A stretch of DNA of 64,000 nucleotides from Haliotis rubra (lineage: Eukaryota). Shown one piece after another: positions 1-64,000 of the stretch. Made by a program: the position numbers and the translations under genes. Positions within the stretch are counted from its first letter, which is position 1. Each line of letters opens with the position of its first letter. The stretch covers positions 372,001-436,000 of the forward strand of contig NW_025767588.1 of NCBI RefSeq assembly GCF_003918875.1, given 5' to 3'. Below the pieces are notes generated by a model. It searched no databases, had not been told where the DNA came from, and was given only the letters and a program-made list of their open reading frames with translations.

Positions 1-654
1 GCATTCTAAAAAATGCTCATCTGATGATACATACGGACAACTCCACAGTGGCGTTCTACACAAACAAACAAGGATCGACAATGTTGGTGAACCTTCTGGA
101 CCTTTGCTTTCATCTGTTCAGCATAACGGACGATCTGAACATCCACATAAAAGCATGCCACATTCCAGGAGCCAAGAATGTGATAGCAGACGCACTATCT
201 CGTCCAACACAACCATCCCCAACAGAATGGATGCTACATCCAGAGATCTTCAAACAGATCATACAAGAGATAGAAGCTCGCTCATAGACTTGTTTGCCAC
301 AAGATTCAACAATCAACTGGCAACATTCGTCTCTCCAATACCAGATCCACGAGCATGGGCAACAGATGCTCTAAGCATCCCCTTGGAAGGACTAAACGCT
401 TACGCGTTCCGCCTCCAGCTCTAATACCGCAAGTGTTGCAGAAAATCATGCAGACGAGGAACCTGCAACTGATTTTGGTCGCGCCTTATTGGCCAGCGAG
501 AATGTGGTTTCCCATTCTCATACAAGAACTAGGACCTCCTCAACTGCAACTACCAGAGTGGATGAACTTGCTAGTACATCCGCACACCAAACAAGCACAC
601 AGGAACCCCACAGTGTTCCACCTACACGCATGGACCGTATCAAGGCTTGCTTGA
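1..654 (+). CDS. DIRS pol C-terminus: RNase H plus DNA N6-adenine-methyltransferase-like domain (two apparent -1 frameshifts, ~280 and ~409)
   Basis: HTDNSTVAFYTNKQG...HIPGAKNVIADALSR (RNase H); IDLFATRFNNQL...AFPPPALIPQVLQK...LVAPYWPARMWF (MT-like), spread over three ORF-track frames. Confidence 0.85.
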
Positions 655-1693
655 ATAAGAGAGGATACTCCGCCAGGGCAGCGAAAGCGGTCACGCTAGC
701 TTTACGCAAATCAACCCGCAACTTGTATGACGACAAGTGGCAAAGTTTTGAGACCTATGCTTTGAGGAAGGGCTTCACAGCCATGAAAGCGACACACCCT
801 CATGTGGCGGACTATCTTTGTCATCTAAGACAAACAAAGCGGTTAAATGGTTCAACACTCTCAACATACCTAGCGGCATTGAGCTCAGTTATCACCATGA
901 GGACGAGTGTAAAACTGACTAAGGTACCAGAGATACTGGCCTTACTACGGTCCTTCAAGTTGGAAGACCAACAACAGAGATTTAAATCTCCGGCTTGGGA
1001 CCTCAACATAGTTCTACAGCATCTCACCAGTGACGCTTATGAACCATTAGATGGGACATCTTATGAGTTCTTGACACAGAAAACTCTATTTCTGATTGCC
1101 TGGGCAACAGCAGCAGGGATGTCGGAAATACATGCTCTGGACTTTGAACGGACACGATTTGATGCGCACCGCAACATCGTACATATGGGACTAAGATGGG
1201 ACTTTATAGCAAAGAATCAACTGCCAGGTCAACCCGACAGACAGTTCCACATCCCAGCATCCTTGGGCCTCAGGATACACAGGACCTATCCTTGTGCCCA
1301 GTAAGAGCATTAAAAGTCTACCTACAAAGGTCTAGGACCAGGAGACGAAAATTCAAGAGCCTTTTCATCCCTATATCGGCAGAGACACCTACGGAGATCT
1401 CTCGCACAACGATATCAATATGGATGAGAGCTGTCATCCTAAGGGCCTATAAAGCAGCAGGACTTGATCCTCCACGAGCCTCCAATCCACATGAAGTTAG
1501 AGCTCTGGCATCAACACTCGCTCTACATGGAAACTGCTCCATCACCACGATAATGGAGGGCTGCTTCTGGAAATCAGACATGGTGTTTGCCAACCACTAC
1601 CTGAGAGACATCGCCACCGAGGACGTCTCCGGCATTCACCAGTTTGGGCCTCTTGTTGTAGCACAACAACTGACGGTTCCACAAAGGCGCTGA
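630..1693 (+). CDS. DIRS tyrosine recombinase (one apparent -1 frameshift ~1255)
   Basis: N-terminal STRNLYDDKWQSF, PAWDLNIVL, LTQKTLFLIA, CPVRALKVYL, HEVRALAST (HxxR), W...FANHY (catalytic Tyr). Confidence 0.88.
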
Positions 1694-2092
1694 GACTCGC
1701 CCTTTTATCACGTGACTTGCAAAAGCCAACGCTCTGAGGAGTTAGAGCTTTAGAGTCCATGTGCACGTCTAAGACAGACCAGCATGAGTGATAGACCCTG
1801 TACTTGTAAGGACATACTCATACATAAGAAGGGTCGCTTCTCCACTTGATGCAAGCATCAAGAGATGGAGTTGCACAAATCCACACATAATGTTAGCAGA
1901 AGAAAGGAGCAAAAGCTGACAAGTTGTGGTCCCCCCATCAGAGAAAGCTGGAAGATAAGGTCAGCAGCAGCAGAACCTAGCAGAAAATTAACAGTGCTAC
2001 CATGAAGTTCCCATAGGGGGATATGCAGGACGTAAATCACCAAGCTTGGAATCCAGAAGTGGCATGACCCACCACCAAATCCGTTGGATTCT

Positions 2093-2177
2093 ACAAGCAA
2101 AATAGCATGAGTCAGGACAAGGAAAAATATGTAATTTTCTGAGTAAAATTGATATTTTATACTTATCCTGACTCATG
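2093..2177. repeat. DIRS internal complementary region (ICR)
   Basis: 2129-2177 is the exact 49-bp reverse complement of 2429-2477; 2093-2117 is a direct repeat of 2416-2440. Confidence 0.9.
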
Positions 2178-2415
2178 AGGTCAGCCCTCCCAACCTCCCC
2201 TCAAGGCACTTTTGGATTTCCCAGCAAATCTAAGTGTCGGGCTTGATATACCGAGAGAGTGAGGAGCTGGGAGACGGGTGGCGCCGTTTCCCGCCAAAAC
2301 TGGGAAGGGACATAACTCTTGATGAGTAGTGAGTGATTGATTGTCGTCTGCTTTTTTGAAGGGAGCTTCAAAAAGGGGATTCAAGTGTTCCACTAACGTT
2401 CGCAAGGAGAAGAAG

Positions 2416-2477
2416 ACAAGCAAAATAGCATGAGTCAGGATAAGTATAAAATATCAATTTTACTCAGAAAATTACAT
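2416..2477. repeat. DIRS right terminal repeat end / right extension
   Basis: Complementary to the ICR; the element appears to end at ...gaaaattacat. Confidence 0.85.
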
Positions 2478-2562
2478 TATCAGAGACTTAGTTAAAACAT
2501 AATGATACCAGTCATTTTCTTACCTTATGTTTATATTGCCAATTTAACTTGGACTGTTTCAG

Positions 2563-2812
2563 ATCACTGCCACAGATGAGAATGGTAAAGGTCTGAAGAC
2601 TCATGCTGACTTGAAAGTGAAGGTCAAGGACATTAACGACAACTCGCCTCGGTTTGACTTCCACCATGTAGTGAAGGTTGACCCCAGAAGCCCGGTAGGT
2701 TACGAGGTTGCTACTGTGAAGGCTGTTGATGACGATGGCTCTCCGGAGAATAGCAGACTCATGTACTTCCTCAAAGATGGTGTCGGCAAATTCAGAATCA
2801 ACCCCTTGACAG
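2563..2812 (+). CDS. Cadherin exon A1
   Basis: ttcag|ITATDENG...DINDNSP...GKFRINPLT|gtgag. Confidence 0.9.
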
Positions 2813-5800
2813 GTGAGAGGCATCACTGGGGAATCAGGTTGGAATGGTCACATCATAAAGGCTAATCTAATATGAGGAATAAGCATTTTCAGTGTGTCTT
2901 CCATTGTATCTCATTTATGTTGCTCATGCTGTTGGTCACTGGTTTGCTGAGATATAGTCAGAATATTGGTGATTAATATGTAACAGTTTCCATACACTTG
3001 TTAAATCTGTTTCATGATCTTGCTGGTAGTCAATGAACAAATGTATCACCACTCACCTGTAATGTGAAATATCTTGTTTTCTTTTGGACCTGTTATGCAT
3101 TTTTGCTGAGATGTATTCTCCAACATCTATAGCTAGGTAATCAATATTTAGCTATATCATTATCGAGAAATATATACTTTTGTCTGGTTGAGACTCTCTT
3201 TACCAGGCTATCTTGACATGAAATCTTCCTGACTGCAGTGTTCAACAATAAACATGGTTCCAGGTACAATCTTGTTGTCGTCTCGACTAACGGAGGAGCC
3301 GCTGAGCTCGGAGTACAGCCTAGGGGTGAGGGTGGTGGACTCTGGCTTCCCTCCGCAGACTGCCGAAACCACGGTGAAGGTGCTGGTGGAGTTGAACCAA
3401 CCTGCCGTGTACGAGCTGACTCAGGACTTCCATGTGACGGAGAACCGTCCTACTGGCACCATGGTGGGCATCCTGGACTTCGCCGACCCTGATGGCAAGG
3501 CCCTGGAGTTTACCTCGCTGGATCACTCAGGTACTTGATGGATCAGATCCTTTAAAAACACATAAACTGGATTGCTGGAGTACTCCCCTGTATGTTGCTG
3601 ACCCTTACTCTCTGGATCAGATATATGCTGGATTATTCAGGTGTCCTAAATTGGAAATGGTTCACTGCAAACTATGCTAGTCATAGAAGACAACGTAATG
3701 GATCTTGTGGTCAGTCTGGCAACTTAAATATTTCATCAATGAGTGTTTGATATTTTATCTGAAACTCATGCAGAGAATGCTGGCATCATCTTGCAGACCA
3801 AGTGGGTCCATGATCATATCTACCCATTGTATTAGGTCGTCATTGCTTTCTAGAGTGATGTGATATATGTCTGTTTTCAAAGAAAGAGAGTCTCCAATAA
3901 TCTTTTGTATTTCTATTGTCCATAAACAACGTGTTACTGTTATTGATTTAAACCTTTGTCTTCTACCATTTCATGGTATCAAGTACTCAGTAACACATAT
4001 AAACATTGAATGTCTTCTCTTTCAACTAAGTGCTAAGACAGATCCACCAGAAGTATCATCTGCATATACTAGTACTTCCTCCTCCTCCTCCTGTTCCTCC
4101 TCCTCCTCCTCCTGGTCCTCCTTCAGTTCCTCCTCCTCTTCCTCCTGGTCCTCCTCTTCCTCCTCCTTCAGTTCCTCCTCCTCCTGGTCCTCCTCCTCTT
4201 CCTCCTGGTCCTCCTTCTGTTCCTTCTCCTGGACTTCATCCTGTTCCTCCTACTGTCTCCTGGTCCTCATTCTGTTCCTCCTCTCTTCCTCCTGGTCCCT
4301 TCCTGGTCCTCCTTCAGTTCCTCCTGGTCCTCCTCAGTTCCTCCTCCTCTTCCTCCTGGTCCTCCTCCTGTCCAGGACTTCATCCTGTTCCTCCTACTGT
4401 CTCCTGGTTCCTCCTCCTCCTTCTCTTCATCCTGTTCCTCCTCTTCGTGTTTCTCCTCCAAATTCACTCACTCATTCTGGTTATTGTGCAGTGCCCCTGT
4501 CTGTGGACCATACAACAGGGATGATCCAGACCACAGGCTCTCTGGACCGGGAGAAGTCATCATCTATCAGTCTCCCTGTACAGGTAGTGGATCAAGGAGC
4601 ACCCTCCTTCACCGGCACCATCGTCGCCACCATCCACATCCTGGACATCAACGACAACAGTCCCACCTTCAATGTTGGTGATGGATATCATGGAGTTGTC
4701 CCCGAGACCTTTGACTCCAACGACCCATACACCGTGTACCTGGTACGTGACCAGGGAGACTGATATAGCAATGTCAGATGAAAAAGAATGAAGTCATTTA
4801 TATGTTCTTTGTATAGTGTTTAAAATTACTTGTATTGGAGATGCCAATATCAATCAGGTGTAGGATCTGTATATCTGTGTGTTAAGAGATAACACTTTTG
4901 CCTTTGGAAGATGTTTATAATGTAAAGTTATTCATGCATTTCTATACACAATACAAGGACATGTAAAGAAGTAATGAACATGATTTCAGATGAGATATTT
5001 CAGTGTTATAAATATTTATAAATATTATCCTTGTGTTCACACAAATCTAAAGAAGCACAACACAGATGCATTAGACTAATGCCACATTTCTGTCCTTGCC
5101 TACAGGCAGCTGTCCAGTTAGAACACATTATCATCTAACGGAGGGTGTTATCGGTGCAATAAAGCAATCTGATAAACTTGGTATCCAAATCTGATAACTA
5201 TGCAAATTACGTCAATCCATGAACTACTTTCACAAAACTCCATACACACCATGCGAATCCTAAAACGTTTCAACATTTCATTGATGACGTCGTTGCGAGC
5301 TTACATTGTTTGTAAACAAACATGGCTGCCCCCATTCTCAAAATTGGTGATTCTGTAAGAATTGATGACAAAGGTTCTGACAAAGGAGTCGTTACTGCAG
5401 TAAATGACTTTGGAAAACATGAAACGGAGTACTTCGTTCAAATTGAAGGTACGGATTATGAGGCACGACTGAAAGGCAATCGTCTAAGAAAGGTACCAAC
5501 CAAGGATTTCGATCTATCGATCACAATATACAGACGACAAATCGATTCCGTCAGGTATCAGAAACTGATATTGATGAGGTGATTTCCGCAATTAAAATAG
5601 AAACATTGTCAGGAAAACCCTGCCTGATTTTGTTGTTCTTTTTAGACAGAAAGATCTTATTTTAAGCATGAGTTATATTTGCACTGTATTAGCGACTAGT
5701 CACAACCATATGCTGCCATCATCAACGACCTTCACCTTGGTGGTTTACTGCAAAGTGTTCTAATGCGAATGCTCGACTCTCTTCATATAAATTCACATAC

Positions 5801-8800
5801 GATATGCTTCTTTTTTAGAACAATTTTAAGAATGACATTATATGATAGAGAGATTATTAACCTCGTGTGTTTCCTGTATCATTAATATCATATATTAGGA
5901 ATTAAAATTATGTACCGGTATTATGCCGCATAATACAATTTTTATTCCTAATATATGATATTAATGATAGGGAAACACACTAGGTTAATAATCTCTATTT
6001 ATCAATTCAAATGAAGAGCACCAGTACATGTTATTTAAGAAAGGACCTTATGTATGGATGAGTAATGAATCACAACACTGACATGTCATAGAAATAGCAA
6101 AGAAACAAGTTAGTAGCAAAATGGACAACAAAGGAAACAGAGAACAAAGCGTATTAAAGCCTGTCAGTGTAAACTAAATTACAAACACTGTGGGACACCA
6201 TTCACAATGAAGAATGTCAGTATCATCAATGTAAGAAGCTGGTGTCTTACACTGAAAGTAAGTGTTGTCCATGTCTTCTGCAGAATCAACCAATAGTTGT
6301 TGCTGACGCCGACCCTGATGTGGACCTGGACAACATTCAGCTCAGCCTGACAGGACCTGGCAGTGACCTGTTCCAGATTGACCAGGCTTCAGGGCATCTT
6401 GTCCTTACTGCTCCCCAGAAAGTTGACAGTGAGACCCAGGCCACCTTCAACCTGACTGTAAGACTTCTCTACATTCATTACACTGTCATGTAGTTGAAAT
6501 GTGTGTCATACTTTAAAAAACACTGCATTGTTTTGAAAGCCTTGGGACAATATTTTATCACAGATGTGCAACATGTATTGCAACCATTACCATTGCTAAA
6601 TATTTCAAAAACAATTTTAACACTTTCCACCAACTCACCAGTACATTAGACCATCCTCCCACCAGTAAATACCAACGATATATCATTGCAGACCCTCACA
6701 ACATAGTAGAGCTGGTATTGGCATACAACCTGCGATACGATACATCACGATGCTAAAATTTTAGTCACGACTATATATTGCCAAAGTATTGTGCACTGAA
6801 GCTGCGATACGATACGAATCCCGATATAAGGGTGACGATACGATACGCATCACGATACTAAAATATTTAATTCTAGCACCAACTATAAAACACCTGAATA
6901 TCAAAACAAAACCATTTTAAAGTATTTCGTCAAATTCCGCCAGCGTTTTTCAATGTTCATTTGGAAACGAGATAATTAAGTTTATACACGGACTGAATGA
7001 ATGATAATAACATGTGAGCGCTGTCTGACACAAGTCTTGACGCAAGAATTGCCAAGAAAACGTTTACTTATGAAGGTAAAATAAGTAAGCAAATATTTTA
7101 ATCATCAAACAAAAGTGAGTCTTTTTTCTTGACAGATATCGCGATTCGGCAATATTCAAAGTGAAACATCGATGTATCATTGCCCATTTGAAGTATCCTA
7201 TCGGGATATATGACAATGTAAAACTTTGTATCGATTCACTGTATCGGTGGCCCATGTATCGATGCGTATCGATGAATCGTCACACCTCTACAACATAGGG
7301 TATATAAGGAGGAGAGTACGAAAAGTACATGATCTAGGCTACCTGTTGTCCGACTTCCATTTTTGTGTGAAGCCACAATTGCTGAGTGCGTCAGATCACT
7401 GTCTTTGTGTGCTGGGATTAGGTGGCTGACTCTGAGAGAGTGCGTTTGAAATGGATGGAACTCAACCTAAAAAAAAGTACTAGAATCTGTAACTCTACTG
7501 AGAAAGTGTAATCCCAAATATTACATATGTTGTAACTACTTGTCGTTTATTGCCATCCAGATTCCAGTATTCTCCTGCCATCATATTGCTTGCTGTTTCT
7601 GTTTCAGCTGACAGCAGTAGACGACTCCAACGGAAAGACACAGCAGTCGTCGGTGCCTGTGTTTATTGATGTAGACGATTTTAACGACAACCCGCCAGAA
7701 TTTAAGGATGACTTTGATTTTGAAGTTGCCACAAACACACCAGTTGGTGCAGAGATTGGAACAGTTGTTGCTTCGGACAGAGACATCTCTGAGAGGAATA
7801 ACAAGCTCACATACATCCTGAAATCTGGGGATATGGAAAGTTTGAACTGGATAGTGATACAGGTTAGAAATTTTAGTCTTTCATTGAAATTGGAAAGTAA
7901 CAATAATTAACTCTTGGGAGAAAGACTTGTTTGTAGTCATATAGGTTTAAAGTTTGAGATTAACTGTTGTGTTCTTGTTATATATAAAGACATGTAGGCT
8001 GGCCTGAGTTAGAATGTGTCATCAGCAACTGTTTGTTTGTTTGTTTGTTGTTTAATGCCACACTCGGCAATATTCAAGCAATATGGCTGTCATCAGCACT
8101 GGATCTGGACTCTGTTTCACAAAGCTCTCGTAACCTTAAGATCTCATAACTTTTCTCGTAGCATTTGTACCTTCTATACTGTAACATAGGGAGTGCGATT
8201 GCTATGAGAAAAGTTACGAGTTCTTAGGCTTACGAGAGCTTTGTGAAACGGGGCCCTGATGTTGAAACTCATTGTGTGTGATCATAATGTGACAGCATTG
8301 TTTGTTGCTCATACTATCCATCACTGGTTTGTCTGGTCATGATGATTTAAGTGAGTGAGTGAGTTGAGTTTTACGCCGCACTGAGCAATATTCCAGCAAT
8401 ATGGCGGCCAAGATGAATTAAATGCTGACAACATACAACTGAGAATTGCAGTGTTTGACAATTTATTTTACATATTTCTCTTAGAAGTTTTTAATGTTGT
8501 TCATATTTATTACTCTGTTTCAAATAATGTTGAATATGCCAGCAAACAATAACTTGTTAATGTAGGAAGAGAATGTATTTTGATTTTATGAAGGTATACT
8601 GCTCAAGGAAAGTGCAGTACTACCAGAAGTTTTTCATGCTGCTATATTTGATGTGAGTGTGTGAGTGAGTTTAGTTTTACGCCACACTCAGCAATATTCC
8701 AGCTATATGGTGGCAGTCTGTAAGTAATTGAGTCTGGACCAGACAATCCAGTGATTAACAGCATGAGCATCAATCTGCACAATTGGGAACCGATGACATG

Positions 8801-11800
8801 TGTCAACTAAGTCAGCGAGCCTGACCACCTGATCCCGTTAGTCGCCTCATACGACAAGCATGGGTTACTGAAGATCAATATTCTAACCCGGACCTTCAAG
8901 GGTTCTTTATTTGATGTGCCTTGGCAGGACAGAGTATCTATAAAAAATACATATATATACATGTATTTGGCCAAATGAATTTCTAAGTGTAAGTGTTGTG
9001 GATTCAGGAGTGCTGCGTCTGTCAGAGAACATCCTGCGAGAACCTGTGTTAGGGACTTACATCCTGCACATCGAAGCCCTGGACAGTGGGGAGGTGCGTC
9101 TCACCGGGGACACCAGCGTCACCATCAGGGTGCCAGTCAACTCCCCTCCCACCATCGACGACAGCTTCACATTCGCTGTAGAGGAAAACAAGCCTGTTGG
9201 CAGTGTTGTAGGGGAGGTAACTCTGGAGGACCCAGACACAGCGTCAAACCAGTATGAGACGTTTGAATTTGCTGTCACAGATAAACAAGGTGAGATCCTC
9301 TATCCAAGGTTGAATTTACTCTATTCATATTGTTCAATGTTTTGCGCATATATCAGACCTAGTTATTAAACTGTGGTACTGAAATATACAAACCTATTTT
9401 GCTGTTTCCTAATGTGTTGTGGTATTTAATTCCATTAGGATTGTGATTATATGTTTTCGGGGAAGTTGCTTTTTAGAAATGCTAAAAGCAAAATAATGTT
9501 CATTTTTCAACTGAAGCATGGTACATCAATATCAAAACAACTATTGATGTCCTCAGGGTATTTTAAGAATTCTCTGCTCCCTTCATTTAGAAACAATATA
9601 AATCTTTATAAGCGTAAATATTCACAATGTACTACAAAGTTTAGGGGGAAAATGACAGTGTTCCAAATACCTGCCAGCCCGACCACAGGTTATTTTCAAC
9701 ACAGACTGCTAGATTCTCATATTCACGGTTTGGTTAAAAATTGTATATGAAGATTTATTGTGGGCAGGTAAGTTTTGGTCAGGGCTAGCAAGTTTTACAT
9801 CGAACCAGCAATGTGGTCTGGCTGTAATTTTTGGGAGTTTCATATCCTGAAAATGAAGAAAATGGCTGCTGGGGAAAAGGAAGAAAATGGCTGCAGGGGA
9901 AAATTGATAAAATGGTTTTAGTTAAAAATGAAGTTAAAAACTGGTGTAAGTGCAAACTATACCCTTTGGTGTTAGCTATATCAGTAAATTCTAGTGTTGT
10001 TTTCAGCACCATTTGAATTCCGAGGGAAGACCGGTGTCCTGACAACCAAGAGGGGTTTGGACAGGGAGAAGGAGGAGTACTTCACTGTACCTGTCCGAGT
10101 GGTCAACCCAGGGGCACCTGCCTTCACAGTGACCACTACAGTGACTGTTACCGTGACCGACGTTAATGACAACATCCCGGTGTTCAGCTCTCCATCAGGC
10201 TATGTGGCCTCCATGATGGAAAATGCAGTCACAGAGTTCCTGGAGATGGTGAGTTTTGTATTTTGTGTGTGTTGTGTGAGCTGTGTGTGTCGTGCTGTGC
10301 TGTGTGAGCTGTGTGCATTGTGTTGTGTTAATTGTGTGTGAGTTGTGCATGTTGTGAGCTGTGCTATGGTGTCAGTTTTGTTGTGTGTGATGTAGTGTTT
10401 GTTGTATGTGTTGTGGTGTGACTGCATTACAGAATAGATAAAGCTGCATAACATATAAGGTATTTTAGGGTGTGTTTGGGGATGGTAATTACCCATATTT
10501 GGTATACACTTTACATCAGTCAGCATTAGTGAGCTAATAAGTATGTAGTGTTTATTATCTCAGTACTAGGCAGGGTATGTACATGGTGTTGATTCCTAAT
10601 ACATGATATTTACCATTCCACAACTCACACAAGTATGATAATCTCATGAATATCCATAGTCTTGTTCATATTCTAAACAATGTCAAGAAAAATTGTCGAT
10701 GTCAGCATCGACATCCTTGATACTGCGACACCATCACACATGTTTTCTCCATTAATATATAGACATTGATATCCCTACAGGGGCAATAGAAATCATAACA
10801 CACTATATCGATAACCTCCACCTTTTATCCCTAGAGTGATGTAGTGAGTGTTGTTGATGCCGATGCTACAGAGGCTCACCGACTGACCACCCTGCATCTT
10901 GGTGGTGAGGGTAGTGATAAGTTCATCTTGAACACGGACAGCGGACGAATCAAGTTGAGGACACCAGGCAAGCTGGACGCTGAGGAGCAGAGTTCTTACA
11001 ATTTGACTGTGAGTGAACTTGGGTTTCTCAACACCTTAATGTGTCAAGTCAATGTGCTTAGTGTCAGCTCAGCTATATGTAGGTCATCCCAAAGTGATGC
11101 AGATCTCAAATGTTTACCACTTTAATGAATACCACAAACATGCGTATGGTTATGATAGAAAAACATAATCACAGGCATAACATAAGTTATAGTTGGTATT
11201 ACACCTTCTCAGTTGAGTACAGGTTCCAGTTCTGTTGTTGGGTTGAGTCCAATGTATGAAATAGCTCGGTGACTGGCCTGCTAACCAAATGCTAGCTGAT
11301 TGCTGATTGTGATAGTCTAGATCATGTACTGTGAGTACCCCTCTGACAAGGGTTAGATTGCTGACTTTATGTGCTGGCAATTAGGTGCCTGACTTTGAGA
11401 GTTTGGGTTCGAATCCGGATTGGACTCAGCCTACCAAAAGTACTAGAATCTGTACTTTACTGAAAGCGTAATCCCACGTTACATTTGACCTCTTTCTAAA
11501 TGGCATTGTGTATTCATAATTACAGCCACCTGAGATTCAAACCAATGATTCTTAGTTTCTGCCAAGCCTAAAGAATGCCACTCTGTACAGTCTGTACAGC
11601 AAAGTATCTTTCATTCAGGTCTCAACTCGTTATTGCAATGCTGTGGAATTTCATTTAGATCACTGCGTCAGATGAGTCTCGGAGAGGCAAGAACTCCACA
11701 ACATCCTTGACTGTCACTATTGGGGACGTCAACGACAATGCCCCAGTTTTTCCGGGGAGGTACAACTTGAGTATAGCCGCAGGAACCAGGGTAGGGGAGG

Positions 11801-14800
11801 TTGTCGGGACGATCAAGGCCATGGACAGAGACATCCATCGCAAAAACAACAGGGTCACGTATCTTCTGAGAGGTGGTGCATTTGGAAAGTTTGACTTGGA
11901 TCCAGATTCAGGTATATAACATTGGTTGTACTTTGGATGGAGAGGTCTCAAGTTGAGTTTGATGGCTTCATTTTGTGCAATGTTACTGAGGTGTTACTGA
12001 TCAAAGGGTCTGAGGTATTTGTTTTAACAGACTGGAGATATATACACAGGAAAATAATGTAAGATGATGAACAATTTGTTTACTTGTTTGAAAAGGTTAT
12101 ACTGATGTTTTGTGCAGAGCCTAAAGGAGTACATCTTCCATATTATCAGAGACATACGGCATTGTATACAGTGATTTTATTTGCAGCCATAGAGTAAGAT
12201 ACCTGTGAAAAAAAGTGTAATTTGAACATTTCATTATGTGTTGTTTGGAATATGCACAACAAAAATGTTAAGGATAAAAAATGTCTTTTGGGATTTCTAT
12301 ACTGAACAGCAAAAGAAACGTCAGTCTGGCTTTTTGTCAAGTTTTTAAATAGAAGGCAACCAAAATTGTGTCTAATCATCTATTCTATAGAAAACACCAT
12401 CAATTTAACAGCTGAAAGTTGCTGTTGACATTGAATTGCAATAAGTTCAAATTGATGACAGTCCGTCAAATGGAGATACCCATCAACGCAAAAAGTGACA
12501 GTCTCTTTAGTAGCACACATAGCCACCTTGAGTTTGCACACAGGTTGTGCAACGATGCCTCATTGACTCCACTAGAGTCAAAGAATGCCTGAGGCAAGTT
12601 GTTCCACCCAAACACCAATCTCTGTTCCAACTGTCAAGTGTGAGTGGATGTCTACCTGCAGCAATCCTACGTCCAATTTCGTCCCAGAATGTTCAATGGG
12701 AGACATATCTGGGGAACGAGACGGCCATGGAAGAACATTGATGTTGTTCAGAGCCAGGTAAACCATTGACAACATTGATGTATGAGGGCTGTAAACGTCG
12801 CTGGTGTTGTTGACCTGTCAAAATTGGCTGCACATATGTCCGTTGGCAGTGGATTCCAGCAGCCGAAGACGGCGCCTAATCCTATCGCTGGACACTGCTC
12901 CTCTTGACCCATGAACTAAGGCTGCTGTTACTGTTGCTGCTTGAGTTCGGTTCCTTAGATGAGTGACCGGATGAACAGATCTTGCCCATGAGTTGTCACC
13001 CGTGGCCGTCTGGTACGGGGACGATCAGCAGCAACCCCGGAACGATGATGATGTTGAGCAAGTTTTGTAATGGTGGAAAGATGACAGCCCAATTGTCTAG
13101 CTACAGCGGTTGCAGAGCTACCTCCATGCAACTTTCCAATGGCCATTCCTCTCTGCTCAGTCGTTAGTCTAGGCATCGTTTGTGCGGCGTGTACACCTCC
13201 TAGTGTCAATACTCAACTATGTTTTGACACAAACCTTTATAAAGCATACCTCACAGTGAAATGCATGCTTTTCATCCATAACCGTTGATGCACGTGCTAA
13301 AATTATGTGTGTTTTTTTTCTGCATTGTGGATGTGTTTGTGTGAATGTTTTGTATGGACGTCAAATTGCCTGACATCATCTCATCTGGGATCATTACGTC
13401 ACTTTACCATGAACGTTCCATAAACGTGAACGCTTACTTTCATGAGATTTCATTTTTTTTAAACTTGCGTTTCTGTTGCTGTTCAGTATATTTTGTAGTT
13501 CATTCAATTTCATAAAAATATTCCCCCAAATACTCATTTTTCCTGATTTTTTGGGTATAGGTGAAATGTGACTTAGGATATGTGATTTTCTTCTCCAGGT
13601 GACATTGTAGCCCTTGAGAAGCTGACAGTTGAGCCATTCCGACACGTGTACCACCTGTCTGTGGAAGCCATCGATTCCGGTGACCAGAGACTGTCATCAG
13701 AGACAGTGGTCACCATCAAGGTCAACCTCAACAAGCCACCTGTAGTGCCCACAACCTTCCAGTTCAAGGTCAAGGAGAACCAGACCGTGGGGTCAGAAGT
13801 GGGAAGGGTCAAGGTCACCGACCCAGACATGGAGTACAATGATCGAGAGAAGATCCAGTTCTTCACTGGGGAACCGGGAGGTAGGGAGACCAGCATCAGC
13901 AAGATTACAATGATACCTAGTCTCTAAAATGAAAATGTTTTACAGTTATATTTTTATCTTAAAAAATGTTTTAAAAAGGAGTGAGAGGCTTTTTTTCATT
14001 TTTTGCCAGAAACTATGGTAGTTTAAACTTGGGAATTATTAGAACCATAACAGGTTGCATTGGATATATTTGTTTCAGGATCTGTGAGACCAACTACAGA
14101 ATGATCTAAAGTGATCAAAGTGACTGCCATTACCTTAAAATTCACAAAGACTTGTGATAGTCTTACAGCTAAGATAGGTTTGATGAACAAGGCTCTAGGA
14201 TTGATCGTTTTTGCTCATGTTATATGTATTGCAGTAGAAACTTTATGAGAGTTGCGGACTCGTGTTATTTTAACCAACTGGCATAAAAGAGCTACAACAT
14301 ATGGGAGAATTTGTAGCAACATTTGAAGCTACTTAGCCAAATATTGTAAGCAGTACCGAAAATTTGGCTACTCTGGGATGTTTGGACAGAAAACCTGACT
14401 TTTCACAGGTTCTATTAAGGTGAGATGTACCTGCTATTATCTTGTTTGGAACCAAATGGGTGGTTGACTGGTCTCTATGACAAGCCTTGTGAAGTACTCT
14501 GTGACCAGTTATGAAATCTAGCCACTGATCTAATCATTAGATGGTAGCTGATCAGGCGCCATCTTGGGAAAGTGGTCTCACTTAGCTGCCTCATCACTCC
14601 GGATCTCAATGACATCAATTATATAAAAAAAGATAATTGTGAACGATTCATTCCTCAAAAACTTCATGACCTTGTAATCCCCAACCTTCTGATGATATTG
14701 AAGACTAACATATTATAAGTATTAATGCAATGTAGCGAAATGTTTTATCTATTTTGTTGTTTTATTTGTACCATAAGATACCTTCTTATTCTTGGAGATT

Positions 14801-17800
14801 TTTAGATCGTTAAAGTGTTTCACACAAATTTGAACAACATACATTACCAAATGTTTGAAAAGTTTTTTAGTTAGGCATCCAACCTGGACATTTGGAGGAT
14901 GTTTGGAACGTGTTTTCATGATGTACTCTGAGTGTACTTTCATTATGAATCGATTCAACTCTTAATAGGAACATTGAAACACTGTTTCAGTACCTTTCAT
15001 GGTGGAGCGTGACACCGGTGTTGTACGGATGGCCACTGAGCTGGACCGAGAGACAAATGACCACTTTGAGATGTCAGTCATTGTGGTCAATGAGGGATCT
15101 CCATCGTACACTGCAACTACACACATCGTTGTTGGCATCATTGACCTCAACGACAATGCACCAATGTTCTCTGCAAGTCAGTACGTGGGTCGTGTTGTGG
15201 AGGACCAAGACGGGAGGCGGGATGCAACTGAAGTTGACCTGGTGATGACAAGTCTCTGGTTCTTCTGTTGTGCACCTCAGTCAGCAATATCTTAGCTGCT
15301 GATGTAGGAATTTATCAAGATCAGGACTTAATGATCTTTACAAGGAAATAGGGAACCAGTTATATTGTTAAAGAGCTACACAGAGGTCATGATCCAGACT
15401 GCCAGTCTTCGGACTTCCATTTTTGTGGAAGACTGGCTGAGTGGGCTATTTGGTGCCTCATTCTTAGAGTTTGGGTTTGAATCCCAATGGGATCCCTTTG
15501 ATTTGGTTGGTTGGTTTGTTGTTTAACGCCGCACTCAGCAATGTTCCAGCTACATGGCAGCGGTCTTTAAATAATCGGTCTAGACCAGACAATCCAGTGA
15601 TCAACCACCCGATCCCGTTCGTCGCCTCTTACGACAAGCGTGGGTTGATCCCTTTGAGTTCAGTATAATTGTATTTATACCGTACTTGAGAAAATGTGCA
15701 AATTTTAATAAAAATGATGGTGTTAAGTGACTGAGTTTTAAACAAAGAGACATTCTGGTTACAGGATCGACTGATACTGGTGAGCGATGAAGACATAACC
15801 GAGGACAACCGAGGGGTGGTGCTGACTCTGACAGGGGTTGGCAGTGATCAGTTCCGGGTGGACGCCAGATACCAGTCACTTGTATGTCAACAGGCCTGGA
15901 GTCATTGACTGTGAACTCAGATGCCAGTATAACTTGATGGTCAGTATGATTGTAAGATATTGATTATAAGTGAAAGGAGTCAGACACTTTCCTTTTGATT
16001 TTTCTACAGTGTTTGTTTGTTGTTTAAAGCCACAACAATATTGTTGCCATGTGATGGCAGTAATATTGTAACTAATCAAATCTGCACCAAACAATCCAGT
16101 GGTTGACATTATGAGCATCAATCTACGCAAGTGGAATACAAAGGAATGCTTCCTTCAAGTCAGCGAGCCTGACCATCCAATCACAACAGTGGGTAGTGGG
16201 GTAGCCTAGTGGTTATGAATATTACTAAAAGCAGCATAAAACTATGCTGAAGACCCAGGTTCGAAGGCCAGTTCTAACCTGTATCCTCACAGGTGTTTCT
16301 TAGGTTAGTGTTGGTGCAGATTCTCCAGTATTTGGGCACCAAGTGCTGTTATGGAGTTCTGTTTCGAGAAGTGTTGGAAAACCAGGAAAGTCACTCAGCA
16401 GAAGTTTCTGACAGAAATGTATTTAGTATCAACCTCACCTAAACGGAAGGCTACATCAGTCCTAATTTTCTTGGAAATTTCACAGTTCTTTCTCCATGAG
16501 GGTAGAACACGCATTGATGATCTTAACAACTGTGCATCCAAATGTTTCCTCACAGAATTAGATCCATCCATAAGATGCATGAACCATCTACAAAAGCCAT
16601 GGAAAAATATAAAACCCAGCTGGATCCGAGAACAATTCTGATTGAATGTAGTGGTCCCTTTGAGGTTGTTATAACACTAGTTTACTGCAGGTTATTTTTC
16701 CTTTTTTTCCAGTTGTATGCCACAGACCAAAATGGTAAAGGTCTCACCAGCTCAGCAAACTTGACTATAAAAGTTGAAGACGTGAACGACCATAACCCGG
16801 AGTTTGAGGATAAGTATGAGTTCACAGTGAACACAGGAGCCTCAAAGGGAGCACACATCGGGATGTTAGAGGCCACCGATAGGGACGACACTGTGAAGAA
16901 CAACCAGCTCACGTATTTCCTCACAGATGGGGGACATGGCAAATTTGACGTCAATCCCACGACAGGTGTGTAACCATTGTCGATAATTGATGGCGCCAAC
17001 ACCTGTCTCAAATGAATATCAAATATCTAATTTTCACGTTTGAGTTTCATTTGCTGACCCCAATATACCAATTACTACTTCATCTCAAAAGCACATGTAA
17101 AAATTGGTCGAAATAGGTGGAAGGAAAGGCTTAGGGCATGTTCTTAGGCCTCAAACAGTGTGATTTATATTAGAATTACTGTAAATACAAAAAAATAACA
17201 TTATGTGTTTTATTGGACATTTTCACCATTGTTTTCTTCTAAAGAATTGAATCAGCGTAACAAATCCAGTTCTATTTGTGATTTGAGCACCATGCTGCTA
17301 AATCAGTGAAGCATGTTAAGATCAGCTTCATGGAGTCATGGTGTCTATCAACAATTTAAACACTACTACTGTTGTCTGTTTCACTGTGGAGAACGTCCCA
17401 AAATGATGAAATCAATGTACAAATTCAAAAAGTGCTGACAGAAGTAGATTCAAACTCGTGGAAATTTTGTACTTTTATTTCACAACCAGGCTATCCTGAC
17501 TTAGTCAAGGGATGCAACTCTACACTATGAATACCTTCCAGGAACCATTCCCAACAGTTCACTATTATGTCATGCTGTCTACTGTCCTCTAATCTACCAA
17601 ATACCAAGACCATTATGCCTGCCAGATTTTATACTTTTGAAACTTTGAATTTATTACATTTGATAAGACACAAAGACAATTATCTTACCTCACACATATA
17701 TGTTGTTTTCTGATTGGCTGATCCCGCTTACATGCAAGTAACATTTTCTATGTTACCTGCTGGAAATGCAGAACTGTGGTACTTCATGTTAGTAGTGTTT

Positions 17801-20800
17801 GGGCTGTTGCCTAACTCCGGTACTCCTTATTATGATCCAATACCCGTGCTTCAAACAGTTCAAAATTCACTTTGAGGTGTTCGGTAACATAAATATGTTG
17901 TTCACTGGTCCCTTGTTGCCCATGGGTTGATGTACCCTCTATGTATGTCCTCAGGGAACATAAACAAACATAGAGGGTACATCAACCCATCTCCCCCTTG
18001 TGGCCAGTGAACAACTTATAATTTGACTTTTTAATAATTCCATCATTTTGTACAAAGGAGGAACAATGGATTGTTGATTCAGTTCTTTTGTGGATCTTCC
18101 TTTCAGGTGAACTGTATGTTTCTGACACCCTGAAGAGAGAGCCGTACCACGATGTCTTCAACCTGCATGTTCAGGCTGTAGACAATGGCTTCCCGCGACT
18201 GTCAGCTGACACCACAGTCAAGATTCATGTTCCCATTAATAAGGCCCCAACTGTGGATAAAGTGATGTCACTGACGATGATGGAAAACCTCCCTGCAGGC
18301 ACCATGGTGGGGAAGGTTGAAGCCGTGGACCCTGACATGGGGGGCACTCCTGGGGAGACTCTTGAGTATCACATCACTGACACATCAGGTGGGTGGGGCA
18401 GTACATCACTGACACATCAGATGGAAGGGGCGGTATGTCACTGACACATCAGGTGTGTGGGGTGGTATGTCACTGACACATCAGGTGGGTGGGGCGGTAT
18501 GTCACAGACACATCTGGTGGGAGGGGAGGTATGTCACTGACCATCATGTGGGAGGGGCGGTATATCACAGACACATCAGGTGGGGAGGCGGTATGTCACT
18601 GACACGTCATGTGGGAGGGGCGGTATGTCACTGACACATCAGGTGGGTGGGGTGGTATGTCACTGACACATCAGATGGAAGAGGCGGTATGTCCCTGACA
18701 CATCAGGTGGGTGGGGCGGTATGTCAGAGACACATCTGGTGGGAGGGGTGGTATGTCACTGACACGTCATGTGGGAGGGGCGGTATGTCACTGACACATC
18801 AGGGGGGTGGGGCAGTATGTCACTGACACATCAGGTGGGTGGGGCGGTATGTCACAGACACATCTGGTGGGAGGGGAGGTATGTCACTGACCATCATGTG
18901 GGAGGGGCGGTATGTCACAGACACATCTGGTGGGAGGGGCGGTATGTCACTGACACGTCATGTGGGAGGGGTGGTATGTCACTGACACATCAGGTGGGTG
19001 GGGTGGTATGTCACTGACACATCAGATGGAAGGGGCGGTATGTCCCTGACACATCAGGTGGGTGGGGCGGTATGTCACAGACACTTCTGGTGGGAGGGGT
19101 GGTATGTCACTGACACGTCATGTGGGTGGGGCGGTATGTCACTGACACATCAGGGGGGTGGGGTGGTATGTCACTGACACATCAGGTGGGTGGGGCAGTA
19201 TGTCACTGACACATCAGGTGGGAGAGGCGGTATGTCACTGACACACTAGAGTTCCAAGGATAGGTCCACAAACACTTCATGACCTCATGCCAATTCTGTC
19301 CTCCTGACCGTTTCAGTGCCTATCATCAGGTGGGTGGGGCAATATGTCACTAACACATCATGATGGTGGGGCAGTAGGTCACTAACACATCATGTGGGTG
19401 GGGCGGTATGTCACTAACACATCATGTGGGTGAGTCGGTATGTCACTGATACATCATGTGGGTACAGTACATCACTGACACATCACTGACTGACTGGTTT
19501 TAGTCGCCGCTTTGTAGCAATATTCCAGCAATATCACTGACACATCAGGTGGGTGGGGCAGTACATCACTGACACATCAGGTGGGTGAGGCGGTATGTCA
19601 AAGACACATCAGGTGGTTGGGGTGGTATGTCACTGACACATCATGTGGGAGGGGCGGTATGTCACTGACACATCAGGTGGGAGGGGCGGTATGTCAATGA
19701 CACAGAAGGTGGTTGGGGCAGTATGTCACTAACACATCAGATGGGTGGGGCAGTACATCATGATACATAAGTAACAGCATCTGTTACAGAGCCCTGAAAG
19801 TGAACTAGAGTTCCAAGGATAGGTCCACAAACACTTCATGACCTCATGCCAATTCTGTCCTCCTGACCGTTTCAGTGCCTATTATGGTGGACAAGTACAG
19901 TGGAGAACTGAAACTGAAGTCGAGTGTTGACCGTGAGGAGCTGGACAGTGTCAGCTTCAATGTACAGGTGGTGAATGACGGTGCCCCTGCCTACACCATG
20001 TCCACACTGGTCACCATTACTGTCAACGACACCAACGACCATGCTCCAGAGTTTACTGTCAAGGGAGGCTACTCTGGTGTTGTGTCTGAAACTGTATCGA
20101 CCTCCAGAGGGGATGTTTATGTTAAATTGGTTTGTATCAGTATTAGTATTTGTAAATACATTCATTTTTATAATTTTAAAGTAATCATGAGAAATATGTG
20201 ATTCTTTATGACCCTGTTCATAACCAACATTGTTGTTAGACACAAAATCAGAGAAGTCAAAGATTCTGCACAGCTGGTCCTTACTTTTGTCAGGTCTGCA
20301 GCTCTGGATTTAGAAGTAGGACATTAAAGAACATAGAAGGACATTAAAAACAGTAGAGACATGTTCAAAATTGTTTTCAGGTCAAACTATAAAACAAAAC
20401 AGATTTAATTAAATTCTTTACGTTCACTGTCCTTTTATTGTGGGAGTATGTTACAGAGCCAACCAATCACGATTGAAGACAAAGATGACACAACTGAGAA
20501 CAGAAATGTGAAGGTTACACTGACAGGGCGTGGCTCCGACAACTTCAAGTTTGTGAAAGACACAGGCAGGATAAAGATTCGAGACCCATCCTTGATTGAT
20601 GCTGAAGTACAAAAGTCATTCAATCTGAAGGTATTGCAAGGAAATTTCTGAGCTTGTATATAGAATAATATCATTGTTACATATGTCATTTTTCACTTCG
20701 GGTCGCCTACTGAATGAAAAAAACATGCTGTGATGTAACTGATAAGATGGTCCAGACCTGACAGACTGACTGACTGAAAGACTCCCTCCCTCCCTCCCTC

Positions 20801-23800
20801 CCTCCCTCCCTCATGTAGTTCTCAAATCCAGACAACTCTTGCAGCTGACAGCCACAGATCAAGGAGGGCATGGATTCAGCACCTCCTCCAACATCTCCAT
20901 CATTGTGGATGATATCAACGACAACCGCCCAGTCTTCATCAGCAACACTACCTTCAACATGAACCCTTCTGCCATGAGGGACAGCAAGGTGGGCGTGGTC
21001 CGAGCCAAGGATGCAGATGCCACTGCCCAGAACAACAGAATCACCTACCTCCTTACTGGAGGTGGACACGGCAAGTTTACCGTCGACTCCAGAACAGGTA
21101 TGATTCGAGACCTCTGAGGGATTCAGGTTTGGACCTCAGCATCTGATTTTGTTTGTTTGTTGTTTAACACCACTCACAGCAGTATTCCAACTATATGGCA
21201 TCAGTCTGTAAATAATTGACCGTTAGTTGCATCTTACACCAAGCATGGATTGCAGAAGACCAATCTAATCTGGATCTTCATGGTACGCGGCGTCTTATGC
21301 TTGTCATAGAGATGACAATGGCTCAGGTGATCGCTCAGTGATTTTGGTAATTGTTTGTCATCCTGCATTGAATATGCACTTTTTGTCGTATTTACAATGT
21401 CTTCAGAAAAATTGTTGAACAGAACAAAAATGATTTTGGTTGTAATCATTGTCAAGTGATCCGCAGGTTTTGGTTTCCTAAAACATTTGTGGTAATGGGT
21501 TTCAGCCAGCTGGTAAATATTTTGATGCATCATGTAGGCATCACTGTCCTTGACTGATTAGTACTCTGTGATACAATGACATATTCTTTAGATTGGCATT
21601 GAACCTATATAACTCGCTACAAAATCCGTTTCAGGAGAAATCTTTGTAACTGACTCACCAAACCATGAGTCAATGCTGGATGTGTACCATCTGGACATTC
21701 GAGCTCAGGACAACGGTGTTCCACAGATGTCTGCAGATACTGTCATCACTGTCAACGTCCCCATCAATCACCCACCCCGGATGTCGCTTCCCAAGTATGA
21801 GTTCCATCTGCCGGAGAACAATGCTGTTGATGCTGTTGTGGGGAGGGTGACTGCTGTTGACCCTGACATCCCTGCCGACCCCAACCACAAACTGACCTAC
21901 TCCATTGATGATGCTAGTGGTAAGATAGAGCAGTCTGATTTTAGGAGAATGGAATGATGTATTTAACTATCATATTCTACAATGACATTTGGCTCATGCA
22001 AAAGGCACACGTGGCCCAGTTGCCAAAGGCGTCAAAGTTTGCTGGCAGAGTTATGTCCCTTTCTTGTGTAAGGATCCTATGATCATGGTGTTTGAATTCC
22101 CGATCAATCCTGACTATAATCCTTGTCTTGGCACTATACCTGTGATCATGGTATAAATGTCTTAGACCTCTAGGCTTCTTTCCCACATAGGGGCGGTGGG
22201 GTAGCCTAGACGTTAGAGTATTTGCTGGTCACGCTGATGAGTGAGTGAGTTTATTTTGACACCGCTTTTAGCAATATCATGGCGGGGGGACACCATGCTG
22301 CTTTTATTATTAACCACTGGATTTCCAGACCTAGACTTGATGTATACTGGCTGATAGAGCTGTAATATTTAACACTGACATGAAACAACATTCATTCATT
22401 TTCCTTGGGAACAGGATTGTTCAGCATCCGGCCCGATACTGGTGTCATCACAGCCAACACAGTTCTGGACAGAGAGGTCACGGCAAGCGTTGTGTTCGAT
22501 GTACAGGTCAAGGACAATGTGTTCCCCGAAAACTCAGACACCGCCAATGTCAAGGTCATAATAATTGACCTCAATGACAACGCCCCTATGTTGACAGGAG
22601 GATCGTATTTCCGTGGTGCTGTGTTTGAAGACAACAAGCGGCCACTGAGAGGACAGATTGTGAAACTGGTCAGTATGTAGAACAATTAGAATTAGTCCCT
22701 AGCAGCCTTAGCTTGTCCTATGTGGATTGAGTGGTCAATGACTTGGTTAAATTGAGAGTCATATTATCAGATGGTGCTCACCATATCAATCACTGGTTTG
22801 TCTGGATCATTCCAGATTAGTTACAGGCCACTGTCATATTGCTGGAATATTGTGTTGAATGACATAACTGTGGTGTTGAATAACAAACACAAAAACAACA
22901 TTCTTTGATGGACATTTACATATGGCATACCTGAGAAGTGATTTTCTGGCAGTGATCCATTCTATTGTGGATAGGTCATATAGAAATAAGATCAGTGAAA
23001 CCTGGTTCAAGTGATTTTCTCAACAATGCTTCAGGCGTAAAATTGTCCCCAGTATCAGTTATCTCGGGCTTTCTCTCCACTCCAATCATCTTGTCTCTAC
23101 TCCCCTCCAATCATCTCTCCTGTCCACTCCAGTCAACTTGACTGCTCTCCACTCCTCTCCAATCAACTTCACACCTCTTCACTCTACTCCAATGAACTTC
23201 TCATCTCTTCACTCTGCTCCAATCAACTTCACTTCACCCTGCTTTAACTTCCCTCCTATCAACTTCACAACACCGCTGCACTCAACTCCTCTCCTCTCTA
23301 CTCCAATGAACTTCTCATCTCTTCACTCTGCTCCAATCAACTTTGCTTCACCATGCTTTACCTTCACCCCAATGACCTTCACAACACCGCTGCACTCCAC
23401 TCCACTAAAACTACAATACAATCAACTTATACTCTGCTCGAATTCACTCCAATCAACTTGTCTCCTTTCCACTCTGCTCAACTCTCCAGCAGACTCTGCT
23501 CCATTCCACTGTACTCTGATGGGCTGAACATACTGAAGTACTTTATATTGAGGTCTGTTTTTGGAACAGCAGTGTGGGAACTGTTTCATTTTTGTCTTCC
23601 AGGACAGGAATATAAGTGTGATAGACCGAGATGCAACAGAGATTCACCGCGACTTTGTCGTAGAACTGGAAGGTTACGCCAGCAGGTTCTTTCGGTACAA
23701 CCCCGCCACGGGTCAGCTGTCAGTGAGAACCCCTGGTTCCATAGACCGAGAGTTTAACGAGGCGTATGAAATGAAGGTGAGTGGAATGTGGCAGGGTTTT

Positions 23801-26800
23801 ACCTTGACTCACAAACATGGGGATAATGAGGACCCTAATTATTTGTTGTAAGGATCCTTGCAGGCAAAACAAGGTCATGTGAAGTAACAGTTTAGAGAAC
23901 TGTATGTTTTGATAATTTCCTTAGAGCCTGGAATGAATCATTGATCATGTGGATTGGTCCATGATAAGTATATAAGTGCAATAATCTTGAACTTGACATT
24001 TAATCTGCCTTTCCTTACCTTCACATTACTATAGTGTCTTCTTGACTTGCCCAGATCGTGGCCAGAGATCGCAGCTTCAGCTGGCTATCATCCACTGCTA
24101 CACTTCGCATAGATGTCGCCGATAGCAACGACAATTACCCAGAATTCCTTGAGACAAGCTTCACCTTCACACTACCCTCTGTAGTCAATGCTGGCGACAT
24201 TGCTGGGAAGGTTGTTGCCAGGGACATTGATGCCACGGAGCCCAACAACAAGATCCTGTATCTCCTACAGGACAACCCTCTTGGAAAGTTTAAGCTTGAT
24301 ATCAACACAGGTGAGAATAGTTTTGACAGCTCCATCACTTATATGCAGGGATGGCAATTTCTGCTGTGAATCCTCTAAATTGTTTCAATCCCCATTCAAT
24401 GACACAATATTAAGTTTTCAGCTGAAAATAAATTTTCCTGTTGCCGTCCCTGTATATGTCAAGTTATCTGTGAAGATCCAGGTTAGAATTGGTCTTCAGT
24501 AACCCATGCTTGTTGTAATAGGCGACTAAGGGGATCAAGTGGTCAGGCTTGCTGCCTTGGTCAATGCAGGTCATTTTGTCCCAATTGCGCTGATGAATGC
24601 TCATGATGTTAATCGCTGTATTGTCTGGTCCAGGCTCGATTATTTACAAACTGGCATCTTGTGGCAGGAACAGTGCTGAGTCTGATGGTCAACAGATAAC
24701 AATCAAACAAACAAGTTTTCAGAGGTCTCTCTTTTCTGTTTTTTTGAGTAAGAGAATTACACTGAGTGCTCACTACTATAAACATCAATATTCACATGAT
24801 TCACATCTGTGTTTTCATGACATGTTGATTGAGGTAACTTGAATTCAGTTTTAATAAGTCATAGGGAATTAGCACTTCACTTCAAAATAAACAAGAGGTG
24901 TCACCCTTTAATGTTTTTGGTGGCAGGCATGGTATATGTTGGCTTGGCAAAGGTCATTATTTTTTGTTGCTATGGATGGAGAGCAGCGTAAGGGCAACGG
25001 CAAAAAGTTGCTACAGTTCCTTAAGTCAACTTTTACTTTCAAGTCGTTTAAACAAGAATAAAATGAAAGGACAACATGAAATGTTAGTTTACAGACCTCT
25101 TTTTATAGCACAATGTTAGAAATTGGGAAATTAGGCAAGTGCAAGTTTTATCCATGTACAGCAAAGAAGCACACTAACCTAAGAAAAAACAGGCTTTCAT
25201 GTCAGTTTGTGGTTATCATGCAAGAAAGGTATGCAATACTTCAAAACAGGGTTTTGCCTTGACTAACAGAAGTATAAGGGTCCTGTGAAGTTACAGTGTA
25301 CAGAACTGTACGTTTTGATGATTACTTTGGAGCCTGGAATGAATCATTGAATAAAATGATGCATGTAACTGCTCTGAAAGAAACAACCAAACACTTAGCA
25401 AAGTCATAGATGTGTTCTGAGTACAATGAAATATATTATGGGTGTCTCTGGATGCAGTGAATATTTTCCTGCATCCATTCTCTACATTTGTGTGTACCGG
25501 ATGCACAATATGCGTGTCGCATAAAACCCTGTTAAAAGCATCACTGTTGGACAAGTGAGTAATTTCTCGGCTTGTTTCTCAATTGCCAGGAAAGAGAAAG
25601 TATACAGTCATGGGTGATGATGGCTGAAAATAAAGCAAACACAAAATGGTTATTCATGGCAATATGTTTTAGCTCTGGTGACTGTTTTCATCCCAGTAAC
25701 ATTTTGATAACATTTGTAATATCTTGTTCAAATCCAGTTGTCAAGTGGATGCTTTTTTTCACCATGGCGCATTTTCTCTTCGATTGTTTTTGATGGTGAA
25801 GTGTCACATGAATTTATGAGCCAGGAATTTGCAGTTGCTGTTACATTCCAGACTCCTGTTGCACAAATCAATCAACCCTGATTATTTTTCTATATACAGT
25901 GGTGTCAACAAGATTCAATCAATTCAACCAGTAACTGTGACTTTGGCATGCTGATAGACATGTATAACATGCATGATAGAACTCATGATAAACTGCTTCT
26001 TTTTTGTTTTGAAATATATGTATACACTATTTTAAAAGGTTGAAAAACACCCACAAATGGAATGATGAATGTTGCAATACCCATCATTCATGACAGAGTA
26101 CCATAGCCATAAGAAAAAAATGCCATTTCAGAGTTTTTTTCCTTAACTGGCTTTCACCACATGTAGGCTGTTAGAATAATGCCATCAGACATTCAGGTGT
26201 TCTCATTTCTACAGAAGCGTAGTAGGGCCACAGTGAAAGTTTTTTTCGTTTTATTATCTCCTACATAGGAGATACTATGTCCTACTTAGGACATAATATC
26301 TCCTACGTAGGTCATAGTATCTCCTACGTTGGACTTAGTACTTAGTATCTCCTACGTAGGAGTACAGTCGATCATCGTTGTGTCGAACTCTGGTAACCGA
26401 TATCTCGATTGTCTCGATATAATTTCTCGGTCCCGGCAAAATCCTTCATTATTTATCATTATTTGAACCCTTTTAACTCGATACGGATGTCTCGATATTT
26501 CGGATATCTCGATATGATTTCATGGTCCCGACAAGCAAAATTACCCTTTTAACTCGATATTTGCACGTAAAGTCGATATACACCTACCTTTCTCGGACAA
26601 GTATCCATCTGACCTGTGACTGTCTCCACCTGTTTACACACACGCTGCGGCATGAATCAAAGGTAGCGGTAGTGTAAGCTAATTAAGGCTAATTGAGTTG
26701 TAGGTGTCACTTGTTTGTTTATCTAACTAGGATGTACTCCCAATTTCAACACCCCCTGATAACGGATTATAGTATCGAATCAAAACATAGTGAGAACCTA

Positions 26801-29800
26801 ATCAGGGACTTGTGTCATCACGTGACAAGCAATTGATTGTTGAGTTTTTACTAAATTGCCGACTGAGAAATGCGGATTAGGAGTCAATTGAACGCTATTG
26901 TGTTGTGGGGCTATAAAATGTTACCAAATGGTAGGTTTGTCAGTACGGTTATCATCATGTCTGAGCAAGCTAGCAAAGGACCCAGCTTATCTTGGGGGAT
27001 AACTAGATCTCGATGTTGGTACACCTAAAAAGAGAAATTTAACAGTTAAGAAGATCGAGACCTAGTATGAAGCTATCATCACGGCTGAGAATGGTGGAAA
27101 AAAACAGGAGATTGCTAAAGAATTTGGCGTTCCCCAGAACACACTTTCAACATGGATAAAGAATTCTCAGAAAATCAAAGAGGCGCGGAATCGAGAGATG
27201 GAGGTCGAATAACACAAGGACTTCTTTTGTATCAAGAGTGCTTGACCAGTATTGCATTCATGCCAGCACCAAATGCCCGTCAGTTAAAACTTTCTGATTT
27301 CTTCACTTCGTTTGTGGAGTAAATCCAACTTTTGTATATTTCAAAATGGACACTATGACGAAATTACCATGTGAATTTGGGATCTCTGTGAGGACAAATA
27401 AATAATAGACATGCAATCTACTGTTTTCTTTTGTTTTCTTTCATATCTTTCACGTTGGTATGTGATGATATGCCCAACTCGGATGTGTCGATATTCGGAT
27501 AAGTCGATATTTTTTCCTGGTCCCGTAAATATCGAGACAACGGTGTTCGACTGTACTTAGTATCTCCTTCGTAGGACATACTATCTCTTATGTAGTACTT
27601 AATATCTCCTGTAGGACATGAGCGATATATATATATTAATATACATTAATCTGAAATGGTTGACTTAAATCCCCAGACAGGCAAACAATCTCCTGTTTCA
27701 CTGTTTCAGTCACTGTTAGAGTCTACTATCATGTGTTTCATTTACTACTGTTTCCTTCATTATTAGAGTAATGTGTTCAACTAGTTGTTGCACATTACTG
27801 TCATGTGTTGGACCGACTCTTATACTTTACTGCCTTGTGTTCAGTTTGCTCTACTATAACGCATTGCAGTTAGTTCATAGAGAATACTACACAAGGTCTC
27901 ATTATATACGAATTATACGAAACAAGTGTCCTTCCTATGGTATCTGACCGAGCGAAAGCGAGGTCAGAAACCATAGGAAGGTCACAAGTTACCTATAATT
28001 CGTATGTAATGAGTCCAATTGTGGTATTTTATTTATTACCCACGTTTTGCATGCATTAAATTGACAAAACAAAAACCGGTTTCATAAAGAGGTTGCATAA
28101 GAATTTTGTTCTGTAGTTCACTTTTGCCTGACGTCACACTGTATTGATGTCACTACGCCATTCTCGTCTGCTCCCATGGTAACTGATGTCACGATGCATG
28201 TCAGTTGTCATCGCCTCGTACAGTCTCCTACATTAAACTACTCCGTAGCACCCCGTTTCTTAGTTTGCCGTTGCTTCACTCGGCTAACATCACTGGTGGA
28301 AACATTGCGTTAGTTTGATAGTTTGATATGTTGCAGGCCATGGTCTTGTCAAAGGCCAAGGTCGAATATCGTCACGTTCTGTTGTGACCTCACTTAAATT
28401 GTTCAATGACGTAATTGCATTCGGTCAGTCAACCCTGTCAGAAGTTTGTTTTGAGTAAACTTACAGTGAAATTCCTTCATTGTTTCCTTTTTGTCTTTTC
28501 AACACAAATTCCATGTATTTTAGCAGTAATAATGGTAATGCTATTTTTAAGGGCATTATCATTTGCAGAAGCTCTCTGTCTTTTTCAACTGCGCTCCTTC
28601 GTCGGGCAGTTAATAGAAAACCTAGGACTTCTGCAAATGATAATGCCCTCAAAAATAGCATTACCCTTATATTATGTTGCACTTTGTTACACTTTACTAT
28701 TATGCGTTGGATATTTCAGAGGTCGTGGCAAATGAGTCATAATCTGCGGGCACAGACGTGTCTTAGAAGATCGGTGGCAATCTATGCATACTTATACCCT
28801 TCTTCTTATACAAACAACTATAATGACAATTCTTTGCCCTTTTGAATTTCGTATTTTTTACGCCGCACTCAACACTTTTCCACCCCAGTCAAGTCAACCT
28901 GTAAACAATCCTGAAAGAGCAAACGCAAACGAGCGTTGTATCCGATCCAACCTAACTCCTTCTGAAGACAAGCAATAACTTGCTTAGTACGAGTTATATT
29001 TAGACTAACAACTAGTCTCTGAAATGAACATATTTTACTGAAAAAAGTTGATAGTAAAAAAAAAATATATAATGAAAAGGAGCCCTGAGATTTTCTTCAT
29101 TTTCGAAGCTGAGGAAATCTAGACTTGCCACATTTTCTAGACTTGTGTGGGCTTTCTTGGATATATTTGCTTCAGGGTCTGTACGAGAGACTAGTGTTAT
29201 ATTATAATCAGAGTTTCATATCAGAACCTCAATTCTCCCCCCCACCTCTGTGTGTGTGTGTATGCGTACGTGCATGCGTGCGTGTGTGAATAGATGCATG
29301 TATGATAGATCAAACATAACCATGCCCAAACCTCTATAACTGCAATAAGAACAAGGTCCACGTAATACACACACTAACACTATATAGTAACACTGTGTTA
29401 GTGTCATGAATATTCACTGACTTGCATTTCTACTATCGAACCTCCTGCACAGCCAAATATTTCTCAACATAATAACCATACTACATAATCCGTACCTTAA
29501 AAAGGATATATTAAATAGATGTAGGAGTATGTCCTACGTAAGAGATACTAAGACCTACGTAAGAGGTACTAAAGTACTGTCGGAAATAGAAAAAAAAATG
29601 TTCTTTCACATTTATATCTACAAGTTAGGTTGTTAATATGTGAAAGTGTGAAATATCTGTTAAACTAAGTTCGGCCTATGTACAGTCACAGTGGGTGGGT
29701 AATAGGAAACGTAAAAGAAGGGTTTTACTGAGGAGAGATTAGTGCAGAAATGAGCAATGCAGGGTTTTTTAAAGTCCAATGCGACGTATTCAGAACAGAC

Positions 29801-32800
29801 CATGGCTTTATGCAAATTAGTGTGCGATGATATTGTATTACAAAGGACTCTTTTAAATGATCATTTTGAAATTAGACTTAGCTTCATTATAAACGATAGC
29901 AGACGTAAAAAATAATAACTTTAATACTGAAACTATTAAGGATGTAGCTACCAAGACATCTCACTATCACTATAAAAAGAAACAGGTAGGAGGGGTCGTC
30001 TCAAAAGCAAAACCAGGACGGGTGTCTCAGACGGTTGTTGGGGTCGGGCTGGGGAACTGAGATATCAGCTAAGATAAGACAATCAATAGAGACATATTCA
30101 ATACACATGAAAAAACATAAAATATCTTTGAGATGACCCCTTGTCGATGTGGGCAGCATGTGCATTTCATGCCATGTGAGTCGACGGTCCGTCGTCATAC
30201 CTGGCTGAGCGACCTAATTGCCATCTATAGTCTGATCTATTGTTTTCAGCAGCTTTTCATATTTTTTCTAAGTTTTGCTCGATTTTACGAGTAAACATGC
30301 TTTTCTAGATATCCTATTACGCATCCCCCTGAATGCCCAGTTAGGCCGATGTGGGTTATTTCGACATATGCTATTTGCAATTGTGTAAATTTTAGTGGTA
30401 CAGAGTAACAGCCTAAAAACAGGTTTTTTTCTATTTCCGACAGTACTTTAACTCATTAAGACGCATATATGGGGCAAATTAATCAGCTCCTCACAGCGAG
30501 TGACGTGTTTATGGGGCAGGTAATTAGCAGTTTCTCACAGCGAGAGACCCATACAGTCGTCAACAGAAAGCACCTCTTATTCAGCGAGAGACGCACATGT
30601 GTGTTGTACTTTTAAAAATCGCACTGTACCTATTATTTCAACCAATTTAGCAGTACTGAGCAAATGTTAGCTTTTCTTACGAGAGATCCCACCTTTAGTA
30701 TCAATCAGAAGAAGTATTTAAAGTGTTTTGATAACAATTGCTAATCATTATCATAGGCTTGTACAGCGTTTAGCAAATGAACGCATGTCTGCAAGAAAGG
30801 GGATTATGATGTTTTTACAGAGGTAAGTGCCTGGTACTCTTCCTTGGGAATGGATACTAAAATACTTCGTATGCACCTTGATTGAATTAGATGTAATGGT
30901 TTAGAGGTTACTAAAAATTATATTTCCTTCAACTACCTAATAAATAGGAAACAATATACGAAATTTCAAGGACATACAAAGAATTCAATTACAATAGAAT
31001 AGTTTGAATTTACTTTTTAGGCATCATTACGTTGTCATGTTTCATATACTGAAACATAATGTATAAACACAAGTAATTATACATCCAAGCTCGAATAGGT
31101 TAAACATAATTGAACTTACTAATTTGAAGTTTACTGAATTGTAACTAGTTGTTTTTCATAATCTTAAGTTCGTAATGTTACCTAAGCGAATATAAAGTGA
31201 TAGGTCGCGCCTTTGCATCGAATACATATATACATGTCAGTGTTATTACAACAATGAAATGATTTACTACGTTTGTTACAAAAGACAATAAGTTGGTAAT
31301 TTAAAACATTGTCACACATGGACAGAAGTAATATCATAAGTTATTACATGTAAGCCATACAAAGGTATTTCAAGCATTTTTGTTCAAGCTGTTGAAAGTT
31401 TCATGTTGATTTGAATTGTCAGTTTTCTATGCAATTTACATGAGCATTCTGTAAAACGTTTGTATTTGATCTGTGTAATTATCAAATCCGGTGCAATTAT
31501 CACCTGTATCAATCAACTCAGTCTCTATTGATCCATCGTCAATAACAGCTGGATAGTATATCAGTTACGGTATCGATACACATGCGTATAATCATTCAAG
31601 CAGATTACAGTAATGAGATAATTGAACGTCTCTTTCGACCTTGAAATAACAGCCTCCGGTAGAATGCATATGTAGTTACGTCCTTGTTGAAAGGTTTGTC
31701 CCGTGACAAGTGTAAAATAAACAGATGCGCTGTTATATCATTGGACATCTTGCTTTATGGAGTCACGCCCCTCTCTGTGATGTTTATACATGCATGCACA
31801 TCTGTAATCTTATGAACCTCGTTTGCATTCAGTAAAGATATAGGCACGCCCACCTTCATAAATATTGGGGGTTGGGGTGTCAACTGCAAGTTTATACACT
31901 ATAATAATTCAGTAAAGTGTCACCTCGTGAATTCTGTAATGCGTGTACTCTAGTTTGGATAGTCATTCGTATCAAGGTGAAGATTATATTTACATGTACA
32001 GCAAACCATTATGTTTTATGTACTAGTTGTGTGCATAAAATGTATATGAAAATAAATACTAAATATTTCAATCGCTTTGTTTTACTTATCGAAAAACACT
32101 AAAATGAGGACAAATAAACTCGCCAAAGTGACTATCTACTCCTATTTGTCTTATGTGTATATTTCATACATCGTTACCAGTGTGTATGTTTACAATACAC
32201 AAACTGTTACATGATAGCTTGAGTTGATAAAGCCGAAACCCAGCATATCGACTGTTCAAGGATATAGCCAATAACCAATCTCTATCCAAGCTGCTGAGTG
32301 ACCAAACGTGCTCTTCAGAAATTTCGCCCACTCCCCATCACCTGTCCTTTCCTCTGTGACAGGTATCTCATGATACGATTGGTCGCAGATAACATATGAC
32401 CAGCCACTATACTGAACAGTTGAGATACCAGTGTGTATGTTTACAATACACAAACTGTTACATGATAGCTTGAGTTGATAAAGCCGAAACCCAGCATATC
32501 GACTGGTCAAGGATATAGCCAATAACCAATCTCTATCCAAGCTGCTGAGTGACCAAACGTGCTCTTCAGAAATTTCGCCCACGCCCCATCACCTGTCCTT
32601 TCCTCTGTGACAGGTATCTCATGATACGATTGGTCGCAGATAACATATGACCAGCCACTACTTTGAACAGTTGAGATACCGAACGTTCTATTCAGGAAAT
32701 TTGATGACGCCCTATCACGTGACTCTTTGTTTTATGTCTATGCAAGGAATATGTAGTATACATTTTGTATATGTATGTTTGTATGGTCACGTATGTTTTC

Positions 32801-35800
32801 TGCATTAAATCTGTATGAAATAAAGTGCAATGCTATGAATGTGCTTTGTGCTAGTCACAGACTAGCGTTATAGTACTTTCATTGAAATAATTCGTAAACA
32901 CTAGAAATGTATCGGCAAAACCGCTATTTTCGTTGAAGATTATAAAGTATGAAAGTAAATTCTTCTTTACAGTATGTCATTGTCATAGATGTTTTGTAAA
33001 TTTAAACCTCACACAATGATATAAGAGAGAGAATTTGTTAACGTGTGTCTCATCTGTTACATACAAAGAATACATGTGTATGCATATTGTGATAAAATAT
33101 AAATGTACAAGCCGACAAAAGGTCTACAAGAGAAACTTGCAATAAAATTACATAAAGCTTGCAATACACGACATGTATTCACACCTGATTTCTTTCAACA
33201 TATATCCTTACGACACAATTAAACAATCAGGACTTGTTTGTACGACTAGACAGTTTCCTGTGATCCACGAAACCTGCCAGGGAAATCAGGTGTGACTAGC
33301 ACTAATTAGTCTCGGCACAGAGAGTGGGCAATCAGCGAGGGCTTCCAGGTGTTGAGTAGTGATGGGGCTCTCGGGCTTAATGAGTTAAGTCCTACGTAGG
33401 AGATATTAAGTATCTCAATTTTGTTGTTGTGCTTTAGGAGATAGTATGGCCTACGTAGGACTTAATAATGCCTACGAAGGAGACAGTGACACACACACAA
33501 AAAAATCCACTGTGGCCCAACGACGGTTCCGTACATTTCCTACTATAACAGGGTTTAAAAAACCCCAGCATTTTCACTTGGTAACATTAATTTGGTGTTT
33601 TTAATTGTTTCAATATTTAAAATGTTGTTTTGCAACACTGCTAAATTAGTAACAGAAACACACGATTTCAATAAAGTAGAGTTTTACATTATTTATTTGG
33701 ATTTTATTTATCGGCACTATTAAAAAAATAGACTTTTTAATAAATTTACACTGTAGCAAAAATTACGGTCCTCAGATCCGTAACCAAATAATAAAAAAAG
33801 TGTGGCCTAAGAAAATGTTGAATGTTCTTGATAAATGTTGTTTGTTTGTTGTTTAATACCGCCATCAGACATTTGCCAGTTATATAATGACGGTCTGTAT
33901 ATTATTGAGCATGGACCAGACAATACAGTGACTGACACCATGAGCATCAATCTGTCCAATTGGGATATGATCACATGATTGTGTCAGCCAAGTCAGCCAG
34001 CTTGACCACTGGATCCCATTAGTTGCCTCTTATGACAAGCATATGTTGCTGAAGACCAATTTTGACCTGGATCTTCGCAGATCGTTCTTGATGCAGCCCA
34101 GTTGATGTTTTTATGTAAATACTGGTGTTCCTAATCAGGGCGTGTTCCAGGAAATAATCTCAGTGCTAGGACAATCATAACTGGAATACTTTACCATTAA
34201 CTGATAACAGTTGTAGCGCTACGATCACTTTGTGGGGTGGGGCCAGAAGTTTAACTGTTTATAATATATTCCAGGAGACTTAATACTGCTGCCAAGTTTT
34301 TTCTCCAAACCTCGCAAGGACGTGTACAGGGTGACAGTGGAGGCAAGAGACCTTGGCTACCCCTCACGTAAAGCTCAGACTAAAGTCATCGTCCGAGCAC
34401 CCTACTTTGACTTTAACGACCATCCTCCTGACTTCAAAGGGGAGACGATGTTTGTAACGCGGGAGGAGATTCCCATTGGAGCCGTTGTTGGTCGCTTGAA
34501 TGTGGTGGATGAGGACAAGGAGGGGAGCAGTGCTGTGATGCTGGAATTGCTGCACACTGGCATCACAGGTGGGCAGGATGTGTTCGTTTGTTTGTTGGTG
34601 CATGTCACTTTAGAGTTCAGCAGGATGTGTTTGTTTGTTGGTGCATGTCACTTTAGAGTTCAGCAGGATGTGTTTGTTTGTTGGTGCATGTCACTTTAGA
34701 GATCAGCAGGATGTGTTTGTTTGTTGGTGCATGTCACTTTAGAGTTCAGCAGGATGTGTTGGTTTGTTCGTGCATGTCACTTTAGCGTTCAGCAAGATGT
34801 GTTTGTTTGTTGGTGCATGTTACTTTAGCGTTCAGCAGGATGTGTTTGTTTGTTTGTTGGTGCATGTCACCTTAGAGTTCAGCAGGATGTGTTTGTTTGT
34901 TGGTGCATGTCACTTTAGCGTTCAGCAGGATGTGTTTGTTTGTTTGTTGGTGCATGTCACCTTAGCGTTCAGCAGGATGTGTTTGTTTGTTGGTGCATGT
35001 TTGTTTGTTTTAGTGTTCAACAGGATGTGTTTGTTTGTTTGTTGGTGCATGTCACCTTAGAGTTCAGCAGGATGTGTCTGTTTGTTTGTTGGTGCATGTC
35101 ACTTTAGAGTTCAGCAGGATGTGTTTGTTTGTTGGTGCATGTCACTTTAGCGTTCAGCAGGATGTGTTTGTTTGTTTGTTGGTGCATGTCACCTTAGAGT
35201 TCAGCAGGATGTGTCTGTTTGTTTGTTGGTGCATGTCACTTTAGAGTTCAGCAGGATGTGTTTGTTTGTTTGTTGATGCATGTCACTTTAGAGTTCAGCA
35301 GGATGTGTTTGTTTGTTGGTGCATGTCACTTTAGAGTTCAGCAGGATGTGTTTGTTGGTGCATGTCACCTTAGCGTTCAGTGGGATGTGTTTGTTGGTGC
35401 ATGTCACCTTAGCGTTCAGTGGGATGTGTTTGTTGGTGCATGTCACCTTAGCGTTCAGCAGGATGTGTTTGTTTGTTTGTTGGTGCATGTCACTTTAGAG
35501 TTCAGTGGGATGTGTTTGTTGGTGCATGTCACTTTAGAGTTCAGCAGGATGTGTTTGTTTATTGGTGCATGTCACTTTAGCGTTCAGCAGCATGTGTTTG
35601 TTTGTTTGTTGGTGCATGTCACCTTAGAGTTCAGCAGGATGTGTTTGTTTGTTGGTGCATGTCACCTTAGCGTTCAGCAGGATGTGTTTGTTTGTTGGTG
35701 CATGTCACTTTAGCGTTCAGCAGCATGTGTTTGTTTGTTTGTTGGTGCATGTCACCTTAGAGTTCAGCAGGATGTGTTTGTTTGTTGGTGCATGTCACCT

Positions 35801-36758
35801 TAGCGTTCAGCAGGATGTGTTTGTTTGTTGGTGCATGTCACCTTAGAGTTCAGCAGGATGTGTTTGTTTGTTTGTTGGTGCATGTCACTTTAGAGTTCAG
35901 CAGGATGTGTTTGTTTGTTGGTGCATGTCACTTTAGCGTTCAGCAGGATGTGTTTGTTTGTTGGTGCATGTCACTTTAGAGTTCAGCAGGATGTGTTTGT
36001 TTGTTGGTGCATGTCACTTAAGAGTTCAGCAGGATGTGTTTGTTTGTTTGTTGGTGCATGTCACTAATTCTCATCTATCAAAGATATTGTTTCTTATCAT
36101 TAATAACAGTGTTTCTTGTCTGTTGATGACACTGATTTTTATCTATCAAGGATATTGTTTCTTATCATTAATAACAGTGTTTTGTGACTGTTAATGACAC
36201 AGATTATCATCTGTCAAGAATAATGTTTTTATATCTGTTATTAATACTATTTCTCTTGCAGTGCCTTTCAAGGTGGAAGCCGATGGTGCCATCACATGTT
36301 CAGAGCGTATAGATCGAGACCATGGACCCAAATATTACACCTTCAAAGTCCGAGCAACAGACAAGGGAACACCTCCATTCAACGTCACCAGAGACATCAG
36401 TGTTATTGTTGACGACATCAACGACAACCCCCCCAAATTTCCCCTGCCAAAATATAAGCATATGGTGTCAGATGTCTTCCCACCTCGAACTGTAGTGGCA
36501 ACACCCTTTGCATTTGACAATGTGGATGAGAGAGACTCTGTGTACCATTACACAATGAAGGGAGATAATCTGGGATATTTTCATATCAATGAAAAGACAG
36601 GGGTGGTTGTTACCACGGATATGGCCTCGACCCTTGACCCACAGACTATTACATACCAGATTGAGGCTGTTGATCTGTATAATAAATCACTCAAGGCTGT
36701 CACTGAGCTTGAAATTCAGGTGATCGAATCAGTGACACCATCTAATTCGACCTGTTAA
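2563..36758 (+). CDS. Large cadherin-repeat protein (Fat/protocadherin-like ectodomain), last 23 exons, ~1,940 aa, 18 complete EC repeats plus 1 partial; 5' end outside window; no TM segment seen
   Basis: 23 AG/GT-bounded exons with DxNDN, LDRE, AxDxD and AxDxG motifs and compatible phases, repeating as A(0-1)-B(1-1)-C(1-0)-D(0-0); two single-base indels (~7830, ~15865). Confidence 0.92.
3264..3530 (+). CDS. Cadherin exon B1
   Basis: ccag|GTILL...VVDSGFPP...VTENRPTG...DPDG|gtact. Confidence 0.88.
4075..4460. repeat. (CCT)n-rich polypyrimidine low-complexity tract
   Basis: cctcctcctggt/cctcctctt units with a repeated ggacttcatcctgttcctcctactgtctcctgg block, ending just upstream of the C1 acceptor. 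Confidence 0.9.
4492..4742 (+). CDS. Cadherin exon C1
   Basis: gcag|VPLSVDHTTG...LDRE...DINDNSP...YL|gtacg. Confidence 0.9.
5849..5996. repeat. ~60-bp-arm hairpin, probable terminus of a Crypton-like non-autonomous element
   Basis: agagattattaacctcgtgtgtttcc...ggaaacacactaggttaataatctct near-perfect inverted arms; family assignment from memory. Confidence 0.6.
6284..6457 (+). CDS. Cadherin exon D1
   Basis: gcag|NQPIVVADADPD...VDSE...FNLT|gtaag, 174 nt. Confidence 0.9.
6707..7290. mobile_element. Non-autonomous hAT-type element (MITE)
   Basis: 8-bp TSD caacatag (6699-6706 / 7291-7298); termini tagagctg...cacctcta; subterminal cgatac repeats. Confidence 0.8.
7608..7862 (+). CDS. Cadherin exon A2 (1-nt deletion in gggg at 7827-7830)
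   Basis: LTAVDD...DFNDNPP; adding one G restores SGGYGKFELDSDT|G and phase 1, as in all other A exons. Confidence 0.88.
8107..8256. mobile_element. Palindromic MITE
   Basis: gtttcacaaagctctcgtaa...ttacgagagctttgtgaaac long inverted arms. Confidence 0.75.
8656..8907 (-). mobile_element. Dispersed SINE-like repeat with (ACTC)n/(AAAC)n tail; further copies near 8030, 8350, 15500, 16010, 21150, 24470 (+) and 33835
   Basis: 11-bp TSD tatttgatgtg (8645-8655 / 8908-8918); shared core cagcaatattccagctatatgg...ggaccagacaatccagtg...gtcgcctcttacgacaagcatggg. Confidence 0.8.
9008..9289 (+). CDS. Cadherin exon B2
   Basis: tcag|GVLRL...ALDSG...VEENKPVG...EDPD|gtgag. Confidence 0.9.
10007..10248 (+). CDS. 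Cadherin exon C2
   Basis: tcag|APF...LDRE...DVNDNIP|gtgag. Confidence 0.9.
10835..11008 (+). CDS. Cadherin exon D2
   Basis: ctag|SDVVSVVDADA...LDAE...YNLT|gtgag, 174 nt. Confidence 0.9.
11659..11911 (+). CDS. Cadherin exon A3
   Basis: ttag|ITASDE...DVNDNAP...AMDRD...GKFDLDPDS|gtata. Confidence 0.9.
12300..13488 (-). mobile_element. Internally deleted Tc1/mariner element
   Basis: TA-flanked TIRs tactgaacagcaaaagaaacg / cgtttctgttgctgttcagta; transposase HTH N-terminus (MPRLTTEQRGMAIG...RPRVTT) and WPSRSPDMSPIEH motif. Confidence 0.9.
13599..13880 (+). CDS. Cadherin exon B3
   Basis: ccag|GDIVA...AIDSG...VKENQTVG...TDPD|gtagg. Confidence 0.9.
14991..15241 (+). CDS. Cadherin exon C3
   Basis: tcag|VPFMVERDTG...LDRE...DLNDNAP|gtgat. 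Confidence 0.88.
15765..15939 (+). CDS. Cadherin exon D3 (1-nt insertion near 15865; absent from ORF track)
   Basis: acag|DRLILVSDEDIT...GSDQFRVD/DTSHLYVNRPGVIDCE...YNLM|gtcag; 175 nt versus 174 for all other D exons. Confidence 0.85.
16713..16965 (+). CDS. Cadherin exon A4
   Basis: ccag|LYATDQ...DVNDHNP...ATDRD|gtgtg. Confidence 0.9.
17897..18015. repeat. Hairpin terminus of a probable Crypton-like non-autonomous element
   Basis: Outer arms gttgttcactgg/ccagtgaacaac; inner 23-bp arms atgggttgatgtaccctctatgt/acatagagggtacatcaacccat. Confidence 0.6.
18107..18388 (+). CDS. Cadherin exon B4
   Basis: tcag|GELYV...AVDNGFP...MENLPAG...AVDPD|gtggg. Confidence 0.9.
18372..19768. repeat. 32-bp G-rich minisatellite derived from the exon B4 splice donor
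   Basis: Unit tgtcactgacacatcag|gtgggtggggcggta, ~40 copies, first copy overlapping the exon end. Confidence 0.93.
19876..20129 (+). CDS. Cadherin exon C4
   Basis: tcag|VPIMVDKYSG...VDRE...DTNDHAP|gtttg. Confidence 0.9.
20457..20630 (+). CDS. Cadherin exon D4
   Basis: acag|SQPITIEDKDD...IDAE...FNLK|gtatt, 174 nt. Confidence 0.9.
20845..21097 (+). CDS. Cadherin exon A5
   Basis: gcag|LTATDQGG...DINDNRP...AKDAD|gtatg. Confidence 0.9.
21635..21919 (+). CDS. Cadherin exon B5
   Basis: tcag|GEIFV...AQDNGVP...LPENN...AVDPD|gtaag. Confidence 0.9.
22415..22668 (+). CDS. Cadherin exon C5
   Basis: acag|GLFSIRPDTG...LDRE...DLNDNAP|gtcag. Confidence 0.9.
23070..23510. repeat. Degenerate pyrimidine-rich minisatellite
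   Basis: Recurring cactctnctccaatcaacttc units. Confidence 0.8.
23603..23776 (+). CDS. Cadherin exon D5
   Basis: ccag|DRNISVIDRDA...IDRE...YEMK|gtgag, 174 nt. Confidence 0.9.
24055..24310 (+). CDS. Cadherin exon A6
   Basis: ccag|IVARDR...DSNDNYP...ARDID|gtgag. Confidence 0.9.
26365..27553 (+). mobile_element. Tigger/pogo-like deleted element
   Basis: TA|cagtcga...tcgactg|TA termini; CENP-B-type HTH remnant KKQEIAKEFGVPQNTLSTWIKN near 27100-27180. Confidence 0.85.
27886..28029. repeat. Hairpin terminus of a probable Crypton-like element
   Basis: Arms ctcattatatacgaattata/tataattcgtatgtaatgag and ccttcctatggtatctgacc/ggtcagaaaccataggaagg around a gagcgaaagcga loop. Confidence 0.6.
28534..28665. 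mobile_element. Small MITE with ~37-bp TIRs
   Basis: ggtaatgctatttttaagggcattatcatttgcagaag / cttctgcaaatgataatgccctcaaaaatagcattacc. Confidence 0.7.
29573..30447. mobile_element. Non-autonomous Kolobok-like element
   Basis: TIRs agtactgtcggaaatagaaaaaaa / tttttttctatttccgacagtact; flanked by ctaa / ttaa. Confidence 0.7.
30452..33384. mobile_element. Non-autonomous piggyBac-like element
   Basis: TTAA|ctcattaag...cttaatgag|TTAA; the host repeat (gtcctacgtagg) resumes immediately after. Confidence 0.65.
32175..32680. repeat. 251-bp tandem duplication
   Basis: taccagtgtgtatgtttacaatac... begins at 32175 and again at 32426; near-identical copies. Confidence 0.9.
34275..34568 (+). CDS. Cadherin exon B6
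   Basis: ccag|GDLILL...ARDLGYP...DFNDHPP...VVDED|gtggg. Confidence 0.9.
34573..36064. repeat. 43-bp (39/43/47) minisatellite starting at the exon B6 donor
   Basis: Unit caggatgtgtttgtttgttggtgcatgtcactttagagttcag, ~34 copies, variable (TTTG)n. Confidence 0.93.
36262..36758 (+). CDS. Cadherin terminal exon C6
   Basis: gcag|VPFKVEADG...IDRD...DINDNPP plus one more EC repeat, ending IESVTPSNSTC*. Confidence 0.85.
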
Positions 36759-36818
36759 TGGTACAATTGTCCAACAATATTGATAATTATTGAAGTCATT
36801 AACTTCTATATCATGGTG

Positions 36819-36824
36819 AATAAA
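36819..36824 (+). promoter_or_regulatory. Putative polyadenylation signal of the cadherin gene
   Basis: AATAAA 61 nt after the TAA stop. Confidence 0.5.
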
Positions 36825-36860
36825 TTAATATTTTTGCGATGAACATTGTTTGTATTCTTT

Positions 36861-37619
36861 CTAGATTAGTTCACAGAACAAGACTGAATTCATCGTCCAG
36901 TGGACAGAGTTAGTGAGTGAGTGAGTTGGGTTTTACAACATTTTCAGAAATACTCCAGCAACATCATAGGGGAAACACAGACATGGGCTTCACCTTCACA
37001 CAATGTACCCAAGTGGGCAGTTGAACCCGGGTCTTCTGCATGATTGGCGAACACTTTAACGACAAGGCTACCCCACCGCTCCTGGTGGACAGCACATTTT
37101 CCTGAAGAGCAGAAGGTCCAGTGTTTCATCCTTGGTCCTGTATTACCAAAAGACTTCTCAAAAATGGGATGAAAGAAGAACTTGCCTGCTTGCAGTCAGT
37201 ATACTCTCTGATTTGTGTATCCATTTTGCCAAACCCTGCCAAGGAATTTCACTGCGCTACCATCATCAGATGTGAATGCACACACACAAAAAAACAGACA
37301 TACAATGACACAAGCACAAAAACAAGACTATTGAAGTCATATATATGACGAAGACGTTAAATGCTATGTAGATGTTGAACCATACAGTGAAATCCCGATC
37401 CAAAATGCAAAACGAAATACTTTGATTTAGACCATGGTAAACACTTCCCCAATCATAAGGTTGAAACAAATCAACATAATTGTAAAGCCACATTAAACTC
37501 ATCAATAGCTACTACATTTGATCATGTAGACATTTTAGCAATAGAGAGATGTCAAGGAGATGCAACGAGAGATGTCAACAGATGAAGACTACGACAACTG
37601 CAACGTTAAGAATACGCAT
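36861..37619 (-). pseudogene. Relic paralog sharing promoter and exon 1 with the Gly/His gene but with a different exon 2
   Basis: Exon 1 MRILNVAVVVV with a 13-bp deletion of the donor; diverged homologous intron; acceptor ttcacat (versus ttcacag); phase-1 frame DDGSAVKFLGRVWQNGYTNQRVY*LQAGKFF...CSSGKCAVH[SINE]WTMNSVLFCELI*. Confidence 0.5.
36908..37084 (-). mobile_element. tRNA-headed SINE
   Basis: Head ggagcggtggggtagcc...cccgggttcaac (A/B-box-like), (ACTC)n tail, 8-bp TSD gtggacag (36900-36907 / 37085-37092). Confidence 0.8.
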
Positions 37620-39728
37620 CCTGCCTGTTACGTTTATCCACGAGAGAATAAACGATTTGAATGTCGCTTTTGTGATTCACCAGACCTTTATATACTTGTG
37701 GTACGGGAAAACAGGATGCTGAATGTACATGCCCACACTGGAAGATTTTAGAAATTAAAATTCCAAAAACACTTTTTACAACTATACAGCGTGAAAAGTG
37801 AATCTTTATTATGTAATTTGGCACGGGACGGTGTCGCCTGCCTCTCTATATTATGCATATCTTCCTGCATAATTATAAAAAGCAAGCTGTGGATTTGTGA
37901 CCTCACCTGGCACCCTGTGGCCAGCTCACTGTTGGGAAGCAATTCAGACTGCATGGTTCATCCAATGCAATTGCAGCTACAGAGGAGAACTGAAAAAATG
38001 AATGGAGAGAGAATGTATAAAATGGACGATAAATGTTGAACTTCACTATTGCGTTAAGTGCAAGTACTGAGTCTAGTGTGCTACCGTTACTGGAGTCAAG
38101 AACGTTCAGCAACGTATGACAAACACTAGATGTTTAATGGCACAGGTTATGGGAAGCAAATTATTCATTTTTCATGATTATACTTAATATGAAGTGGCGT
38201 GTTTCAAGTTAAAGATATATTTTCAAAATTGAAATTCCTACCTTTTATTTCAAAATCACATTGCCTTCTAGAAACGCTTTCCTTTTCTCTTATTAGCAAA
38301 TGTCAAATATATCTATTGGTAACCGTAAGCTCAGGTAGTGCAACAGTTACAAATCTCCCATCTCTTAAATGAAAGAAATCTCATCCCATGTCCCCAGGCA
38401 TTGATGCCACCGATAGCTATCCTGACACGGTCACGGAAGTTGAGGCAGCATGGGCTCGCTATGGCGCCCGAAGTATACATTTGGGTAGACACACAAAAAT
38501 ACAGAATAATACCAGCAGAGTGAAAGCTCAGGACATGTGCACTCACCGGGCACACATTTTCGGTTTCCTGGCCTAAAACACATAATTGTTTTAGGGAAAT
38601 CATGTCAACCCTGTCATCAAACTCTCTCATTTAACTTCATAGAGTGTGTTTTCTTGATAGCGTTTGTGTACGTTAGTGTACTGTGTAGGTGTGTCAGGTT
38701 TGTGTGTATGTGCAAGTGTATATTTGGGTGTGAAAGTTCAGGTTGCGTGAAATGTTATTTGGCTCAAACCTTACAAAATGCTTAAATGTAATTCAGTTTT
38801 CTGAAGAGTCGAAAACGAGCAGCTCTTGAACACCACACGTGGACATGACGACACTAAATGATCAAACGAATACATGGTGTAAGCACTCTCTCAACAGGAA
38901 CATGTACGTGGTGATAGTTTACAACAGGCACTGGCGGGTGCAACTGACAATCTAAACCCTTGTATCACCTCTTGATGATAGCAGGTCGTTAACAGGCATT
39001 GAATGGATATATACGCAAAGTATGGCCTGAAAGCCACGATAAAACACATATGTTGACTAGGTAACCACTTCCTTTTCGGGTAGTGGAAGTTGAACACACC
39101 AACACCAGTTCCGCACCAAATGTCACTTGCTTGAACATATCTCTGCAAACATTCGGCCAAAGTCATTGTGTTAAAAAAGACTGCACTAAATATTGAAAAA
39201 GTATGGTCAGTTTTATTCACCGAATGAATACACTTTTAACAAACACAAAAATCATCCAATCACAGCCATCAGATGATTCTGCCTGCACTGAAGGCTCCCT
39301 AGGAAGAGTTCTTAAATGACGGGATCTGATTTGGTGTAGTATAACTTCTTGGCCTTCCGGGTCATAGTAAAATTCAGGGGAGGTAACTGCGGTATAGGGC
39401 CTTCTAAGGGGAAGTCTGTTTACTTGAACATTCATATTGTGCTAGACTCTTGAAAAAAGAACCATCATTTATATTTGGTTTTGGCCCTTTTATGTAGAAC
39501 GTGTCGTTGCACGGCTGGAAATCAGCACTACCACACAAGCTCCTGTTGTTATCTTCAGTGCATGATTGCACTGACACACGTGTGTCACCTTTCGATTGGA
39601 CGGTTTAAAATATAAGTTAGGTGGACGCCACCTAACCATTCACTCGCATGGTTCAAAAGTAAGTCCTGAATTAGGATTGTACTTGAAAAATATTAAAGCA
39701 AAGAAATCATTACAGTATAAATCACAGC

Positions 39729-39734
39729 TTTATT
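39729..39734 (-). promoter_or_regulatory. Polyadenylation signal of Gly/His gene copy 1 (present in every unit)
   Basis: AATAAA on the minus strand ~113 nt past the stop. Confidence 0.7.
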
Positions 39735-39846
39735 TGTACTTGTTGAGGAATATACAGATTGGTTGGATGCAGCATGGTAAGTGAAATCCACAAATGTGAT
39801 ATCAAATGTCCAGCATTTGATGTGAATATTATGATCCTTGGATCTT

Positions 39847-40477
39847 TCAACCATGGTGTCCGCCTCCTCCATGACCACCTCCTCCATGGCCACCTCCTCC
39901 GTGACCACCTCCTCCGTGGCCTCCTCCATGGCCGCCACCTCCTCCGTGACCACCTCCTCCGTGGCCTCCTCCATGGCCGCCACCTCCATGACCACCACCA
40001 TGGCCGCCGCCTCCATGACCACCACCATGGCCTCCACCTCCATGGCCACCACCACCGTGGCCTCCACCTCCATGGCCACCACCACCATGGCCTCCACCTC
40101 CATGGCCACCACCACCATGGCCTCCACCTCCATGGCCACCACCACCACCATGGCCTCCGCCTCCATGGCCACCACCACCATGGCCACCAAAGACGGAGCC
40201 AAGGAAGACTGTGAAGAATGTAAAGAAACAAATACGTAAGTGGTCATATATATGACAGGACAAATGACCCATACAAAATCCCGCTACCAATCACGATACA
40301 TGATTAGACCATGGTAAACACTTCCCCAATCATAAGGTTGTCAACATAATTGTAAAGCCACATTAAACTCATCAATAGCTACTACATTTGATCATTAGGA
40401 GTTTTAGCAATGAGAGATGTCAACAGATGAGAAAACTTACCCAAGACTACGACAACTGCAACGTTAAGAATACGCAT
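39847..40477 (-). CDS. Secreted Gly/His-only protein copy 1, join(40477..40441,40208..39847), 132 aa
   Basis: MRILNVAVVVVL-G|gtaagt...ttcacag|TC-FLGSVFG followed by 112 aa of 88 G + 24 H; intact. Confidence 0.9.
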
Positions 40478-40544
40478 CCTGCCTGTTACGTTTATCCACG
40501 AGAGAATAAACGATTTGAATGTCGCTTTTGTGATTCACCAGACC

Positions 40545-40552
40545 TTTATATA
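40545..40552 (-). promoter_or_regulatory. TATA box of Gly/His gene (also at 37687, 43405, 46253, 49113, 51968, 54795, 57633)
   Basis: TATATAAAG ~32 nt upstream of an Inr-like CATTC and ~70 nt upstream of the ATG. Confidence 0.8.
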
Positions 40553-42704
40553 CTTGTGGTACGGGAAAACAGGATGCTGAATGTACATGCCCACACTGGA
40601 AGATTTTAGAAATTAAAATTCCAAAAACACTTTTTACAACTATACAGCGTGAAAAGTGAATCTTTATTATGTAATTGGGCACGGGACGGTGTCGCCTGCC
40701 TCTCTATATTATGCATATCTTCCTGCATAATTATAAAAGCAAGCTGTGGATTTGTGACCTCACCTGGCACCCTGTGGCCAGCTCACTGTTGGGAAGCAAT
40801 TCAGACTGCATGGTTCATCCAATGCAATTGCAGCTACAGAGGAGAACTGAAAAATGAATGGAGAGAGAATGTATAAAATGGACGATAAATGTTGAACTTC
40901 ACTATTGCGTTAAGTGCAAGTACTGAGTCTAGTGTGCTACCGTTACTGGAGTCAAGAACGTTCAGCAACGTATGACAAACACTAGATGTTTAATGGCACA
41001 GGTTATGGGAAGCAAATTATTCATTTTTCATGATTATACTTAATATGAAGTGGCGTGTTTCAAGTTAAAGATATATTTTCAAAATTGAAATTCCTACCTT
41101 TTTATTTCAAAATCACATTGCCTTCTAGAAACGCTTTCCTTTTCTCTTATTAGCAAATGTCAAATATATCTATTGGTAACCGTAAGCTCAGGTAGTGCAA
41201 CAGTTACAAATCTCCCATCTCTTAAATGAAAGAAATCTCATCCCATGTCCCCAGGCATTGATGCCACCGATAGCTATCCTGACACGGTCACGGAAGTTGA
41301 GGCAGCATGGGCTCGCTATGGCGCCCGAAGTATACATTTGGGTAGACACACAAAAATACAGAATAATACCAGCAGAGTGAAAGCTCAGGACATGTGCACT
41401 CACCGGGCACACATTTTCGGTTTCCTGGCCTAAAACACATAATTGTTTTTTAGGGAAATCATGTCAACCCTGTCATCAAACTCTCTCATTTAACTTCATA
41501 GAGTGTGTTTTCTTGATAGCGTTTGTGTACGTTAGTGTACTGTGTAGGTGTGTCAGGTTTGTGTGTATGTGCAAGTGTATATTTGGGTGTGAAAGTTCAG
41601 GTTGCGTGAAATGTTATTTGGCTCAAACCTTACAAAATGCTTAAATGTAATTCAGTTTTCTGAAGAGTCGAAAACGAGCAGCTCTTGAACACCACACGTG
41701 GACATGACGACACTAAATGATCAAACGAATACATGGTGTAAGCACTCTCTCAACAGGAACATGTACGTGGTGATAGTTTACAACAGGCACTGGCGGGTGC
41801 AACTGACAATCTAAACCCTTGTATCACCTCTTGATGATAGCAGGTCGTTAACAGGCATTGAATGGATATATACGCAAAGTATGGCCTGAAAGCCACGATA
41901 AAACACATATGTTGACTAGGTAACCACTTCCTTTTCGGGTAGTGGAAGTTGAACACACCAACACCAGTTCCGCACCAAATGTCACTTGCTTGAACATATC
42001 TCTGCAAACATTCGGCCAAAGTCATTGTGTTAAAAAGACTGCACTAAATATTGAAAAAGTATGGTCAGTTTTATTCACCGAATGAATACACTTTTAACAA
42101 ACACAAAAATCATCCAATCACAGCCATCAGATGATTCTGCCTGCACTGAAGGCTCCCTAGGAAGAGTTCTTAAATGACGGGATCTGATTTGGTGTAGTAT
42201 AACTTCTTGGCCTTCCGGGTCATAGTAAAATTCAGGGGAGGTAACTGCGGTATAGGGCCTTCTAAGGGGAAGTCTGTTTACTTGAACATTCATATTGTGC
42301 TAGACTCTTGAAAAAAGAACCATCATTTATATTTGGTTTTGGCCCTTTTATGTAGAACGTGTCGTTGCACGGCTGGAAATCAGCACTACCACACAAGCTC
42401 CTGTTGTTATCTTCAGTGCATGATTGCACTGACACACGTGTGTCACCTTTCGATTGGACGGTTTAAAATATAAGTTAGGTGGACGCCACCTAACCATTCA
42501 CTCGCATGGTTCAAAAGTAAGTCCTGAATTAGGATTGTACTTGAAAAATATTAAAGCAAAGAAATCATTACAGTATAAATCACAGCTTTATTTGTACTTG
42601 TTGAGGAATATACAGATTGGTTGGATGCAGCATGGTAAGTGAAATCCACAAATGTGATATCAAATGTCCAGCATTTGATGTGAATATTATGATCCTTGGA
42701 TCTT

Positions 42705-43337
42705 TCAACCATGGTGTCCGCCTCCTCCATGACCACCTCCTCCATGGCCACCTCCTCCGTGACCACCTCCTCCGTGGCCCTCCTCCATGGCCGCCACCTC
42801 CTCCGTGACCACCTCCTCCGTGGCCTCCTCCATGGCCGCCACCTCCATGACCACCACCATGGCCGCCGCCTCCATGACCACCACCATGGCCGCCGCCTCC
42901 ATGACCACCACCACCGTGGCCCTCCACCTCCATGGCCACCACCACCATGGCCTCCACCTCCATGGCCACCACCACCATGGCCTCCACCTCCATGGCCACC
43001 ACCACCACCATGGCCTCCGCCTCCATGGCCACCACCACCATGGCCACCAAAGACGGAGCCAAGGAAGACTGTGAAGAATGTAAAGAAACAAATACGTAAG
43101 TGGTCATATATATGACAGGACAAATGACCCATACAAAATCCCGCTACCAATCACGATACATGATTAGACCATGGTAAACACTTCCCCAATCATAAGGTTG
43201 TCAACATAATTGTAAAGCCACATTAAACTCATCAATAGCTACTACATTTGATCATTAGGAGTTTTAGCAATGAGAGATGTCAACAGATGAGAAAACTTAC
43301 CCAAGACTACGACAACTGCAACGTTAAGAATACGCAT
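42705..43337 (-). CDS. Gly/His protein copy 2, join(43337..43301,43068..42705); two +1 indels (~42780, ~42921)
   Basis: Same gene structure; extra C in ggccc runs (error or pseudogene). Confidence 0.75.
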
Positions 43338-45565
43338 CCTGCCTGTTACGTTTATCCACGAGAGAATAAACGATTTGAATGTCGCTTTTGTGATTCACCA
43401 GACCTTTATATACTTGTGGTACGGGAAAACAGGATGCTGAATGTACATGCCCACACTGGAAGATTTTAGAAATTAAAATTCCAAAAACACTTTTTACAAC
43501 TATACAGCGTGAAAAGTGAATCTTTATTATGTAATTGGGCACGGGACGGTGTCGCCTGCCTCTCTATATTATGCATATCTTCCTGCATAATTATAAAAAG
43601 CAAGCTGTGGATTTGTGACCTCACCTGGCACCCTGTGGCCAGCTCACTGTTGGGAAGCAATTCAGACTGCATGGTTCATCCAATGCAATTGCAGCTACAG
43701 AGGAGAACTGAAAAAATGAATGGAGAGAGAATGTATAAAATGGACGATAAATGTTGAACTTCACTATTGCGTTAAGTGCAAGTACTGAGTCTAGTGTGCT
43801 ACCGTTACTGGAGTCAAGAACGTTCAGCAACGTATGACAAACACTAGATGTTTAATGGCACAGGTTATGGGAAGCAAATTATTCATTTTTCATGATTATA
43901 CTTAATATGAAGTGGCGTGTTTCAAGTTAAAGATATATTTTCAAAATTGAAATTCCTACCTTTTTATTTCAAAATCACATTGCCTTCTAGAAACGCTTTC
44001 CTTTTCTCTTATTAGCAAATGTCAAATATATCTATTGGTAACCGTAAGCTCAGGTAGTGCAACAGTTACAAATCTCCCATCTCTTAAATGAAAGAAATCT
44101 CATCCCATGTCCCCAGGCATTGATGCCACCGATAGCTATCCTGACACGGTCACGGAAGTTGAGGCAGCATGGGCTCGCTATGGCGCCCGAAGTATACATT
44201 TGGGTAGACACACAAAAATACAGAATAATACCAGCAGAGTGAAAGCTCAGGACATGTGCACTCACCGGGCACACATTTTCGGTTTCCTGGCCTAAAACAC
44301 ATAATTGTTTTTAGGGAAATCATGTCAACCCTGTCATCAAACTCTCTCATTTAACTTCATAGAGTGTGTTTTCTTGATAGCGTTTGTGTACGTTAGTGTA
44401 CTGTGTAGGTGTGTCAGGTTTGTGTGTATGTGCAAGTGTATATTTGGGTGTGAAAGTTCAGGTTGCGTGAAATGTTATTTGGCTCAAACCTTACAAAATG
44501 CTTAAATGTAATTCAGTTTTCTGAAGAGTCGAAAACGAGCAGCTCTTGAACACCACACGTGGACATGACGACACTAAATGATCAAACGAATACATGGTGT
44601 AAGCACTCTCTCAACAGGAACATGTACGTGGTGATAGTTTACAACAGGCACTGGCGGGTGCAACTGACAATCTAAACCCTTGTATCACCTCTTGATGATA
44701 GCAGGTCGTTAACAGGCATTGAATGGATATATACGCAAAGTATGGCCTGAAAGCCACGATAAAACACATATGTTGACTAGGTAACCACTTCCTTTTCGGG
44801 TAGTGGAAGTTGAACACACCAACACCAGTTCCGCACCAAATGTCACTTGCTTGAACATATCTCTGCAAACATTCGGCCAAAGTCATTGTGTTAAAAAGAC
44901 TGCACTAAATATTGAAAAAGTATGGTCAGTTTTATTCACCGAATGAATACACTTTTAACAAACACAAAAATCATCCAATCACAGCCATCAGATGATTCTG
45001 CCTGCACTGAAGGCTCCCTAGGAAGAGTTCTTAAATGACGGGATCTGATTTGGTGTAGTATAACTTCTTGGCCTTCCGGGTCATAGTAAAATTCAGGGGA
45101 GGTAACTGCGGTATAGGGCCTTCTAAGGGGAAGTCTGTTTACTTGAACATTCATATTGTGCTAGACTCTTGAAAAAAGAACCATCATTTATATTTGGTTT
45201 TGGCCCTTTTATGTAGAACGTGTCGTTGCACGGCTGGAAATCAGCACTACCACACAAGCTCCTGTTGTTATCTTCAGTGCATGATTGCACTGACACACGT
45301 GTGTCACCTTTCGATTGGACGGTTTAAAATATAAGTTAGGTGGACGCCACCTAACCATTCACTCGCATGGTTCAAAAGTAAGTCCTGAATTAGGATTGTA
45401 CTTGAAAAATATTAAAGCAAAGAAATCATTACAGTATAAATCACAGCTTTATTTGTACTTGTTGAGGAATATACAGATTGGTTGGATGCAGCATGGTAAG
45501 TGAAATCCACAAATGTGATATCAAATGTCCAGCATTTGATGTGAATATTATGATCCTTGGATCTT

Positions 45566-46185
45566 TCAACCATGGTGTCCGCCTCCTCCATGACCACCTC
45601 CTCCATGGCCACCTCCTCCGTGACCACCTCCTCCGTGGCCTCCTCCATGGCCGCCACCTCCTCCGTGACCACCTCCTCCGTGGCCTCCTCCATGGCCGCC
45701 ACCTCCATGACCACCACCATGGCCGCCGCCTCCATGACCACCACCATGGGCCGCCCACCTCCACCGTGGCCTCCCACCACCATGGCCACCACCCATGGCC
45801 TCCACCTCCATGGCCACCACCACCATGGCCTCCACCTCCATGGCCACCACCACCACCATGGCCTCCGCCTCCATGGCCACCACCACCATGGCCACCAAAG
45901 ACGGAGCCAAGGAAGACTGTGAAGAATGTAAAGAAACAAATACGTAAGTGGTCATATATATGACAGGACAAATGACCCATACAAAATCCCGCTACCAATC
46001 ACGATACATGATTAGACCATGGTAAACACTTCCCCAATCATAAGGTTGTCAACATAATTGTAAAGCCACATTAAACTCATCAATAGCTACTACATTTGAT
46101 CATTAGGAGTTTTAGCAATGAGAGATGTCAACAGATGAGAAAACTTACCCAAGACTACGACAACTGCAACGTTAAGAATACGCAT
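45566..46185 (-). CDS. Gly/His protein copy 3, join(46185..46149,45916..45566); frameshifted/garbled ~45748-45800
   Basis: Same gene structure; cluster of homopolymer indels. Confidence 0.72.
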
Positions 46186-48417
46186 CCTGCCTGTTACGTT
46201 TATCCACGAGAGAATAAACGATTTGAATGTCGCTTTTGTGATTCACCAGACCTTTATATACTTGTGGTACGGGAAAACAGGATGCTGAATGTACATGCCC
46301 ACACTGGAAGATTTTAGAAATTAAAATTCCAAAAACACTTTTTTACAACTATACAGCGTGAAAAGTGAATCTTTATTATGTAATTGGGCACGGGACGGTG
46401 TCGCCTGCCTCTCTATATTATGCATATCTTCCTGCATAATTATAAAAAGCAAGCTGTGGATTTGTGACCTCACCTGGCACCCTGTGGCCAGCTCACTGTT
46501 GGGAAGCAATTCAGACTGCATGGTTCATCCAATGCAATTGCAGCTACAGAGGAGAACTGAAAAAATGAATGGAGAGAGAATGTATAAAATGGACGATAAA
46601 TGTTGAACTTCACTATTGCGTTAAGTGCAAGTACTGAGTCTAGTGTGCTACCGTTACTGGAGTCAAGAACGTTCAGCAACGTATGACAAACACTAGATGT
46701 TTAATGGCACAGGTTATGGGAAGCAAATTATTCATTTTTCATGATTATACTTAATATGAAGTGGCGTGTTTCAAGTTAAAGATATATTTTCAAAATTGAA
46801 ATTCCTACCTTTTTATTTCAAAATCACATTGCCTTCTAGAAACGCTTTCCTTTTCTCTTATTAGCAAATGTCAAATATATCTATTGGTAACCGTAAGCTC
46901 AGGTAGTGCAACAGTTACAAATCTCCCATCTCTTAAATGAAAGAAATCTCATCCCATGTCCCCAGGCATTGATGCCACCGATAGCTATCCTGACACGGTC
47001 ACGGAAGTTGAGGCAGCATGGGCTCGCTATGGCGCCCGAAGTATACATTTGGGTAGACACACAAAAATACAGAATAATACCAGCAGAGTGAAAGCTCAGG
47101 ACATGTGCACTCACCGGGCACACATTTTCGGTTTCCTGGCCTAAAACACATAATTGTTTTTAGGGAAATCATGTCAACCCTGTCATCAAACTCTCTCATT
47201 TAACTTCATAGAGTGTGTTTTCTTGATAGCGTTTGTGTACGTTAGTGTACTGTGTAGGTGTGTCAGGTTTGTGTGTATGTGCAAGTGTATATTTGGGTGT
47301 GAAAGTTCAGGTTGCGTGAAATGTTATTTGGCTCAAACCTTACAAAATGCTTAAATGTAATTCAGTTTTCTGAAGAGTCGAAAACGAGCAGCTCTTGAAC
47401 ACCACACGTGGACATGACGACACTAAATGATCAAACGAATACATGGTGTAAGCACTCTCTCAACAGGAACATGTACGTGGTGATAGTTTACAACAGGCAC
47501 TGGCGGGTGCAACTGACAATCTAAACCCTTGTATCACCTCTTGATGATAGCAGGTCGTTAACAGGCATTGAATGGATATATACGCAAAGTATGGCCTGAA
47601 AGCCACGATAAAACACATATGTTGACTAGGTAACCACTTCCTTTTCGGGTAGTGGAAGTTGAACACACCAACACCAGTTCCGCACCAAATGTCACTTGCT
47701 TGAACATATCTCTGCAAACATTCGGCCAAAGTCATTGTGTAAAAAAAAGACTGCACTAAATATTGAAAAAGTATGGTCAGTTTTATTCACCGAATGAATA
47801 CACTTTTAACAAACACAAAATCATCCAATCACAGCCATCAGATGATTCTGCCTGCACTGAAGGCTCCCTAGGAAGAGTTCTTAAATGACGGGATCTGATT
47901 TGGTGTAGTATAACTATCTTGGCCTTCCGGGTCATAGTAAAATTCAGGGGAGGTAACTGCGGTATAGGGCCTTCTAAGGGGAAGTCTGTTTACTTGAACA
48001 TTCATATTGTGCTAGACTCTTGAAAAAAGAACCATCATTTATATTTGGTTTTGGCCCTTTTATGTAGAACGTGTCGTTGCACGGCTGGAAATCAGCACTA
48101 CCACACAAGCTCCTGTTGTTATCTTCAGTGCATGATTGCACTGACACACGTGTCACCTTTCGATTGGACGGTTTAAAATATAAGTTAGGTGGACGCCACC
48201 TAACCATTCACTCGCATGGTTCAAAAGTAAGTCCTGAATTAGGATTGTACTTGAAAAATATTAAAGCAAAGAAATCATTACAGTATAAATCACAGCTTTA
48301 TTTGTACTTGTTGAGGAATATACAGATTGGTTGGATGCAGCAGCATGGTAAGTGAAATCCACAAATGTGATATCAAATGTCCAGCATTTGATGTGAATAT
48401 TATGATCCTTGGATCTT

Positions 48418-49045
48418 TCAACCATGGTGTCCGCCTCCTCCATGACCACCTCCTCCATGGCCACCTCCTCCGTGACCACCTCCTCCGTGGCCTCCTCCAT
48501 GGCCGCCACCTCCTCCGTGACCACCTCCTCCGTGGCCTCCTCCATGGCCGCCACCTCCATGACCACCACCATGGCCGCCGCCTCCATGACCACCACCATG
48601 GCCGCCGCCTCCATGACCACCACCGTGGCCTCCACCTCCATGGCCACCACCACCATGGCCTCCACCTCCATGGCCACCACCACCATGGCCTCCACCTCCA
48701 TGGCCACCACCACCACCATGGCCTCCGCCTCCATGGCCACCACCACCATGGCCACCAAAGACGGAGCCAAGGAAGACTGTGAAGAATGTAAAGAAACAAA
48801 TACGTAAGTGGTCATATATATGACAGGACAAATGACCCATACAAAATCCCGCTACCAATCACGATACATGATTAGACCATGGTAAACACTTCCCCAATCA
48901 TAAGGTTGTCAACATAATTGTAAAGCCACATTAAACTCATCAATAGCTACTACATTTGATCATTAGGAGTTTTAGCAATGAGAGATGTCAACAGATGAGA
49001 AAACTTACCCAAGACTACGACAACTGCAACGTTAAGAATACGCAT
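48418..49045 (-). CDS. Gly/His protein copy 4, join(49045..49009,48776..48418), 131 aa
   Basis: Intact. Confidence 0.9.
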
Positions 49046-51272
49046 CCTGCCTGTTACGTTTATCCACGAGAGAATAAACGATTTGAATGTCGCTTTTGTG
49101 ATTCACCAGACCTTTATATACTTGTGGTACGGGAAAACAGGATGCTGAATGTACATGCCCACACTGGAAGATTTTAGAAATTAAAATTCCAAAAACACTT
49201 TTTACAACTATACAGCGTGAAAAGTGAATCTTTATTATGTAATTGGGCACGGGACGGTGTCGCCTGCCTCTCTATATTATGCATATCTTCCTGCATAATT
49301 ATAAAAAGCAAGCTGTGGATTTGTGACCTCACCTGGCACCCTGTGGCCAGCTCACTGTTGGGAAGCAATTCAGACTGCATGGTTCATCCAATGCAATTGC
49401 AGCTACAGAGGAGAACTGAAAAAATGAATGGAGAGAGAATGTATAAAATGGACGATAAATGTTGAACTTCACTATTGCGTTAAGTGCAAGTACTGAGTCT
49501 AGTGTGCTACCGTTACTGGAGTCAAGAACGTTCAGCAACGTATGACAAACACTAGATGTTTAATGGCACAGGTTATGGGAAGCAAATTATTCATTTTTCA
49601 TGATTATACTTAATATGAAGTGGCGTGTTTCAAGTTAAAGATATATTTTCAAAATTGAAATTCCTACCTTTTTATTTCAAAATCACATTGCCTTCTAGAA
49701 ACGCTTTCCTTTTCTCTTATTAGCAAATGTCAAATATATCTATTGGTAACCGTAAGCTCAGGTAGTGCAACAGTTACAAATCTCCCATCTCTTAAATGAA
49801 AGAAATCTCATCCCATGTCCCCAGGCATTGATGCCACCGATAGCTATCCTGACACGGTCACGGAAGTTGAGGCAGCATGGGCTCGCTATGGCGCCCGAAG
49901 TATACATTTGGGTAGACACACAAAAATACAGAATAATACCAGCAGAGTGAAAGCTCAGGACATGTGCACTCACCGGGCACACATTTTCGGTTTCCTGGCC
50001 TAAAACACATAATTGTTTTTAGGGAAATCATGTCAACCCTGTCATCAAACTCTCTCATTTAACTTCATAGAGTGTGTTTTCTTGATAGCGTTTGTGTACG
50101 TTAGTGTACTGTGTAGGTGTGTCAGGTTTGTGTGTATGTGCAAGTGTATATTTGGGTGTGAAAGTTCAGGTTGCGTGAAATGTTATTTGGCTCAAACCTT
50201 ACAAAATGCTTAAATGTAATTCAGTTTTCTGAAGAGTCGAAAACGAGCAGCTCTTGAACACCACACGTGGACATGACGACACTAAATGATCAAACGAATA
50301 CATGGTGTAAGCACTCTCTCAACAGGAACATGTACGTGGTGATAGTTTACAACAGGCACTGGCGGGTGCAACTGACAATCTAAACCCTTGTATCACCTCT
50401 TGATGATAGCAGGTCGTTAACAGGCATTGAATGGATATATACGCAAAGTATGGCCTGAAAGCCACGATAAAACACATATGTTGACTAGGTAACCACTTCC
50501 TTTTCGGGTAGTGGAAGTTGAACACACCAACACCAGTTCCGCACCAAATGTCACTTGCTTGAACATATCTCTGCAAACATTCGGCCAAAGTCATTGTGTT
50601 AAAAAGACTGCACTAAATATTGAAAAGTATGGTCAGTTTTATTCACCGAATGAATACACTTTTAACAAACACAAAAATCATCCAATCACAGCCATCAGAT
50701 GATTCTGCCTGCACTGAAGGCTCCCTAGGAAGAGTTCTTAAATGACGGGATCTGATTTGGTGTAGTATAACTTCTTGGCCTTCCGGGTCATAGTAAAATT
50801 CAGGGGAGGTAACTGCGGTATAGGGCCTTCTAAGGGGAAGTCTGTTTACTTGAACATTCATATTGTGCTAGACTCTTGAAAAAAGAACCATCATTTATAT
50901 TTGGTTTTGGCCCTTTTATGTAGAACGTGTCGTTGCACGGCTGGAAATCAGCACTACCACACAAGCTCCTGTTGTTATCTTCAGTGCATGATTGCACTGA
51001 CACACGTGTGTCACCTTTCGATTGGACGGTTTAAAATATAAGTTAGGTGGACGCCACCTAACCATTCACTCGCATGGTTCAAAAGTAAGTCCTGAATTAG
51101 GATTGTACTTGAAAAATATTAAAGCAAAGAAATCATTACAGTATAAATCACAGCTTTATTTGTACTTGTTGAGGAATATACAGATTGGTTGGATGCAGCA
51201 TGGTAAGTGAAATCCACAAATGTGATATCAAATGTCCAGCATTTGATGTGAATATTATGATCCTTGGATCTT

Positions 51273-51900
51273 TCAACCATGGTGTCCGCCTCCTCCATGA
51301 CCACCTCCTCCATGGCCACCTCCTCCGTGACCACCTCCTCCGTGGCCTCCTCCATGGCCGCCACCTCCTCCGTGACCACCTCCTCCGTGGCCTCCTCCAT
51401 GGCCGCCACCTCCATGACCACCACCATGGCCGCCGCCTCCATGACCACCACCATGGCCGCCGCCTCCATGACCACCACCGTGGCCTCCACCTCCATGGCC
51501 ACCACCACCATGGCCTCCACCTCCATGGCCACCACCACCATGGCCTCCACCTCCATGGCCACCACCACCACCATGGCCTCCGCCTCCATGGCCACCACCA
51601 CCATGGCCACCAAAGACGGAGCCAAGGAAGACTGTGAAGAATGTAAAGAAACAAATACGTAAGTGGTCATATATATGACAGGACAAATGACCCATACAAA
51701 ATCCCGCTACCAATCACGATACATGATTAGACCATGGTAAACACTTCCCCAATCATAAGGTTGTCAACATAATTGTAAAGCCACATTAAACTCATCAATA
51801 GCTACTACATTTGATCATTAGGAGTTTTAGCAATGAGAGATGTCAACAGATGAGAAAACTTACCCAAGACTACGACAACTGCAACGTTAAGAATACGCAT
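51273..51900 (-). CDS. Gly/His protein copy 5, join(51900..51864,51631..51273), 131 aa
   Basis: Intact. Confidence 0.9.
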
Positions 51901-54129
51901 CCTGCCTGTTACGTTTATCCACGAGAGAATAAACGATTTGAATGTCGCTTTTGTGATTCACCAGACCTTTATATACTTGTGGTACGGGAAAACAGGATGC
52001 TGAATGTACATGCCCACACTGGAAGATTTTAGAAATTAAAATTCCAAAAACACTTTTTACAACTATACAGCGTGAAAAGTGAATCTTTATTATGTAATTG
52101 GGCACGGGACGGTGTCGCCTGCCTCTCTATATTATGCATATCTTCCTGCATAATTATAAAAAGCAAGCTGTGGATTTGTGACCTCACCTGGCACCCTGTG
52201 GCCAGCTCACTGTTGGGAAGCAATTCAGACTGCATGGTTCATCCAATGCAATTGCAGCTACAGAGGAGAACTGAAAAAATGAATGGAGAGAGAATGTATA
52301 AAATGGACGATAAATGTTGAACTTCACTATTGCGTTAAGTGCAAGTACTGAGTCTAGTGTGCTACCGTTACTGGAGTCAAGAACGTTCAGCAACGTATGA
52401 CAAACACTAGATGTTTAATGGCACAGGTTATGGGAAGCAAATTATTCATTTTTCATGATTATACTTAATATGAAGTGGCGTGTTTCAAGTTAAAGATATA
52501 TTTTCAAAATTGAAATTCCTACCTTTTTATTTCAAAATCACATTGCCTTCTAGAAACGCTTTCCTTTTCTCTTATTAGCAAATGTCAAATATATCTATTG
52601 GTAACCGTAAGCTCAGGTAGTGCAACAGTTACAAATCTCCCATCTCTTAAATGAAAGAAATCTCATCCCATGTCCCCAGGCATTGATGCCACCGATAGCT
52701 ATCATGACACGGTCACGGAAGTTGAGGCAGCATGGGCTCGCTATGGCGCCCGAAGTATACATTTGGGTAGACACACAAAAATACAGAATAATACCAGCAG
52801 AGTGAAAGCTCAGGACATGTGCACTCACCGGGCACACATTTTCGGTTTCCTGGCCTAAAACACATAATTGTTTTTAGGGAAATCATGTCAACCCTGTCAT
52901 CAAACTCTCTCATTTAACTTCATAGAGTGTGTTTTCTTGATAGCGTTTGTGTACGTTAGTGTACTGTGTAGGTGTGTCAGGTTTGTGTGTATGTGCAAGT
53001 GTATATTTGGGTGTGAAAGTTCAGGTTGCGTGAAATGTTATTTGGCTCAAACCTTACAAAATGCTTAAATGTAATTCAGTTTTCTGAAGAGTCGAAAACG
53101 AGCAGCTCTTGAACACCACACGTGGACATGACGACACTAAATGATCAAACGAATACATGGTGTAAGCACTCTCTCAACAGGAACATGTACGTGGTGATAG
53201 TTTACAACAGGCACTGGCGGGTGCAACTGACAATCTAAACCCTTGTATCACCTCTTGATGATAGCAGGTCGTTAACAGGCATTGAATGGATATATACGCA
53301 AAGTATGGCCTGAAAGCCACGATAAAACACATATGTTGACTAGGTAACCACTTCCTTTTCGGGTAGTGGAAGTTGAACACACCAACACCAGTTCCGCACC
53401 AAATGTCACTTGCTTGAACATATCTCTGCAAACATTCGGCCAAAGTCATTGTGTTAAAAAAGACTGCACTAAATATTGAAAAAGTATGGTCAGTTTTATT
53501 CACCGAATGAATACACTTTTAACAAACACAAAAATCATCCAATCACAGCCATCAGATGATTCTGCCTGCACTGAAGGCTCCCTAGGAAGAGTTCTTAAAT
53601 GACGGGATCTGATTTGGTGTAGTATAACTTCTTGGCCTTCCGGGTCATAGTAAAATTCAGGGGAGGTAACTGCGGTATAGGGCCTTCTAAGGGGAAGTCT
53701 GTTTACTTGAACATTCATATTGTGCTAGACTCTTGAAAAAAGAACCATCATTTATATTTGGTTTTGGCCCTTTTATGTAGAACGTGTCGTTGCACGGCTG
53801 GAAATCAGCACTACCACACAAGCTCCTGTTGTTATCTTCAGTGCATGATTGCACTGACACACGTGTGTCACCTTTCGATTGGACGGTTTAAAATATAAGT
53901 TAGGTGGACGCCACCTAACCATTCACTCGCATGGTTCAAAAGTAAGTCCTGAATTAGGATTGTACTTGAAAAATATTAAAGCAAAGAAATCATTACAGTA
54001 TAAATCACAGCTTTATTTGTACTTGTTGAGGAATATACAGATTGGTTGGATGCAGCATGGTAAGTGAAATCCACAAATGTGATATCAAATGTCCAGCATT
54101 TGATGTGAATATTATGATCCTTGGATCTT

Positions 54130-54727
54130 TCAACCATGGTGTCCGCCTCCTCCATGACCACCTCCTCCATGGCCACCTCCTCCGTGACCACCTCCTCCGT
54201 GACCACCTCCTCCGTGGCCTCCTCCATGGCCGCCACCTCCATGACCACCACCATGGCCGCCGCCTCCATGACCACCACCATGGCCGCCGCCTCCATGACC
54301 ACCACCGTGGCCTCCACCTCCATGGCCACCACCACCATGGCCTCCACCTCCATGGCCACCACCACCATGGCCTCCACCTCCATGGCCACCACCACCACCA
54401 TGGCCTCCGCCTCCATGGCCACCACCACCATGGCCACCAAAGACGGAGCCAAGGAAGACTGTGAAGAATGTAAAGAAACAAATACGTAAGTGGTCATATA
54501 TATGACAGGACAAATGACCCATACAAAATCCCGCTACCAATCACGATACATGATTAGACCATGGTAAACACTTCCCCAATCATAAGGTTGTCAACATAAT
54601 TGTAAAGCCACATTAAACTCATCAATAGCTACTACATTTGATCATTAGGAGTTTTAGCAATGAGAGATGTCAACAGATGAGAAAACTTACCCAAGACTAC
54701 GACAACTGCAACGTTAAGAATACGCAT
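54130..54727 (-). CDS. Gly/His protein copy 6, join(54727..54691,54458..54130), 121 aa
   Basis: Intact; in-frame 30-nt shorter than copies 4 and 5. Confidence 0.9.
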
Positions 54728-56954
54728 CCTGCCTGTTACGTTTATCCACGAGAGAATAAACGATTTGAATGTCGCTTTTGTGATTCACCAGACCTTTATA
54801 TACTTGTGGTACGGGAAAACAGGATGCTGAATGTACATGCCCACACTGGAAGATTTTAGAAATTAAAATTCCAAAAACACTTTTTACAACTATACAGCGT
54901 GAAAAGTGAATCTTTATTATGTAATTGGGCACGGGACGGTGTCGCCTGCCTCTCTATATTATGCATATCTTCCTGCATAATTATAAAAGCAAGCTGTGGA
55001 TTTGTGACCTCACCTGGCACCCTGTGGCCAGCTCACTGTTGGGAAGCAATTCAGACTGCATGGTTCATCCAATGCAATTGCAGCTACAGAGGAGAACTGA
55101 AAAAATGAATGGAGAGAGAATGTATAAAATGGACGATAAATGTTGAACTTCACTATTGCGTTAAGTGCAAGTACTGAGTCTAGTGTGCTACCGTTACTGG
55201 AGTCAAGAACGTTCAGCAACGTATGACAAACACTAGATGTTTAATGGCACAGGTTATGGGAAGCAAATTATTCATTTTCATGATTATACTTAATATGAAG
55301 TGGCGTGTTTCAAGTTAAAGATATATTTTCAAAATTGAAATTCCTACCTTTTATTTCAAAATCACATTGCCTTCTAGAAACGCTTTCCTTTTCTCTTATT
55401 AGCAAATGTCAAATATATCTATTGGTAACCGTAAGCTCAGGTAGTGCAACAGTTACAAATCTCCCATCTCTTAAATGAAAGAAATCTCATCCCATGTCCC
55501 CAGGCATTGATGCCACCGATAGCTATCATGACACGGTCACGGAAGTTGAGGCAGCATGGGCTCGCTATGGCGCCCGAAGTATACATTTGGGTAGACACAC
55601 AAAAATACAGAATAATACCAGCAGAGTGAAAGCTCAGGACATGTGCACTCACCGGGCACACATTTTCGGTTTCCTGGCCTAAAACACATAATTGTTTTAG
55701 GGAAATCATGTCAACCCTGTCATCAAACTCTCTCATTTAACTTCATAGAGTGTGTTTTCTTGATAGCGTTTGTGTACGTTAGTGTACTGTGTAGGTGTGT
55801 CAGGTTTGTGTGTATGTGCAAGTGTATATTTGGGTGTGAAAGTTCAGGTTGCGTGAAATGTTATTTGGCTCAAACCTTACAAAATGCTTAAATGTAATTC
55901 AGTTTTCTGAAGAGTCGAAAACGAGCAGCTCTTGAACACCACACGTGGACATGACGACACTAAATGATCAAACGAATACATGGTGTAAGCACTCTCTCAA
56001 CAGGAACATGTACGTGGTGATAGTTTACAACAGGCACTGGCGGGTGCAACTGACAATCTAAACCCTTGTATCACCTCTTGATGATAGCAGGTCGTTAACA
56101 GGCATTGAATGGATATATACGCAAAGTATGGCCTGAAAGCCACGATAAAACACATATGTTGACTAGGTAACCACTTCCTTTTCGGGTAGTGGAAGTTGAA
56201 CACACCAACACCAGTTCCGCACCAAATGTCACTTGCTTGAACATATCTCTGCAAACATTCGGCCAAAGTCATTGTGTTAAAAAAGACTGCACTAAATATT
56301 GAAAAAGTATGGTCAGTTTTATTCACCGAATGAATACACTTTTAACAAACACAAAAATCATCCAATCACAGCCATCAGATGATTCTGCCTGCACTGAAGG
56401 CTCCCTAGGAAGAGTTCTTAAATGACGGGATCTGATTTGGTGTAGTATAACTTCTTGGCCTTCCGGGTCATAGTAAAATTCAGGGGAGGTAACTGCGGTA
56501 TAGGGCCTTCTAAGGGGAAGTCTGTTTACTTGAACATTCATATTGTGCTAGACTCTTGAAAAAAGAACCATCATTTATATTTGGTTTTGGGCCCTTTTTA
56601 TGTAGAACGTGTCGTTGCACGGCTGGAAATCAGCACTACCACACAAGCTCCTGTTGTTATCTTCAGTGCATGATTGCACTGACACACGTGTGTCACCTTT
56701 CGATTGGACGGTTTAAAATATAAGTTAGGTGGACGCCACCTAACCATTCACTCGCATGGTTCAAAAGTAAGTCCTGAATTAGGATTGTACTTGAAAAATA
56801 TTAAAGCAAAGAAATCATTACAGTATAAATCACAGCTTTATTTGTACTTGTTGAGGAATATACAGATTGGTTGGATGCAGCATGGTAAGTGAAATCCACA
56901 AATGTGATATCAAATGTCCAGCATTTGATGTGAATATTATGATCCTTGGATCTT

Positions 56955-57565
56955 TCAACCATGGTGTCCGCCTCCTCCATGGCCACCTCCTCCGTGACCA
57001 CCTCCTCCGTGGCCTCCTCCATGGCCGCGGCCTCCTCCATGGCCACCACCTCCTCCGTGGCCTCCTCCATGGCCACCACCCTCCATGACCACCATGGCCG
57101 CCGCCTCCATGACCACCACCATGGCCGCCGCCTCCATGACCACCACCATGGCCGCCGCCTCCATGACCACCACCATGGCCTCCACCTCCATGGCCACCAC
57201 CACCATGGCCTCCACCTCCATGGCCACCACCACCACCATGGCCTCCGCCTCCATGGCCACCACCACCATGGCCACCAAAGACGGAGCCAAGGAAGACTGT
57301 GAAGAATGTAAAGAAACAAATACGTAAGTGGTCATATATATGACAGGACAAATGACCCATACAAAATCCCGCTACCAATCACGATACATGATTAGACCAT
57401 GGTAAACACTTCCCCAATCATAAGGTTGTCAACATAATTGTAAAGCCACATTAAACTCATCAATAGCTACTACATTTGATCATTAGGAGTTTTAGCAATG
57501 AGAGATGTCAACAGATGAGAAAACTTACCCAAGACTACGACAACTGCAACGTTAAGAATACGCAT
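56955..57565 (-). CDS. Gly/His protein copy 7, join(57565..57529,57296..56955); frameshift ~57080
   Basis: Same gene structure; most divergent repeat order, one apparent Arg codon. Confidence 0.72.
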
Positions 57566-58299
57566 CCTGCCTGTTACGTTTATCCACGAGAGAATAAACG
57601 ATTTGAATGTCGCTTTTGTGATTCACCAGACCTTTATATACTTGTGGTACGGGAAAACAGGATGCTGAATGTACATGCCCACACTGGAAGATTTTAGAAA
57701 TTAAAATTCCAAAAACACTTTTTACAACTATACAGCGTGAAAAGTGAATCTTTATTATGTAATTGGGCACGGGACGGTGTCGCCTGCCTCTCTATATTAT
57801 GCATATCTTCCTGCATAATTATAAAAAGCAAGCTGTGGATTTGTGACCTCACCTGGCACCCTGTGGCCAGCTCACTGTTGGGAAGCAATTCAGACTGCAT
57901 GGTTCATCCAATGCAATTGCAGCTACAGAGGAGAACTGAAAAAATGAATGGAGAGAGAATGTATAAAATGGACGATAAATGTTGAACTTCACTATTGCGT
58001 TAAGTGCAAGTACTGAGTCTAGTGTGCTACCGTTACTGGAGTCAAGAACGTTCAGCAACTTATGACAAACACTAGATGTTTAATGGCACAGGTTATGGGA
58101 AGCAAATTATTCATTTTTCATGATTATACTTAATATGAAGTGGCGTGTTTCAAGTTAAAGATATATTTTCAAAATTGAAATTCCTACCTTTTTATTTCAA
58201 AATCACATTGCCTTCTAGAAACCCTTTCCTTTTCTTTATTAGCAAATGTCAAATATATCTATTGGTAACCGTAAGCTCAGGTAGTGCAACAGTTACAAA

Positions 58300-59187
58300 T
58301 CTCCCATCTCTTAAATGAAAGAAATCTCATCCCATGTCCCCAGGCATTGATGCCACCGATAGCTATCATGACACGGTCACGGAAGTTGAGGCAGCATGGG
58401 CTCGCTATGGCGCCCGAAGTATACATTTGGGTAGACACACAAAAATACAGAATAATACCAGCAGAGTGAAAGCTCAGGACATGTGCACTCACCGGGCACA
58501 CATTTTCGGTTTCCTGGCCTAAAACACATAATTGTTTTAGGGAAATCATGTCAACCCTGTCATCAAACTCTCTCATTTAACTTCATAGAGTGTGTTTTCT
58601 TGATAGCGTTTGTGTACGTTAGTGTACTGTGTAGGTGTGCCAGGTTTGTGTGTATGTGCAAGTGTATATTTGGGTGTGAAAGTTCAGGTTGCGTTAAATG
58701 TTAGTTGGCTCAAACCTTACAAAATGCTTAAATGTAATACAGTTTTCTGAAGAGTCGAAAACGAGCAGCTCTTGAACACCACACGTGGACATGAGTGCCC
58801 TAAACTATGAATTATAATCATTAACTTATTTTGAACCGAACCCCGATAACAAGTTGAAAATCTGTAAGACATCGCCAAGGCCAGACATCTCACAAAGGCA
58901 ATGAAGAGCGTCAGGTGAGCTTCAAACGTTTGAACTATATCAGCCAATGTCGTCAAACACAAATGCACATCACTGTCTTGGAATCCTTCCAACATTAAGG
59001 CATTCATCGTCATCAAGGAGAGAGTGTCGATTACAATATCCACAAAATTGAAGTAGTTCAACTGTCATGATGACCTTGAATTCATTTTGGAAAGAACATA
59101 TACGTTTATCGAGTTTCCAATAATGCCCAGTAAACACAGTGCGATCCCAACACATATACATACTTTTGTGAAGTATACAGATCCCAT
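58300..59187 (-). pseudogene. Rhodopsin-like (class A) GPCR pseudogene, intronless; 3' part duplicated in every array unit
   Basis: TM1 CVGIALCLLGIIGNSINVYVL, in-frame stop at 59065, TM2 NFVDIVID, TM3 LTLFIAFVRCLAL (DRY-like); weaker TM6-like AFTLLVLFCIFVCLPK near 58420-58473. Confidence 0.7.
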
Positions 59188-59589
59188 GATGCTGTGTGTG
59201 CTGAGCTGTGCGTTATATATACAAACTTCCTTTGTTACAGAACGTATCTTCATACTTCCCGAATGTACACATGCCTGGTGTGTTGGCTGAACGATCAACT
59301 CTGCGCCGTGCCTCGTTGTATGCACAAAGAACTTAATTAAGCCCTCCTTATATATTTGCAATGATAGGTTTTCAACACGTACATAAAACTTCTCGTGGTG
59401 ACCATATGATCCTTTGACTCATACAAAACGAGAAAATGATTGGAATCCATGTTGACGTTATGGTGATAAATGCTCATTTTTAAAATAAACCACTGATGTT
59501 ACAAAATCAAGGCTGTACACGTATGGCCCTAGAATGTTTAATGTTGAAGTTATTGGTGAATGTGTTTATGTGTGTATTTTGTTTCCCAA

Positions 59590-60480
59590 ACATAATTTGA
59601 TCATGTTGTTTTCACACCTTCCATATGGGTCATGTTCCTTCAGATAGCCCCATATGTCAACACAGTGGAGAAGCTGACAAGGACAGTTCACGTTGTTGGC
59701 GTTTAAAAAGTTCCTTATGACAATGGTTGTACGAGGGGTGACATTGTCCTGTTGAAACAATATACGTCGGTGCTGCTGGATGTGAGGTGAGGTGAGGTGA
59801 GGTGAAATTGGGTTTAACGTCGTGCTTGAGAATAGTTCGCTCATATGACGACGTGCATGCGTGTGTATGTTTATGTGCGGCTGCTTGTACTAGCCCAGAC
59901 TTAAGCTGATTTTATAGTGCTAGCCCACTGAGATACCATGCCGCAGTGAAGCATGAATACCCCACTCAGACACATTATACTGACTCGAGCCGACCAGTCC
60001 TTGTTGTACCCATTAATGCCGAGCGCCAGGCAGGGGACCAACAAGTACCATATTTTAACGTCTTTTGGTATGACGCGGTCGGGGATCGAACCCGCGACCT
60101 TCCGCTCTCCGGGCGGACGCTCTAACCACTGCTGGATGTAGTAGAAGTAGTCTCAAAAGTCATCGATATGAAACAACCAGACTGTTCCCACAAATAAGTC
60201 CCCAATTTATCAAACAATATCACGTTCACGGCGCTGCCCTTGGACACGTACAACGCCATCACATTTGTTCAGTTGAAACCTGCTTTTTTATCCCTGCATC
60301 ATCTCGATCGTCTACGACGATGTTCATGCTTCAACGTAGTGACCTTGAACCACCGACAGGCTCTGAGACGGAGTCGTCTGGACAATGTCCTTCTGTTGAT
60401 TGTTAAACATTATATCATACAATGTGCGTTCTTTCCCCACCTGAAGTTGAGACTTTTCATGACAGACCTGTACATTTGAC
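59590..60480 (-). mobile_element. Degraded Tc1 transposase remnant interrupted by a SINE
   Basis: SRFQLNKCDGVVRV (DESRF...DGR-like) and ILFQQDNVTPRT...FLNANNV (FQQDNARPH-like). Confidence 0.7.
59784..60128 (-). mobile_element. tRNA-headed SINE, full length
   Basis: Head gtggttagagcgtccgcc...ggtcgcgggttcgatcccc; (CACCT)n tail; 11-bp TSD ctgctggatgt (59773-59783 / 60129-60139). Confidence 0.85.
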
Positions 60481-61689
60481 CTGCACGTTAGTATGATGTT
60501 CATCAAACAATGTGTCACTCTTATTTTGCATGAGTTTATGTTCATTTGAAGTCAATATATATGATGACCTGAGACCTTCACTCCCACCAGGTTGAAAAGT
60601 TTCAATGGGGATTGATGGCAGGGTAAAGATGGTTGGTTTGACGTGGTATTAACTGAGCCACCGATCTTCCGGACTCTCTACTAGACCACAGAGACAGTCA
60701 GTAATGAAGGAGTAACCAATGGCAGCTTTGTTTCATGAAACAATATGCATCAGGTAACACACGAAAGGCAATGTAATATCCGATGCTGCTTTTTCCCATT
60801 AGGATCGCGTATCTTGCAATCATTATCATGGGGAGTAACGTACATGAAGTCATAGCTTAGAAGCATGAAATGACAAATAAATAAAACTGATAACAGTAAT
60901 TGATTAGAATATTTATTAGCATATTACAGGAGGATATGAAATAAATACATATATAAACCACGTTTCAGTATAACAAAATGTAAACGCCAGAGAACAATCA
61001 GCCTCGATTGTCAGAAAGGCCAAATAGCGGTGAAAGAGATACTGAATCATGAACACATGCTTTTAAAATTATTAAAATCGTACACTGGAATGTGATTTTG
61101 GCAGAGATATTTTATAGATCCATTTGTTCCTTTTAGTCATTTGGCTATAGAACATAGCAAATATAACAGTGTCGAAAAATATTCTGTGAAAAGATTTATG
61201 TCGGATGTCTTTCATCCCCACGATACTGGATGTATGATATTATCTACCAGCATAAATCCTGGTGTAAATACTCCCACTGTCAGTTGTCTCGCTGATGCTG
61301 CTTTAATTAGACCCTGTAATCACCAAATGCCAATCAGCGATGAACAAAGTTATAATCTATCGAGTGTGTAGTCCTCAAAGAGCAAATTTTGAATCCACGA
61401 ACAAATATCATTGTTAGATACCTTCAAACTTCAAGATTTTTCCCATATTCATAAGAAATGCAAGCCAAATTCCTTGTAATATTCTGTCTACTCATGCAAT
61501 TTACCATGAGCTTGTGTTCACGAATCACCCTCAAATAATGACGACACAAGGGCCAACATCAACTTTCTTCTGATATCAAATACTATATCCACCTATTGAA
61601 GTGAACACGATATATACTACCGGGTAAGATAAAGTTATCACTTAAAAGTAGTTGCAAACCCAACCAGAATTGTTCGAGAATACCTGCAC

Positions 61690-61940
61690 GTTAATGTTAA
61701 CGTCAACGTATTGCCTTTTCCAGTGCATTCTCCAGACATGAGCCCCATTGAACATTTCTTGGATCATCTTCATCGTCAGCTGAGACAGCAGGTACAACCT
61801 CCTGCGAACCGACAGGAACTTGAACAGTCTCTCTTGAACTTACGGAACAGGATTCCTGCTGACGTCATCCGCTGACTGATGACGTCATTGAGGACGACGT
61901 GTTGGCGTGTATGGATGCCCAGGGTGGTCACACTCTCTAT
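61690..61940 (+). mobile_element. Tc1 transposase C-terminal remnant
   Basis: VLPFPVHSPDMSPIEHFLDHLHRQLRQQVQPPANRQEL...IPADVIR. Confidence 0.75.
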
Positions 61941-62199
61941 TGATGATGTGCGCCCTGAGTCCTGTCTCATTTTGTGACTATTTATGCACTATTGGAATGA
62001 ACCCCGAATTGTGTAAATTCAATTTTGACCCCTTGACTCTGGACTGCAAAGCATTTTCAATTATATCATTGGAAAATGATATATGTTTGCACAATAATTA
62101 TCATAAATTTTTGTATCTCTGTTGGTCGGTGAAGTCGGTGATAACTTTTACTGCCTTGTAGTTTACATATCGGAAACATGAAGAATGTCAATACACACA

Positions 62200-64000
62200 T
62201 AAATCTGAATAGGTAGAAAATACATTTAGATGGTATTAAATACCCATAAAACAAATATTTAATGTGCAATAAAAATGTTAAAATAGTATCATGCACCAGT
62301 AAAGCAATATGTATGCATGAAAGATATCAAATAGAGGCAATTCCAAATATGAAAGCGATTAAGATATTTAATATGCATTATACATGAGCTAGATTCAAGC
62401 CATAAGACGGATACCTGTAAAATGATCACACTGAGTGTGAAGTAAATCCATTCAAATATCAAAAGGTAATGAGTACACTAAAAAATTTAATGCACCTTTT
62501 ATAGCTACGAAGGGGTATTAAATACCAATCATATTAATTACGAATAAAAAGAAGCACATCAAGTATGCAAGATAATAGACTCAGTTATACAGTCTATGTA
62601 ATATCAAATTGTAATGCATACCTATAACACAATATCTTCTAATATCAGAGTTATAATTACCAATCAAAGATATCAAATAGTGTTTATTAACAAGAAAACT
62701 ATTAAATGTGGATTAAATATCAAACAGATTTCGATTTAAGTCATAAGACGAGTGTCGATAAAATATCAATATAAATATGAAGATAATCCATTCAAATATG
62801 AAAGGTAAATAAAATCCCACTCTGCTTAATATGATTTAATTTCATCTTTTTTGGGTACTATTTACTCATGAACATCACATTTAACATTTAACTTATGAAG
62901 AAAATATGATTTATATATGAAAGATACAAAAGATGTTAGTAAAAAGATCACCGTGAACATGCAGTAAATCCATTTCAATATCAAATTCTGACAAATATCC
63001 ACAAAACAATTATAGTTAATGTACAGTAATCAATTTTGTAAACACCAATAAAACTTGTCGCTAATAATGTTGTAACTACAGGTATTTTCTAATATCAAAT
63101 AGTATAAAATCGAAAATTCCACGTAGATACACAGTACAATACTTTTTTACTAAAACAAAACCCTATTAGGCATGATACGATTCTCAAGTAGTAGTTATTA
63201 CCCAATGAACACCTCATTTGTTGTGAAGGAAACGTTGTTTAGATGTGAAATATACAAATCATGACCCATAAAATGATCACTGTGAATATGCAGTACATCA
63301 TTCTCTATATCAAATTGTAATGTATATCCTTTAAATAATAAGATTTAATGTATAGTATACTGTTAAACTGAAAAGTCTTGGACAGCAATGCGATCACACA
63401 TTGATGTTGCGATCACACATTGATATCTTGTAATTACATATATTCTTTTATCAAACAGTATTATAACTGTCATTTAATAAGTAAAATAGATATCGGAAGC
63501 ATAAAAGAAAATCAGATTGAATATAACATAACTCCATTTCAATGGTATTAAATAACCACAAAACACTTAAGTAATGTACAGAAACATTTTATGATATTAC
63601 ACACCAGTGTAACAATATATATCAAAGATATTAAATAGTGTTTATTACCATCAATATTAATTTGAAGTAAGTCCCATTTAAACATCAAAGGGTATTAATT
63701 ATTAATGAAGCAATCACATTCAATATTTGAAACACCCTTATACTTATGAACGGGTATTAAATACCAATCTTATTCAGTACGAATAAAACACATCAAGTAT
63801 GCAGGAAAATAGACTCAGATATACAGTCTATATAATATCAAATTGTAATGCACAACCACATAACAATAAAATTAAATGTACAGCAAATTGTTTTTCGAAT
63901 AGTGGTAGATAGCAATGCAAGATCACGAAGACAATGTTGTAACACCATATATTCCAATATCAGTCTTACAATTACCAATCAAAGATATCAAATAGTGTTT
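62200..64000. repeat. Degenerate AT-rich tandem repeat region
   Basis: Recurring aatccattcaaatatcaaa, aaagatatcaaatag and ggtattaaatacc motifs; 62512-62630 recurs at 63752-63860. Confidence 0.65.

Follow-up and report, generated by a model that had tools for sequence, protein, structure and literature searches.

A tandem array of Gly/His peptide genes in blacklip abalone and evidence for its concerted evolution

The Gly/His peptide genes lying head to tail at positions 37423–58794 of the window (the whole 64,000-nt stretch of Haliotis rubra DNA analysed here) likely form an old tandem array that is still turning over, rather than the outcome of a single seven-fold burst, as judged by comparison of the assembled units with short-read contigs from blacklip abalone and other abalones. 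The array is common to blacklip abalone and at least two related species (1–6% diverged), and a second array encoding a like peptide exists in the assembly.

Layout of the array and its genes

The array was delimited by self-BLAST and repeat finding over the whole window, which contains no N bases, and its repeats were compared in a unit alignment. The features are as follows:

36261–36758, plus strand: cadherin-domain exon (PF00028, E 1.6e-9), on the strand opposite to the array genes and tail-to-tail with the array
37423–58794, minus strand: tandem array, seven full units (2827–2878 nt) and a 1406-nt partial unit
37423–37694, minus strand: eighth promoter/exon-1 cassette at the left array edge, ATG 37619, GT splice donor deleted
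39729–40552, minus strand: gene A, intact, 132 aa, ATG 40477, exon 2 40208–39847
41841–42203, no strand assigned: dispersed-repeat copy in the intergenic part of each unit (unit 2 coordinates)
42587–43412, minus strand: gene B, two frameshifts, each a surplus G in GGAGGGCC, ATG 43337, exon 2 43068–42705
45448–46260, minus strand: gene C, assembled with a frameshift in its GGH repeat, ATG 46185, exon 2 45916–45566
48297–49120, minus strand: gene D, intact, 131 aa, protein identical to that of gene E, ATG 49045, exon 2 48776–48418
51155–51975, minus strand: gene E, intact, 131 aa, ATG 51900, exon 2 51631–51273
54012–54802, minus strand: gene F, intact, 121 aa, ATG 54727, exon 2 54458–54130
55956–55957, no strand assigned: unit-to-unit junction, equivalent in each unit
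56837–57640, minus strand: gene G (TATA to poly(A) signal), frameshifted, ATG 57565, exon 2 57296–56955
58640–58794, minus strand: right (gene-upstream) array edge, with a sharp break at 58794|58795

The seven full units measure 2878, 2860, 2848, 2860, 2855, 2827 and 2838 nt (~2.85 kb each) and the partial unit, at 57389–58794, represents 0.49 of a unit, with identity to unit 2 ranging from 98.4 to 99.7%. Read in gene sense, the layout is (X-Y)×7 with X' last, where segment X takes in 1.23 kb of DNA upstream, the promoter and exon 1 as well as 176 nt of the intron, and segment Y the remaining intron, exon 2, the 3'UTR and ~0.96 kb of downstream DNA. The unit piece 58300–58700 gave exactly eight matches in the entire 1.378-Gb assembly, every one in the array. 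Unit positions 958–1320 gave many matches of 73–81% on unrelated contigs, identifying the dispersed repeat listed above.

Amplification of a whole transcription unit, as proposed in an earlier note on this DNA, was borne out in all seven full units, each carrying the TATA box, exon 1, intron, exon 2 and AATAAA on the minus strand. In every complete gene TATATAAAG (TATA box) sits 75 nt 5' of the ATG, the coding part of exon 1 is 37 nt, the intron is 232 nt (GT..AG) and AATAAA follows the stop by ~113 nt. The eight promoter/exon-1 cassettes (ATGs as listed) are identical and exon 2 is found in seven copies. Four of these seven are intact as sequenced, as had been noted (reading frames of 132, 131, 131 and 121 aa), and the other three carry frameshifts within the GGH repeat. 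Short reads spoke against the frameshift in one of the three frameshifted copies, gene G, where one surplus G lies in a G run at ~57078–57081, with mixed results: the base at 57079 was missing in most of the short-read depth of two runs described below (168/182 in X3 and 2096/2150 in X4) and in only 63/7749 in X1.

The differences among units were also as previously described, being chiefly homopolymer indels and changes in exon-2 repeat number. Among the seven full units 145 alignment columns were variable, 109 of them gap columns that mostly reflect homopolymer length, and only four substitution columns remained once exon 2 was set aside together with the diverged left edge. Several homopolymer-like differences (e.g. 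at 58235 and 56595) were contradicted by all short-read contigs, and the assembled copies showed at least five distinct exon-2 structures with in-frame differences of 3, 15 and 30 nt.

Read depth and copy number

Depth was taken as the word depth of short-read contigs, for which summed contig depth is not equal to copy number, in four public runs from blacklip abalone (organism A) and organisms B and C:

X1 (organism A): array contigs 4304–5539, flank contigs 119–168, ratio 34x
X3 (organism A, second sample): array contigs 205–225, flank contigs 5.4–7.5, ratio 34x
X4 (organism B): array contigs 2344–2701, flank contigs 53–64, ratio 43x
X7 (organism C): array contigs 1277–1394, flank contigs 18, ratio ~74x

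At high identity, each flank piece matches the assembly only once. The earlier note had named a depth ratio of 1–2 as the sign of an assembly expansion; with array contigs at 34–74 times the flank word depth, the array is not one. X3 and X4 show two equally deep alleles at 61154, 61553 and 60723, so that the flank contigs are possibly haplotype-specific and the depth ratios would then be halved, giving a range of 17–34 copies per haploid genome. The blacklip abalone array therefore probably has roughly this number of copies, as against 7.5 assembled, and the “seven-fold” of the earlier note describes the assembled count only. On the X3 and X4 baselines the haploid copy number comes to ~20 or more. 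X1 also has alternative flank contigs with a depth of 340–443, which could bring the summed baseline to ~460–560 and the ratio to ~9–10, near the assembled number, and this is the lowest defensible bound per haploid genome. As to copy-number polymorphism, considered likely in the earlier note, the two blacklip samples agreed in their ratio of about 34; the unit variant at 58368 was present at ~50:50 in X3 and unseen in X1 contigs.

The H. rubra assembly was built from 30x Nanopore data with Racon and Pilon polishing, followed by Purge Haplotigs (PMC6774278), a workflow that accounts for homopolymer errors and array collapse. It probably under-represents the array, and appears both to under-count arrays and to insert false frameshifts, so copy-number and “pseudogene” calls in this genome require checks at the level of reads. 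Pilon polishing with multi-mapped reads can also inflate the likeness among assembled copies.

Age and mode of evolution of the array

The 55956|55957 junction was spanned at full array depth in both other organisms, in organism B by X4 record 17 (654 nt, depth 2551) and in organism C by X7 record 24 (55829–56011, depth 1323). Contigs at full array depth differed from blacklip units by 1.3–4.6% in organism B and 2.2–6.6% in organism C, as compared with the four substitution columns within the array interior. Many of these sites were fixed between species, the depth of the alternative base being equal to the total depth in X4 or X7 and zero in X1 and X3 (for example at 55897, 55972 and 56008). 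Divergence was unevenly distributed, with values of 1.3% (B) and 2.2–2.9% (C) for the gene and promoter and 2.5–4.6% (B) and 5.0–6.6% (C) for intergenic DNA, so that the gene and promoter were conserved between species two to three times better than the spacer.

Both edges of the array were more diverged than its interior. The final 274 nt of the left-edge cassette were only 89% identical to the other units, and a Gly/His exon 2 was absent after its ATG. The right-edge copy carried six private substitutions, four of them in the outermost 155 nt, and at these sites the interior allele was found at full array depth in short-read contigs. In X1 and X3 a flank contig started at 58765, that is 58795 minus 30, as expected of a k=31 branch. 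The edge copies thus partly escape homogenisation at both ends.

The assembly has a second array, built of 2.52-kb units with 72–76% DNA identity to those of the first; it encodes a like Gly/His peptide and is internally uniform. It keeps the leader, splice sites, intron phase, Gly/His-only frame, HHG stop, TATA box and AATAAA, and all five of its copies on contig C2199 are intact.

Taken together, the shared junction, the species-fixed differences and the diverged edges indicate that the uniformity of the units stems from concerted evolution with continuing turnover, and the term “recent” used in the earlier note fails for the locus. Unequal crossing-over and gene conversion among units would keep interior copies near-identical within a species, while the whole array would drift apart between species and stay uniform inside each. 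The two edge copies would be partly exempt from this homogenisation, with the left terminal copy having lost its splice donor and exon 2, and the 2.52-kb-unit array would evolve likewise, independently of the 2.85-kb-unit array. Histone, 5S/rDNA and snRNA genes are known tandem multigene arrays under concerted evolution, and fish antifreeze-protein arrays provide an example of gene dosage. Like the histone, rDNA and snRNA arrays, the abalone array consists of head-to-tail complete transcription units that are uniform within species and diverge between them, with more diverged edge copies, a copy number that varies between species and under-assembly; it differs in that its product is a small, predicted-secreted low-complexity peptide and in that two separate arrays evolve independently.

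A related account, which we consider unlikely, is that an ancestor with an X-Y-X' arrangement was expanded separately and recently in each species through unequal crossovers of X with X', recreating the junction each time. Sharing of the junction by three species could also come from such parallel expansions. The (X-Y)n-X' layout with its old, decayed terminal X' fits this history, which predicts an identical Y-to-X junction in every case, and the depth ratios vary by species (34, 43 and 74). However, this history would require growth to dozens of copies on three independent occasions, and the same for the paralogous array, whereas continuous turnover covers the same data by one process. The two accounts differ in history and not in mechanism.

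Less probable still is a recent, lineage-specific burst to about seven copies of one gene under selection for dosage, with the assembled number being the true one. The high identity of the assembled units, almost free of substitutions outside exon 2, is in keeping with such a burst, as is the ratio obtained with the highest X1 baseline (reference-like plus alternative flank). It is opposed by the junction shared with organisms B and C at 40–70 times flank depth in units 1.3–6.6% diverged, by the greater divergence of both edges, by the existence of a second internally uniform array and by the copy number implied by the X3 and X4 baselines.

That the array is a satellite-like repeat producing nothing, its frames open only through the youth of the copies, is improbable to a further degree. 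The three copies frameshifted as assembled would agree with this, as would protein-database searches with the low-complexity query, which gave no relatives, but the two arrays, ~25% apart in DNA, have both retained the leader, splice sites, Gly/His-only frame, HHG stop, TATA box and poly(A) signal. Moreover, the first two codon positions are invariant while the third varies, and the gene and promoter are better conserved between species than the spacer. The conversion of one or two true copies into seven by the Nanopore assembler, suggested by unit differences that mostly look like homopolymer errors, several of them contradicted by all short-read contigs, was refuted in practice by short-read contig depth, as array word depth in two blacklip samples is at least nine-fold and more likely 17–34-fold the flank depth. 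The exon-2 structures are also too many for a diploid holding one or two copies.

Predicted product and its possible roles

Each intact gene encodes a 20-residue hydrophobic leader (judged by eye) that is interrupted by the phase-1 intron and a predicted mature part of 101–112 residues composed only of Gly (79%) and His (21%), arranged in GGGGH/GGGH repeats with an HHG end. All mature codons are GGT, GGA, GGC, CAT or CAC. No Pfam family was matched by the Gly/His peptide, low complexity defeating the profile search; a word search of proteins, limited in the same way, returned a single unrelated protein with a GGGGH tract, and a protein atlas search for relatives, again limited by low complexity, gave no usable match.

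From its sequence, the peptide is predicted to be secreted and intrinsically disordered. At acidic pH it would carry positive charge and stay in solution, and at seawater pH it would be uncharged and tend to assemble; its 22–24 imidazoles and Gly-His N-terminus would allow binding of Zn, Cu or Ni. Overall, a disordered peptide that binds metal and switches with pH is the probable product. Its C-terminal Gly could act as an amidation donor. A high dosage of the gene would favour production in bulk, and selection for dosage, as proposed in the earlier note, can reasonably be inferred.

Holotricin 3 and tenecin 3 are Gly/His antifungal peptides of insects. In plants, shepherin I and II from Capsella bursa-pastoris (28–38 residues, Tyr-containing, cut from a precursor) contain about two thirds Gly and 20–29% His in GGH-type repeats, and both Zn(II) and Cu(II) bind to shepherin I, with Zn triggering fibrils and antifungal activity (PMC10698721). 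The abalone peptide is similarly predicted to be secreted, dominated by Gly/His and built of short repeats, but it is longer, consists of two amino acids only, has the longer GGGGH spacing and is encoded by dozens of gene copies. Homology to shepherins cannot be shown because of the low complexity. Among polychaetes, the secreted, disordered proteins of metal-hardened jaws, Glycera MTP (49% Gly, 40% His) and Nereis Nvjp-1 (36% Gly, 27% His; repeats of [GGH] and [GH]n), take up Cu or Zn, and a pH or metal trigger sets off their assembly; they are proteins of 30–40 kDa that also contain Asp/Glu/Lys/Ala (MTP) or Tyr/Asp (Nvjp-1) (PMC9999432, PMC9465683). The abalone peptide passes the ~60% Gly plus His mark as they do, with a mature part at 100%, and is predicted to be secreted and disordered, whereas its size is ~8 kDa, its composition exclusively Gly and His and its His fraction lower.

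The leader of the SpTransformer (Sp185/333) genes lies in exon 1, and their proteins have Gly-rich and His-rich regions. In the purple sea urchin these small two-exon genes form a tight cluster of ~50 members with repeats in exon 2, a number probably variable among individuals (PMC5491942). The abalone genes are likewise small, two-exon and clustered with repeats in exon 2, a likeness of layout with no claim of homology; SpTransformer genes are diversified instead of homogenised, and they do not encode polymers of two residues.

By analogy with the shepherins and jaw proteins, a role as a metal-crosslinked or pH-triggered material is plausible, if short of probable, and the peptide may, more tentatively, act as a shepherin-like antimicrobial or antifungal agent. 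The fuller proposal, that abalones make in bulk a two-letter Gly/His polymer of ~100 residues from at least two concerted arrays of dozens of genes as a material or coating switched by pH or metal, is rather unlikely as a whole. If true, such a polymer could be used, for example, in Zn/Cu-hardening of the radula or jaw, as an adhesive or mucus component or in a metal-activated antimicrobial layer; with no Lys or Arg it would escape tryptic proteomics, and as pure low complexity inside collapsed repeats it would escape gene annotation.

The locus offers a clean invertebrate case of concerted evolution in a protein-coding array, in which edge effects can be seen along with the decay of a terminal copy, and a very high dosage of the gene is a conserved trait among abalone species. 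If made, the peptide would be the most extreme natural Gly/His protein found (100% of the mature chain, as against 89% in MTP and ~96% in shepherin I) and would provide a simple, synthesisable model of histidine-metal and pH-switch chemistry for biomaterials or for host defence, in a farmed animal in which disease matters.

The Gly/His gene array and its surroundings

Self-BLAST of the window gave eight collinear matches to one unit, covering seven full units of 2827–2878 nt and a partial unit of 1406 nt. Identity between units was 98.4–99.7%, and a repeat finder gave a concordant result. The window contains no N bases. The features discussed below are the following:

37423–58794, array of seven full units and a partial unit, carrying genes A to G on the minus strand
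37423–37694, eighth promoter/exon-1 cassette, at the left array edge
58794, end of the partial unit at the right array edge

A 15-nt internal repeat, reported seven times by Tandem Repeats Finder, is the reverse complement of the Gly-Gly-His-type coding repeat, which places the Gly/His gene on the minus strand. The array holds eight identical promoter/exon-1 cassettes and seven copies of exon 2. Every complete gene has TATATAAAG 75 nt 5' of the ATG. Exon 1 comprises 37 coding nt and terminates in G|GTAAGT, followed by a 232-nt intron ending in CAG, an exon 2 of 329–364 coding nt and an AATAAA about 113 nt past the stop. The open frame is intact in four array copies (132, 131, 131 and 121 aa) and frameshifted within the repeat in the other three. 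Among the seven full units 145 alignment columns are variable; 109 of these are gaps, mostly reflecting homopolymer length, and with exon 2 and the left edge set aside only four substitution columns are left. The earlier description of this region as an amplification of a complete transcription unit was thus confirmed on every point readable from the sequence.

A 401-nt piece of the unit gave eight matches in the whole 1.378-Gb assembly (2855 contigs), all of them within this array. The only near-identical unit piece found beyond the array is an isolated 547-nt fragment (contig C2717:71739-72286) that is 96% identical to the intergenic spacer (unit positions 1042–1588).

Several other repeats were recorded around the array:

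18374–19755, minisatellite with about 43 copies of a G-rich 32-nt repeat and a higher-order period of 96 nt (GC 52% vs about 40% around it)
32175–32680, tandem duplication of a 251-nt segment at 98% identity
34573–36048, GC-skewed 43-nt minisatellite of about 33 copies
36058–36232, 68-nt repeat, lying with the 43-nt minisatellite immediately before the cadherin-domain exon 36261–36758
36940–37100, minus strand, tRNA-like segment with the look of a SINE, then a CACT/CTCA microsatellite; both lie between the eighth cassette and the cadherin exon
58800–59380, flank just beyond the array, belonging to a family with dozens of copies of 66–79% identity clustered on C299, C2385, C1682, C1441 and C2717, perhaps a further large family of repeated genes or segments
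59740–60133, very high-copy dispersed repeat, whose contigs sum to a depth of about 2x10^7 in X1, a short-read run of H. rubra; it is missing at this site in organism C, another abalone species, where a contig joins 59777 straight to 60134
62001–64000, final 2 kb of the window, with GC down to 28%

Copy number and reliability of the assembled array

Nanopore reads at about 30x coverage underlie the H. rubra assembly, which underwent polishing with Racon and Pilon before haplotigs were purged (PMC6774278), conditions that favour both homopolymer errors and the collapse of long arrays. Contig C2698, which carries the window, terminates at window-equivalent position 64379, 5.6 kb past the array; the assembly is thus broken close to this locus. 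Copy number was considered using four short-read contig runs over window 55800–61700, that is, one unit and 2.9 kb of flank. The runs were read as genomic DNA because depth is even across genic and intergenic sequence within the unit and the contigs of each run total about 1 Gb.

Table. Depth of array and flank contigs in four short-read runs. Each contig carries one mean word depth, and contig depth is not equivalent to copy number.
Run; array contigs; flank contigs; ratio
X1, organism A (H. rubra); 4304–5539; 119–168; about 34
X3, organism A, second sample; 205–225; 5.4–7.5; about 34
X4, organism B; 2344–2701; 53–64; about 43
X7, organism C; 1277–1394; 18 (one contig); about 74

These ratios, about 34–74 in all four runs, rule out expansion of the array by the assembler. 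At high identity, the flank pieces beside the array each occur once in the whole assembly. In both X1 and X3 a flank contig starts at 58765, 30 nt inside the array, which is the required branch point of a k=31 graph; this confirms the boundary 58794|58795 from evidence separate from the Nanopore assembly. Flank sites 61154 and 61553 in X3 and 60723 in X4 each show two equally deep alleles, so the tabulated flank contigs may be haplotype-specific, which would halve the ratios. Copies per haploid genome are accordingly estimated at roughly 17–34 in species A, 21–43 in organism B and 37–74 in organism C, and alternative flank contigs in X1 (depth 340–443) could lower the copy estimate to about 9–10. 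The 7.5 assembled units are certainly not an over-count and are probably an under-count arising through collapse, purging or a short haplotype. The amplification described in the earlier note is real, with seven probably too few, as short-read depth suggests more copies than were assembled; the selection for dosage that the note suggests is a putative driver.

The frameshifts in the three disrupted copies are probably assembly errors, because all of them sit within the coding repeat or a run of G, the extra G at about 57079 that disrupts gene G is missing from most of the short-read depth of X3 and of X4 (though not of X1), and several other unit-private indels, such as those at 58235 and 56595, are contradicted by all runs.

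A paralogous array and the mode of evolution

The whole assembly contains 20 promoter/exon-1 cassettes, eight in this array and 12 of a paralogous type. The paralogous array has the following locations:

C2199:990959-1003974, paralogous array running off the contig end
C2535:1-5000, paralogous array at the contig start
C2029 and C2049, short contigs both filled entirely by the paralogous array

The paralogous array thus also breaks the assembly. Its unit is 2.52 kb (periods of 2513–2527 nt), and its copies are 99.5–99.96% identical among themselves; compared with the C2698 array, they share 72–76% identity over the gene region, with an unalignable spacer. Intact frames of 93–112 aa are present in each of the five copies on C2199 and in one on C2535. 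In the paralogs the leader is near-identical and the intron phase unchanged; the mature part again contains only Gly and His, and both the HHG stop and an AATAAA are kept. The C2029 and C2049 copies carry many frameshifts and may represent either poor polishing or a third subfamily in decay. In X1, two contigs with the paralog-type base at window 57567 sum to a depth of 20213, versus 5539 for the C2698-array type, which hints that the paralogous copy number is even higher than that of the C2698 array.

The case for a real gene at these predicted loci rests on conservation. Specifically, the two arrays retain all gene signals at about 25% DNA divergence, the gene and promoter are 2–3 times better conserved than the spacer between species, and the mature codons (101–112) are all GGT, GGA, GGC, CAT or CAC, with the third position varying freely and the first two invariant.

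The unit-to-unit junction 55956|55957 is crossed by a 654-nt contig of depth 2551 in organism B and by a 206-nt contig of depth 1323 in organism C. As these are array depths, both organisms share the tandem junction in essentially all copies. Divergence from the H. rubra genome is 1.3–4.6% (B) and 2.2–6.6% (C) for the unit and 2.6–5.9% (B) and 8–12% (C) for the flank, and at many sites an alternative letter accounts for all of the array depth in B or C, and for none of it in A. The array edges are diverged. Six substitutions are private to the partial unit at the right edge, four of which lie in the outermost 155 nt, at sites where the interior allele reaches full array depth in the short-read contigs. 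At the left edge, the eighth cassette matches the other copies up to exon 1, where a 13-nt deletion removes the GT donor; beyond this point identity is 89% over 274 nt, followed by faint intron-like similarity for about 80 nt. No remnant of the Gly/His exon 2 was found behind this cassette, BLAST similarity stopping about 274 nt into the relic.

The array copies coalesce recently and the locus itself is old. The 'recent' seven-fold event of the earlier note was not borne out, given the junction common to organisms B and C, the species-fixed differences and the diverged edges. At the sequence level, internal uniformity combined with between-species difference and ragged edges is the signature of concerted evolution, in which unequal crossing-over and gene conversion would homogenise the units. 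The layout can be written (X-Y)n-X', where X comprises upstream DNA, promoter, exon 1 and part of the intron, Y the rest of the intron, exon 2, the 3'UTR and downstream DNA, and X' the terminal relic copy; unequal exchange between X segments would yield exactly such an order. Alternatively, each species may have re-expanded the array separately from an X-Y-X' ancestor, which would regenerate an identical unit junction each time; the shared junction is thus also compatible with this reading. A unit variant at 58368 (assembled units 6–8) is present at about 50:50 in X3 and absent from the X1 contigs, which hints at array polymorphism.

Properties and possible role of the peptide

The predicted product consists of a 20-residue hydrophobic leader followed by 101–112 residues (about 8 kDa). 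The mature part is 79% Gly and 21% His, arranged in GGGGH and GGGH repeats with a His-His-Gly terminus. Cleavage of the leader would leave a Gly-His N-terminus, ahead of which the paralog has a canonical Ala-x-Ala site, and the terminal Gly could act as an amide donor. The chain is expected to be disordered, polycationic below pH 6 and almost without charge at seawater pH, and it would offer 22–24 imidazoles to Zn, Cu or Ni.

Peptides of related composition have been described. Zn(II) induces fibrils with antifungal action in shepherin I (PMC10698721), while the jaw proteins MTP of Glycera (49% Gly, 40% His) and Nvjp-1 of Nereis (36% Gly, 27% His) bind Cu or Zn, with metal or pH triggering assembly (PMC9999432). 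The abalone peptide is closer, in both its composition and its type of repeat, to the shepherins than to MTP and Nvjp-1, from which it differs in size and in the absence of their other residues, placing it outside that class; its gene dosage resembles that of bulk products. A metal- or pH-triggered material is a putative role, to which we give slightly under half of the weight, host defence receives about a third, and the rest falls to some other role.

A Pfam scan with exon 2 of both arrays matched no family. A word-based protein search with exon 2 returned a single match, a 201-aa protein that contains a GGGGH tract and is otherwise unrelated, in a setting where the HMMER composition correction leaves the search nearly blind. 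A protein atlas gave no usable match to the peptide, and exact look-ups with the genomic frames of three array genes (A, E and F) and one paralog found none of them in the protein collection. So far as these searches go, homology to shepherin, MTP or Nvjp-1 can be neither demonstrated nor excluded. A peptide without Lys or Arg is expected to be absent from tryptic shell and tissue proteomes, and the greenlip abalone shell proteome paper makes no mention of a comparable one. The literature on GGGGH-type proteins and on histidine-rich abalone or Haliotis proteins yielded, on searching, no description of this peptide.

Neither tandem arrays under concerted evolution nor Gly/His-rich secreted peptides are new in themselves; the novelty lies in the two occurring together, in a predicted mature peptide of only two amino acids, encoded by dozens of genes in two independently homogenised arrays and conserved across abalone species.

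Follow-up and report, generated by a model that had tools for sequence, protein, structure and literature searches.

Does the minus strand of this Haliotis rubra DNA carry a gene for a secreted protein built from glycine and histidine alone, and, if it does, how is the gene organised and expressed and what would its product do? A preliminary description had proposed a compact two-exon gene whose intron interrupts the signal peptide, and we followed it up across the whole 64,000-nt stretch of DNA that was analysed (the window). That the locus is a real, expressed gene is very likely; the two-exon structure is likely in its turn, and a secreted chain of pure Gly and His is probable as the predicted product, with any one specific biological role tentative at best. 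As the leading explanation overall we favour, at a probability of about 0.6, a lineage-restricted, tandemly amplified mollusc gene for a secreted Gly/His polymer that would be switched by metals and pH.

Every feature of the proposed gene was found where it had been placed on the minus strand: a TATATAAA box with an Inr-like element, an ATG opening a 37-nt exon 1 that runs into a GTAAGT donor, a 232-nt intron with a pyrimidine tract and a ttcacag end, and a phase-matched exon 2 that closes on HHG and TGA ahead of AATAAA (Table 1). The start codon has A at -3. The intron shows all the marks of a canonical GT-AG intron, with a donor that reads G/GTAAGT, a pyrimidine tract leading to an acceptor that reads tttctttacattcttcacag/TC, and a phase-compatible join that restores the Val codon and the open frame; its position, in phase 1, splits the predicted signal peptide. 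Translation of the spliced model yields 132 aa and reproduces the composition claimed beforehand, a 20-aa signal-like N-terminus followed by a 112-aa binary chain in which residues 21-132 comprise exactly 88 Gly and 24 His, the single His residues being separated by Gly runs of 3-5. From the end of the signal peptide up to the stop codon, which stands directly behind the repeat, every residue of the product is G or H. The mechanical list of open reading frames holds an ORF at 39847-40290 that runs across the acceptor into the intron, and because this ORF reads through the acceptor an ORF scan does not reveal the gene, as the first reading of the locus had remarked.

Table 1. Features of the focal gene copy and of the array to which it belongs (window coordinates)
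Feature	Position	Strand	Remarks
Candidate TATA-type box TATATAAA	40545..40552	-	called from sequence; promoter role predicted
Inr-like ACATTC	40522-40517	-	30 nt downstream of TATATAAA
Predicted 5' UTR, ~43 nt	40478..40520	-	start estimated from TATA and Inr spacing
Exon 1, coding part, 37 nt	40441..40477	-	ATG and 12 codons (MRILNVAVVVVL) plus first base of split Val codon; phase-1 junction
GT-AG intron, 232 nt	40209..40440	-	GTAAGT donor, pyrimidine tract, ttcacag acceptor
Exon 2, coding part	39847..40208	-	(V)FLGSVFG, then 112 G/H residues, HHG, TGA (39849-39847)
3' UTR	39710..39846	-	AATAAA at 39734-39729; poly(A) addition site ~39710
Tandem array	37423..58794	-	2.83-2.86-kb units: 7 full copies, truncated eighth cassette (low end), 1.2 kb of extra upstream spacer (high end); self-BLAST of one unit
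Intact copy, 121 aa	54130..54727	-	ATG 54727, exon 1 end 54691, exon 2 54458-54130
Intact copy, 131 aa	51273..51900	-	
Intact copy, 131 aa	48418..49045	-	
Frame-lost copy	56955..57565	-	G/H frame breaks near codon 86 (~57078); small indels in G-runs
Frame-lost copy	45566..46185	-	G/H frame breaks near codon 55 (~45791)
Frame-lost copy	42705..43337	-	G/H frame breaks near codon 63 (~42919); single-G insertions
Decayed eighth cassette at array edge	37423..37700	-	promoter and exon 1 (ATG 37619) kept, donor deleted, no G/H exon

The claim of a signal peptide agrees with simple heuristic criteria applied to the predicted N-terminus. Arg2 precedes a hydrophobic core of 15-17 residues lying within residues 3-19 (where Kyte-Doolittle averages over 9-mers reach 3.7), and predicted cleavage after G20, between VFG and GH, obeys the -3/-1 rule with V at -3 and G at -1. 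The mature chain has a computed mass of 8.33 kDa and a computed charge of ~+24 at pH 4, +16 at pH 6, +4 at pH 7 and ~0 at pH 8.1. AlphaFold2 gave no fold (pLDDT 47.6, pTM 0.10), a model output consistent with an intrinsically disordered chain. Since the chain has no dibasic sites and no residues other than Gly and His, no internal processing is expected. The mature form would begin with Gly-His, a pair like the Xaa-His site at which GHK takes up Cu(II), and its C-terminal Gly could act as an amide donor.

The focal gene belongs to a seven-copy tandem array that the preliminary description did not contain. Tandem Repeats Finder located the 15-nt coding repeat seven times at a spacing of ~2.86 kb, and exon 1, which is invariant across all seven full copies, is present together with its donor, letter-perfect, at 57565, 54727, 51900, 49045, 46185, 43337 and 40477. 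Identity from unit to unit is 97.6-99.7%, and nearly all variation is confined to the G/H repeat. Four of the seven copies are intact and encode proteins of 132, 131, 131 and 121 aa, each of them pure G/H after the 20-residue leader. The remaining three are frameshifted by 1-2-nt indels in G-runs, which counts against the two-exon coding reading; these indels resemble long-read homopolymer errors and may be such errors, and they may equally be real changes. The 64-kb window contains no processed copy of the gene. The array sits just downstream of a giant cadherin gene on the plus strand, in the opposite orientation to it.

Variation within and between species follows the predicted coding structure. 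In the repeat, every codon keeps GG or CA at positions 1 and 2, and all 58 deviations are third-position synonymous; when the same number of substitutions was scattered at random, a pure G/H translation was kept in 0 of 200,000 simulations, a significance that is overstated because the simulation treats the repeat units as independent and the units arose by duplication, so that the events are not independent. The in-frame portions of all copies (583 codons) contain no non-synonymous variant, and both the length differences among intact copies (3, 30 and 33 nt) and a length variant seen in RNA (45 nt) are multiples of 3. Comparison of the window with a contig from organism C (organisms are labelled A to E) revealed 20 substitutions in 152 positions of the intron against 3 in 132 positions of exon 1, 5' UTR and promoter (Fisher p=7.6e-4), a divergence of 13% versus 2-3%. 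The sole change in exon 1 is synonymous (AAC to AAT), and the TATATAAA box is identical in the organism C contig, the closest differences lying at 40563 and 40542. In DNA runs of sister species, 31-mers of the gene were retained to a higher fraction than those of the spacer (0.35 vs 0.13 in organism A; 0.46 vs ~0.32 in organism D). The pattern of conservation, the restriction of variation to synonymous sites and the in-frame lengths argue for selection on a protein and not for a neutral minisatellite.

Parts of the gene stretch were present in RNA-labelled runs of three organisms, and four RNA runs were compared in detail (X1, X2, X4 and X6, the last from organism C). A 295-nt contig of run X1, with a depth of 118 in a run whose contigs total only 1.5 Mb, passes from the repeat through the stop codon into the 3' UTR and carries 25 non-templated T (plus strand) abutting position 39710. 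Because the genome has only 4 T in 25 on that side, the tail is non-templated, and a non-templated tail means that a transcript of the minus strand is made, cut 19 nt past AATAAA and polyadenylated. A gene on the opposite strand is ruled out by the same poly(A) tail, which belongs to a minus-strand transcript; the preliminary description had named transcription from the opposite strand alone as an outcome that would speak against its model.

That description had also called for the 40441^40208 junction in RNA, and here the outcome was divided. Intron depth is zero in three of the four RNA runs (X1, X2 and X4), and the end of a second X1 contig (197 nt, depth 2.1) coincides with the final base of exon 1, 40441, where we infer a break of the de Bruijn graph between diverging continuations, for example spliced and unspliced ones. 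RNA contigs span the 3' two-thirds of exon 2, and X1 and X2 share the 45-nt in-frame length variant of the repeat. Against the two-exon model, no contig in the four RNA runs bridges 40441^40208, the first 60 nt of exon 2 have no RNA coverage in those runs, and the contig from organism C (X6, with a depth of 4.9) retains the intron unspliced. The exon-1 contig likewise speaks against the model in its depth of 2.1 versus 118 at the 3' end and in reaching past the TATA box by 85 nt on the upstream side; the upstream ends of the low-depth RNA contigs lie at 40572 and 40637, beyond the TATATAAA box. The unspliced X6 contig could be pre-mRNA, array read-through or DNA, and the steep fall in depth from 3' to 5' would fit a 3'-biased library, which would explain the thin 5' coverage. 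In the metagenome contigs scanned, neither the exact spliced junction nor the exon-1/donor sequence had a match. The 1.8-kb spacer was found in DNA runs only (organism E 0.83, organism D ~0.32-0.33, organism A 0.13, a seawater metagenome 0.06), and in a search mode not dedicated to RNA none of the RNA runs with parts of the gene contained it. Splicing of 40441^40208 is strongly indicated, and it falls short of proof because no read spanning the junction was seen.

Searches for relatives returned only compositional matches, whether the query was exon 2, the read-through ORF (E<=10) or a phmmer search against 1.84 billion representatives. These matches are bacterial exported (GGGGH)n proteins and a plant glycine-rich protein (GRP; Capsicum, PF07172); MRILN and FLGSVFG are absent from all of them and their longest pure G/H run is <=61 aa, in a setting where compositional filters blunt every search with a G/H query. 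The best ESM Atlas score was 0.71. The exon-2 product matched no Pfam family at E<=1, Rfam found no RNA family in the window, and an exact look-up of the single-exon ORF product found no record. A literature search on the repeat, the signal peptide or the junction peptide retrieved no relevant paper, and the mollusc shell, radula and antimicrobial peptide (AMP) literature examined describes nothing comparable. The supposition that the gene is probably unannotated agrees with these results, the very large protein databases searched holding no annotated protein of such a kind.

Two other readings of the gene itself have to be weighed against the two-exon model. Translation might start at an in-frame ATG at 40272, within the putative intron, to give a single-exon product that would open with MGHLSCHIYDHLR and continue in hydrophobic residues; this protein would then owe nothing to exon 1 or the TATA box. 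This frame is free of stops up to the G/H region, and the pyrimidine tract, when translated, resembles a signal peptide in its hydrophobicity. Organism C shows the ATG and the codons after it in recognisable form, with two third-position differences, and the contig from that organism is unspliced. We nevertheless hold a single-exon gene to be improbable, because ATG 40272 has a poor T at -3 where ATG 40477 has A, no TATA lies upstream of it, RNA depth is zero over 40209-40290 in X1, X2 and X4, and its product has no database record; it also leaves unexplained why 40289-40440 has diverged by 13% when exon 1 and promoter have diverged by 2-3%, and why an RNA contig ends exactly at the donor. The locus might instead be an expressed minisatellite unit that gives rise to a non-coding transcript or to no stable protein; a GGN/CAY repeat would then produce the G/H frame as a by-product. 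A 15-nt tandem repeat, the loss of frame in three of seven copies and the blank homology searches would all suit such a unit. Its chances are very poor all the same, since variation is limited to synonymous sites and in-frame indels, a hydrophobic leader is completed over a phase-matched canonical intron with a stop right after the repeat, and exon 1 is kept across species with synonymous change only.

On the two-exon model, each 2.86-kb unit would provide a TATA-type promoter, two exons, a (G3-5 H)24 chain, TGA, AATAAA and a poly(A) site. The precursor would enter the secretory pathway and be cleaved after VFG, and the released product would be a disordered polypeptide of ~8.3 kDa that presents 24 imidazoles on a maximally flexible backbone. 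Such a chain would carry a strong positive charge, about +16 to +24, at pH values under 6.5 and hardly any charge at the pH of seawater, and its many shifting multi-His sites could chelate Zn, Cu or Ni; protonation or metal loading would therefore toggle it between a soluble and a condensed (coacervate or fibril) state. From this chemistry and from documented analogues we infer an extracellular polymer switched by protons and metals.

What such a polymer would be for is a matter of graded likelihood. Our leading guess, at somewhat less than an even chance and by analogy with shepherin and holotricin, is a high-dosage extracellular defence effector that would act by metal-dependent antimicrobial or antifungal activity or by metal sequestration. 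A role in defence would suit a small chain that lacks residues to crosslink, and a gene that is present in many copies and has a very abundant transcript; caution is due because the chain, unlike classical AMPs, is not cationic at seawater pH and because a G/H-rich peptide from a helminth showed no activity in standard antibacterial assays (PMC10414684). The same gene and product could have a structural role as the His-metal-crosslinked or coacervating matrix of a hard or adhesive material (jaw, radula, periostracum, operculum, egg capsule or pedal adhesive), for which the jaw proteins Glycera MTP and Nereis Nvjp-1 and the squid-beak HBPs would be the models. This, the main alternative, seems unlikely to us: the composition is like that of MTP and Nvjp-1, with their documented metal-triggered phase separation or fibrils (PMC9999432), bulk secretion would go well with a gene that is amplified in tandem and transcribed to very high depth, and a chain that is cationic at acidic granule pH and neutral in seawater would allow secretion-triggered condensation, but at only 8.3 kDa it compares with jaw proteins of 30-40 kDa, Tyr, Lys, Asp, Glu and Ala, through which covalent or ionic crosslinks could form, are all absent from it, and its Gly runs of 3-5 have no counterpart in MTP, which never goes beyond two (PMC9999432). 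There is, last, a small chance that the protein is a metal or proton buffer serving the scavenging, storage or detoxification of extracellular Zn, Cu and Ni, or imidazole buffering, for example in calcification. Its 24 His, with a pKa near 6-6.5 and as its sole functional side chains, would equip it for that, and GGH repeats are known to bind metal in a polymorphic, multi-His fashion (PMC10698721); known His-rich metal-storage proteins are mostly intracellular, however, and why a buffer should need seven gene copies is not evident.

Gly/His-rich secreted proteins serve as models for metal-coordinated, self-healing, phase-separating biomaterials and for metal-activated antifungals. To our knowledge, all those characterised carry additional residue types, which complicates the assignment of mechanism. 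If the present reading holds, a strictly binary G/H chain of ~8 kDa would offer a minimal natural test system for imidazole spacing, in which Zn/Cu binding, pH-gated condensation and antimicrobial action could be tested, and a mollusc lineage would be added to an apparent repeated convergence on Gly/His composition. The locus also illustrates how low-complexity genes with a split signal peptide slip past ORF scans and homology-based annotation.

The preliminary description had judged the chain more extreme than known Gly/His proteins, and by their published compositions it is purer than Glycera MTP, Nvjp-1 and shepherin I. Shepherin I, from the root of Capsella bursa-pastoris, is the nearest in being near-binary in Gly and His and cut from a secreted, glycine-rich precursor. 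It has 28 aa with a single Tyr, GGH-type repeats and a GGGGHG end, forms fibrils on Zn(II) binding, with only the Zn-fibril form strongly antifungal, and binds Cu(II) through its GGH repeats at shifting multi-His sites, a polymorphic mode of metal binding (PMC10698721). It differs from the Haliotis chain in being a plant peptide, four times shorter and spaced as GGH in place of G3-5H, and in being freed at residues other than Gly and His, which the Haliotis chain does not have. The exon-2 product does not match the shepherin/GRP profile PF07172 and no homology was detected; with no profile match and no linker residues, it stands outside the plant GRP/shepherin family. MTP of Glycera dibranchiata, with 49% G and 40% H, binds Cu and undergoes Cu-induced liquid-liquid phase separation, and Nvjp-1 of Nereis virens, with 36% G and 27% H in [GGH] and [GH]n repeats (PMC9999432), goes over to a beta-rich, amyloid-like assembly when pH rises and Zn is added (PMC9999432; PMC9465683). 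Compared with the 89% G+H of MTP, the Haliotis chain has 100% G+H in 8.3 kDa and Gly runs of 3-5 in place of two at most, again with no homology detected; Nvjp-1, at 32-40 kDa, contains substantial Asp, Glu and Tyr, and the Haliotis chain none of these. It thus shares with the polychaete jaw proteins a G+H majority behind a predicted signal peptide and departs from them in size, minority residues and Gly runs.

Holotricin-3 and tenecin-3 are secreted Gly/His-rich antifungals of insects, ~80 aa long, that also contain Gln, Leu, Tyr, Pro and Asp. Their class is named beside shepherin in a passage of one source (PMC5031766). Protein searches, which compositional filters blunt for such a query, gave no match to either protein. 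Peptides of the nematode NLP/CNC type are encoded in gene clusters. They are small, signal-peptide-bearing, Gly-rich low-complexity defence peptides with many paralogues (PMC10414684), and differ from the Gly/His-only Haliotis chain in being Gly/Tyr-rich and much shorter. Judged by its predicted sequence, the Haliotis chain is like shepherin and the jaw proteins in composition and proposed action, yet lies outside both families. At odds that fall a little short of even, it may be the purest natural poly-imidazole chain described, an agent of proton- and Zn/Cu-triggered phase separation or fibril formation, for defence or as a material, with an origin separate from that of the Gly/His proteins of plants, insects and annelids. 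It would join a recognised compositional class as a convergent, lineage-restricted, compositionally extreme and tandemly amplified Gly/His secreted protein.

The array of tandem 2.86-kb units carrying the two-exon Gly/His (G/H) gene on the minus strand includes at one edge an eighth promoter and exon-1 cassette. This cassette is the array's decayed edge: it is missing the donor GGTAAGTTTTCT, and a stretch of approximately 197 nt that resembles the intron (85% identity) gives way to unrelated sequence. Numerous cadherin-domain exons occur across window 1-36830 on the plus strand and belong to a giant cadherin gene, with the three tabulated minisatellites probably located in its introns. The G/H array adjoins the 3′ end of this giant cadherin gene. 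Also on the plus strand, a 271-aa ORF at 489-1304 exhibits a weak, sub-threshold match (E 3e-3) to a phage-integrase SAM-like N-terminal domain and may be a remnant of a tyrosine-recombinase mobile element.

Features at the array edge and in the adjoining cadherin region
Feature	Position	Strand	Detail
Eighth promoter and exon-1 cassette	37423-37720	minus	ATG 37619
PF00028 match	ORF 3867-4763	plus	Pfam domain match
PF00028 match	ORF 16542-16973	plus	Pfam domain match
PF00028 match	ORF 36261-36758	plus	Pfam domain match
Large minisatellite	18374-19755		32-nt unit, ~41 copies
Large minisatellite	32175-32680		251-nt unit, 2 copies
Large minisatellite	34573-36048		43-nt unit, ~33 copies

Low-depth contigs from RNA runs reach upstream of the TATA box of the focal G/H gene (40572-40637, minus strand), a signal that could reflect transcriptional read-through across the tandem array, a start site farther upstream, or DNA carry-over. 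An 89-nt contig from RNA run X1 (organism A, depth 4.3) matches the G/H repeat near 40007 and then continues into 41 nt of unrelated sequence, hinting at a further G/H-repeat transcript from elsewhere in the organism A genome. For the array spacer at 40700-42500, the share of 31-mers found was 0.83 in DNA runs of organism E and 0.06 in one seawater metagenome run, the latter presumably host eDNA. The high share in organism E marks it as the probable species from which the window derives.

Among compositional matches from homology searches, many bacterial exported proteins, including P0005, P0019, P0047, P0077, P0114 and P0120, carry (GGGGH)n immediately after the signal peptide, and several bacterial (GGGGH)n exported proteins bear the TIGR03000 family label. 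These proteins represent recurrent use of a motif common with the G/H gene, but are unrelated to it.
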